From: Paludibacteraceae bacterium
Lineage (GTDB): Bacteria; Bacillota; Negativicutes; Veillonellales; Dialisteraceae
Length of the DNA: 44,096 bases
Direction of reading: 5' to 3'
Assembly (NCBI GenBank): GCA_963597965.1
Contig: CAVBRV010000001.1
Coordinates: forward strand, 1 to 44,096
The position numbers and the translations under genes are program-made. The notes below the pieces were generated by a model. The model made no database searches. It was not told where the DNA came from and worked only from the letters and a program-made list of their open reading frames with translations. Shown here piece by piece: positions 1-44,096 of this stretch. Each line of letters opens with the position of its first letter. Position 1 is the first letter of the stretch.

Positions 1-54
1 CACCAGTCACCAGTCACCAGTCACCAGTCACCAGTCACCAGTCACCAGTCACCA
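1..54. repeat. Heptamer tandem array (CACCAGT)n, cut by the window edge
   Basis: About 7.5 perfect CACCAGT units; same unit as the GTGACTG/CAGTCAC inverted arrays elsewhere in the window. Confidence 0.95.
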
Positions 55-65
55 AGTATTATATC

Positions 66-100
66 AAAAAAGACAGCCTCATTGCGAGACTGTCTTTTTT
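66..100. terminator. Rho-independent terminator downstream of pth, possibly bidirectional
   Basis: AAAAAAGACAG-N13-CTGTCTTTTTT stem-loop with A/T tails next to the pth stop. Confidence 0.8.
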
Positions 101-104
101 CGTA

Positions 105-677
105 TTATTTCTTCTTTTTCGGATTGAACGCATTCATGGCATGGTCTACGCCATGTTTCAGTGCATCTTCGATAGAATCAGCGGTGTGAATCTTGGCGTC
201 CTCAATGACCTGGATATCATCTCCATAGGGTCTTGTGAGTACGTGATCCACTACGGTATGTCCATCTTTGGGATGTCCTACACCGATGCGGAAGCGATTG
301 AACTGTTCGCTGCCCAAGTGAGCAATAAGGGATTTAATGCCATTGTGACCACCAGCGGAACCTTTTTTACGGATTCTAGTTTTTCCTGGTGGCAAATCCA
401 AATCATCACAGACGATATAAATATCATCCAAGTCGACTTTGAAATACTTGGCAATGGCCCCCACCGCTTCGCCGCTATTGTTCATGTAGGTCATAGGCTT
501 CACAAGAAGCACTTTTTCTCCATTCACAATGACCGTGGCGATTTCGGCTTTCATATCCTCTTTCCAGTTTGTCACTTTCCAGCGGTCCGCCAAGATGTCA
601 ATCACATCGAACCCCATATTATGGCGGGTATGTTCATATTCTTTTCCCGGATTTCCCAGGCCTGCTATGATTTTCAT
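105..677 (-). CDS. pth: Peptidyl-tRNA hydrolase
   Basis: GLGNPG..Y..TRHNxGF, KPxTYMNxSG and GSAGGHNGIKS motifs; ATG overlaps the prs stop. Confidence 0.97.
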   Translation of the reverse strand: MKIIAGLGNPGKEYEHTRHNMGFDVIDILADRWKVTNWKEDMKAEIATVIVNGEKVLLVKPMTYMNNSGEAVGAIAKYFKVDLDDIYIVCDDLDLPPGKTRIRKKGSAGGHNGIKSLIAHLGSEQFNRFRIGVGHPKDGHTVVDHVLTRPYGDDIQVIEDAKIHTADSIEDALKHGVDHAMNAFNPKKKK

Positions 678-1630
678 TATTTATCAAAGAGCTGGCTGAC
701 GGAAGCGTCGTGGAAAATACGGAGGATGGCTTCGCCCAGGAGCGGAGCAATGGAGAGGACAGTCAGTTTGTCCTGCATCTTTTCCTTCGGAATCGGCAGA
801 GAGTTGGTGACAATCAATTCTTTAATGTTGGAATTTTTGATTCTTTCTGTAGCCGGGTCAGTCAGGACTGGATGGCATACAGCGGCGTATACATTTCTAG
901 CGCCGTATTCAGCCAGTGCTTTTGCCCCTTCGCAAAGAGAACCAGCTGTATCGACGATATCGTCGACTACGAAGCAGTTTCTATCTTTGACATCGCCGAT
1001 GATATTCATAACTTTCGCAACGCCTGGTTCTGGACGGCGTTTTTCAATGATCGCAATCGGTGCGCCTACGCGGTCAGCCAGTTCTCTGGCTCTGGTGACA
1101 CCGCCAAGGTCTGGAGAAACGATGGTCAGGTTTTCCAGATTCTTGGATTTCACATAGTCTGCCAACAGGGAAGCAGACATCAGATGATCGACTGGTACAT
1201 TGAAGAAGCCCTGAATCTGTCCTGCATGAAGATCCATGGTGACAACGCGGGTAGCACCAGCCGCAGACATCAAATCTGCAACGAGTTTAGAAGAAATCGG
1301 TTCACGACCTCTTGTTTTACGATCCTGACGTGCGTAGCCATAGTAAGGAACTACGACGGTGATGTGACGAGCCGATGCTCTCTTCAGTGCATCAATCATG
1401 ATGAGCATTTCCATCAAATTGTCATTTACTGGTGCGCCGGTTGGCTGAATGATGAAACAATCTTTACCACGGACACTTTCATTGATCATAACCTGAATTT
1501 CGCCGTTGTTGAAACGACCACAGATTGCCTTGCCCAGCGGTACCCCGATATAGTCGGAAATTTCCTTTGCCAAAGCTGGGTGTGCGTTTCCTGTAAAAAT
1601 CTTCAATTTAGAAGTGTCTTCCATGTCCAT
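677..1630 (-). CDS. prs: Ribose-phosphate pyrophosphokinase
   Basis: PYYGYARQDRK, DLHAGQIQGFF and VVDDIVDTAGS motifs; start placed at ATG 1630 behind a GGAGAGG SD rather than at 1720. Confidence 0.96.
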   Translation of the reverse strand: MDMEDTSKLKIFTGNAHPALAKEISDYIGVPLGKAICGRFNNGEIQVMINESVRGKDCFIIQPTGAPVNDNLMEMLIMIDALKRASARHITVVVPYYGYARQDRKTRGREPISSKLVADLMSAAGATRVVTMDLHAGQIQGFFNVPVDHLMSASLLADYVKSKNLENLTIVSPDLGGVTRARELADRVGAPIAIIEKRRPEPGVAKVMNIIGDVKDRNCFVVDDIVDTAGSLCEGAKALAEYGARNVYAAVCHPVLTDPATERIKNSNIKELIVTNSLPIPKEKMQDKLTVLSIAPLLGEAILRIFHDASVSQLFDK

Positions 1631-1776
1631 TTTGCTGCCTCTCCCTTTCCTTTCAGATGAAAGTTTTGAAATATTATTTTTCTCCCCGCCGGTTACTCCC
1701 AAAACGCCGACTAGGGACACTCTGTGTATTATTATATACCAATCGATAGCGGTTTTGCCACACTTTTTTAGTTAGG

Positions 1777-1851
1777 AGTGACTGGTAGACTAGTGACTGG
1801 TGACTGGAAACCATGTTTTCCTAGTCAACAGTCACCAGTCACTAGTCACCA
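1777..1851. repeat. Inverted heptamer array pair (GTGACTR)n...(YAGTCAC)n
   Basis: GTGACTGGTAGACTAGTGACTGGTGACTGG, then GGAAAccatgTTTTCC, then CTAGTCAACAGTCACCAGTCACTAGTCACC; abuts the glmU stop. Confidence 0.9.
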
Positions 1852-1852
1852 A

Positions 1853-3232
1853 TTAATCCTTATATGTATCGTCCGTCACCCAATCTTCAATATTTTTCTG
1901 ACGAGCTCTAGCTACGGACAGAGCCTTAGATGGTACGTCTTTGGTGATGGTGGAACCAGCGGCGGTGAAGGCTCTTTCGCCGATATGAACCGGTGCCACC
2001 AGGTTGGTATTGCAACCGATGAAAGCGTGATCATCGATGGTGCAACGGTGTTTGTCTTTGCCATCGAAGTTGACTGTGACGGTACCGCAACCGAAATTGA
2101 CGTTTTTACCCAAATCAGAATCACCGCAGTAAATGAGGTGAGGTAGTTTGGTACCATCATCGACAGTAGAGTTCTTCACTTCTACGAAATTGCCAATCTT
2201 GATGTGGTCATGAAGCACTGTACCGGGGCGGAGATGAACGAATGGTCCGATTTCATTATAGTTTCCAATGGTGCATTCATGGGCGTAAACCCGGTTCAAA
2301 TGGGTAAATTCGCCGCACTTCACATCGGTGAGCTGGGTATCTGGGCCAATTTTGCAATTTTTGCCGACCACCGTATGTCCTTGGAGCATGGTGCCTGGAT
2401 AGAGGGTAGAATCCCGTCCCACTTCTACGTCCTGTTCCACATAGGTATGTTCCGGATCAATGATGCTAACCCCTGCTGCCATCAATTCTTCTGCCTTACG
2501 GAGACGAAGAATGCGGTCTGCCTGGGAGAGCTGGATACGGGAATTGACGCCCATGGTTTCGTCCGGGTCATCCGCTGCTACCGGAATGACTTTCTTGCCT
2601 GCTTTGATCATGATTTCAAACACATCGGTCAAGTAGTATTCGCCCTGGGCATTGTTGTTATTGATTTGTTTCAGCGCATCCATGAGCGCCCCTACCTGGA
2701 ATACGTAGGTGCCTGTATTGATTTCATGGACAGCCAGCTGTTCTGGGGTGCCATCTTTCTGTTCTACAATGGACGTCATATTTCCATTGGCATCCCGAAG
2801 CACGCGACCATAACCGAAAGGATTATCCAAAATAGCAGTCAAAACAGTGGCAACAGCTCCTTCTTTCTGGCAAGTTTCTGCCAGCTGGCTGATGGTTTCA
2901 CTGCGAAGAAGCGGCGTATCGCCGCAAATAACCAGCACATAGCCGTCTTTATCTTTTTCAAATTCTGGCACAGCCTGCATCACCGCATGACCGGTGCCCA
3001 GCTGTTGTTCCTGGTGGACAAAGGAAATATCCAAATCTCCCAGATAATCTCGTACCAGGTGTTCTTTGAAACCGGTGATAACCACACACTTTTCAAAGCC
3101 CCCCTTACGAACCACGTGGATGACCTGTTCCACCATAGGAACGCCGCACACCCGATGCAATACTTTCGGATAGGCAGACTTCATACGAGTCCCCTGCCCA
3201 GCGGCTAAAATCACAGCTGTTAATTCTGACAT
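1853..3232 (-). CDS. glmU: Bifunctional UDP-N-acetylglucosamine pyrophosphorylase / glucosamine-1-phosphate N-acetyltransferase
   Basis: ILAAGQGTRMKS..PKVLH, QLGTGHAV and GEYYLTD motifs, C-terminal hexapeptide repeats; GGAGG SD. Confidence 0.97.
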   Translation of the reverse strand: MSELTAVILAAGQGTRMKSAYPKVLHRVCGVPMVEQVIHVVRKGGFEKCVVITGFKEHLVRDYLGDLDISFVHQEQQLGTGHAVMQAVPEFEKDKDGYVLVICGDTPLLRSETISQLAETCQKEGAVATVLTAILDNPFGYGRVLRDANGNMTSIVEQKDGTPEQLAVHEINTGTYVFQVGALMDALKQINNNNAQGEYYLTDVFEIMIKAGKKVIPVAADDPDETMGVNSRIQLSQADRILRLRKAEELMAAGVSIIDPEHTYVEQDVEVGRDSTLYPGTMLQGHTVVGKNCKIGPDTQLTDVKCGEFTHLNRVYAHECTIGNYNEIGPFVHLRPGTVLHDHIKIGNFVEVKNSTVDDGTKLPHLIYCGDSDLGKNVNFGCGTVTVNFDGKDKHRCTIDDHAFIGCNTNLVAPVHIGERAFTAAGSTITKDVPSKALSVARARQKNIEDWVTDDTYKD

Positions 3233-3289
3233 ATTGTCCTCCTGTAACGTTACACTCTACGCGACATATTCTAATTTGAAATATGGAAA

Positions 3290-3362
3290 TGTTGTTGGTT
3301 GATAGTTGTTGGTTGTTTGAAAAATGATTTCCAAACAACTAACAACTATCAACTGGCAACTA
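3290..3362. repeat. Inverted heptamer array pair (GTTGTTR)n...(YAACAAC)n in the glmU leader
   Basis: GTTGTTGGTTGATAGTTGTTGGTTGTTTG...CAAACAACTAACAACTATCAACTGGCAAC. Confidence 0.85.
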
Positions 3363-3385
3363 TGATTTATGACTCCATAAAAAAC

Positions 3386-3414
3386 ATTGTAACAAAACCA
3401 TGGATAGATTTCAA
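3386..3414 (-). promoter_or_regulatory. Putative sigma-A promoter of glmU
   Basis: Minus strand TTGAAA-17bp-TACAAT with TG extension. Confidence 0.6.
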
Positions 3415-3432
3415 TGAATCGCAAGAGTTTTT

Positions 3433-3810
3433 TAGTGCGTAATGCGTAGTGCGTAATGATTGTAGCGGCACACAGAATTTGGAAGCACCGCCTTTTTCCA
3501 GAAGGTTGTGGTTCTGCTAATTTCGATAAATCATTCATAGAGAATATTTCGCTATAGTCCAAGGTTATTTATTGTGCCTTGCACATCTGAATCACTCAAT
3601 AAAAATACCGCCAGCAATAAGGTTATAAAAGGTTATGAAATAACCCTTTATAACCCTGTCGCTGGCGGTATTTTTGCAACTGCCTCAAAACAATTTGGCA
3701 AAATAATAACCTTTTTGATAAGCGAAATAGCAACCATGAATGCAAAAGGAATCAAAAAGGCGGTGCTTCCAAATTTGACGTGCCGTCACCACCATTTCTA
3801 ACTTCTCACT
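3433..3810. repeat. REPIN-like doublet: two inverted GTRG-hairpin units around a GGTTATAA/TTATAACC palindromic spacer, with heptamer tails
   Basis: GTAGCGGCACACAGAATTTGGAAGCACCGC (3462-3491) and GCGGTGCTTCCAAATTTGACGTGCCGTCAC (3760-3789); inner AAAAATACCGCCAGC...GCTGGCGGTATTTTT. Confidence 0.8.
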
Positions 3811-5104
3811 ATCTCACAAGGTACACATTCACCCGTTCCTTCGTTCCCCATTCATAGGCCTGCTGAAGGTTGTCAACCCCTACGTCGATAATCATGCCGT
3901 GAATGGCGCCACCGATGTCATCGCAAATGGCATACCCGTAGCCTTCGATGTAAACCACGCTCCCCAAGGGAATCACATTGGGATCCACCGCAGCGTGACC
4001 TTTCCCAGCAAAACCGCCCAACGCGGTACGACCATCTCCATTACCGTCCATGGGCGCATAGGCGGTGGATTTCATATGAAATATTTTCTTATAGCGACCA
4101 GTAAACCGCGGAGCGCTATCCAATCGGTCCCACACATCGCCGTCCGCAATGCCGGTACGAGACAAATTTTCTTCGGCCTGAAGCTGGCGCACCGCTTCCG
4201 CCGTGCCTTCTCCATAAACACCATCCACGGAACCCGGGTCATAGCCATGAAGAAGCAATTTATTTTGCAAGCGAATGACTTTATTTCCTGAATCCCCGAT
4301 CGATAAAGTATAATCTCCGGTACTATCGCCATAGGCCTGATTCAAAGTCACCAATGTTTTGTGATTCACTTCGCCAGTCACGCGGAGACCTTCATCTTTT
4401 TGGAAACTCCGCACCGCCATGGCGGTTTGGCCGCCATAAACGCCATCTGCCATACCGTCCAGGTAATCTAGTCGAATTAATTTCCGCTGAATCGATTCCA
4501 CTTCACTTCCTGTATCACCAATGCAAAAGGCACCAGGTTCATGAGCCGTAGTAGCTGCTGGGGTTTCTTCCTGAAAAGTAGAGTTGGAAATTTCTTCGCC
4601 CTCTACTTCCTTCAGTGCACTATAGGTCATTTCATCAATGGCCCCAGACACGGGGAAATCATGGGCCCGCTGAAAGGCTTCTACCGCATGGACCGTGTCT
4701 TGTCCATACACGCCATCCACATCGCCTTTGAGATAGCCGGCGGCCTGGAGTTTCTGCTGCATATCGGAAATCATACTTCCCCGATTTCCTTCCGCATAGA
4801 CTACACCGCCCCCATTGCGGTAGCCTTCGCCTTCGGCCTCTCGGATGGCTTCTTGCGTAGCATCATCTGCTTTCCCTGTGGCAGGAAGTCCTTTGGCCTT
4901 TTGAAATAACAAAACTGCTTCTTTTGTGGTGGACCCATAATCGCCGTCCACCGTACGTGCTAAGTATCCCGCAGCCACCAGAGAATTTTGCAAATCAGCC
5001 ACTTCGCTGCCACTCATTCCCGCTTGTAAGGTTTCTGCTGAAACACCCATGGACGCCATCAGCCACATAGCCATAGCGCAACTCCATGTATATAAGGCAC
5101 GCAT
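3809..5104 (-). CDS. Secreted protein with four PG_binding_1-type repeats and a C-terminal 3D domain (putative cell-wall lytic enzyme)
   Basis: Signal peptide; four repeats of LQ..L...GY....DGxYG..T..AV..FQ....L..TG; C-terminal STAY...AVDPNVIPLGS.VYIEGYG...DDIGGAI.G..IDV. Confidence 0.88.
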   Translation of the reverse strand: MRALYTWSCAMAMWLMASMGVSAETLQAGMSGSEVADLQNSLVAAGYLARTVDGDYGSTTKEAVLLFQKAKGLPATGKADDATQEAIREAEGEGYRNGGGVVYAEGNRGSMISDMQQKLQAAGYLKGDVDGVYGQDTVHAVEAFQRAHDFPVSGAIDEMTYSALKEVEGEEISNSTFQEETPAATTAHEPGAFCIGDTGSEVESIQRKLIRLDYLDGMADGVYGGQTAMAVRSFQKDEGLRVTGEVNHKTLVTLNQAYGDSTGDYTLSIGDSGNKVIRLQNKLLLHGYDPGSVDGVYGEGTAEAVRQLQAEENLSRTGIADGDVWDRLDSAPRFTGRYKKIFHMKSTAYAPMDGNGDGRTALGGFAGKGHAAVDPNVIPLGSVVYIEGYGYAICDDIGGAIHGMIIDVGVDNLQQAYEWGTKERVNVYLVR

Positions 5105-5169
5105 TCTTTCACCTCCAATAAACTTGCATCTATCAATAATTCATCACATGCAGTAAAAAAGATAGCCGC

Positions 5170-5227
5170 AGTGACCGGTAGACTAGTGACTGGAATATTT
5201 TTTCCTAGTCACCAGTCACTAGTCATC
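5170..5227. repeat. Inverted heptamer array pair (GTGACTR family)
   Basis: GTGACCGGTAGACTAGTGACTGG...CTAGTCACCAGTCACTAGTCA. Confidence 0.85.
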
Positions 5228-5290
5228 AACCTACACCACCTCATTTTCATAACGTATGAGGTGCATAACATTTCTAACTGCAATCTCCAT

Positions 5291-5319
5291 ATTTTACCAT
5301 TTCTTGTCAATTTTGTAAA
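5291..5319 (-). promoter_or_regulatory. Putative sigma-A promoter of the PG-binding/3D gene
   Basis: Minus strand TTTACA-17bp-TAAAAT with TG extension. Confidence 0.55.
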
Positions 5320-5842
5320 AAATAGTGGAAAACCCTTCTTCTTTTGCCTACAAGTGAAACGGTGTTTCTCCGTGCTTTCTTCCTTGTAATTCTCGATATT
5401 TTCGGTGGGAAATCGGTTGTGAAAAAGGAATGTTTTTCTCTTTTTCCTGCTCGAATTTTTGAGAAAGTGGAGAATGGTGTTCTAAGGGTTCTCGCTCCAT
5501 TGAAAATCTTGCGATTTCCTCGGAGCGAGAACCCATGCCGCTAGAGAAAATGCAAGATATTCCCCTTGTTCGCTACTCTGGACGCCTATTTTTCTTGTCT
5601 CACATCGCATTCAAAACTTCAGTGCGAGCTATCCCCTGCTTTATTCGCTTCGCTCATACGCTATCCCCTTCCAAAGGAAGGGGATTTTTGGGTGCCTAGA
5701 ACCTTTAGAACCCTTAAATGCACGTTCCATCTCCATGTCCCTCCAACCACTCCACCGCTACAGAACCTTTGCATACACGTTCCGCCTCCCTGTTCCTCCA
5801 GCCACTCCACCGCTACAGCTCCCATCTATCCAAAAATTTTAT

Positions 5843-5871
5843 TTGTCCATGCAGCATAAAAATAATATAAT
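5843..5871 (+). promoter_or_regulatory. Putative sigma-A promoter of the symporter gene
   Basis: TTGTCC-17bp-TATAAT. Confidence 0.6.
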
Positions 5872-5931
5872 AGGTAAGATATATGCATGATTTGTATTTC
5901 AAATATTTTCTACAATGAGGAGGAGGTCTTT

Positions 5932-7344
5932 ATGGAAACGCTTAACGCTGTTGTTTCCTCCATCAATGATTTTCTATGGTCATCGGTGATTATTATTTTA
6001 TTGGTCGGTGCGGGATTTTATTTCACCATTCGCACCAAAGGCGTGCAGGTCCGGTATTTCAAACGCATGCTGCAACTCATTGGTCATACAGCCGGCACGA
6101 AAACGAAGGGAAATGAAATTTCTCCTTTCCAAGCATTCTGTGTCAGTACCGCCTCTCGTGTAGGCGTAGGAAATATCGCGGGTATCGCTATCGCCATCAC
6201 TTCTGGCGGCCCTGGGGCTATTTTCTGGATGTGGTTCATTGCTGTCATCGGTTCCGCTACGGGTTTTGTAGAAAGTACATTGGCTCAGATTTACAAAGTG
6301 CCTCGGGAAGATGGAAATGGATTCCGCGGCGGCCCAGCTTATTATTTGAAAAATGGTCTCGGTCATGGACTTTGGGCAGCACTCTTTGCGATTTTGATTT
6401 CTGTCACCTATGGTATGATTTATAATTCCGTCCAGTCCAATACCATTGCACTGGCTCTCTCCAGTTCTTTGGGATTTGACCGCATGATCGTCGGTGGCGT
6501 GGTCACTGTGCTGGCTATGCTGGTCATTTGCGGCGGCATGGGCCGTATCGCTCGTGTCACCGAATGGATGGTACCTGTGATGGCAGGCATTTACATCCTG
6601 ATTACTCTTGGCATCATGATTTTCAATATCACAGAAATGCCTCGCGTTTTCGGTATCATTCTCCGCGATGCCTTTGATTTTCAGGCTGTCTTCGGTGGTG
6701 GCATGGGCGCGGCCGTCCTCACTGGTTTCAAACGGGGCCTCTTCTCCAATGAAGCCGGCGAAGGTTCTGTACCAAATGCAGCCGCTACAGCGGACGCTAG
6801 CCATCCCGCTGTGCAGGGGCTCATCCAGGCATTCGGCGTGTATGTAGATACTCTCTTCATTTGCTCCGCTTCTGCTTTCATCGTTCTTCTGACCGGCGAT
6901 TATGCGTCCACTGGTCTCACCGGTATCGAACTCATTCAGTGGGACTTGGCGCAATACTTCGGACCTATGGCACCAAAAGCCGTTTCCATTCTGATTTTCC
7001 TCTTCGCTTTCACTTCCCTCATCGGAAATTACTATTATGGCGAAATCAATATCGGTCATCTGTCTACTAAGAAATGGCCGCTAAACCTGTTCCGCGTGTG
7101 CATTGCTATCATGATTTTCTGGGGCTCCATGGCCGACCTTCCTGTCGTTTGGAACCTGGCTGACCTCTTCATGGCTTTCATGGTTCTCACCAACGTGACC
7201 GCTATCCTCATTCTTTTCCCACAAGCCAATGCGGCTTTGAAAGATTACGAGAAACAGCTCAAAGAAGGAATCAAAGTCCCAACGTTCCACAGAAAAGTTC
7301 TCCCCCATCTGAAAGGGGTGTATTGGTGGGATGATAAAGAATAA
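5932..7344 (+). CDS. Alanine/glycine:cation symporter (AGCS family)
   Basis: RVGVGNIAGIAIAI..GGPGAIFWMW, GGPAYY and KRGLFSNEAG.GS motifs, many TM segments; start at ATG 5932 after GAGGAGGAGG. Confidence 0.93.
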   Translation: METLNAVVSSINDFLWSSVIIILLVGAGFYFTIRTKGVQVRYFKRMLQLIGHTAGTKTKGNEISPFQAFCVSTASRVGVGNIAGIAIAITSGGPGAIFWMWFIAVIGSATGFVESTLAQIYKVPREDGNGFRGGPAYYLKNGLGHGLWAALFAILISVTYGMIYNSVQSNTIALALSSSLGFDRMIVGGVVTVLAMLVICGGMGRIARVTEWMVPVMAGIYILITLGIMIFNITEMPRVFGIILRDAFDFQAVFGGGMGAAVLTGFKRGLFSNEAGEGSVPNAAATADASHPAVQGLIQAFGVYVDTLFICSASAFIVLLTGDYASTGLTGIELIQWDLAQYFGPMAPKAVSILIFLFAFTSLIGNYYYGEINIGHLSTKKWPLNLFRVCIAIMIFWGSMADLPVVWNLADLFMAFMVLTNVTAILILFPQANAALKDYEKQLKEGIKVPTFHRKVLPHLKGVYWWDDKE

Positions 7345-7531
7345 TTATAAGGGCTGATAGTTAAGTTACTTAGGTTGCTAAGGGTTCTCAGGTTATACTC
7401 TTTGATTCCGATTGTCTCACAATCAGATGATTTGGAAATCTGAAAAGGTTATGATTCTGCCATGTCCTATGTTCTCACATAGAGAACATTCGGATAGTGG
7501 ATGGGGGGTATAAAGGTTATGTAAGGTTATA

Positions 7532-7569
7532 AAAAGCCGCAAGCATGATGTTTCGTGCTTGCGGCTTTT
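7532..7569. terminator. Probable bidirectional terminator between the converging symporter gene and his operon
   Basis: AAAAGCCGCAAGCA-loop-TGCTTGCGGCTTTT. Confidence 0.75.
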
Positions 7570-7618
7570 GTGTTTTGGTAGCTAGTGACTAGTGACTGGT
7601 GACTAGGGATTAGGAAAT

Positions 7619-7811
7619 CGTCATTTCGACCGATGGAATTCGTGCAAGAAGAGTTCTATGGTGCTAAGCGACTATGTTGGACAAAAGTGGAGAAATCTTG
7701 AGGTTCTATCGAAAACAGCATTATCCTCACAAGATTTCTCCACTTCTGTCTAACATGGTCGCAGAAAAGCAATAGATTCATCCAGCACAAATCCCGTCGG
7801 TCGAAATGACG
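7619..7811. repeat. ~193-bp palindromic element, family B, bracketed by GTGACTR arrays (7577-7614, 7836-7862)
   Basis: CGTCATTTCGACCGATGG...GTGGAGAAATCTTG-spacer-CAAGATTTCTCCAC...CGGTCGAAATGACG. Confidence 0.9.
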
Positions 7812-7942
7812 GATTGACATAGCTATCTGTATTCCCAGTCACTAGTCACCAGTCACTAGTCGCCCAAATAAAAGAGCGGCGCTTCCAAATTTGACGCGCC
7901 GCACCTGAATTACTCATTATTCATTACTCATTCATCATTGCA

Positions 7943-8620
7943 TTAGAAGATTTTATCCTGATGTCCTACTTTTTTCTTATTTCCTTTTTTCTCATCCCGG
8001 TCTTCCAATTTTTTCATGATGTCATACAAATCGACCCCGGAATTTTCCCACATCACCATGAGATGATAGAGCAGGTCACAGGATTCGTCGATGATTTCTT
8101 CTTTATCCTGGTGCTGGTCGGCGATGATGACTTCTGAGGCCTCTTCGCCGATTTTCTTATCAATCTTATTCTTGCCTTCCGACTGGAGATAATTGGTATA
8201 AGACTTTTCCTGTGGATGGAGACGGCGATCTTTGATTTCTTCAAAGAGGATGTGAAGGATGGACAGATTGCCTTCTGCCTCTTTATTCTCCCAGCCCACA
8301 AGGCTACGGTAGAAACAGGAGCGATTGTTCGTATGGCAAGCCGGGCCGTCTGGAATGACCTGTACCACCAGGGTGTCAGCATCGCAATCCACGTAAATTC
8401 GTTTCACATGCTGGAAATGGGCCGACTCTTCGCCCTTGTGCCAGAGCTTCTGCCGGCTACGACTGAAGAACCATGTCTCTCCACTATCGATTGTCTTCTG
8501 CAGAGATTCTGCATTCATGTAAGCCACCATAAGCACTTCCCCACTCCGTGCATCCTGCACTACGGCAGGGATGAGGCCGCTTGTATCGTATTTGATGTCG
8601 TTTATGTTTACAAGTTCCAT
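7943..8620 (-). CDS. hisIE: Bifunctional phosphoribosyl-AMP cyclohydrolase / phosphoribosyl-ATP pyrophosphatase
   Basis: [25 protein letters not shown] and [14 protein letters not shown] motifs. Confidence 0.96.
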
Positions 8621-8640
8621 ATTGATTTCCCTCTCTTAAA

Positions 8641-8846
8641 AGTTGGCAGTTAGCAGTTAGCAGTTGGCAGAAAAGTCAGCCCTACCGCTAAAGAAACACT
8701 ATAAGAAAAATTGGTAGTGCTGAGAAATTTCTCCACTTCTGTCTCTCATAGCTCTGAATTACACCACAGATCCATCAAGCACAAATCCCATCGGTCGAAA
8801 TGACGGATAGGGCTACTGTCTACTGCTAACGGCAAACTGCCTACTA
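8641..8846. repeat. Half family-B element (8724-8805) bracketed by (GCAGTTR)n...(YAACTGC)n arrays, inside the his operon
   Basis: ATTTCTCCAC...GCACAAATCCCATCGGTCGAAATGACG between AGTTGGCAGTTAGCAGTTAGCAG and CTACTGCTAACGGCAAACTGCC. Confidence 0.85.
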
Positions 8847-8848
8847 AA

Positions 8849-9604
8849 TTATCTTCTCACTGCCACTCCATGTTCCGTCAAATATTTCTTGAGTTCCGGA
8901 ATCCCAATTTCCCCGAAATGAAAGACAGAAGCCGCAAGGGCGGCATCGGCACCGGCCTGAAAAGCGTGGAGGAAATCTTCCATTTTCCCTGCGCCGCCGG
9001 AGGCAATGACGGGGATGGAGAGTGTGTCAGACAGGACTCGCATGAGTTCTAGGTCATAGCCCTGTTTTTCGCCATCCGAATCCATAGAGTTCATGCAAAT
9101 TTCTCCGGCACCCAGTTCCATGCCTTTTCTGGCCCATTCGACTACGGAAATACCCGTATTCTTGCGGCCCCCTTCGACGTACACATCCCAGCCACCTTGG
9201 CTGTTTCGTTTCCCGTCGATGGAAAGAACCACGCACTGGTTGCCGAAACGCTCCGCACTTTCCTGAATGATTTCGGGATGCATGACGGCTGCCGAATTGA
9301 CAGAGACCTTATCTGCCCCAGCGAGAAGCATGGTGCGGAAATCATCAGCTTTCCGAATCCCGCCGCCTACAGTAAAGGGGATGGTCAGCTCTTCCGCAAT
9401 GGCTTTCACCGTCTCTACGAACGTCTCCCGCCCTTCGTGGGTGGCGGTGATGTCGTAGAACACCAATTCATCGGCGCCGGAATCAGAATAATATTTTCCT
9501 AAAGTCACCGGATCATCCACGTCTTGTAAATTTTGAAACTGCTTTCCCTTCACCACCCGGCCATGATTCACGTCTAAGCAGGGAATGATTCGTTTCGCAA
9601 GCAT
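8849..9604 (-). CDS. hisF: Imidazole glycerol phosphate synthase, cyclase subunit
   Basis: [30 protein letters not shown] and IASGGAG motifs. Confidence 0.97.
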
Positions 9605-9632
9605 ATCATCTCACCGTTTCCCTTTCGTTTTT

Positions 9633-9960
9633 AAGTGCGTAATGCGAAGTGCGTAATGAAGGTGGCGGCGCATCAATTCATATAGCACCGCAATACCCCT
9701 TTTTTATAAAGGTTATTATTCTGCTGCTTTCTATAGCAAACACAGTGATATAAAACGCTACTATCAAGGTTAATAAGGTTATAACGGGTTATGCAATTTC
9801 GCTAGTTTCATAACCCTCAATAACCCTTTTAACCTTTTGATAAACTGTATTTTCTCTTTGTAAAACATAACAATTCCGTAGAATAATACCCTGATATATC
9901 TCGCGGCGCTTCCAAATTTGACGCGCCGCACCTTCATTTCTAACTTCTCACTTCTAACTA
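9633..9960. repeat. REPIN-like doublet between hisA and hisF
   Basis: GTGGCGGCGCATCAATTCATATAGCACCGC (9662-9691) and GCGGCGCTTCCAAATTTGACGCGCCGCAC (9903-9931), GGTTATAA/ATAACC core, heptamer tails. Confidence 0.8.
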
Positions 9961-10674
9961 CTCACTGATTTTCACAATTTCCTCCATCGTCACTTTCCCC
10001 TCATACAGCGCTTTTCCTGTAATGGCACCATAGACGCCCATGTCCGACAGTTTTTGTAAGTCCGCCGCACAGGAAACGCCGCCGGAAGCGATGAGGTGAA
10101 TGCCGGGGAGGGCGTTCAAGGTTTCCATCATTTCAAAGTTCGGTCCAGAGAGCATGCCATCTCGGCTAATGTCGGTATACACGATAGTGGTCACTCCATT
10201 TTCCAAAAGGGTTTTCACAAAGGGCAGAACTTTCTGTTTGCTGCCATCCACCCAGCCATGGGTGGCCACCGTGTCTCCGTGAGCGTCCACGGAAACGGCG
10301 ATATGGTCGGCCCCATATTTCTTGGCTGCCTGGATAGCAAAGTAGGGATACGCCACTGCTTTGGAACCGATGATGACCCGGTCCACCCCATTTTCCAAAT
10401 GGGTTTTGATGGCTTCTTCGGTGCGAATACCACCGCCCACTTCGATAGGAATAGAAAGGACTTGGCACATTTTGTGAATGATTTCTGTATTCTGTCCACC
10501 TCCCTTGAACGCGCCGTCCAAGTCCACCACGTGCAGATATTTGGCTCCTTCTTTTTCCCACTTCAGCGCCATTTCCACCGGGTCATCCCCATAGACCGTG
10601 ATGTCCTGAAGTTTCCCCTGTTTGAGGCGGACGCAGTGCCCGTCTTCTATATCGATTGCTGGAAATATTTTCAT
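9958..10674 (-). CDS. hisA: ProFAR isomerase
   Basis: MKIFPAIDI..G.CVRL.QG, LHVVDLDGA and YTDISRDG motifs; ATG overlaps the hisH TGA. Confidence 0.96.
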   Translation of the reverse strand: MKIFPAIDIEDGHCVRLKQGKLQDITVYGDDPVEMALKWEKEGAKYLHVVDLDGAFKGGGQNTEIIHKMCQVLSIPIEVGGGIRTEEAIKTHLENGVDRVIIGSKAVAYPYFAIQAAKKYGADHIAVSVDAHGDTVATHGWVDGSKQKVLPFVKTLLENGVTTIVYTDISRDGMLSGPNFEMMETLNALPGIHLIASGGVSCAADLQKLSDMGVYGAITGKALYEGKVTMEEIVKISE

Positions 10675-11288
10675 GTTATCAACCACTTTGCTGTATTTTT
10701 CCAAATCTGGATTCCCACGTCCCCCGATTTTTCTGGATGAAATTGGAATCCCAAAACATTATCTTTCCCCACTACGGCCGGCACATTCACGCCGTAATCG
10801 GCAGTGGCAATGATGTCCTCGCTATCCGTTGGCGTTTTATAGTAAGAATGCACGAAATACACATAGCTATGTGCCGACAGCCCTTCCAGTACAAGATGGG
10901 CTCTTTTGACGACTAGCTCATTCCATCCCATGTGAGGGATTTTCAATTTCCCTTCAGGAAATAAAGCAATCCGTCCGGGAAGTAATCCCAAAGCCGGCAC
11001 TTCGCCCCCTTCTTCAGACGCCTCATAGAGAGCCTGCATACCCAGACAAATGCCCATGAGCTTTTTCCCTTTCCCCACTTCTTCCCGAAGAAGGCTGGTC
11101 AGACCATAGGCATCCAAATGGGCCATGGCATCTTTCATCGCCCCTACACCGGGAAGGATGAGCGCCTTGGCCGCCCGAATTTCTTCTGCATTTCGGGTCG
11201 TCACCGTATCGAGCCCCGCCCGCTGGGCCGCCCGCTCTACGTTCCGAAGATTTCCTGCATCATAATCAATGATCGCTACTTTCATCAT
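10671..11288 (-). CDS. hisH: Imidazole glycerol phosphate synthase, glutaminase subunit
   Basis: LPGVGA, GICLGMQ, PHMGWN, YFVHSY and QFHPEKS motifs. Confidence 0.97.
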   Translation of the reverse strand: MMKVAIIDYDAGNLRNVERAAQRAGLDTVTTRNAEEIRAAKALILPGVGAMKDAMAHLDAYGLTSLLREEVGKGKKLMGICLGMQALYEASEEGGEVPALGLLPGRIALFPEGKLKIPHMGWNELVVKRAHLVLEGLSAHSYVYFVHSYYKTPTDSEDIIATADYGVNVPAVVGKDNVLGFQFHPEKSGDVGIQIWKNTAKWLIT

Positions 11289-11869
11289 AGCACCCCTTTG
11301 GAGGATAGTACCCGGTCTCCTTCGATGGTGACCGCTTCTTTCAATGCATGCCCGATTCCTTTAAAAAGAGACTCTACGATATGATGTCCATTCACGCCGT
11401 ACAACGTCGCCATGTGGAGATTCATCTGGCTGTGATTGGCAAAAGCCAAGAAAAATTCTCTCGTCATTTCCGTTTCAAAAGAACCGATTCGTTCCACCGG
11501 GATTTCTACATCAAAAACCAGGTAGGGCCGACCGGAAATATCCAGCACAATGCGAGACAAGGCTTCATCCATGGGACAAAAGAAACAGCCATAACGATGA
11601 ATGCCCTTCTTGTCTCCCAGCGCCTTTCGGAACACTTCACCTAAAGTGATCCCGATGTCTTCAATGGTGTGATGATTGTCCACGTCTAAGTCACCGGTGC
11701 AGGTGAGTGAAATATCCATCCCACTGTGGACGGCGAGAAGATTCAGCATATGGTCAAAGAAACCGATTCCCGACGTGCCGGTGAATTGTCCTTTGCCATC
11801 GATGGTTAAGGTGATAGAAATATCCGTCTCGCCGGTCTTGCGGCGGAATGTTACGGTTCTTATGGTCAT
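11285..11869 (-). CDS. hisB: Imidazoleglycerol-phosphate dehydratase (monofunctional)
   Basis: GIGFFDHML, DNHHTIED, PMDEAL and NGHHIVES motifs. Confidence 0.97.
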   Translation of the reverse strand: MTIRTVTFRRKTGETDISITLTIDGKGQFTGTSGIGFFDHMLNLLAVHSGMDISLTCTGDLDVDNHHTIEDIGITLGEVFRKALGDKKGIHRYGCFFCPMDEALSRIVLDISGRPYLVFDVEIPVERIGSFETEMTREFFLAFANHSQMNLHMATLYGVNGHHIVESLFKGIGHALKEAVTIEGDRVLSSKGVL

Positions 11870-11873
11870 AGGA

Positions 11874-12326
11874 TTATTCTCCTTTTTCCATTACATAATT
11901 CGTCAAAGCGACTCCCTGTCGAATCACTTGCTGTTCTTTCACAACTCGATATCCTCGGTGCTCAAAAAATGGTTTGGCTGTGATAGAGGCATGGGTCATG
12001 AACGTGCTTTTCTTGGAAGAAGATTCTAGAGCATCACAAATGACAGAAGCAATCCCTTGGCGCTGGTAGTCTTGATGAACAAACAGTCTATCTAAATAAC
12101 CGGTGCTATCCATGTCCCCAAAGCCAACAATTTTTCCATTTTTGATAGCCACAAGCGTTTTATGTTTCAGAAAAGAGTCGTTCCATTCATAGAGGTCCAC
12201 CTGACCAGTGGCCCAAGCATCTAACTGCTCTTGGGTGTAATCTTTGGCATTGACACGATGAACCGTTTGATAAAACAACTGAGCCAACGGCTCACAATCA
12301 GAAGGGATATATTCCCGAAGATACAT
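11874..12326 (-). CDS. GNAT-family N-acetyltransferase (YafP-like)
   Basis: LDRLFVH.DYQRQGIAS acetyl-CoA motif, ASITAKPFFE.RGY; GAGG SD. Confidence 0.88.
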   Translation of the reverse strand: MYLREYIPSDCEPLAQLFYQTVHRVNAKDYTQEQLDAWATGQVDLYEWNDSFLKHKTLVAIKNGKIVGFGDMDSTGYLDRLFVHQDYQRQGIASVICDALESSSKKSTFMTHASITAKPFFEHRGYRVVKEQQVIRQGVALTNYVMEKGE

Positions 12327-12390
12327 ATTACGACCTCACAAATTCAGATATGTAGTGGGTGGTTATTCATTCGCTGATTTCTGCTGATGT

Positions 12391-12504
12391 AAAGGTTTCT
12401 CAGGTTGCTCAGGGTTCTAAAGGTTTCTCGAACGAGCGAATAACACTAACGTTCATCGGCACATTCGGAAAACCTGAGAAACCTTAGAAACTTGAGCAAC
12501 CTGT
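12391..12504. repeat. ~115-bp hairpin element, family E, with 9-mer arms
   Basis: (AGGTTTCTC/GGGTTCTAA)n-TCTCGAACGAGC...GGCACATTCGGAAA-(CCTGAGAAA/CCTTAGAAA)n. Confidence 0.85.
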
Positions 12505-12533
12505 CACCGCTAGCGAGAGTTATCAACTGCCGC

Positions 12534-13604
12534 TTACCTCATCACCGCTTTAAACACATCTACCAACACATCATCCACTTCCGGTGTGGTCACGGAAATA
12601 CGGAATCCACCAGGGATCTCCTGGCTATTTCTATAAATCTTCACCAAAATATCTTTCTGGCGAAGGGCTTCAAAGATTTCTTCCTGCTTTTCTGCCACCT
12701 GCACCAAGAGGAAATTGGTACAAGACGGATAGACCGTCACACCAGGAATATTTTTCAGCAGACCATAGAGACGATCCCGTTCTACATTGATAGAATCTCG
12801 TACTTTGAAAATTTCATTTCTATGACGGACCACAATGGGCGCGAAGAGCTGGGTGAAGGCATTCAGATTGTACGGCGCTTTCACTTTCGCAATGGCTTCG
12901 ATGATGTCTTTCTGGGCCACTAAGTAGCCGCAGCGCATGCCAGCCAGGGCGAAGGCTTTCGACAAGGTGCGGAGCACAATGAGATTCGGATATGTCTCAA
13001 TGAGAGAAATGACGCTTTCCTTCTGGGCAAATTCCATATAGGCTTCATCCACGAAGACTATGTTTTCTGCGGCTTGGAGCACTTCTTCGATATAGGACGC
13101 CGGGAGCAAATCACCAGTAGGGTTATTCGGATTGCAAATGACCGTCACTTTCGGCTGATATTTCTTCACCGCTTCCAACAAACCTTTCTGGTCTCGCTGG
13201 TAACCAGGCAAATCGTTTACTTTGATAGTGGAAGCGCCCAGCGTTTCTGCGCCCAGTTCATACATATCGAAGGTTGGCGAATGAACGAGAATCTGGTCTC
13301 CTGGGTCCAAGAAAGTCCCCAAGAGGTAGGAAATCATTTCATCCCCGCCGTTCCCGCAAATGATATTTTCTGGGGTGCAGCCGATATAGTCCGCCAGCGC
13401 TTCCCGGAGACCATCGGTCATGGGCTTCGGGTAAATCTGGGGCTGGAAAGAATCCAGTGCTTTCACCAAATCTTCCTTCACCGCTGGGATGGAGAGCACA
13501 TTGAGATAATTTTCATTGGCATTGATCACGTGCTTTTCCGCGATAGGGGCTACGAAATAGGGATCAAAATTTGCAATCGTTTTTCTCAGCCATTCAGTCT
13601 TCAT
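12534..13604 (-). CDS. hisC: Histidinol-phosphate aminotransferase
   Basis: NANEN, GNGGDE, CNPNNPTG, VDEAY.EF and RTLSKAFALAGMR PLP motifs; start at MKTEW. Confidence 0.95.
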   Translation of the reverse strand: MKTEWLRKTIANFDPYFVAPIAEKHVINANENYLNVLSIPAVKEDLVKALDSFQPQIYPKPMTDGLREALADYIGCTPENIICGNGGDEMISYLLGTFLDPGDQILVHSPTFDMYELGAETLGASTIKVNDLPGYQRDQKGLLEAVKKYQPKVTVICNPNNPTGDLLPASYIEEVLQAAENIVFVDEAYMEFAQKESVISLIETYPNLIVLRTLSKAFALAGMRCGYLVAQKDIIEAIAKVKAPYNLNAFTQLFAPIVVRHRNEIFKVRDSINVERDRLYGLLKNIPGVTVYPSCTNFLLVQVAEKQEEIFEALRQKDILVKIYRNSQEIPGGFRISVTTPEVDDVLVDVFKAVMR

Positions 13605-14883
13605 CGCGCACCCCCATAGCATTGGCATGAGCGGTCAGACCTTCTGCTTTGGCGAAAAGCTGTACTTTCTTGGAAATATTCTGGAAAGCGGCTTTATCAT
13701 ACATTTCTACGCTGCTGTGTTTCACGAAATCATAAACACCCAGCGGCGAAGAGAAAGCAGCGGTGCCAGAGGTCGGCAGAGTATGGTTCGGACCAGCCAT
13801 GTAGTCTCCAATCGGTTCGGAGGTATATTTCCCTAAGAAAATGGCACCTGCATTATAAATGAGCGGTAAGTACTGCTTCGGATTCGGCAGTTCCACTTCC
13901 AAGTGTTCCGGTGCAATCTTGTTCACAATGTCGAAGCACTGGGCCGCATCTTTGCACAGGAAGGCTTTCGCATAATCATCGACGGAGCTCTTCATGATTT
14001 CATAACGAGACAGCTCTTTCATCTGCCGTTCCATTTCGGCCTGTACTTTTTCACCAAATTCTTTGTCTGGGGTAATCAGAAATACAGCGGCTCTGGGATC
14101 ATGTTCGGCCTGGGACAGAAGGTCTGCCGCAATCCACGTGGGGTTCGCGCTACCATCAGCCACGCAGCACACTTCCGACGGGCCCGCAATCATATCGATA
14201 CCGACCGTACCAAAGACAAGGCGCTTTGCCATAGACACAAAGGCATTCCCTGGACCTACGATTTTGAAAACTGGTTCCACCGTTTCCGTGCCATAAGCCA
14301 GCATAGCAATGCCCTGGGCGCCACCTACTTTATAAATTTCCTTTACGCCTGCTACATAAGCAGCGGCGAGAATATTCGGATTCACCTTGCCGTCTTTTCC
14401 TGGAGGCGTTGCCATAGCCACCGACGGACAACCAGCCACCAGGGCCGGCACCGTGTCCATCAGGACCGTAGATGGATAGGCCGCACGACCACCAGGAACA
14501 TAGACGCCGACACGCTGAATCGGAAGAAATTGTTCGCCCAGTGTGACGCCTGGGCGAAATTCTTTCGTCCAGGACTTTCTCACCTGTTCTTTGTGGAAAG
14601 TTTCGATATTCGCCTTCGCTTCTTTCAGTACATCCAAAAATTCCGGTGTCACTTTCGTCAAAGCTTCCTGGATTTCTTCATTGGTTACCTGGAAACTATC
14701 AAGTTCCACGCCATCAAATTTCTTCGTCAAAGCGCGAATCGCATCATCGCCGCCAGTCCGCACCTGTTCCAAAATGGCAGACACGGTCTTTTCCAAATCC
14801 TCCGACAAGTTCACATTTCTGTTCGTCAAAGTGCGTACTTCACGCAAAGATAATCCATTTTTAGGTACTGTAATCCAGTTCAT
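13594..14883 (-). CDS. hisD: Histidinol dehydrogenase
   Basis: GVYVPGG.A.YPS, GPGNAFV, IDMIAGPSE, DLLSQAEHD, APEHLE and GPNHTLPT motifs. Confidence 0.97.
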   Translation of the reverse strand: MNWITVPKNGLSLREVRTLTNRNVNLSEDLEKTVSAILEQVRTGGDDAIRALTKKFDGVELDSFQVTNEEIQEALTKVTPEFLDVLKEAKANIETFHKEQVRKSWTKEFRPGVTLGEQFLPIQRVGVYVPGGRAAYPSTVLMDTVPALVAGCPSVAMATPPGKDGKVNPNILAAAYVAGVKEIYKVGGAQGIAMLAYGTETVEPVFKIVGPGNAFVSMAKRLVFGTVGIDMIAGPSEVCCVADGSANPTWIAADLLSQAEHDPRAAVFLITPDKEFGEKVQAEMERQMKELSRYEIMKSSVDDYAKAFLCKDAAQCFDIVNKIAPEHLEVELPNPKQYLPLIYNAGAIFLGKYTSEPIGDYMAGPNHTLPTSGTAAFSSPLGVYDFVKHSSVEMYDKAAFQNISKKVQLFAKAEGLTAHANAMGVRDED

Positions 14884-14909
14884 GATTTTTCCTTCTTCCT
14901 TTTTATATG

Positions 14910-14980
14910 TAGGGATTAGGGATTAGTAGCTAGGGATTAGAAAACTATGCACCTAATCCCCAATCCCTAGCTACTAATCA
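14910..14980. repeat. Inverted heptamer pair (GGGATTA)n...(TAATCCC)n filling the hisG-hisD gap
   Basis: TAGGGATTAGGGATTAGTAGCTAGGGATTAG...CTAATCCCCAATCCCTAGCTACTAATC. Confidence 0.9.
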
Positions 14981-14981
14981 T

Positions 14982-15602
14982 CTATTCCGGTTTCACCAAA
15001 TTAATAAACTCCTTCAATTCCGCCTGTTTCATTTTATACGCCACTTTATTACAAATGAGGCGGGCGGAGAAGTCCATGAAATAGTCGTACACTTCCATGC
15101 CATTTTCTTTCAAGGTGGTACCGGTTTCTACAATGTCCACAATCACATCTGAGAGCCCTACCAGAGGGGCTAACTCGACAGAACCGTTCAGCTTGATAAT
15201 ATCGATGGGCTGGAAGCGATCGGCGAAATATTTCCTTGCAATCTTCGGATATTTCGAGGCCACCGTGAGGATGCGCTTATTCATCACATCCTGCTTCCCT
15301 TTGATGCCAGACACCGCCATGCGGCACTTTCCGATGCCCAGGTCTAGCACTTCGTACACGTCTTCTTCCCCATCTTCCATGAGGACGTCCTTTCCCACAA
15401 TCCCCGCATCCGCCGCACCTCGCTGGACGTAGACCGTCACGTCCGGAGATTTCACCAAAGTCACACGGATACGCTCCTGGTCGTCCGTGAAAATGAGTTT
15501 TCGACTTTCATCAGAATAATCGGGGAAATGGAAGCCTCCTTCTGCCAAGCGCTTAATCACCGTCTTGGCAATGCGCCCCTTGGCTAGTGCAATATTGAGC
15601 AT
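14982..15602 (-). CDS. hisG: ATP phosphoribosyltransferase, short form
   Basis: IALAKGRI, GIVGKDVL, ASKYP and GSVELAPLVGLSDVIVDIVETGTTLKEN motifs. Confidence 0.97.
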   Translation of the reverse strand: MLNIALAKGRIAKTVIKRLAEGGFHFPDYSDESRKLIFTDDQERIRVTLVKSPDVTVYVQRGAADAGIVGKDVLMEDGEEDVYEVLDLGIGKCRMAVSGIKGKQDVMNKRILTVASKYPKIARKYFADRFQPIDIIKLNGSVELAPLVGLSDVIVDIVETGTTLKENGMEVYDYFMDFSARLICNKVAYKMKQAELKEFINLVKPE

Positions 15603-15627
15603 CTCAAAGACCTCCTCTTATATCTAT

Positions 15628-15691
15628 TGGTAGCTCGTGACTGGTGACTAGTGACTAGGAAAAAGCCCCAGTCACTAGTCACCAGTCACTG
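15628..15691. repeat. Inverted heptamer pair (GTGACTR family) in the hisZ-hisG gap
   Basis: TGGTAGCTCGTGACTGGTGACTAGTGACTAG...CCAGTCACTAGTCACCAGTCAC. Confidence 0.9.
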
Positions 15692-15696
15692 TCAAA

Positions 15697-16905
15697 CTAC
15701 TTTAACGTTTTCTCTAACTCCGCAGCGGTCATGCTCTTTCCCTCGAAAAGGAAATGTCCATTCTCGTAAGTAACGACTTTCTTATAATCTCCCACTTCAA
15801 TTTGATTTCCTTGGCTCACGCCCATGACAGAATAGCCTGCTCTTCTCCATTTCATCAAAGAGAGAATCAAATCCCGGTCCGGCTCGTCATAAATCACAGC
15901 CAAATCGCAAGAAGGCACCCGTTCTTCCAAGAGCCCCTCTTCCGCCATGACTTCATAGAGCAGATTCATATTCATGCCAAAGCCACACGCCGGCCGCGGC
16001 ACGTGGAACTGGGCCGCCAGCGAATCATACCGCCCACCGCTGATAAGGGAATACAATGCCCCGTCCGCATAAATCCGAAATACCAAATCGGTGTAGTACC
16101 CCATATGAGACGTAAATCCCAAATCCAGCTGCACTCGATCGCTATAGCCGGCCACATCCAAGTAAGTATACACCTTCTGAAGCCTCTGCAAAGCAACCGT
16201 CATTTTGTGATTGAGGCAGAGCCCTTCAGCCCGTTTCAAAGTGTCTTCATAATTGCCAAAAAGCCGTGGCAATTCCAGCAGCACATCCCGCTGAATTTTC
16301 GTGATAGATAAAGTGTCCGCCAAATTTTCAAAAGCCACCAAATTTCGCTTCTCCATGTACTCTCGTACCAAAGCAAGCTCACCGTCGGTCAGATGCAACT
16401 CCTCGAAAAGGGCATCCATGTAAGCCACCGTCCCCAAATCGATCCGCATCTGATGAATGCCCACCGACTCCAAGAACTCCGCCGCCATGACCATCACTTC
16501 CCCATCACACTCCGGCGTCTCATCCCCCAGAACCTCTACACCGCTTTGGAGGAAATATTTTCCATGAGTGGACTTCCCGTAATATTCACGAAAGACCACC
16601 GACACGTAGCCAAATTTCAAAAGCTGCTTCGCATCGGGATACTCCCGCGACGCGGTCTTCACCAGAGGCACCGTCACATCCGGCCGCATCACCAGGATTT
16701 CCCCATCCGGTCCGATGGTTTTGATCATCTCTCTTTGAAGCTGTGGGAAATACCGACCGTAGGTATCATAATCCTCAAAGGTGGGTGTCTGGATAATCTT
16801 GCACCCATGCCGCCGCATGACTCCCACCACGGCTCCCTCAATGCGGTCGTAGTTTTTCATTTCTTCTTCATGTACCATTTTTAAATCATCTATTCCATGA
16901 GACAT
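15697..16905 (-). CDS. hisZ: ATP phosphoribosyltransferase regulatory subunit
   Basis: HisRS-like motifs TPTFE, MRPDVT, Q.GVE, GYYT and SGGRYD.L; directly upstream of short hisG. Confidence 0.93.
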   Translation of the reverse strand: MSHGIDDLKMVHEEEMKNYDRIEGAVVGVMRRHGCKIIQTPTFEDYDTYGRYFPQLQREMIKTIGPDGEILVMRPDVTVPLVKTASREYPDAKQLLKFGYVSVVFREYYGKSTHGKYFLQSGVEVLGDETPECDGEVMVMAAEFLESVGIHQMRIDLGTVAYMDALFEELHLTDGELALVREYMEKRNLVAFENLADTLSITKIQRDVLLELPRLFGNYEDTLKRAEGLCLNHKMTVALQRLQKVYTYLDVAGYSDRVQLDLGFTSHMGYYTDLVFRIYADGALYSLISGGRYDSLAAQFHVPRPACGFGMNMNLLYEVMAEEGLLEERVPSCDLAVIYDEPDRDLILSLMKWRRAGYSVMGVSQGNQIEVGDYKKVVTYENGHFLFEGKSMTAAELEKTLK

Positions 16906-16922
16906 AAGACGCCTCCTTACTT

Positions 16923-17044
16923 ACAGGTTTCTCAGGGTTCTCAAGGTGCTAAGGGTTCTCACGTTTCTCGAATGAGTTGATAATGCTAGTATGTATTGGC
17001 ACATTCGAGAAACCTGAGCAGCCTTAGAAACTTGAGCAACCTGT
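16923..17044. repeat. Family-E hairpin element in the his operon leader, next to the hisZ SD
   Basis: ACAGGTTTCTCAGGG...TTTCTCGAATGAG...GGCACATTCGAGAAA...GAGCAACCTGT. Confidence 0.88.
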
Positions 17045-17134
17045 ACCCACAAACGAAATTATCCCAACTCACGCAAATCCTTAAGGAAACAGCATTCCTA
17101 GTCACCAGTCACCATGTGTTCTTTGCTGTAGTTA

Positions 17135-17154
17135 TACTTTATCACGATAAAGAG
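17135..17154. promoter_or_regulatory. Candidate HisR (YerC) operator upstream of the his operon
   Basis: TACTTTATCACGATAAAGAG with perfect CTTTATC-N2-GATAAAG core; fits the YACTTTA-N6-TAAAGTR-type HisR motif of Firmicutes as I recall it. Confidence 0.7.
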
Positions 17155-17383
17155 AAGAAGTAAAGAGGCTTCATGAAAATTTTTCAAATTTCTTTGTTTG
17201 TAGTTTTTTATTGGTTATTTGATTAGCAATAGGATTTCAAATCTTTCTTTGAAAAATGTATCTGCTTCATTTGATCTTCTATCTACGTCATTTTTAACTC
17301 AAATGACGTAAATACGCTGTTTGTATGATGCAATTTGGTTTTAAAAGTATCAAAAAAGACGCGCAACTCACACCGCGTCTCTT

Positions 17384-17907
17384 TTATATCAGCTTTTCTA
17401 CTTCTGTCACTACATCCAGATTTTTCTTTTGAATATCCCCATCCTGCTTCATTTCTTCTATAGTCATCCAATAGTAAGTCACGTCATCCAGTTTAAAGAA
17501 AGGCTGCTTCATGCTTTCTGGGAAATTAGAAATATGTCCCTCATAAAACACATGGTCATACCCCCGCATTTCATGGTGCCGTTCGGAATATTTCTGTTGC
17601 AAAGCTTGTCCTTTTTTGTCAGCTCGATAGCATCCACAGGAATTTTCAAAGCCCCAGAAATTTTCTGCTTCAAGAAATCCACATTCTGCGTTTCCGTCAG
17701 CTGCATCGGATAATTCAAGAAAAAGCGACAATTCCAAGTTTTATCCTCATAAACCAAGTATCGATTAGGATATTTCTGAAATGTATCTTTGATAGCCACG
17801 ATGGAATGGTGATGGGCTGTCTGATCTAAATCAACGATTTCATTTCCTAACTTCTTATGATTATATACCATCCCTTTGTACGCCTCCCAAATGGCTACAG
17901 CAATCAT
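17384..17907 (-). pseudogene. Frameshifted, probably 5'-truncated hypothetical gene
   Basis: ORFs 17509-17907 and 17384-17737 fuse if one A is added at the A6G run (17611-17617); the frame runs upstream as hydrophobic SLGVV into the MITE edge; terminator-like hairpin at 17352-17385. Confidence 0.65.
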
Positions 17908-17919
17908 GACTACGCCCAG

Positions 17920-18078
17920 TGAAGCACTGATTTAATCGTTATTTGAAATGATTCTTGAATTTTTACTCAAAGCGAGGAAAGAAAATCCGCGAATAGCAAG
18001 CTATTTAAGGATTTCCTTGACGAAGATTTGGATAAAAATTCATATCATTTCAAACTCTTTGATTAAATCAGCGTTTCC
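17920..18078. mobile_element. 159-bp MITE-like element, copy 1 (degenerate left TIR)
   Basis: tGAAgCACTGATTTAATC...GATTAAATCAGCGTTTCC followed by CTAG; near-identical to 21097-21255. Confidence 0.8.
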
Positions 18079-18220
18079 CTAGATCTACCCCCTCTTGTAT
18101 TCTCCCCCCGACGGGGAGACGAGACGCCAGTGCTACTATCCGCAGTCTCAACATACTGCCAACTGCCCACGCTTTTCCTATTTTCCTAATCCCCAGCTAC
18201 TAATCCCCAGTCACAAGTCA

Positions 18221-19318
18221 CTAAAGAAGCCCATACAGTACATCCACCACATCTTTTGCACTATCTGGATGGGCCTTGCCACAGGCGTCTGCCATTTTCT
18301 GGCGAAGGGTCGCGTCTCGCAAAATCCGGCGTACCGTGTCGGCGAGTTCACCTCGCTTTACCCATTCGGCACAGCCTTGGTTTTTCATATGCATCGCATT
18401 GGCTCGTTCTTGGCCGGGCAGGGTATTCACGAGAACCATAGGAAGGTGCATCACCATGGCTTCGGTGCAGGTGAGGGCGCCGGGTTTGGTCACCAAGATT
18501 TCACTTCTTGCCATGATGTCTGCCACTTTATTGGTGTAGCTGTGAAGTTCGACGGGGTGGTGCATTTTTTCGGCCATGGCTGCCACTTTTTCGTAGAGGC
18601 CAATATTTTTCCCGGTAATCACGATGAATTTGGATATTTCCTCGACTTCATCGAGGCGGGAAATATTGTCCACCACGTTTCCCAGTCCCAGGCCGCCGCC
18701 CATGACGAGGACGGTTCCTTTTTCCATGGGCGGATGGGCTGTTTCTTTTTCGTAAAAGGCTTTCCGCACGGGGATGCCGGTCACGTGAATCCGCTCGGTG
18801 GCAATCCCATAAGTCGCCATCAGGTCTTTCAAGTCCGATGTTGCCACGCAGAAGGCGTCTAGGTATTTGTCAATCCAGAGCTGGTGAATATCGAAGTCCG
18901 TAATGACTCCCATCATAGGCAGGTCGGTACTCCCCTCTTCTTTCAAAAGGTCTGCCGCGCCTGCCGGGAAGGGATGGGTGAAAATCATGGCGTCCGGTTT
19001 CAAAGTGCGAATCAGATTTTTCATTCGTTTCTTGAAGGACAGGGAGAGCATTTTCTGTGACATTTGCCCGAAGCGGCTGCTTTGGGAGTCGCTATACAGG
19101 TGGTCGTACATGGTGGGAAATACATCAATCATTTTCAGGTAGGTGTCTTTGATGATGTGGTCCACGGAGAAGAGTTTGCTGGACACGAAATCGAGCACGC
19201 TCACCGAATCGGCCGGGTGGGTCTGCTGGATAGCCTCTGCGATCGCCCTGGCGGCCTGGCTGTGCCCGGTGCCGATGCTGGCTGTCAATATGATAAATTT
19301 ACGAGCTGGCTCTGCCAT
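18221..19318 (-). CDS. MGDG synthase / UgtP-like diacylglycerol glycosyltransferase (GT28)
   Basis: TASIGTGHSQAA, THPF, VITDF..H..W, TGIPVR, KPGALTCTEA and PGQERAN motifs; start at MAEP behind a GGAG SD. Confidence 0.9.
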   Translation of the reverse strand: MAEPARKFIILTASIGTGHSQAARAIAEAIQQTHPADSVSVLDFVSSKLFSVDHIIKDTYLKMIDVFPTMYDHLYSDSQSSRFGQMSQKMLSLSFKKRMKNLIRTLKPDAMIFTHPFPAGAADLLKEEGSTDLPMMGVITDFDIHQLWIDKYLDAFCVATSDLKDLMATYGIATERIHVTGIPVRKAFYEKETAHPPMEKGTVLVMGGGLGLGNVVDNISRLDEVEEISKFIVITGKNIGLYEKVAAMAEKMHHPVELHSYTNKVADIMARSEILVTKPGALTCTEAMVMHLPMVLVNTLPGQERANAMHMKNQGCAEWVKRGELADTVRRILRDATLRQKMADACGKAHPDSAKDVVDVLYGLL

Positions 19319-19540
19319 TCCATGTCTCCCTTTTTGATTAAACAGGTTTCTCAGGGTTCTAAGGGTTCTCAAGGTTCTCAGGTTATACAAAGATTTCGCC
19401 TGCCATCACCTATCTCGATTCCATTTTGCCTTTTAGAAACACTGTATGTAGTAAATGGTCTTATCATCGATAAATTATAACATAGTCAAAGGCAATAAAA
19501 AAGAGTGGTGAGACTAACCGCCATCGCAGGACACCTAACT

Positions 19541-19697
19541 GTCATTCCGATCGAAGTGGAGAAATGGCGATAGAAAGAATACCATTTGTGCAATCAAGCC
19601 CTTGTCGCTACTGCTGTTGAGATTTCTCCACTCAGGGACACAAATCTATTTATTTCTGTATCATCACTTTGCACAAATACGATCGGTCGAAATGACG
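19541..19697. repeat. Family-B variant with a compact left arm
   Basis: GTCATTCCGATCGAAGTGGAGAAAT...GAGATTTCTCCACTCAGGGACAC...CGGTCGAAATGACG. Confidence 0.8.
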
Positions 19698-19969
19698 AAT
19701 TCCGCTAGGAGTGAACATTACCGGGTACGCAATCATGAACATAATGAAATATACCGCTAGAGCAACCCCCTCTGCCTACGGCATCTCCCCCAACGGGGGC
19801 GATAAATAAGGTGTAAACTTACTTACCCAAAAAATATGATACTCCGCGGCGCTTCCAAATTTTGTGCGCCGCCACCACCACTCCTCACTCCTCATTCCTA
19901 ACTCCTCATTATATAAAAAGCGGTAAGCAGCAAAAATACTGCCTACCGCCTACTGCATACTGCCAACTA

Positions 19970-20533
19970 TCAAACAATCGGTTCTCCGTGATAAATTTCT
20001 CCATCAATATCTGGTTTGCAACCATAGCCGATGGCCCATTCACATTTGTACTTGATGGCCTGGGCGTGGATGTTCTTCACCTTATCAATGGTGCGAATCA
20101 CTTTGCCTGGTACGCCGACAACGAGGGAGTTCGGCGGAATCACCGTACCGCCAAGGACCAAAGCACCGGCAGCGATGATGGATCCGCGACCAATCTTTGC
20201 ACCGTCCAAAATGGTGGCATGCATGCCTACCAACACGTGATCTTCGATTTCACAGGCATGAACAACGGCGCAGTGACCGATGGTGACGTAATCGCCAATG
20301 ATGCAGGGATGTTCGTCAGCTACATGGAGGCAACACAAGTCCTGCACATTGCTGCATTCGCCAATAGAAATATAGTTCACATCGCCGCGAGCCACAACGC
20401 CGGGCCATACGCTGGCATATTTCCCGACCCGCACATCGCCAGAGAGAAAAGCGTTCTGTGCTACAAAAGAATTGGGGTCAATGGTGGGATGTTTTCCTTT
20501 AAATTCAGTACCAGAAAAAGTATACATGGTCAT
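19970..20533 (-). CDS. Gamma-class carbonic anhydrase family protein (YrdA/PaaY-like)
   Basis: RGDVN.I.IG..SNVQD...LH, VTIGH.AVVH and hexapeptide repeats; GGAGG SD. Confidence 0.92.
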   Translation of the reverse strand: MTMYTFSGTEFKGKHPTIDPNSFVAQNAFLSGDVRVGKYASVWPGVVARGDVNYISIGECSNVQDLCCLHVADEHPCIIGDYVTIGHCAVVHACEIEDHVLVGMHATILDGAKIGRGSIIAAGALVLGGTVIPPNSLVVGVPGKVIRTIDKVKNIHAQAIKYKCEWAIGYGCKPDIDGEIYHGEPIV

Positions 20534-20810
20534 TCCTCCTTTTGATAATAGAGTGCGTAATGCGTAGTGCGCAATGCGTAATGTTGGTAGGGCGCATCAA
20601 ATGATATAGCGCCCTTTTTTATAACACAATTTCCTCATTCAACAAATAGATTTTTCACTATCTGTATTCACCTGTATTATACTATACTCTCTCCCATTTT
20701 TCTATGAGAATTTTAGATATTGATGGAAATGCATCTCTTTTTTAGATAGTTCTTAAACTAAGAATTAGAAATTGGAAATCAGGAAATTTGCAACTAGCGC
20801 TTTTAGCATT

Positions 20811-21053
20811 AGCGTCTTGTCTCCCCCGCCGGGGGAGAATAAAAGAGGGGGCAGCTCTAGCGGTATAAAACGCTATGAACATATCAAACAGACTTTGTGC
20901 TGCCCGCTCCTAGCAATAAAGAGAAGGAAATAAGACATTTTACCGCTAGGAGCAGACATTACAATGTCCATTTGTCTTGGCATAGTATTTCATATCGCTA
21001 GTGCCTCCCCCTCTGCCTACGGCAGCTCCCCCCCCGACAGGGGAGCCGAGACG
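20811..21053. repeat. ~240-bp palindromic element, family D
   Basis: GTCTCCCCCGCCGGGGGAGAATAAAAGAGGGGGCAGCTCTAGCG...CGCTAGTGCCTCCCCCTCTGCCTACGGCAGCTCCCC..GGGGAGCCGAGACG; colinear copy at 24828-25068. Confidence 0.85.
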
Positions 21054-21096
21054 TTAATGAAATTTCCGTTGGATGCACTATTTCTCTAATCCCTAG

Positions 21097-21255
21097 GGAA
21101 ACACTGATTTAATCGTTATTTGAAATGATTCTTGAATTTTTATTCAAAGCGAGGAAAGGAAATCCGCGAATAGCGAGCTATTTAAGGATTTTCTTGACGA
21201 TGCTTTGGATAAAAATTCATATCATTTCAAATTCTTTGATTAAATCAGCGTTTCC
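21097..21255. mobile_element. 159-bp MITE-like element, copy 2, with CTAG target duplication
   Basis: 18-bp TIRs GGAAACACTGATTTAATC / GATTAAATCAGCGTTTCC flanked by CTAG on both sides (21093-21096, 21256-21259). Confidence 0.88.
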
Positions 21256-21321
21256 CTAGCTACTAATCCCTATTTTCATAGTTAAAAGTAGGCAGTTAGC
21301 AGTTTGCGGTATTTTCTCTAC

Positions 21322-21514
21322 CGTCATTTCGACCGACGGGATTCGTGCTTGATTCATATAAAGTGTAGTTCAGGTCTATGTTGGACAGAAGTGGAGAAAT
21401 CTTGTGGGAATAGCGATGCTTGGACTATTGTCACAAGATTTCTCCACTTTTGTCTCACATAGTCGCTTGGTTCTGCAGAACCATCAAGCACAAATCCCAT
21501 CGGTCGAAATGACG
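21322..21514. repeat. Family-B ~193-bp palindromic element
   Basis: Same arms as 7619-7811, 27924-28117 and 34025-34216. Confidence 0.9.
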
Positions 21515-21684
21515 GCAATCAAAAAGGCTATAGAAGGCAATCCCGAAATGTATATAACCTTCTATAACCTTTATAACCTTGTACTAAGCGTTGTATCCTA
21601 CTTGTTAGAAAGCAGTGCTCATAGAGTATAACCTTTTTTAACAAGCGGATGAATCCATTTGTTAGACAGCAGCACTCAAAGAAA

Positions 21685-22965
21685 TTATTTCTCCACTTTC
21701 GCCGTATTTTCCTTCAGCCCCGGGAAATCGAGGGTCGCGAAGAGGTCGGACAGTGTTTCATTTCTACGAATCTGCTGGATGGTGCCGTCTGCGTGAACCA
21801 TGATTTCTTGGTGGCGGAGGCGACCGTTGTAATTGTACCCCATGCTGTGACCGTGCGCGCCGGTGTCGTGAATGACGATAAGATCCCCCATTTCAATTTC
21901 CGGGAGTGCTCTCTGGATAGCAAATTTATCACAATTTTCACAGAGGGAGCCGGTCACGTCATAAACGTGGTCTTTCGGTGCATCCGCTTTGCCCAGCACC
22001 GTGATGTGATGGTAAGCGCCGTACATGCCAGGGCGCATCAGGTCGGCCATGCAGGCGTCGGTGCCGATGTAGTCTCTATAAATGTGTTTGTAATGGATGG
22101 CTTTGGTCACCAGGAATCCGTAGGGGCCAGTCACCATGCGTCCGCATTCAAAGGAAATACGGGTGTGGTCGAAACCTTTGCCAGCCATTTTTTCTTCGTA
22201 CAATTTCCTTGCGCCTTCGCCCAGGCCTTCTAGGTCTACGGGATCCTGTTCAGGACGATATGGAATGCCGATGCCGCCGCCGAAATCGATGAAGGAAACG
22301 GTGACGCCTTTTTCCTGCTGGATTTCATTGGCTAGGTCAAACATCATGCTGATAGTACCCAAGAGGCCAGGCAGTGCCAGTTCAGCGGAAATAACCATGG
22401 TGTGAATACCGATATAGGAAATGCCTTTTTCTTTGGCCCAGTCCACACATTTCATGAGCTGTTCACGGGTCATGCCGTACTTCGCTTCTTCTGGTTTGCC
22501 GATAATCGCATTGCCGCGAGCCATGTCGGGGCCGGGGTTGTAACGGAAGCAGATTTTTTCTGGCACCATATGGAGACGTTCCATGTCGTCCAGGTTGGAA
22601 ATATCGTCCAAGTTCATGATAGCTCCCAGTTCGTAGGCCTTTTTAAATTCTTCATCTGGCGTATCGTTGGAAGAGAAAACGATGTCATCGCCAGTGATGC
22701 CCACCGTTTCAGACAGAACCAGTTCGGCCATGGAGCTGCAATCAGAACCTACATTCAAAGTTTTCAAGCTCTTCATGATCCAGGGATTCGGGGTGGCTTT
22801 CACAGCGAAGTATTCATGGAAATTGGGATTCCAGGAAAATGCTTTCTGGAGACGTTTCATGTTGTCCAAAATGCCTTTTTCATCGTAAATATGGAACGGT
22901 GTGCCATAAGTCTTGGCCACCTGGCGAATCAGTTCATCACTGAATGGAATTTTCTTTTCGTTCAT
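21685..22965 (-). CDS. lysA: Diaminopimelate decarboxylase
   Basis: TPFHIYDE, YFAVKA PLP lysine, DFGGGIG, ECGR, RPGMYGAYH, VTGSLCENCD and DTGAHG.SM.YNYN motifs. Confidence 0.92.
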   Translation of the reverse strand: MNEKKIPFSDELIRQVAKTYGTPFHIYDEKGILDNMKRLQKAFSWNPNFHEYFAVKATPNPWIMKSLKTLNVGSDCSSMAELVLSETVGITGDDIVFSSNDTPDEEFKKAYELGAIMNLDDISNLDDMERLHMVPEKICFRYNPGPDMARGNAIIGKPEEAKYGMTREQLMKCVDWAKEKGISYIGIHTMVISAELALPGLLGTISMMFDLANEIQQEKGVTVSFIDFGGGIGIPYRPEQDPVDLEGLGEGARKLYEEKMAGKGFDHTRISFECGRMVTGPYGFLVTKAIHYKHIYRDYIGTDACMADLMRPGMYGAYHHITVLGKADAPKDHVYDVTGSLCENCDKFAIQRALPEIEMGDLIVIHDTGAHGHSMGYNYNGRLRHQEIMVHADGTIQQIRRNETLSDLFATLDFPGLKENTAKVEK

Positions 22966-22996
22966 TAATTGTTTCCTTCTTTCTGGGGAAATTTTG

Positions 22997-23076
22997 GTAG
23001 CTGGTGACTGGTGACTAGTGACTGGGATTATAATCTCCTAGTCCACCAGTCACTAGTCACCAGTCACCAGTCACTA
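22997..23076. repeat. Inverted heptamer pair (GTGACTR family) in the lysA leader
   Basis: GGTAGCTGGTGACTGGTGACTAGTGACTGG...CTAGTCCACCAGTCACTAGTCACCAGTCACCAGTCACTA. Confidence 0.9.
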
Positions 23077-23147
23077 ATTTCCCGAATATATCGTGATTGT
23101 TAGATGTTTCATTATAACATGGGAGAATCGGGATGACTAGCCTATTT

Positions 23148-23480
23148 TAGTTAGAAGTGAGAAGTTAGAAGTGAGAAATGGTGGTGGCGGCGCACAAATT
23201 ATAAAGCGCCGCTTATTATTAAGGTTAATATTCTGCTGATTTCTGTATCAAACATGGATATGTATATCATACAGTCAAGGTTATAGAGGTTATTATTAGG
23301 TTATGTGATTCCGATAATCTCATAACCCTTTATAACCTTTGTAACCCTGGTATATAAGGTATGTTCTGTTTGTTAGAAAAAAGTATTCTGCAGAATAATA
23401 ACCTTACATCATCTGGGGCGCTATATAATTTGATGCGCCCCTTCCACCATTTCTCACTTCTAACTTCTCACTTCTAACTG
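23148..23480. repeat. REPIN-like doublet with (TTAGAAG/TGAGAAG)n tails
   Basis: GTGGCGGCGCACAAATTATAAAGCGCCGC (23184-23212) and GGGGCGCTATATAATTTGATGCGCCCC (23415-23441) around a GGTTAT/ATAACC core. Confidence 0.82.
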
Positions 23481-23484
23481 CATA

Positions 23485-23520
23485 AAAAGGGTGTGAAAGC
23501 CAAGAGCCTCCACACCCTTT
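23485..23520 (-). terminator. Terminator of binding-protein gene 1
   Basis: AAAAGGGTGTG-loop-CACACCCTTT just downstream of the stop. Confidence 0.7.
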
Positions 23521-23533
23521 ACTTGCCAAAGAG

Positions 23534-24397
23534 TTATTTATTATCCGCGTTTGAAACGGCCTTCTTGCTGTATTCTTCGGTCCATTTCTTGAAATTGCCG
23601 TTGTCCGTGTTTTCTTTGATCACTTCATTGACTACAGCCAGCACGTCTTCATTGCCTTTCTGGATAGCGGCAGCGGAGTTTTTCACCGCATTCGGGAATT
23701 TGATGTCCGAGAACATAAGGTCATCATTAAAAATGACATATTGCTGTCCCACGATGCCTTCCACCACCAGGCCATCCACTTTGCCGTGTTTCAGTTCCAA
23801 AACCACTTCCGGCACGTGAGCCAAGCCAACGATTTTCGCATCTTTGATTTGTTCTTTTGCCAGGGCTTCCTGGGTGGTGGATTTCTGAACGCCGATGGTC
23901 TTGCCATAGAGGTCTTCCACTTTCTTGTATTTGTCAGCGTCCTCTTTTCTTATGATCACCATCTGTTCCGTAGGAAGGTAGTTATCAGAGAAATCCATGG
24001 TCTTTCTCCGTTCGTCCGTGGGGTTGATGCCAGCGATAGCCAGATCCACTTTGCCACTAGTGAGGGAGGTCAGGAGGGCCTGGAAATTCATGTCCTGGAT
24101 TTCCAGTTTCACGCCCAATTTATCCGCTACTTTCTGGGCCAGTTCCATATCGATGCCGATGACTTTCTTCTCTCCTACAGATGTATCGACGAATTCATAT
24201 GGCGGGTACCCGGAAGCGGTGCCGACTACCAATTTGCCGTCTTTTTTAATCTTTTGCATCAGCGGACTTTCTTTCTGTGTATTCGCCTGGGAAGAAGCAG
24301 CGGGTTTGCTATCTCCTCCGCATCCTGCCAATGTAAAAGCAGCGGCTGCTGCCATGCCTAATGCTGCGAGTTTGAAAAGTTTGCTATGTTTGATCAT
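23534..24397 (-). CDS. Polar amino acid ABC substrate-binding lipoprotein (SBP_bac_3), paralog 1
   Basis: LAGC lipobox, GTASGYPPYEF, GIDMELA and GINPTDER..TMDFS motifs; start at MIKHS behind AAGGAG. Confidence 0.92.
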   Translation of the reverse strand: MIKHSKLFKLAALGMAAAAAFTLAGCGGDSKPAASSQANTQKESPLMQKIKKDGKLVVGTASGYPPYEFVDTSVGEKKVIGIDMELAQKVADKLGVKLEIQDMNFQALLTSLTSGKVDLAIAGINPTDERRKTMDFSDNYLPTEQMVIIRKEDADKYKKVEDLYGKTIGVQKSTTQEALAKEQIKDAKIVGLAHVPEVVLELKHGKVDGLVVEGIVGQQYVIFNDDLMFSDIKFPNAVKNSAAAIQKGNEDVLAVVNEVIKENTDNGNFKKWTEEYSKKAVSNADNK

Positions 24398-24419
24398 GTG
24401 TATGCACTCCTTCTTGGAT

Positions 24420-24549
24420 AGGGTTCTATAGGTTCTAAGGGTTCTCAAGGTTCTAAAGGTTTCTCGAATGTGCCAACCAACAATTAGCATCTATTAGCTC
24501 CTTCGAGAACCCTTAGTACCCTTAGTACCTTTAGAACCTTAAGCACCTT
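24420..24549. repeat. Family-E hairpin element (opposite orientation) in the 5' UTR of paralog 1
   Basis: (GGTTCTAAG)n-TTTCTCGAATGTGCC...GCTCCTTCGAGAA-(CCCTTAGTA)n. Confidence 0.85.
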
Positions 24550-24617
24550 GTAAGCCTTTGTGAAATCATAGAATTGTCTCATCATTCCGATTCACGCTTC
24601 GTTTTTTGTATGCATAG

Positions 24618-24646
24618 ATAATAGCATTTTTATGCAAGTTTGTCAA
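24618..24646 (-). promoter_or_regulatory. Sigma-A promoter of paralog 1 with an ARG-box-like site in the spacer
   Basis: Minus strand TTGACA-17bp-TATTAT; AGCATTTTTATGCA at 24623-24636. Confidence 0.7.
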
Positions 24647-24827
24647 TAAATATTCTTTATCTAGTTGGCGGTATGCAGTCGGCAGTTGGCAGTGATATTG
24701 TATTTTATTCGATATGAGATACATTTTATGTGATGCCAGCCGATGAATTTTGTGTATATTCATTCAGGAAATTAGGGTTTAGGGTTTGGGGTTTGGGAAA
24801 ATTGACGATATACGCAAGTAGCACTAG

Positions 24828-25068
24828 CGCCTCGTCTCCCCCGTCGGGGGAGAATAAAAGAGGGGGCTGCTCTAGCGACATAAAACGCTATGAACACATC
24901 AAGCGAACTTTATGTTACCCGCCCCCTGCGATAAAAAGCGAAAAAATAATCCTTTTCATCGCTAGAAGCGGGCAGCACCAAGTTCGCTTGATGTGTTCAT
25001 TGCGTTTCATATCGCTAGTGCAGCCCCCTCTGCCTACGGCAGCTCCCCCGACAGGGGAGCCAAGACGC
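24828..25068. repeat. Family-D element, followed by a half family-B element (25118-25195); the pair is bracketed by TTAGGG/CCCTAA-type arrays
   Basis: Colinear with 20811-21053. Confidence 0.85.
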
Positions 25069-25352
25069 TAGTCATGCTTTCGCCTCCGTCATTAAGCCCT
25101 TACCGCTACTGCTTCTGAGATTTCTCCACTCAGGGACACAAATCATTTCATTTCTTTTATGTCATCAAGCACAAATACGCCCGGTCGAAATGACGATTTT
25201 GGTTAGTGCCACTATTTCCTAATTTCTAGCTACTAATCCCTAATTCCTTAAATAACAAAAGAGGCATGAACGACTATTTCCATAACCTTTCATGCCTCCA
25301 TATTGCCATGTCATTATGTTATACAAAATATGTGATAATTTCTGCAGAGATA

Positions 25353-25483
25353 AAAGTTTCTCAGGTTACTCAAGATTTTCAGGTCTCTCACGTTTCTCGA
25401 ATGAGCTAATAACGCTTGCAACGATCGGCACGTTCGAGAAACCTTAGAACCTTGAGAACCCTTAGAAACCTGAGCAACCTGTA
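25353..25483. repeat. Family-E hairpin element
   Basis: TTTCTCGAATGAGC...GGCACGTTCGAGAAA core with 9-mer arms. Confidence 0.85.
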
Positions 25484-25532
25484 TCTCTGCAGGATTCAAC
25501 GTATGTATCACATATTTTAAAACTGCTACCGG

Positions 25533-26378
25533 CTATTTTGCCTTTTCCACAGCGATCTTGCTGTATTCATCCACCCATTTCTCAAACTGGCCAGATTCGG
25601 TGTCCTGTTTAATGACTTCATTGACAATCTTCATCACATCATCATTCCCCTGTTTCATAGCCACAGCGGAGACCTTCTTTGCCCCTTCAAACTGTACATC
25701 GGCCAAAGCCAGGTCATCATTAAATATCAAGTACTGTTTCGCTACGACCCCTTCCAGCACGATGCCGTCCAGTTTTTCATTTTTCAGCTGAAGGATAGCA
25801 TCCGGCACGCTGGAGAGGCCCATGGCACTGGCTCCTTCCACTTTCTGAGCAGTCGCTTCCTGGGTGGTGGATTTTTCTGCGCCCAAGGTCTTTCCTTTCA
25901 GGTCAGCCGCAGTCTTGAATACGTGCTGGTTCTTTTTCAAAACGAGCAGTTTCTGTTCTGTCGGAAGATAGAGGTCAGAGAAAGCCATCACTTTTTCTCT
26001 TTCCGGTGTCGGAGATACGCCGCCGACCGCAATATCTACTTTCCCAGCGGTCACGGAAGAAAGGAGAGCAGAGAATCCCATGTCCTGTACTTCCATAGGA
26101 ACGCCCAATTTTTCGGCGATCTGTTTGCACATTTCAATATCCAAACCAATGACCTGTTTATCCGCAGATGTAGCATCGACGAATACATAAGGAGGATAGC
26201 CAGAAGAGGTGCCGACGATGAGCTTGCCTCTTTTCTTGATCGTTTCCATCAGCGCACTCTGGCCCTGCTGACCAGAAGCGGCCGGTGCTTCTGCTTTCTT
26301 ATCATCGCCGCAGCCAGCCATAGCCAATGCGGATGCAGCGGCCAATCCGAGCAGTGCGAATTTTATGGATTTCTTCAT
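25533..26378 (-). CDS. Polar amino acid ABC substrate-binding lipoprotein, paralog 2
   Basis: MAGC lipobox, GTSSGYPPYVF and GVSPTPER motifs; start at MKKSIK behind GAGG. Confidence 0.92.
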   Translation of the reverse strand: MKKSIKFALLGLAAASALAMAGCGDDKKAEAPAASGQQGQSALMETIKKRGKLIVGTSSGYPPYVFVDATSADKQVIGLDIEMCKQIAEKLGVPMEVQDMGFSALLSSVTAGKVDIAVGGVSPTPEREKVMAFSDLYLPTEQKLLVLKKNQHVFKTAADLKGKTLGAEKSTTQEATAQKVEGASAMGLSSVPDAILQLKNEKLDGIVLEGVVAKQYLIFNDDLALADVQFEGAKKVSAVAMKQGNDDVMKIVNEVIKQDTESGQFEKWVDEYSKIAVEKAK

Positions 26379-26532
26379 GTTAAAAACCTCGTTTCCTGTA
26401 ACTAGTGTAGTGACTGTACCATGATTCATGACGAAATGCCTGTGTGCTTCCTGCTGTTGGTTGTTGGTTGTTAGTTGTTGGTTGTTTGGATCCAACAACC
26501 TAAGACAAACATTTTTCTCGTTTATCGAATCA

Positions 26533-26601
26533 TGAATAGATATGCAATCACTAGAATAAATAACTGATTGAATAGTAGCATGGTGGAAATAGGGTTGTCA
26601 A
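26533..26601 (-). promoter_or_regulatory. Promoter of paralog 2 with a downstream ARG-box-like site
   Basis: Minus strand TTGACA-18bp-TACTAT (26601 to 26572); TGAATAGATATGCA at 26533-26546. Confidence 0.65.
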
Positions 26602-26898
26602 GAAAGACGATAGAGTCACTTGGCATGCTTTCGCTATTTGCTAAAAGGTTATAATTTTCTGATTTCGACTATCTCAATGAGCATGACTTCTATAGGAAAA
26701 GGGTTATAAAAGGTTATACCATTTTCATGAATAACCCTTCATAACCCCTTTGCTATGGTCTTTTCTTTAATTGTCTCAAAATGTGCTTGGAAAAATCATA
26801 ACCTTTATCCTAGCGGAATTATTTCTATTGTGATAAACGTTTCTCTGCAGAATTATAACCTTTCCCTATATCAAATCTTACTATTTGCCGCTACCAGA

Positions 26899-27753
26899 TC
26901 ACTTGGTAGCATTCTCCACCGCCTTCTTCGTCATTTCGTCCACCCACTTATCGATGTTGCCATTTTCTTTGTTTTCTTTGATGACTTCATTGATGAGCTG
27001 GATCACGTCATCGCTGCCTTTCGGGACAGCCACAGCAGAGCCCTGGGTATCAATCTGGAAATAGACTTCCGTCGGTGCCAGGTCGGGATTGGTCACCAAG
27101 TACTGGCCGCCTACGATGCTCTGGACTGGTACGGCATCCACTTTGCCCTGTTTCAATTCCATCAGCGCATCTGGTACTTTTGCCAATGCCACCACTTGCG
27201 CGTCTTTGATTTGTTCATTGGTCAATTTCTCCTGGAGCGTGGATTTCTGGAGAGCAATTTTCTTCCCATTGAAATCAGCCAGGGTTTTATATTTCCCGGC
27301 ATCTTCTTTCCGAACCAGCAAGGTCTGCTTCCCCACCAGGTAACTATCGGAGAAATCAACGGTCTGCTTTCTTTCATCTGTCGGCGTGATGGCGGAAATC
27401 GCAATGTCCACTTTCCCAGTGGTGATAGAAGAAAGCAAGGACTGGAATGTCATGTCCTGCACTTCCAGCTTGACACCCAATTTCCTTGCCACCGCTTCTG
27501 CCACTTTCACGTCGATGCCGGTGATCACTTTCTTATCCTTCACCGAGGTATCAAGAAATTCATAAGGCGGGAATCCTGGCGCTGTGCCGACCACCAGTTT
27601 GCCTTCTTTCTTAATTTTCTGCATCAAAGCACTCTGCCCCGCCTGGGCAGAAGAAGCCGCCGGTTCTGCTTTCTTGTCGTCCCCACAACCAGCCAAAGCG
27701 AATGCACTGGCAGCGGCCAGTCCTAAGATGGCGAATTTCAACATTTTCTTCAT
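26899..27753 (-). CDS. Polar amino acid ABC substrate-binding lipoprotein, paralog 3
   Basis: LAGC lipobox, GTAPGFPPYEF and AITPTDERKQTVDFSDSY motifs. Confidence 0.92.
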   Translation of the reverse strand: MKKMLKFAILGLAAASAFALAGCGDDKKAEPAASSAQAGQSALMQKIKKEGKLVVGTAPGFPPYEFLDTSVKDKKVITGIDVKVAEAVARKLGVKLEVQDMTFQSLLSSITTGKVDIAISAITPTDERKQTVDFSDSYLVGKQTLLVRKEDAGKYKTLADFNGKKIALQKSTLQEKLTNEQIKDAQVVALAKVPDALMELKQGKVDAVPVQSIVGGQYLVTNPDLAPTEVYFQIDTQGSAVAVPKGSDDVIQLINEVIKENKENGNIDKWVDEMTKKAVENATK

Positions 27754-27802
27754 AATAGAATACCCCTTCTCTGTATAGAAAATACATTTTATTCAATCAA
27801 TT

Positions 27803-27848
27803 TGAATTTTTATGTAGATAATATACATCTTTGGGAATAAAAATGCAA
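27803..27848 (-). promoter_or_regulatory. ARG-box-like sites overlapping the putative promoter of paralog 3
   Basis: TGAATTTTTATGTA (27803-27816) and GGAATAAAAATGCA (27834-27847); minus strand TTGCAT-17bp-TATATT. Confidence 0.55.
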
Positions 27849-27923
27849 GAGGGAAATGTTGTTGGTTGTTGGTTGTTAGTTGTTGGTCCCCAATCATTCA
27901 AAAAATAGCGGTATCACACCTAT

Positions 27924-28117
27924 CGTCATTTCGACCGATGGGATTAGTGCTTGTTGAATCTACGGTGTAGTTCAGGTCTATGTTGGACAGAAGTGGAGAA
28001 ATCTTGAGACACTAGCGAGACTTTTCGTTAGTGTCTCAAGATTTCTCCACTTTTGTCTCACATAGTCGCTTGGCTCTAATGCGTCATCAAGCACAAATCC
28101 CATCGGTCGAAATGACG
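27924..28117. repeat. Family-B element nested within TAGCGGTA/TACCGCTA and GTTGTTR arrays
   Basis: CGTCATTTCGACCGATGGGATT...AATCCCATCGGTCGAAATGACG. Confidence 0.9.
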
Positions 28118-28398
28118 ATAGATTTTTATACCGCTATCTAAAACATAAAAACCGGTTAGTCATTGTTACTGGTTGTTAGTTGTTAGTTGTCTGGGACCAA
28201 ACAACCGACAACCAACAACTAACAACTAACAAAAAATAAGCAGTAGTGGTTACTGCTAACCGCCTACTGCCTACTTACAACTTGGTAGCTAGTGACTGGT
28301 GACTAGTGACTAGAAGAAATGTAATTCCAGTCACTAGTCTACCAGTCACCAATGCTGGTTCTTTTCGCTGATAATGATATACCAACAGTGTATGAAAT

Positions 28399-29769
28399 TT
28401 ACCGATTCACTTTTTCTACCAATGTGACAATTTCCGTTTTCTTCTCTTCCAACAATTCCCGATCCCCCCTCGTCTCCATATTGAACCGGATAAGCGGTTC
28501 CGTATTGGACGGGCGGAGGTTGAAACGCCAATTCGTAAATTCCAGTCCCACACCATCGATGTCATCGATACGGGTGGCTTTGGGCGCATAGGTTTCTTTC
28601 ACGATACGCAGTGTTTCCTGTACGTTTTTCGCAGGCAAATTGATTTCGCCGCTGCAGGGAAATTTGTTTTCCATGTCCGCTACCAATTCGCCTAGATGTT
28701 TTCCTTTTTCACTCATGATTTGCGCCACGATGAGCCAAGGAATCATACCGGAATCACAATAGGAAAATTCACGGAAGAAATGATGGGCACTATTTTCGGC
28801 ACCGTAAATGCCTTGTACCCGGCGCATGGTTTCTTTCATGAACGCATGGCCCCCTTTGGATTCCACCGGATGACCACCCAGGTCATGGCAAATCTTTTGG
28901 GTGCACCAGAAAACCCGCGGGTCATGGATGATGGTTTCTCCGGGATGCTGTTTCAGGAAATATTCCGCCAAGAGGCCCACCATGTAGTAGCCTTCTACGA
29001 ATTTCCCTTTTTCATCGATGAAGAAGCAACGGTCGAAATCGCCGTCCCAGGAAATCCCCAAATCTGCTTTTTCCCGAAGTACCGCTTCCACCAAAGGTTT
29101 CCGGCATTCTTCCAGCATGGGATTGGGTACACCGTGAGGGAAACTGCCGTCTGGATTCATGTAGAGTTCGGTGAAAGTAAAGGGCAAATGTCTCTTCAAT
29201 TCTTTGAAAACCACATTGGCGCAGCCGTTGCCGGCGTCCACCACGATGTGGAAAGGCTTCATTTTCGTCACGTCCACAAAGGACAAAACGGATTGGATGT
29301 AATCGTCCAAAATGTCTTTGGTATGACGCTGGCCCTTCCTATTTCCTTCAAAAAAATTTCCAGAGAACGCCAAGGCTTCGATGCCTTTCAGCCCTGTATC
29401 GGCGGAAACGGGCACACCTCCTTGCCGCACAATTTTGATACCGTTGTAATTGGAGGGATTGTGGCTGGCGGTGATCATCATGCCCCCATCCATGCCATAG
29501 TGGAAGGTGCCGAAATACATCATTTCCGTGCCGCAAAGGCCGATGTCGTACACATCGCTGCCGCTATCCATGAGGCCCTGCATCACCGCTTCCGCGATGG
29601 CCTTAGAACTGGGGCGGACGTCGTAGCCGACGCACATGGTTTTCGGGTGGTACAAATCGCCATAAGCCCGGCCCACGCGGTACGCCAAATCTTCATTCAC
29701 TTCGGTAGGCACCACGCCGCGGATGTCGTAGGCTTTGAATCCACCGTGAGAAAGCGCAAGGGGTTCCAT
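28399..29769 (-). CDS. Phosphomannomutase/phosphoglucomutase (ManB/CpsG-like)
   Basis: FKAYDIRG, ITASHNP..YNG.K, DGDFDR, GAENSAH and RPSNTEP motifs; ATG overlaps the yerC stop. Confidence 0.93.
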   Translation of the reverse strand: MEPLALSHGGFKAYDIRGVVPTEVNEDLAYRVGRAYGDLYHPKTMCVGYDVRPSSKAIAEAVMQGLMDSGSDVYDIGLCGTEMMYFGTFHYGMDGGMMITASHNPSNYNGIKIVRQGGVPVSADTGLKGIEALAFSGNFFEGNRKGQRHTKDILDDYIQSVLSFVDVTKMKPFHIVVDAGNGCANVVFKELKRHLPFTFTELYMNPDGSFPHGVPNPMLEECRKPLVEAVLREKADLGISWDGDFDRCFFIDEKGKFVEGYYMVGLLAEYFLKQHPGETIIHDPRVFWCTQKICHDLGGHPVESKGGHAFMKETMRRVQGIYGAENSAHHFFREFSYCDSGMIPWLIVAQIMSEKGKHLGELVADMENKFPCSGEINLPAKNVQETLRIVKETYAPKATRIDDIDGVGLEFTNWRFNLRPSNTEPLIRFNMETRGDRELLEEKKTEIVTLVEKVNR

Positions 29770-30077
29770 TATTTCTTCTCCTCTTTTTCTGCCAACCGTT
29801 CCAAAACCTTCACGTACCCATCGGCGCCGTATTTCAAGCAACGTTTCACCCGGGAAATCGTGGCCGTGCTGGCCCCCGTGGCTTCTTCGATGCGATCATA
29901 CTTCTCCCCTGTCTGCAGCAACCGCGCCACTTCCAGCCGTTGGGACATGTCCCGAATTTCATTGATGGTGCACAAATCTTCAAAAAATTCGTAGCACTCT
30001 TCTCTATTTTTCAATTCCAAAATCCCGTCCAACAGACGGTCTGTCAAAGGATTCACCAGTCTCTGATTCACGCTCAT
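29769..30077 (-). CDS. yerC: TrpR-like YerC/YecD family regulator (HisR candidate)
   Basis: ECYEFFEDLCTINEI..MSQRLEVA..L...Y..I...TGASTATISRV.RCL.YG..GY. Confidence 0.92.
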   Translation of the reverse strand: MSVNQRLVNPLTDRLLDGILELKNREECYEFFEDLCTINEIRDMSQRLEVARLLQTGEKYDRIEEATGASTATISRVKRCLKYGADGYVKVLERLAEKEEKK

Positions 30078-30185
30078 ATATGTTTCCTCCTACTTATATA
30101 GGTGACTGGTGACTTGTGACTAGTGACTGGTATCTAGGAAAACGCAAACTCCTAGTCACCAATCACAAGTCACGAGTCACTTATT

Positions 30186-30205
30186 TACTTTATCATATTA
30201 TAGCA
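30186..30205. promoter_or_regulatory. Weaker HisR-like site upstream of yerC (possible autoregulation)
   Basis: TACTTTATCATATTATAGCA shares its first 10 nt with the site at 17135-17154. Confidence 0.45.
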
Positions 30206-30243
30206 TTAGAGGGGACGTAACGTAAAGAGAGGGAAACTGCGTA

Positions 30244-30600
30244 AAGGTTATTATGGTGATGATTCCGTTAGCTACCATAGAGCAGTTTTCGCTACGCAAA
30301 GGGTTATTATTCTACCATGAGCTTTTATTTCAGTCTATCCAAATACCGCTATCATTAAGGTTATGGAGGGTTATTTTTTATACATAACCTTCCATAACCT
30401 TTTATAACCTTGATACCATCGGTAGTTAGATATGTTGAATAAAAGAGCGAAGCAGAATAATAACCTTATTTCCAAGCGAAATATCAGTATGTTTGCCAAC
30501 GAAATCAGCACAATAATACCCTTTACAAAACATCTGCGGCGCTTCCAAATTTTGCGCGCCGCCACAACCATTCCTCACTCCTCATTCCTAATTTCTCATT
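30244..30600. repeat. REPIN-like element retaining only the right GTGG-hairpin (30536-30565) and heptamer tail
   Basis: AAGGTTATTA...GGTTAT/ATAACC core...GCAGAATAATAACCTT...GCGGCGCTTCCAAATTTTGCGCGCCGCCAC-(TTCCTCA)n. Confidence 0.7.
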
Positions 30601-30609
30601 GTATTTCTC

Positions 30610-30638
30610 TTGACATTCCTTCTCATTCAGAGTACTAT
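30610..30638 (+). promoter_or_regulatory. Sigma-A promoter of the metNIQ leader
   Basis: TTGACA-17bp-TACTAT upstream of the riboswitch. Confidence 0.7.
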
Positions 30639-30687
30639 AGGTTCAATCGCATTATAATTTTTATAGTGCCTAATTTCACAGAGTAAA

Positions 30688-30785
30688 TTCATCATGAGTG
30701 GCGGAGGGACTGGCCCTTTGAAACCACGGCAACCATCTTTTAGAAACGGTGCCAATTCCAGCGGGTAAATACCCGAAAGATGATG
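30688..30785 (+). ncRNA. SAM-I riboswitch (S-box)
   Basis: ATCATGAG-GGCGGAGGGACTGGCCC-TTGAAACC-CGGCAACC...GGTGCCAATTCC-GC...GAAAGATGA consensus upstream of a methionine transporter. Confidence 0.93.
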
Positions 30786-30794
30786 TGAACCCTC

Positions 30795-30823
30795 ACTTTC
30801 ATCTTTCCGATGAAAGTTTTTTT
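30795..30823 (+). terminator. S-box expression-platform terminator
   Basis: ACTTTCATC-TTTCC-GATGAAAGT-TTTTTT; the 5' arm can alternatively pair with GAAAGATGA of the aptamer. Confidence 0.8.
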
Positions 30824-30995
30824 AGTGGCTTTTCATGACATCGACACACAACGTGCAAAACTCCGATTACGAATTGTTGTTGGTTGTTAGTTGTTGGTTG
30901 TTTGGATTCCCAGACAACCAACAACTAACAACAATCCGCTATCGGTTTGAATAGAGATGATAAGTCACTGCGTACAAAGCGATAAGGAGCTCCCA

Positions 30996-32033
30996 ATGAT
31001 TGAACTGAAACATATAACCAAAATATATGGCACATTCAAAGCACTGGACGACATTAGCCTGACCATCAAAGACGGAGAAATCTTTGGTATCGTGGGGCAA
31101 TCCGGTGCCGGCAAATCCACTTTGGTTCGCTGCATCAATATGCTCGAACCTCCGACTTCCGGTGAAGTCCTCATCAATGGCAAAGATTTGACCAAATTAT
31201 CCAAGAAAGAATTGCGGACCGAACGCAAGAACATCGGCATGATTTTCCAGCATTTCAACCTGCTCTCTAGCCGTACCGTGGCTGGCAATGTGGCATTTCC
31301 TTTGGAACTGGCAAACGTACCGAAAGCAGAACAGAAGAAACGGATCGATGACATTCTCGAACTGGTCGGCCTCACCGAATACAAGGACAAATACCCAGCC
31401 CAGCTCTCTGGCGGGCAGAAACAGCGCGTGGGCATCGCGAGAGCCATTGTTTCCAATCCCTCCGTGCTGCTCTCCGATGAAGCCACCAGCGCTTTGGACC
31501 CGGAAACGGTGAAATCCATCCTGCAGCTCTTGAAAGACATCAATAAGAAACTGGGCATCACCATCATCATGATCACCCACCAAATGGAAGTCATCAAGGA
31601 AATCGCCGAACATGTAGCGGTCATCGAACACGGCCACATCATAGAAGAAGGTTCCGTAGTGGACCTCTTCACCAACCCGCAGACTGAAACGCTGAAGAAA
31701 TTCGTCGGCTCTGTCATGTCCTCTGAAGTGCCGGAACAGCTCTCTCACATGGACATCCACCCCACCAAAGAAAAAGACACGGACCAGACCGTGCTCTCCC
31801 TCTCCTTCCGTGGCGACGTGGCAAACGAACCGATCATTGCCAACTTGATTAAGAAATACAACCTGGACGTGTCCATCCTCTACGGTTCCATCGATTACAT
31901 CCAGAACGTTTCCTTCGGCCGCCTCATCATCACCATCATCGGTCATGAATCGGACATGAAGGAAGCCCTTGACCATTTACAGTCTTTACCCATTACAAGC
32001 GAGGTGCTCGGATATGTCTCCAGTCATAACTAA
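30996..32033 (+). CDS. metN: Methionine ABC transporter ATP-binding protein
   Basis: GQSGAGKST, IFQHFNLLSSRTV, LSGGQKQRV and DEATSALDP motifs, C-terminal NIL domain; start after AAGGAG. Confidence 0.95.
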   Translation: MIELKHITKIYGTFKALDDISLTIKDGEIFGIVGQSGAGKSTLVRCINMLEPPTSGEVLINGKDLTKLSKKELRTERKNIGMIFQHFNLLSSRTVAGNVAFPLELANVPKAEQKKRIDDILELVGLTEYKDKYPAQLSGGQKQRVGIARAIVSNPSVLLSDEATSALDPETVKSILQLLKDINKKLGITIIMITHQMEVIKEIAEHVAVIEHGHIIEEGSVVDLFTNPQTETLKKFVGSVMSSEVPEQLSHMDIHPTKEKDTDQTVLSLSFRGDVANEPIIANLIKKYNLDVSILYGSIDYIQNVSFGRLIITIIGHESDMKEALDHLQSLPITSEVLGYVSSHN

Positions 32034-32667
32034 TTTACTTCTGAAAAGTACGGCAGAAACCCTGTACATGCTGGGTGTTTCTGCTTTCATCGCCGCCGTC
32101 ATCGGCATTCCCCTAGGGATTCTCCTGGTGGTCACTGAAAAGAAAGGCATCCTGGCCTGCCCCATGCTAAATAAGCCGCTGGCTTTCATTATCAATATGA
32201 TTCGTTCCATTCCATTCATCATTTTGATGGTGGCTATCATTCCACTGACCAGAATCATTGCGGGCACCTCCATCGGCACCACCGCAGCCATCGTCCCACT
32301 GACCATCGCTGCCATTCCTTACACCGCTCGTATGGTGGAAACATCAATCCGCGAAGTGCCTTTCGGCCTCATCGAAGCGGCAGAATCCATGGGTGCTTCC
32401 CCATTCCAGATTATTAAGAAAGTGCTCATCCCGGAAGCCCTGCCTTCCATCATTGAAAATATCACCGTCGTGGTCGTCACCCTCATCGGTTCCTCCGCTA
32501 TGGCCGGCACCATCGGCGGCGGCGGCCTCGGCGACCTGGCTATCCGCTACGGATACCAGCGCTTCCAGGCAGACGTCATGGTAGCCACCATCCTAGTCCT
32601 CATCGTGGTAGTCCAGCTGATTCAGTTCATTGGAAGTAATCTAGCCAAGAAAGCTAATAAAAAGTAA
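32014..32667 (+). CDS. metI: Methionine ABC transporter permease
   Basis: RSIPFIIL, GTSIGT.AAIVPL and SAMAG.IGGGGLGDLAIRYGYQRF motifs. Confidence 0.95.
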   Translation: MSPVITNLLLKSTAETLYMLGVSAFIAAVIGIPLGILLVVTEKKGILACPMLNKPLAFIINMIRSIPFIILMVAIIPLTRIIAGTSIGTTAAIVPLTIAAIPYTARMVETSIREVPFGLIEAAESMGASPFQIIKKVLIPEALPSIIENITVVVVTLIGSSAMAGTIGGGGLGDLAIRYGYQRFQADVMVATILVLIVVVQLIQFIGSNLAKKANKK

Positions 32668-32694
32668 GAGTCATTTCGCCGTTCTCGCTCTCTA

Positions 32695-32853
32695 ATAGTG
32701 AGGAGTGAGGAATTAGGAGTTAGGAGTGAAGGTAGGCCTGACACAATTCATATAGTCAGGCCAAATATTATAAAAAATATAATTAATGGCGCCGCTTCCA
32801 AATTTTGTGCGGCGCTACCACCACTCCTCACTCCTCACTCCTAATTCCTCACT
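32695..32853. repeat. Short REPIN-like doublet with (GAGGAGT)n tails between metI and metQ
   Basis: GTAGGCCTGACACAATTCATATAGTCAGGCC, AT-rich spacer, GGCGCCGCTTCCAAATTTTGTGCGGCGCTAC. Confidence 0.82.
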
Positions 32854-32926
32854 ATCAAAAAGGGTTTCAACCAGCCCTGTATTCACACAGGTTCTGGCAA
32901 TTTATAAAAGAAGGGAAGTTTTAACT

Positions 32927-33760
32927 ATGTTAAAGAAATTTGTTATCGCCGGTCTTTGCGCCCTCTCCGCAGCAGCAATTATCTCCGGTTGCGGTTCCGA
33001 TGCAAAACCCGCCTCCTCCGCTGCTCCACAGGAAAAGAAAGAAATCACCGTCGGTGCTACCGCCGGTCCTCATGCAGAAGTGGTTGAAGCTGCTGCAAAA
33101 GAAGCAGAAAAGAATGGCCTCAAAGTCAACGTAAAGGAATTTTCCGACTACGTCACCCCAGACCAGGCACTGGCTGACGGTGATCTGGACCTGGTGGTTT
33201 ACCAGCACGAACCGTTCCTCAACAACTTCAACAAACAGCACAACACCAATCTCGTTTCCATCGGTAAAGCAATCCTCATGCGCATGGGCATTTACTCCAA
33301 CAAGTATAAAGATGTGAAAGACATCCCGGACGGCGCTACCATTTCCATTCCAAACGACCCCACCAATGAAGGTCGTGGCCTCCAGCTCCTCGAAAAAGCA
33401 GGCCTCATCAAACTCAAAGAAGGCGTGGGCATGAAAGCTACTCCGGCTGATGTGGTAGAAAATCCGAAGAACCTGAAATTCAACGAACTCGAAGCAGCCC
33501 AGCTTCCGAGAAGCCTGGATGATGTAGACGCATCGGTCATCACCATGAACTACGTCATGAGCTCCGGCCTCTCCCCGAAAGACCAGGGCATCTACTTGGA
33601 AGCCAAAGACACCCCACTGGCTGTGATGATCATCGCTGCTCGTGACAAAGATAAAGACCAAGCTGCGTACAAGAAATTCGTACAGGCTTACCAGTCTGAA
33701 TCGGTCAAGAAGTTCATCGCTGAAAAATATAAAGGAACCATTGAACCAGCTTGGGAATGA
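32927..33760 (+). CDS. metQ: MetQ/NlpA-family methionine-binding lipoprotein
   Basis: ISGC lipobox, FSDYV.PD.AL, QHEPFL, IPNDPTNEGRGL.LL and EAAQLPRSL.DVD motifs. Confidence 0.94.
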   Translation: MLKKFVIAGLCALSAAAIISGCGSDAKPASSAAPQEKKEITVGATAGPHAEVVEAAAKEAEKNGLKVNVKEFSDYVTPDQALADGDLDLVVYQHEPFLNNFNKQHNTNLVSIGKAILMRMGIYSNKYKDVKDIPDGATISIPNDPTNEGRGLQLLEKAGLIKLKEGVGMKATPADVVENPKNLKFNELEAAQLPRSLDDVDASVITMNYVMSSGLSPKDQGIYLEAKDTPLAVMIIAARDKDKDQAAYKKFVQAYQSESVKKFIAEKYKGTIEPAWE

Positions 33761-33808
33761 TATGTTAGTCAGCAGTTAGCTGCTCCCAGTAGGCAGATTT
33801 ACTGCATG

Positions 33809-33842
33809 GAAAAAGACCGCTTGAGAATAGCGGTCTTTTTTT
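33809..33842. terminator. Terminator after metQ
   Basis: AAAAAGACCGCT-loop-AGCGGTCTTTTTT. Confidence 0.82.
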
Positions 33843-34024
33843 GTTGGTTCTGGGGTTCTGGAGGTGGTGATTTGGTTTGAGGCAACTGGTATGCATGCCG
33901 CTGTCAGAGGATTCTGGGGGTGATGAAATTGGATAGAGGCATTTGGCATATATACAGCTCTCATAGGGTTCTAAAGGTTCTGAGGGTTCTGAGGGTTCTA
34001 AGGAAATATGCCTCTTCCCTACTC

Positions 34025-34216
34025 CGTCATTTCGACCGATGGGATTTGTGCTGAATGGCTCTATCGCTTTTCTGCGACTATGTGAGACAGAAGTGGAGAA
34101 ATCTTGTGGAACTAACGTTGTTTCCGATAGTGTCTCAAGATTTCTCCACTTTTGTCCAACATAGTCGCTTAGCCCTAAAAAGTCGTCAAGCACTAATCCC
34201 ATCGGTCGAAATGACG
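34025..34216. repeat. Family-B ~192-bp palindromic element
   Basis: Same conserved arms as the other B copies. Confidence 0.9.
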
Positions 34217-34295
34217 ATAATAAAAATACCGCTATCCCCACTGCCTACCAATGCTATTAAGTTAAGCGAAATATACGATGATTTCTGCTGCTGTA

Positions 34296-34434
34296 AAGGT
34301 TACTCAGGTTTCTCAGGATGCTAAGGTCTCTCAGGTTCCTCGAATGAGCTAATGACGTCAGCGACTATTGGCACATTCGAGAAACCTGAGTACCCTTAGA
34401 ACCCTTAGAACCCTTTGTACCTTGAGCAACCTGT
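34296..34434. repeat. Family-E hairpin element
   Basis: CTCGAATGAGC...GGCACATTCGAGAAA core with 9-mer arms ending GAGCAACCTGT. Confidence 0.85.
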
Positions 34435-34635
34435 AACCGCAAGCGTTAGCATGCCTACTGACTCAAATCCTTAACTTAACAGCATTGCACTGCCTACTGA
34501 GAACTGCCAACCGCCTACTACTCCCCCAATCCCTAGCTCCTAATCCCTAATCCCCATAAAAAATGCGGCGCTTCCAAATTCTTATGCGCCGCCACCACCA
34601 CTCCTCACTCCTCATTCCTAACTCCTCACTACAAG

Positions 34636-34668
34636 AAAAAGGAGCCATCCCAATGATAGCTCCTTTTT
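34636..34668 (-). terminator. Terminator after rnc
   Basis: AAAAAGGAGC-loop-GCTCCTTTTT. Confidence 0.78.
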
Positions 34669-34681
34669 ATATACCGCAGGA

Positions 34682-35416
34682 TTATACTTTCTCGCCCTTC
34701 TGTATCCGCAAAATGGCTTCTTTCGCTGCTTTCTGAGCAGCTTCTTTTTTATTCTTCCCAATGCCGCTTCCCATGTGTTTCCCATTGATGGTGATATCCA
34801 TCCAAATGGTTTTATCATGGTCCGGTCCTTCGTCGTGGGTGACGATGTAGCGAATATCCACATCCCCGTGGCACTGGACCAGTTCTTGCAAGTCCGACTT
34901 GTAATCGTGGTCATAGTCGCCTTGGTCGATAAGGTCCAGGAATTTCTTCATATGGCCCAGGATGAAGCGGGCAGCCACTTCGTAGTTATTGTCCAAGTAA
35001 ATGGCTCCAATCACCGCTTCAAATGCATCGCCCAGGATGGAGATTCTGGTCCGTCCGCCGGACATTTCTTCTCCTTTTCCTAAGCGCATGTATTCGCCTA
35101 CGTGGAATTTGGCCGCACATTCGGCGCAGGATGGTTTACATACCACGCTGGCTTTCGCGCGGGTCAGTTCCCCTTCCGGCCAGGTCGGGAAGCGGAGGAA
35201 AAGGTATTCTCCGATGACCAGGTCCAGAATAGCATCGCCTAGAAATTCTAGGCGTTCATTATCGTGAATGACTTCGTTTTTATGCTCATTGGCATAGGAT
35301 GTATGAGTCAGGGCCGTATTCAGCAGTTGGGCATTTTGCACGGGAATTTCATTTTCCAGCGCAAATTTCTCAATCTCTGCCAGACGGTCTCTCTTTCTCA
35401 TTTCAGCATGGCTCAT
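34682..35416 (-). CDS. rnc: Ribonuclease III
   Basis: ALTHTSY, NERLEFLGDAIL, DAFEAVIGAIYLD and dsRBD (GPDH.K...G.GKNKKEA.Q.AA) motifs. Confidence 0.97.
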   Translation of the reverse strand: MSHAEMRKRDRLAEIEKFALENEIPVQNAQLLNTALTHTSYANEHKNEVIHDNERLEFLGDAILDLVIGEYLFLRFPTWPEGELTRAKASVVCKPSCAECAAKFHVGEYMRLGKGEEMSGGRTRISILGDAFEAVIGAIYLDNNYEVAARFILGHMKKFLDLIDQGDYDHDYKSDLQELVQCHGDVDIRYIVTHDEGPDHDKTIWMDITINGKHMGSGIGKNKKEAAQKAAKEAILRIQKGEKV

Positions 35417-36660
35417 TCTTCATAGCGCCTCATGATGACAACTGCATTGTGACCGCCGAAGCCAAAGGCATTGGACATGGTCACGTCCACTTTCATATCC
35501 ACTGGCCCTTCTTTCGCATAGTTCAGGTCACATTCCGGATCGGGGGTCTGGAGATTCAAGGTCTGATGGACTTTGTTGTTCTGAATGGAAAGCACACAAA
35601 CAACCGCTTCAATCGCACCAGCCGCACCGAGAAGGTGACCGGTCATGGATTTGGTGGAGTTGACGATAATGTCATAAGCATGCTGTCCCAGCACTTCTTT
35701 GATAGCCTTGGTTTCGTTTTTATCGTTCAGGCCGGTGGAAGTGCCATGGGCATTGATGTAATCAATATCTTCTGGGGAAATACCAGCATCCTGGATGGCA
35801 TTTTTCATGCAGCGAGCGGCCAGTTCACCACCCGGTCTTGGGGCGGTCATATGGTAGGCATCACCATTGGTGCCATAGCCGAGAACTTCGGCGTAAATGT
35901 GAGCGCCACGTTTCTTCGCGTGTTCCAGTTCTTCCAGAATGAGGACACCAGAGCCTTCGCCCAGGACAAAACCATCACGGCGAACGTCAAAGGGGCAGGA
36001 CGCTTCTTCCGGTGGGCAATCACGGGAAGAGAGAGCATGCATGGCAGCAAATCCAGCCATTGGAGTCTTGGCAACAGCCGCTTCGGTGCCGCCAGCAAAC
36101 ATCACGTCTGCATCGCCCCACTGAATCATGCGGGTCGCACGGCCGATGGAGTTATTGCCAGACGCACAAGCGGTGACGTCGGTGAGAACCGGTCCCTGGA
36201 GACCGAAAGTAATGGAAACCATACCGGAAGCCATGTTGGCAATCATCATAGGAACAGCAAATGGATTGACTTTCGCCGGACCACGTTTTTCGATACGTTC
36301 TACCGTATCTTCCATGGTAGCAATCCCGCCGATACCGGTACCAATGATGGTGCCGACCCGGTTCGGATCTTCCTGGCTCATATCCAGTTTCGCATCTTCT
36401 ACAGCCATTTTGGCAGCAGCTACGGCGAACTGGGCATTTCTGTCCATGTGACGGACAGCCTTTCTGTCGCCTACATATTTGACAGCGTCAAAGTCTTTGA
36501 CTTCGCCCGCAATTTTTACAGGAAATTCGGAGGCATCAAATTCCGTAATCGGAACAATGCCAGATTTCCCTGCCAGCAGGGCATTCCAGAACGCATCCAA
36601 ACCGATACCTACCGGAGAAACCACGCCCATACCAGTGACTACAACTCTTCTTTTTTCCAT
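35413..36660 (-). CDS. fabF: 3-oxoacyl-ACP synthase II
   Basis: RRVVVTGMG, TACASG, YINAHGTST, KSMTGHLLGAAG and SNAFGFGGHN motifs. Confidence 0.97.
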   Translation of the reverse strand: MEKRRVVVTGMGVVSPVGIGLDAFWNALLAGKSGIVPITEFDASEFPVKIAGEVKDFDAVKYVGDRKAVRHMDRNAQFAVAAAKMAVEDAKLDMSQEDPNRVGTIIGTGIGGIATMEDTVERIEKRGPAKVNPFAVPMMIANMASGMVSITFGLQGPVLTDVTACASGNNSIGRATRMIQWGDADVMFAGGTEAAVAKTPMAGFAAMHALSSRDCPPEEASCPFDVRRDGFVLGEGSGVLILEELEHAKKRGAHIYAEVLGYGTNGDAYHMTAPRPGGELAARCMKNAIQDAGISPEDIDYINAHGTSTGLNDKNETKAIKEVLGQHAYDIIVNSTKSMTGHLLGAAGAIEAVVCVLSIQNNKVHQTLNLQTPDPECDLNYAKEGPVDMKVDVTMSNAFGFGGHNAVVIMRRYEE

Positions 36661-37190
36661 GAAAGGAGCACCTCGCTTAATTGAAATCTTTTTGAAATTC
36701 TATAAAACAATCTATGCAATATGTTAGATTTTTGGATAAATTTTTTGTTGCTAGTTGATGGTTCTTTGTTGTTAGACATTCCCAACAACAAACAATCAAC
36801 AACCAGCAACATGAATGACAGAGAATATCTCAAAAAAACAGGCCACACTCACAAGAGTGATCTACTTTTTTGAAATATTTTCTATTTTTTTGTGACTGGT
36901 GACTAGTGACTAGTAGCTAGGGATTAGTAGCTAGGGATTAGGGATTAGGGATTAGGAAACACACATCTCCCTATTTCCTTTTGTATAACCTGTCCAAAGG
37001 ACGTAACCTTTTATAACCCTTCATAACCTTTTGGCACTACGTAGAGCATCGCAAAAGCCTCTACCCATATACCGCTACAAAAACTGCCTACTGCTAACTA
37101 CAAACTGCCTACTAATCAAAGATTCATATGGTGTTACCGGAGAGGTTGCCCTCCCCGGTTTTTCCATTATGAGTTTCTGAAGTTCAGAAA

Positions 37191-37421
37191 TTACTGCTGG
37201 CTGTCGATGTAGTCTACAGCGTTCTTTACAGTTTTGATCTTTTCAGCAGCATCGTCCGGGATTTCGATGTCGAATTCTTCTTCAAATGCCATGATCAGTT
37301 CAACGATGTCGAGGGAATCAGCGCCCAGGTCGTCGATAAAAGTGGAGTCGATGGTAACATCAGCTTCGCTTACGCCCAGCTGGTCAACAACGATTTTCTT
37401 TACTCTGTCAAAAGTGCTCAT
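37191..37421 (-). CDS. acpP: Acyl carrier protein
   Basis: [20 protein letters not shown] phosphopantetheine motif; start at MSTF. Confidence 0.97.
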
Positions 37422-37496
37422 CTCTAGTTTCACCACCTTTCTATGCAGGAAACGCCCGAAGGCAAAATCTCCTTTAGTCGTACCTTATAGATTATA

Positions 37497-38240
37497 TTAC
37501 ATAACCATTCCGCCGTCTACCTTTAAAACTTGTCCAGTGATATAACTTGCCTCTTCAGAAGCAAGGAAGCACACTGCTTTGGCAACGTCTTCAGCCAGGC
37601 CCATACGGCCCAAAGGAATGGACTGAAGCATGATTTCTTTATTCTTTTCTGGAATCACTTCGGTCATATCGGTGGCAATGAAGCCAGGAGCCACTGCGTT
37701 GACACGAATATTTCTACCAGCCAATTCTTTTGCCGTCGCTTTGGTGAGGCCGATAACGCCGGCTTTGGCAGCGGCATAGTTAGCCTGACCCGCATTTCCC
37801 ATGATACCTACCACAGAAGCGATATTGACGATGGCGCCTTTTTTCTTTCTCATCATCATCTGGGCTGCCGCTTTGGTAGTCAGGAAATCGCTCTTCAAAT
37901 CGGTGGAAAGGACGGCGTCCCAATTTTCTTCTTTCATGCGAATGAGAAGGCCGTCACGAGTAATCCCCGCATTGTTCACCAATACGTCGAGCTGACCAAA
38001 TTCCTCTTTGATGGTTTTGAACATGCGATCCACATCGTCCGCGTTGGACACATCCCCCTGGAGGGTAAAAGCCTGTCCGCCAGCAGCGATGATTTCGTCT
38101 TTCACTGCTTCTGCGGCGGCCTGGCTGCCTGCATAGTTCACAGCCACGGCGTAGCCTTTCGCAGCGAGAGCGAGCGCAATGGCCTTGCCAATGCCGCGAG
38201 ACGCGCCAGTGACAAGAGCTGTTTTTGTTACGTTTTCCAT
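37497..38240 (-). CDS. fabG: 3-oxoacyl-ACP reductase
   Basis: TGASRGIG, NNAGITRD, NYAAAKAG and PGFIATDMT motifs. Confidence 0.97.
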   Translation of the reverse strand: MENVTKTALVTGASRGIGKAIALALAAKGYAVAVNYAGSQAAAEAVKDEIIAAGGQAFTLQGDVSNADDVDRMFKTIKEEFGQLDVLVNNAGITRDGLLIRMKEENWDAVLSTDLKSDFLTTKAAAQMMMRKKKGAIVNIASVVGIMGNAGQANYAAAKAGVIGLTKATAKELAGRNIRVNAVAPGFIATDMTEVIPEKNKEIMLQSIPLGRMGLAEDVAKAVCFLASEEASYITGQVLKVDGGMVM

Positions 38241-38243
38241 GAA

Positions 38244-39182
38244 TTATTCTCCTTTCAGAGCGGCTACCACTTCATCGATGGTAGCTACATCTTCTGCATG
38301 GTGGGTCGGGATGGAACGGTCAATCTTTCTCATGAAACCAGAAAGAACGGTGCCCGGACCGGCTTCAACAGCGCAATCCATGCCGCCGGCGATCATATTC
38401 CGAATGGATTCATCCCAATGTACCGGATGAGCGGCCTGTTCTACCAAGTTCTGACGGATTTCATCAGCCTTGGTTTCTTCCTTGGCATTCACATTTGCTA
38501 CGACCGGAATGGTGGTGTCGTGAATATCAATCTTATCCAATACTTCTTTCAGCCGAGCAGCAGCCGGTTCCATCAAAGAAGAATGGAATGGAGCACTAAC
38601 TTTCAGCGGAATGGCACGACGAGCACCGGCTTCTTTCAGTGCGCTGCATGCTTTTTCTACAGCGAAGGTCGCGCCAGCGATAACCACCTGTCCAGGGCAG
38701 TTGAAATTGACCGCCTGTACAGGAAGCGCATCGGTGGAAACAGAAGCGCACACTTCTACGATTTTTTCTGGAGCAAGGCCAATGACAGCAGCCATGCCCC
38801 CTTCTCCCAGCGGTACCGCTTCCTGCATGAACTTGCCGCGAAGATGCACGATGTATACGGCATCAGCAAAGGAAATAGCCCCAGCGGCTACCAAAGCAGA
38901 ATATTCGCCCAAGCTATGCCCTGCAGCGATGTCTGGCGTGAGACCATGTTCCTTCAAAACCTGCCATACGCAAACACTGGCGGTCAAAATAGCAGGCTGG
39001 GTAAATTCGGTCTTCATGAGCTCCGTATCGGGCCCTTCAAACATCATCTTGGAAATAGAAAATCCCAAGGTCTCATCTGCTTCATGAATCAATTTCTTGA
39101 CAGAATCGTATTTTTCATACAAATCCTGCACCATTCCAACCTTCTGGGACCCCTGCCCAGGGAAAAGAAATGCGGTTTTCAT
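38244..39182 (-). CDS. fabD: Malonyl-CoA:ACP transacylase
   Basis: FPGQGSQ, TQPAIL, GHSLGEYSA and VSAPFHS motifs. Confidence 0.97.
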   Translation of the reverse strand: MKTAFLFPGQGSQKVGMVQDLYEKYDSVKKLIHEADETLGFSISKMMFEGPDTELMKTEFTQPAILTASVCVWQVLKEHGLTPDIAAGHSLGEYSALVAAGAISFADAVYIVHLRGKFMQEAVPLGEGGMAAVIGLAPEKIVEVCASVSTDALPVQAVNFNCPGQVVIAGATFAVEKACSALKEAGARRAIPLKVSAPFHSSLMEPAAARLKEVLDKIDIHDTTIPVVANVNAKEETKADEIRQNLVEQAAHPVHWDESIRNMIAGGMDCAVEAGPGTVLSGFMRKIDRSIPTHHAEDVATIDEVVAALKGE

Positions 39183-39242
39183 CAAATTACGCCTCCAATT
39201 TATACACCTATATACACAAAGATATATGAACGATTTAGCTCG

Positions 39243-39487
39243 GAGTTAGAAGTTACAAGTGAGAAGTGATGGTAGTTGCGTCACGATGGAGTGAATAACA
39301 TTGGCATTCATTCCGCTTGTGCAGCCCCCTCTTGTGTTCTCCCCCAAAGGGGGAGATAAATAAGGTATAAACCTATTTACGCATCAAATGAAATAGCGCC
39401 GCATAAAATTTAAAATATTGGCTTTGCTTTATGAATTGTGCAAAGCCTACCACCATTCCTCATTTCTCATTCCTAATTCCTCATTGC
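39243..39487. repeat. Composite repeat in the fabH-fabD gap: heptamer tails, a family-D half, a REP remnant and an intact GTAG-hairpin
   Basis: CCCCCTCTTGTGTTCTCCCCCAAAGGGGGAGA (~39325-39357); GCATCAAATGAAATAGCGCCGC; GGCTTTGC-N12-GCAAAGCCTAC (39420-39450). Confidence 0.7.
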
Positions 39488-39489
39488 CT

Positions 39490-40482
39490 TTAAAACCATT
39501 TCATCACATCGCAGCCCCAGGTGAGACCGGCGCCGAAGCCGGTGAGGACTACGTAATCACCGTGTTTCACGCGGCCGGCACGGACCACTTCGTCCAGCGC
39601 AATGCCTACGGAAGCAGCAGATGTATTGCCATAACGATCCACATTGACGTACATGTGCTCCGGTGGAAGGCCCAGACGTTTTGCGATAGCCTGGATGATA
39701 CGGTTATTTGCCTGATGGGCGATGAACATATTGATGTCTTCTTTGGTAATGCCTGCCATGTCCAAGGTTTTCAGCGTGGTGGCACCCATATGACGGACAG
39801 CGGCTTTGAATACTTCCGGTCCTTCCATGTGAATATAAATACGACCAGAATCGATAGCGCGATGGGTCACTGGTTCTGCGACACCACTAGCAGGGATGTT
39901 CAGAATTTTCCCTAAGCTCCCATCACTGCCCAGGTCGGAAGCCAGAAGACCATAGCCCTCTTCCACTTCGCCAATCACAGCAGCGCCAGCGCCATCGCCG
40001 AAAAGAATGCAAGTGCCCCGGTCTTCCCAGTTCACCAGGCGAGACAGGATTTCGGCCCCGATGATGAGGATGTGCTTGTACATGCCCGCTTTCACCAGGT
40101 TCGATGCCAGTGCTACGGCATAAATATAGCCAGAGCAGCCAGCGGAAATATCCATAGCCCCTGCATGCTTGCAGCCCAGTTTATCCTGCACCATGCAAGC
40201 CGTCGACGGCACCACATAGTCAGGAGAAGCGGTAGCTACGATGATGTAATCAATATCATCGGGTGTCACCTTCGCCATGTCCATGGCATTCTTCGCCGCT
40301 TCCACACAAAGGTCAGAGGTGGTCTGATTCTTCGCCGCGATGTGTCTGGTTTCGATACCCGTGCGGGTCCGAATCCATTCATCGCTGGTATCTACCATTT
40401 TTTCAAGATCCGCATTGGAGAGAATCTTGTCCGGCGCATAATGGCCGGTACCCAAGATTCCTGCGGAGCGTAGTTCACTCAT
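39490..40482 (-). CDS. fabH: 3-oxoacyl-ACP synthase III
   Basis: DTSDEWIRTRTGI, AGCSGY, LFGDGAGA, HQAN.RI, YGNTSAAS and GFGAGLTWG motifs. Confidence 0.97.
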   Translation of the reverse strand: MSELRSAGILGTGHYAPDKILSNADLEKMVDTSDEWIRTRTGIETRHIAAKNQTTSDLCVEAAKNAMDMAKVTPDDIDYIIVATASPDYVVPSTACMVQDKLGCKHAGAMDISAGCSGYIYAVALASNLVKAGMYKHILIIGAEILSRLVNWEDRGTCILFGDGAGAAVIGEVEEGYGLLASDLGSDGSLGKILNIPASGVAEPVTHRAIDSGRIYIHMEGPEVFKAAVRHMGATTLKTLDMAGITKEDINMFIAHQANNRIIQAIAKRLGLPPEHMYVNVDRYGNTSAASVGIALDEVVRAGRVKHGDYVVLTGFGAGLTWGCDVMKWF

Positions 40483-40515
40483 ATATGTAATGTGTCCTTT
40501 CTATAGTTTGCTTTT

Positions 40516-40584
40516 GGTAGCTCGTGACTGGTGACTAGTGACTAGTAAATATTTCCAGTCACTAGTCACCAGTCACAAGTCACC
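40516..40584. repeat. Inverted heptamer pair (GTGACTR family) in the plsX-fabH gap
   Basis: TGGTAGCTCGTGACTGGTGACTAGTGACTAG...CCAGTCACTAGTCACCAGTCACAAGTCACC; left arm identical to that at 15628. Confidence 0.9.
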
Positions 40585-40589
40585 ATCAA

Positions 40590-41606
40590 CTATTCGGTTT
40601 TCATCTGCTTCAACGTATCCATCACAATCTGATCCAGATGTTCCCGGCATACGTCTTCTGCCATATGGATGGCATTCTTGATAGCCTTTGCTTTGGAGGC
40701 GCCGTGACAGATGAGAAGCCCGCCCTTGATACCAAGCAACGGCGCACCGCCGTATTCGGCGTAATCCAAACGCTTCACCATGTATTTCTTCAAAGCCGGT
40801 TTTAAAAGAAGGCCTCCGATTTTTGCCAGAATGCCTCCCTTGTACACCGCATCTTTCAAGAGAGAAGCCACCAACTTGCCGGCCCCTTCTCCAAATTTCA
40901 ATACCACATTTCCTGTAAACCCATCGGTGACAATCACGTCAAATTCTCCGGTCATCACGTCGCGGCCTTCTGCATTGCCTGCGAAAGGAATGACAGTCTG
41001 CTGACGAAGAATTTCATTGGCTTCCGCTACCAGAGGGCTGCCTTTGGTCACTTCTTCCCCGATATTGAGAAGTCCGATTTTCGGAGAGGAAATGCCTGCC
41101 ACTTTCGTGGCATAGATATAGCCCAGCAGCGCATTTTGCACGTAAGTTTCCACCTTCGGCTGGGCACTGGCCCCCGAATCAATGAGGTAAGTATATCCCC
41201 CTTTTTGATTGGGAATGGGAGTCAGAATGGCGGGACGTTCGATGCCTTTGATACGACCGATACCCAAAAGACCAGCAGTCACAGCGGCGCCTGTGGAACC
41301 AGGCGCTACCAACGCACCACATTCACCCTGTTTCACCAGGCGAGCTCCCACAGAAACGGACGCATCCTTTTTCTTGCGGTAAGCCATGCCCGGATGTTCA
41401 CCCATTTCGATGACTTCCGATGCATGATGGATTTCAATCAAAGGATTCTGATCTTCCCCATTCTTTTCCAGAATTGAACGAATCTGTGCTTCATCCCCTA
41501 CCAGAACGACGGGAATTTTCCATTCTCTCACCGCCTGAATGGCGCCCAATACAATTTCCAGCGGCGCAAAATCTCCACCCATAGCATCGACAGCTATTTT
41601 TTTCAT
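40590..41606 (-). CDS. plsX: Phosphate acyltransferase
   Basis: IAVDAMGGDFAP, IERPA, LLNIGEE..KG, DGFTGNVVLK.GEG and YGGAPLLG motifs. Confidence 0.97.
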   Translation of the reverse strand: MKKIAVDAMGGDFAPLEIVLGAIQAVREWKIPVVLVGDEAQIRSILEKNGEDQNPLIEIHHASEVIEMGEHPGMAYRKKKDASVSVGARLVKQGECGALVAPGSTGAAVTAGLLGIGRIKGIERPAILTPIPNQKGGYTYLIDSGASAQPKVETYVQNALLGYIYATKVAGISSPKIGLLNIGEEVTKGSPLVAEANEILRQQTVIPFAGNAEGRDVMTGEFDVIVTDGFTGNVVLKFGEGAGKLVASLLKDAVYKGGILAKIGGLLLKPALKKYMVKRLDYAEYGGAPLLGIKGGLLICHGASKAKAIKNAIHMAEDVCREHLDQIVMDTLKQMKTE

Positions 41607-41619
41607 GGGGACGCCTCCC

Positions 41620-42162
41620 TTATTTCAAAATTTCCATAATAAACTTTGCGCGGAACACTTCTTCCTCCCCGGCAAAGAAACTGATATAAATATGCTTTTT
41701 ATTTCCTCTAACCAATACAATACGGCCCTTCATCACCAAAGCAGTCCCTGGTACAACAGGTACTTTATACTTGATATTTCCTACTTGGGTCGATGCAAAG
41801 GACACGCCAGCCAAAGACTCCGCAAAAGAAGCAGCAGCGCCATACAATCTTTCTGCTGATACCATGCCGGCCCCATTGGCCATTTCTTCTCTGGTTTGAA
41901 ATAATCCGACAGCTTTATGTCCCACATCCAAATCAAGAATGCGGATGCCTTCCTGGGTATCGGTCCCATGACCGGCTACCAAGTGTTCCACCCGGTCTCG
42001 CATTTGGGGGATTCTTAAAATCTGTCTATCCAGACGAATCGTTGCAGCGGAGACAGAAAACTTTTCTGCCAGATCCCCATCTGTCAGACATGGATTTTGG
42101 CGAAGTAGATTCTGTACGGCAGTTCGTCTATCATTTTTATCCATTTTCATTTTTCTGCTCAC
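41620..42162 (-). CDS. fapR: Fatty-acid biosynthesis repressor FapR
   Basis: N-terminal HTH NP.LTD.DLAEKFSVS..TIRLDR..L.IP, hot-dog-like C-terminus, first gene before plsX; start uncertain (GTG 42171 or 42162, or ATG 42150). Confidence 0.88.
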   Translation of the reverse strand: MSRKMKMDKNDRRTAVQNLLRQNPCLTDGDLAEKFSVSAATIRLDRQILRIPQMRDRVEHLVAGHGTDTQEGIRILDLDVGHKAVGLFQTREEMANGAGMVSAERLYGAAASFAESLAGVSFASTQVGNIKYKVPVVPGTALVMKGRIVLVRGNKKHIYISFFAGEEEVFRAKFIMEILK

Positions 42163-42164
42163 TT

Positions 42165-42181
42165 TTATCACCTGCTGATAA
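42165..42181. promoter_or_regulatory. 17-bp palindrome, candidate FapR operator 1
   Basis: TTATCACCTGCTGATAA at the fapR 5' end. Confidence 0.6.
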
Positions 42182-42407
42182 TACTATATCACAAGTCGTC
42201 AAGTTCTGCATCTAGGGAAATGGGAAACTTTTCGCAAATGGAAATATATCATTTGAATGATACCGATAATTTCACTGTTGTTAGTTGTTTGTTGTTGGTT
42301 CTTGGGGGAACTAACAACAAACAACTAACAACTAACAACCATGCCACCATTCCATCTATGCCCCTCCCAAATCGCCCTATTTCACGAGCAATTTTAATCA
42401 CTAACTT

Positions 42408-42424
42408 TTATCACCAGGTGATAT
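42408..42424. promoter_or_regulatory. 17-bp palindrome, candidate FapR operator 2
   Basis: TTATCACCAGGTGATAT, preceded like operator 1 by ACTT. Confidence 0.55.
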
Positions 42425-42482
42425 TTAAAACGGTATAAATTGTTTGTTTAAGAAAAATTCCAACACTTTTTCAAAATTATCA

Positions 42483-42511
42483 TTGACTTATTTCATGACT
42501 TAGCATAAACT
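42483..42511 (+). promoter_or_regulatory. Putative sigma-A promoter of the FabX/FabK-like gene
   Basis: TTGACT-17bp-TAAACT. Confidence 0.55.
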
Positions 42512-42578
42512 ACAGTAAATACAGGATATATGACATTTGAAAATTTGTCAAACGATATTTTGAAAGTGTATTATTAAA

Positions 42579-42748
42579 GTAGGCAGTTAGCCGTAAGCAG
42601 TTGGCAGTGTACCGCCAGTGCATCACTCTCAATGTTATTGGGTGGCTGGTAGACTAGTGACTGGTGACTGGTGACTAGGAAAAAGCGTAGCCCAGTCACT
42701 AGTCACTAGTCACCATATACTGCCAACCGCTAACTGCTAACTGCCTAC
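42579..42748. repeat. Nested inverted heptamer pairs: a GCAGTTR pair enclosing a GTGACTR pair
   Basis: GTAGGCAGTTAGCCGTAAGCAGTTGGCAG...[GACTAGTGACTGGTGACTGG...CCAGTCACTAGTCACTAGTC]...CTGCCAACCGCTAACTGCTAACTGCCTAC. Confidence 0.88.
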
Positions 42749-42766
42749 TTACCAAGGAGAACAATT

Positions 42767-43822
42767 ATGAACTTACCGAAATTACACATTGGAAATCTGA
42801 CCGCTGACGTACCGATCGTACAGGGCGGCATGGGCATCGGCGTCAGCCTGTCCGGCCTCGCCAGTGCGGTGGCAAATGAAGGCGGCGTGGGCGTCATTTC
42901 TGCTGCCAACATCGGCTTCAATGAACCCGATTTCCGTACCCATACCATCGACGCCAACCTCAGGGCCATCAAAGAACAACTTCGCATTGCCAAAGAAAAA
43001 GCCAAACGCGGCATCATCGGCATGAACATTATGTGGAAAGGCCAAAACTACGAAGACTATGCTCGCTGCGCTGCCGAAAACGGGGCAGACATCATTTTCT
43101 CCGGTGCCGGCCTCCCCGCCGACCTCCCGGCTTGCGTCGAAGGAACCGATACGAAAATCGCCCCCATCGTAGGCTCCCCGAAAGCAGCCCGCGTCATTTT
43201 GAAACTTTGGGATCGCCACCATCATCGCACCGCCGATATGGTAGTCATCGAAGGACCAAAAGCCGGCGGACACCTGGGATATACCAGAGAACAAGTCAAA
43301 GAACACGAACACGACGGCTACGAAAAAGAAATCAGCGAAATTCTAGCGGTGGTCAAAGAATTTGAAGAGAAATTCCAGAAAAAAATTCCCGTTGTCTTCG
43401 GCGGTGGTGTATTTGACAAAAAAGACATCCAGCACTACCTCTCCCTGGGACTGTCGGGTGTACAAATGGCAACCCGTTTCGTAGCGACCAAAGAATGTGA
43501 CGCTTCGGACGCTTTCAAAAATATGTACGTCAACGCCAAGAAAGAAGACGTCACCATCGTACAGAGCCCCGTCCATATGCCGGGCCGCGCCCTCTTGAAC
43601 CCATTCACCTGCGCCATCCGCCAGCATCGCATCCCGCCGATGAATTGCTTCCACTGCCTGAAAACCTGCGACCCCCGCACCACCCCCTACTGCATCACCA
43701 TGGCCCTCATTCGCGCTGTCAAAGGCGATGTAGACCACGGCCTGGTCTTCTGCGGTGCCAATGCATGGAAAATCAATAAAATTGTGTCCGTCCATGATTT
43801 GATTCATGAATTGACGGATTGA
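42767..43822 (+). CDS. Nitronate-monooxygenase-family flavoprotein, FabX/FabK-like, with a C-terminal Cys cluster
   Basis: PIVQGGMGIGVS, EGPKAGGHLG, GVQMATRF and CFHCLKTC......YCI motifs; AAGGAG SD; divergent from the fapR operon. Confidence 0.85.
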   Translation: MNLPKLHIGNLTADVPIVQGGMGIGVSLSGLASAVANEGGVGVISAANIGFNEPDFRTHTIDANLRAIKEQLRIAKEKAKRGIIGMNIMWKGQNYEDYARCAAENGADIIFSGAGLPADLPACVEGTDTKIAPIVGSPKAARVILKLWDRHHHRTADMVVIEGPKAGGHLGYTREQVKEHEHDGYEKEISEILAVVKEFEEKFQKKIPVVFGGGVFDKKDIQHYLSLGLSGVQMATRFVATKECDASDAFKNMYVNAKKEDVTIVQSPVHMPGRALLNPFTCAIRQHRIPPMNCFHCLKTCDPRTTPYCITMALIRAVKGDVDHGLVFCGANAWKINKIVSVHDLIHELTD

Positions 43823-43831
43823 TGGATATGC

Positions 43832-43872
43832 AAAAAGCCTGAACAAAGTGAAATTGCTTTGTTCAGGCTTTT
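43832..43872 (+). terminator. Terminator after the FabX/FabK-like gene
   Basis: AAAAAGCCTGAACAAAG-loop-CTTTGTTCAGGCTTTTT. Confidence 0.85.
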
Positions 43873-44001
43873 TGGTTGTTGGTTGTTGGTTGTTGGTTGT
43901 TGGTTAGAGTCCAACAACTAATAAGTCAAACTTCCCACCCGTAAAATGATGATTCATTTCGATACGATCAAGGAAATATGAACTTATGGTAGCTCCGAAG
44001 T

Positions 44002-44096
44002 CGTCATTTCGACCGGTCGTATTTGTACAAAGTGATGATACAGAAATAAATAGATTTGTGTCCCTGAGTGGAGAAATCTCTTCAGCACTAGCGGTA
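44002..44096. repeat. Family-B arm (variant subfamily) at the window edge
   Basis: Reverse complement of ~19618-19697 with only two differences by my alignment. Confidence 0.88.

Follow-up and report, generated by a model that had tools for sequence, protein, structure and literature searches.

What fills the space between genes, and how did it get there? The question is raised by a stretch of 44,096 nt from a Paludibacteraceae bacterium (GCA_963597965.1, contig CAVBRV010000001.1, positions 1 to 44,096; "the window" is this whole stretch). Genes cover only 70.5% of it, much as an initial annotation made from the letters alone had estimated (about 71%), and the coding fraction of the whole genome with the same custom gene caller is 67.3%. 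That genome (G000; related genomes are numbered in the same series) is assembled in 304 contigs and is 93% complete. The explanation that we favor, and hold to be reasonably probable, is that the gaps contain gene-less copies of small hairpin-armed gene cassettes of three kinds, each encoding a protein that is likely specific for its own arms and spreads the empty copies in trans, in the manner of RAYT.

Content of the intergenic DNA

Small hairpin repeats occur by the thousand in the intergenic DNA of G000 and fall into about ten kinds, more than the six or so modules first proposed. Classes Ha-He are heptamer arms, Na and Nb are 9-nt and 9/10-nt arms, and B, D, E, and G are other families, E being the subterminal hairpins of Hd arms (Table 1). 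High-copy words cover 43% of non-coding DNA vs 0.4% of coding DNA. Non-coding DNA has 2870 arrays of period 7 and 515 of period 9, with only 5-18 for periods 4, 5, 6, and 8; the three commonest arm classes reach 1022, 842, and 669 copies vs 14, 53, and 23 in a Markov null; and the profile matches of B, D, E, and G all avoid coding DNA. Inverted pairs are extragenic and in high copy in this genome, as is typical of REPIN-type elements. Elements occur in 24/25 window gaps of at least 60 nt and in 1027/1115 such gaps genome-wide (one family in 330/1115, two or more in 697/1115); because one D subtype and the long outer Nb arms escape the tokenising, which combines de novo arrays with profiles built from window copies only, these counts are lower bounds. 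The repeats fit no curated RNA family, since an Rfam scan returned the SAM riboswitch as its sole match, and promoter and terminator scans of positions 1-20000 gave no excess (31 vs 28.1 and 26 vs 19.3, respectively).

Much of the initial picture survives. All eight gaps that had been named as occupied are so, and the recurring elements do fill nearly every gap; nesting is found in many gaps, not in each of them, since hisZ-G, hisG-D, hisC-GNAT, metI-Q, and plsX-fabH carry a single simple element apiece. The example chosen near 24770-25250 is as described, a heptamer bracket around D and one B unit, and the element at 24770-25252 folds at -221 kcal/mol vs -128 +/- 4 for shuffles. The "half B" seen there is real but is a monomer, the "whole B" being a head-to-head dimer (107/109 two-unit gaps). 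The window was said to lack transposase and nuclease genes, in keeping with a Pfam comparison of its eight unclear proteins (seven unrelated families, one without a match); the remaining 28 proteins were named from sequence and context alone. Repeat discovery across the genome, which had been recommended, extends the system well beyond the window.

Table 1. Repeat elements, and one riboswitch, along the window
Position	Elements	Context
1-55	Solo Hc right arm	
1770-1853	Hc heptamer bracket, empty	glmU-prs gap
3290-3363	Hb heptamer bracket, empty	
3433-3811	Hd bracket with subterminal E hairpins around Nb (9/10-nt) pair	
5181-5716	Hc bracket; solo Ha arm; Na (9-nt) bracket around D-subtype hairpin missed by D profile	
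7582-7861	Hc bracket around head-to-head B dimer (7619-7698, 7732-7811)	
7876-7933	Solo E+Hd arm	At hisIE stop codon
8641-8845	Ha bracket around B monomer (8727-8805)	hisF-hisIE gap
9633-9966	Hd/E bracket around Nb pair	hisA-hisF gap; arm overlaps hisA stop
12392-12503	Na 9-nt bracket	After hisC
14910-14970	Hc bracket	hisG-hisD gap
15634-15690	Hc bracket	In hisZ tail; hisZ-hisG uncoupled; HisZ two residues shorter
16924-17114	Na bracket; solo Hc arm	Upstream of hisZ
17917-18223	G MITE (about 166 nt), then solo Ha and Hc arms	
19343-19977	Solo Na arm; B unit (19620-19697) facing minimal short-loop B-like unit at 19540; D unit (19767-19802); E+Hd arm; Ha arm	
20552-21580	Hd arm; tail-to-tail D pair (20820-21045); G MITE (21093-21259) inside Hc arm; Ha arm; B dimer (21322-21514); Nb arm	
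23001-23482	Hc bracket, then Hd/E bracket around Nb	Hc bracket at lysA stop
24419-24693	Na bracket; solo Ha arm	
24770-25252	Heptamer bracket (left arm He 24770-24787, right arm Hc 25233-25252) enclosing D pair (24835-25059) and B monomer (25118-25195)	
25356-25481	Na bracket	
26455-26718	Hb arm(s); Nb arm	
27857-28353	Hb arm; B dimer (27924-28117); Hb bracket; Ha arm; Hc bracket	
30101-30934	Hc bracket; Nb and E+Hd arms; Hb bracket	
30686-30786	SAM riboswitch	Between elements of 30101-30934, outside the repeat system
32696-32858	Hd/E bracket	metI-metQ gap
33763-34632	Ha arm; Na arm; B dimer (34025-34216); Na bracket; Ha/Hc arms; E+Hd arm	One Ha arm between metQ stop and metQ terminator
36744-37113	Hb bracket; Hc arms; Nb and Ha arms	acpP-fabF gap; placed around conserved native hairpins
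39242-39485	Hd bracket around D unit	fabH-fabD gap
40521-40593	Hc bracket	At plsX stop; different heptamer class there in G010 and G042
42275-42749	Hb bracket; Ha bracket around Hc bracket	
43872-44079	Hb arm; B monomer (44002-44079)	Contig end

Orthologous sites are filled in some genomes and empty in others, as befits the non-autonomous hairpin families that had been suggested; at junctions where G000 bears elements, many sister species have none or have other classes, and the hisF-hisIE gap is only 0-10 nt in 9/17 relatives. Orthologous elements also recur in independent assemblies, which refutes the notion of assembly or binning artefacts, to which the contig number and the many contig ends in repeats might otherwise point. 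Copies have also diverged, profile matches keep to non-coding DNA, and G015, whose genome is nearly closed at 2 contigs, carries 228 arrays of period 7 over 800 kb; the probability of an artefact is negligible.

Arm pairs, nesting, and stop codons

Arm pairs behave as intact units, with 10/1007 crossing pairs vs 297 +/- 18 expected. Preferential insertion of elements into one another, as initially proposed, holds for B (79/126 inside a bracket vs 51 expected) and D (79/117 vs 56), is weak for Nb (31/43 vs 25), and is not seen for Hb (67/186 vs 65) or the MITE G (10/21 vs 9).

The main bias of the dominant 7- and 9-nt brackets, overlooked at first, is towards stop codons. A heptamer arm lies at the stop codon of 697/1734 genes (40%); for Ha, Hc, and Hd, 59-79% are within 8 nt of a stop codon, convergent gaps included, and the majority of solo arms are the stop-proximal one. 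Insertions alter protein C-termini (length unchanged in 22/61 vs 131/188). Compared with shuffled pairing, the ends of Ha, Hb, Hc, Hd, Na, and B have no clear direct-repeat excess indicative of target duplication, that of Ha being small.

Could the host itself be responsible? Heptamer brackets might be mRNA hairpins selected for 3' protection or for RNase III processing after stops, spreading and changing class by slippage and gene conversion among copies already present, with the helix-bundle genes described below as passengers. The stop-codon bias in convergent gaps as elsewhere, the stop-proximal solo arms, and the loose coupling of genes to repeats (below) would all suit such selection, as would the comparison with G010, in which 90/135 gaps are occupied in both genomes with differing content; RNase III also cuts the stem of the Coxiella intervening sequence (PMC4990558). 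Selection of this kind leaves new sites unexplained, however, and sits poorly with the many sister species that lack hairpins at the same junctions, with the altered C-termini, and with the failure of same-genome paralogues to share an arm unit, which host-wide homogenisation does not predict. We consider it unlikely.

Genes framed by the repeats

The 7- and 9-nt brackets go with four-helix-bundle genes without a known catalytic site, a second point that the initial annotation overlooked. G000 has five such genes (23S_rRNA_IVP; PF05635/TIGR02436) on contigs C76, C109, C175, and C190, and no two of them have the same 7- or 9-nt arm class as their frame; all lie between protein genes and none in a 23S rRNA helix. 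A scan for other ORFs enclosed by arm pairs returned only the C175 helix-bundle gene. Across the genus, a 7/9-nt array stands beside 66/76 helix-bundle genes, on both sides in 44, and the arm unit tracks the protein tree: it is common to 31/31 protein pairs of at least 95% identity, to 0/1680 pairs below 45%, and to 0/70 same-genome paralogue pairs, figures whose significance is overstated by the non-independence of kin genomes. Linkage by itself suffices to explain this tracking.

Two counts favor a link of gene and repeat: own-arm matches number 31/182 vs 14 +/- 6 when permuted (G000 left out), and the nine genomes without a helix-bundle match have 4 low-complexity arrays in 175 kb. Gene-repeat coupling is loose, however: only 2 of the 50 arrays of G042 and 0/11 in G024 match their own helix-bundle arms, G017 has 8 helix-bundle matches and no array in 30 kb, and sampled DNA of 9/29 genomes with a helix-bundle gene has no array. 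Many of the genes hold a fixed locus across species while gene-less copies turn over: three keep their flanking genes in 12, 5, and 4 genomes (some other loci are unique), and at the locus fixed in 12 genomes G042 retains the arms without the ORF.

The proteins share invariant residues Q, R, S, N, E, and E. A structure search matched their fold to no enzyme among the families it listed and gave bAvd as the closest relative after two uncharacterised family members (alone, Z 14.8 and rmsd 1.6; in complex with the DGR reverse transcriptase, Z 14.6 and rmsd 1.4; both over 102 residues, identity 10-12%). An Avd-like ring that binds a folded transcript and recruits a reverse transcriptase (RT) would favor transcribed 3' ends, making the brackets retroposed RNA hairpins; the stop-codon bias and the one DGR-like RT encoded in a prophage-like region of G000 accord with this. 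Yet a common fold at such identity proves no function, and dependence of the arrays on RT is not supported: RT was found in 16/38 genus genomes and was not found in G010, G051, G001, and G043 (three of them fragmented assemblies) despite their many arrays. Retroposition is thus quite improbable.

Two further families go with nuclease-type genes, as foreseen when GIY-YIG and DUF559 genes were named as candidate helpers; RAYT, named with them, was not found in the 93% complete genome, nor was a DDE transposase. One GIY-YIG gene (C80) has B units on both sides and encodes a single-domain protein of 94 aa with Y6, Y17, and E64, like SsnA; from length, residues, and flanks, it is probably of Ssn type. 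CGTC-type repeats lie on at least one side at 14/15 genus homologue loci (by eye). Outside G000, B of its type reaches high numbers in G010 and G042 alone, the genomes with the closest GIY-YIG proteins; in G016, three copies of B occur without an Ssn match. A second stand-alone GIY-YIG (C20) was rejected as a helper, its sequence resembling the housekeeping UPF0213 type.

Arrays of D units surround two DUF559 genes, and catalytic-type residues are invariant in 18/18 DUF559 proteins. A strong hairpin is found within 300 nt of 49/50 DUF559 loci with full flanks vs 10/50 distal controls; the window-built D profile matches only 6/79 distant loci, so the layout is common and the sequence is not. 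On the G-rich strand, the commonest D units read by eye as a pyrimidine stem, a purine stem, and a mirror-image third strand. D may resemble CIR/RIME repeats.

For classes He, Nb, and G, no cognate gene was found in G000. G is an ordinary TA-duplicating MITE of about 166 nt with terminal inverted repeats (flanks of 24 full copies), the duplication being clean between filled G002 and empty G011/G019; it is presumably of IS630/Tc1-mariner type. Since 58 contig ends lie in G, a collapsed autonomous IS is possible. Might every family be a classical MITE, with its DDE or HUH transposase missing from the assembly? G is one, the assembly is 93% complete, and 330/608 contig ends are in repeats. Nonetheless, this is very improbable: the other families tested lack target duplication apart from the small excess for Ha, gene-bearing copies carry non-transposase genes, and G000, at that completeness, has no match to Y1/RAYT (PF01797), DDE_Tnp_1 (PF01609), or DDE_3 (PF13358). 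GxxExxY (PF13366) likewise has no match in G000.

We infer that the cassette proteins mobilise the repeats. Each would recognise only its own arm sequence and disperse empty copies in trans, much like the RAYT of a REPIN system. The nucleases may nick single-stranded DNA beside their own hairpin, with host repair then copying the nicked unit to another site; the helix-bundle protein, which by its fold is an Avd-like ring, would bind the periodic arms and act as a sequence-specific adaptor or, given its invariant residues, as an unrecognised enzyme. Heptamer brackets would insert or survive at gene 3' ends because the arms carry stop codons in several frames and spare ribosome-binding sites, and their loops would receive the B and D insertions that yield nested mosaics.

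A broader proposal is more tentative: 23S-IVP proteins may be transposase-free mobilisers, each paralogue reading its own 7- or 9-nt arm and delivering gene-less copies to stop codons, and together with Ssn and DUF559 they may make up, inside one genome, a community of three or more unrelated helpers whose nesting follows an ordered hierarchy. If so, this would account for heptamer repeats in bacteria and also for the ORFs found in rRNA intervening sequences. The pairings of gene and repeat give the S23p/IVP family a testable function and supply candidate partner proteins for repeats of unexplained spread (heptamer arrays, BoxC-like triplex repeats, and CGTC-tagged REPs). Five helix-bundle proteins with five arms in one genome are a ready cognate/non-cognate matrix. 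These elements shape genome structure in the lineage: they take up much of the non-coding DNA, stand at the stop codon of 40% of genes, rewrite C-termini, and uncouple operon junctions.

Relation to known repeat and helper systems

Cyanobacterial STRRs are tandem heptamers in inverted intergenic pairs, for which we know of no helper gene in print; the present brackets may be like them in arrangement. In literature consisting mostly of papers outside subscription, we found no report tying helix-bundle genes to dispersed heptamer elements, pairing DUF559 with palindromic repeats, or describing such repeats in Dialister or Negativicutes. Novel here are the co-occurrence of the three systems, the class specificity, the order of nesting, and the bias towards stop codons; the pairing of Ssn nuclease and repeat is already published.

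A parallel is REP/REPIN/BIME with RAYT (REPtron; PMC3733652): hundreds of extragenic hairpins, often as head-to-head dimers and mosaics; one repeat type per helper; and a vertically kept, single-copy helper flanked by its own repeat, many (not all) helper genes here also keeping fixed loci while repeats turn over. Unlike that system, no Y1/HUH gene was found in G000, the helpers being helix-bundle, GIY-YIG, and DUF559 proteins, and unlike REPINs the arms are periodic 7/9-nt arrays with a load of ~43% of non-coding DNA.

The B system resembles Ssn with its NTS/SRM repeats (Chenal et al. 2025, PMC11893778) and the CGTC-tagged REPs (Di Nocera et al. 2013, PMC3733652) in its single-domain 94-aa GIY-YIG with the same three residues, in the CGTC-tagged repeat on the flanks of the gene, and in the dominance of head-to-head dimers. 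It differs in the bulged stem and 55-60-nt inner segment of the B unit; the published degenerate SRM pattern has 14 unrelated matches genome-wide, with no B unit among the matches listed. For SsnA, cleavage has been demonstrated, not mobilisation (PMC11893778). The main text of PMC11893778 mentions neither "Firmicutes" nor "Bacillota", and that of PMC3733652 does not mention "Firmicutes".

ORF-bearing 23S rRNA intervening sequences (S23p/23S_rRNA_IVP; 2gsc, 2rld) have the same protein family and fold and an ORF within or next to an inverted-repeat stem, with heptamer repeats noted in the Coxiella sequence (PMC4990558). Here, unlike there, the setting is mRNA operons; five paralogues go with as many arm classes, and gene-less copies stand at stop codons by the thousand. 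DGR Avd (4dwl) shares the helix-bundle fold; unlike a DGR (Avd, RT, and template repeat), G000 has no helix-bundle gene next to its only RT, on C53.

Finally, D has the class II layout and always intergenic placement of the BoxC/PIT/TM(ECO) triplex repeats (Holder et al. 2015, PMC4666352), the layout being read by eye from its commonest units; its stem sequence differs from TM(ECO), and its second loop is longer or a hairpin (by eye). No link of BoxC/PIT/TM repeats to mobile elements was found in that study, which counts 23 BoxC-type repeats in E. coli K-12; D has ~400 copies in G000 and, unlike those repeats, is accompanied by a flanked DUF559 gene.

Extent and anatomy of the repeats

Recurring elements occupy much of the non-coding DNA of the source genome (G000; 2.72 Mb in 304 contigs, of which the window is contig C1). 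With a purpose-built hexamer gene caller, which placed 1777 genes, the coding share is 67.3% in the genome and 70.5% in the window, bearing out the roughly 71% of the initial annotation. Repeated 14-mers (at least six occurrences) cover 381,740 of 890,936 non-coding bases (43%) versus 0.4% of coding bases, and the non-coding arrays include 2870 of period 7 and 515 of period 9, with 5–18 for periods 4, 5, 6 and 8. Profiles built from the window copies of B (a CGTC-type hairpin), D (a BoxC/triplex-like hairpin) and E match 460, 383 and 357 times genome-wide at E<0.01, and never in coding DNA; G, a MITE of about 166 nt, adds 104 scored elements, 24 of them distinct full copies. Gaps of at least 60 nt carry a scored element in 1027 of 1115 cases genome-wide and in 24 of 25 within the window, as expected from the annotation's view that nearly every gap there is built from recurring modules. 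The repeats are thus not confined to the window, and an assembly artefact can be dismissed with near certainty because the near-closed relative G015 has 228 period-7 arrays across the 800 kb sampled. The system is real, genome-wide in G000 and common to a clade of the genus.

De novo clustering recovered five heptamer arm classes (Ha, Hb, Hc, Hd and He), two 9/10-nt arm classes (Na and Nb) and the families B, D, E and G; E proved to be the subterminal hairpin of Hd arms, with no element of its own. Where a gap contains a same-class arm pair, the G-rich member leads and its complement stands opposite (Hc 252/266, Hb 257/262, Ha 183/187, Hd 154/160, Na 126/128), and two-unit gaps hold head-to-head dimers of B (107/109) or tail-to-tail pairs of D (35/45). 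Complete pairs of different classes behave as intact units: among 1007 relations, 628 are serial, 369 nested and 10 crossing, versus 297 ± 18 crossings expected under random class interleaving. E within Hd, a single element, makes up 52 of the nested relations.

Nesting is also directional, with B inner 66 times and outer once, D inner 26 times and never outer, and Hb inside Ha 36 times against one reverse case. The proposal that the elements preferentially insert into each other is upheld for some families and not for others. Placement inside a bracket (an inverted arm pair) exceeds the free-length expectation for B (79/126, 51 expected), D (79/117, 56 expected) and Nb (31/43, 25 expected), and lies near it for Hb (67/186, 65 expected) and G (10/21, 9 expected); no gap contains B as its sole element (0/164). 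Inner elements are over-central, 45% of 137 falling below 0.25 asymmetry versus 25% under uniform placement, partly because untokenised flanks pair together.

Other features were recorded alongside the repeats (see the table). One is a 16-nt palindrome that we take to be parS-like, forming an unusually large parS-like expansion; its richest contig, C10, encodes ParB, and relatives hold 41 copies in 40 kb (G010:C2) and only 2 in 800 kb sampled (G015).

Locations of helper genes and of other features recorded during the analysis
Location	Feature	Remarks
Window 11874-12326	GNAT acetyltransferase gene	between hisC and hisB; G000 only, absent from his regions of 20 relatives
Window 17509-17907	132-aa ORF	between repeat blocks; no Pfam match
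Window 23534-27753	three tandem paralogous amino-acid-binding protein genes	different mosaic separating each
Window 30686-30786	SAM riboswitch	precedes metNIQ; intact, with a repeat block on either side
Window 36830-36890	palindrome with A/T-run arms in acpP-fabF gap	3' of acpP terminator-like hairpin; conserved in all genus genomes compared; no Rfam match; possible operator or RNA element
G000:C10, C27, C37, C78, C45, C86, C132 and 22 more	16-nt palindrome	92 exact, 188 at ≤1 mismatch, on 29 contigs (292 kb); none in window
G000:C53:1492-4992 (L051)	DGR-like reverse transcriptase	prophage-like region; adjoins holin-like gene and tail-like ORF; no Avd gene seen nearby among ORFs ≥100 aa
G000:C76	helix-bundle gene	Hc arms
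G000:C109	two helix-bundle genes	Hb and Ha arms
G000:C175	helix-bundle gene	Hd/E arms
G000:C190	helix-bundle gene	Na arms
L166, L168, L169, L172 (G011, G051, G015, G001)	decayed G MITE at one orthologous fab-region site	compared with L171 (G048); internal deletions of varied length between short repeats

Turnover at orthologous sites and stop codons

In keeping with the mobility proposed in the initial annotation, filled and empty orthologous sites are seen across sister species. The hisZ-hisG gap measures 94 nt in G000 and at most 2 nt in 19 of 19 relatives, its insert lying within the hisZ coding tail and shortening the HisZ protein; hisC and hisB overlap in 18 of 20 relatives; and the hisA-hisF gap varies between 1 and 667 nt, with differing families. 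Compared with G015, 46 of 147 orthologous gaps are filled only in G000. Against G010, 90 of 135 are filled in both genomes, with identical class sets in 15 of these and disjoint sets in 21. Both comparisons under-count the relatives' own classes since scoring used the G000 vocabulary. At the plsX stop, the heptamer class of G000 differs from the one in G010 and G042, which stands in identical register.

Comparison of G002 with G011 and G019 gives a clean TA duplication for G, an ordinary MITE, presumably of the IS630 family. Tested genome-wide, neither B nor the arm classes Ha, Hb, Hc, Hd and Na show a clear target duplication, and in relatives a heptamer composite starting exactly after the fabH stop substitutes for 22 native bases. 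Movement of the families by hidden transposases is an account that holds for G only and is otherwise very improbable: a search of the G000 assembly (93% complete) found no Y1, GxxExxY, DDE_Tnp_1 or DDE_3 gene, and the repeat-flanked RAYT or IS5 gene contemplated in the annotation did not turn up.

In 697 of 1734 genes a heptamer left arm lies between -30 and +8 nt relative to the stop. TAG serves in 226 of 375 stops inside an arm and in 193 of 1041 genes without one. In convergent gaps the arm lies within 8 nt of the stop for 68% of Ha (n=31), 79% of Hc (n=42) and 59% of Hd (n=61), and for 25% of Hb (n=40), 8% of Na (n=13) and 0/14 of Nb; the bias is thus present in gaps that carry no ribosome-binding constraint. 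It roughly tracks the frames closed per arm (Hc 2.5, Hd 2.1, Ha 1.7, Hb 1.1, Na 0.9), Nb being an exception at 1.65 frames. C-terminal length equals that of the G015 orthologue in 131/188 genes with no arm, 42/56 where an arm directly follows the stop and 22/61 where the stop falls inside an arm (85/109, 40/48 and 27/48 for G010), so inserts land both directly after native stops and inside coding tails. The stop-codon bias fits targeting and selection alike and cannot tell them apart; that the hairpins were selected by the host and spread by conversion is conceivable, if rather doubtful.

Helper genes amid their repeats

Five TIGR02436/PF05635 four-helix-bundle genes occur in G000, each with a different arm class. 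A genus search yielded 85 matches, spread over 29 of the 38 genomes; 76 of these matches were analysed and 9, partial or broken, excluded. A 7/9-nt array adjoins 66 of the 76, on both sides in 44 and with an identical unit on both in 36. Class specificity follows the protein: among 66 labelled rows, an arm unit is shared by 31/31 pairs at ≥95% identity and 0/1680 at <45%, and by 0/70 same-genome pairs. In a quick ML tree (118 columns, many forks open), Hd-type arms fall in a deep clade of 18, 9-nt arms in a clade of 7 and Hc-type arms in another clade of 7. Many helper loci are fixed: the C175-type gene keeps identical neighbours across 12 genomes, and the C190-type gene does so across 5; the C175-type locus has arms without an ORF in G042 and a decayed remnant in G016. 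Several helix-bundle ORFs (L001, L002, L003) continue into the right arm of their own cassette, so that their C-terminal tails are repeat-encoded, and helix-bundle and DUF559 cassettes cluster in operons named from sequence as capsule-like and pilus-like (G000:C109, C104/C190; also relatives).

Array densities come from 2–57 kb of DNA per genome, mostly his and fab regions. In the nine genomes that lack a helix-bundle gene, the 175 kb sampled contain 4 arrays, all of low complexity, and the 29 genomes with one have 0 to 11.8 arrays per 10 kb, nine of them at 0. Outside G000, 31 of 182 arrays match an own arm versus 14 ± 6 when permuted. Counting against gene-repeat coupling are own-arm matches of 2/50 in G042 and 0/11 in G024, and G017, with 8 helix-bundle matches and 0 arrays in the DNA sampled.

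The helix-bundle protein is predicted with a pLDDT of 97, and six residues (Q, R, S, N and two E) are the same in 23/23 sequences. Its model most resembles XCC0516 (Z 19.0, rmsd 0.8, 103 aligned), followed by BT0352 (16.9) and bAvd (14.8, rmsd 1.6, 102 aligned); the search gave no enzyme above helical background. The likeness to bAvd invites Avd-like retroposition, which is unlikely given that a reverse transcriptase occurs in 16 of 38 genus genomes and was found in none of G010, G051, G001 and G043.

GIY-YIG and DUF559 genes, both named in the initial annotation as genes to look for, are flanked by repeat families elsewhere in G000. The GIY-YIG gene on contig C80 sits amid an array of B units and encodes 94 residues (Y6, Y17, E64); 12 of the 38 genus genomes encode a homologue, with CGTC-type repeats at 14 of 15 homologue loci by eye. 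Among relatives, only G010 and G042 carry the G000 type of B in abundance; G016 has three matches. Two DUF559 genes lie amid D arrays; the family is found in 28 of 38 genomes with D, E, D, G and H invariant, and its best named match by identity, in Dialister succinatiphilus (56%), agrees with the Negativicutes placement of the annotation. Full flanks were available for 50 of 79 distant DUF559 loci: a strong G+C hairpin lies no farther than 300 nt away in 49 of them and on both sides in 31, versus 10 and 0 for distal controls.

Spread of the units and comparison with known systems

A REPIN/RAYT-like system with three non-transposase helpers is the account we consider probable, built on the repeats that flank the helpers, their class specificity, the fixed position of helper loci, the behaviour of pairs as intact units, the turnover of sites and the missing target duplication. 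Each helper would recognise its own repeat class, and nicking followed by copying by host repair would spread the units; the part that the helix-bundle protein may play in spread is the weakest step.

B represents a variant of an already published kind, Ssn. The C80 protein equals SsnA in length, and its Y6, Y17 and E64 match the residues mutated in SsnA; the B unit does not match the SRM pattern (PMC11893778). The supplements of that paper list SRM-bearing genomes and may include this genus. CGTC repeats are described as apparently without a dedicated transposase (PMC3733652). By eye, D follows the class II triplex arrangement seen in BoxC/PIT/TM, and for TM repeats no link to mobile elements is reported (PMC4666352). 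Heptamer repeats are noted in the Coxiella IVS, the origin of which is called unclear (PMC4990558). Our literature search found no paper pairing helix-bundle genes, or DUF559, with such repeats, and both systems (heptamer/helix-bundle and D/DUF559) appear new to print. The BIME/NIME-like mosaic behaviour first proposed stands: these repeats work like REP/REPIN mosaics, yet are not a RAYT system.
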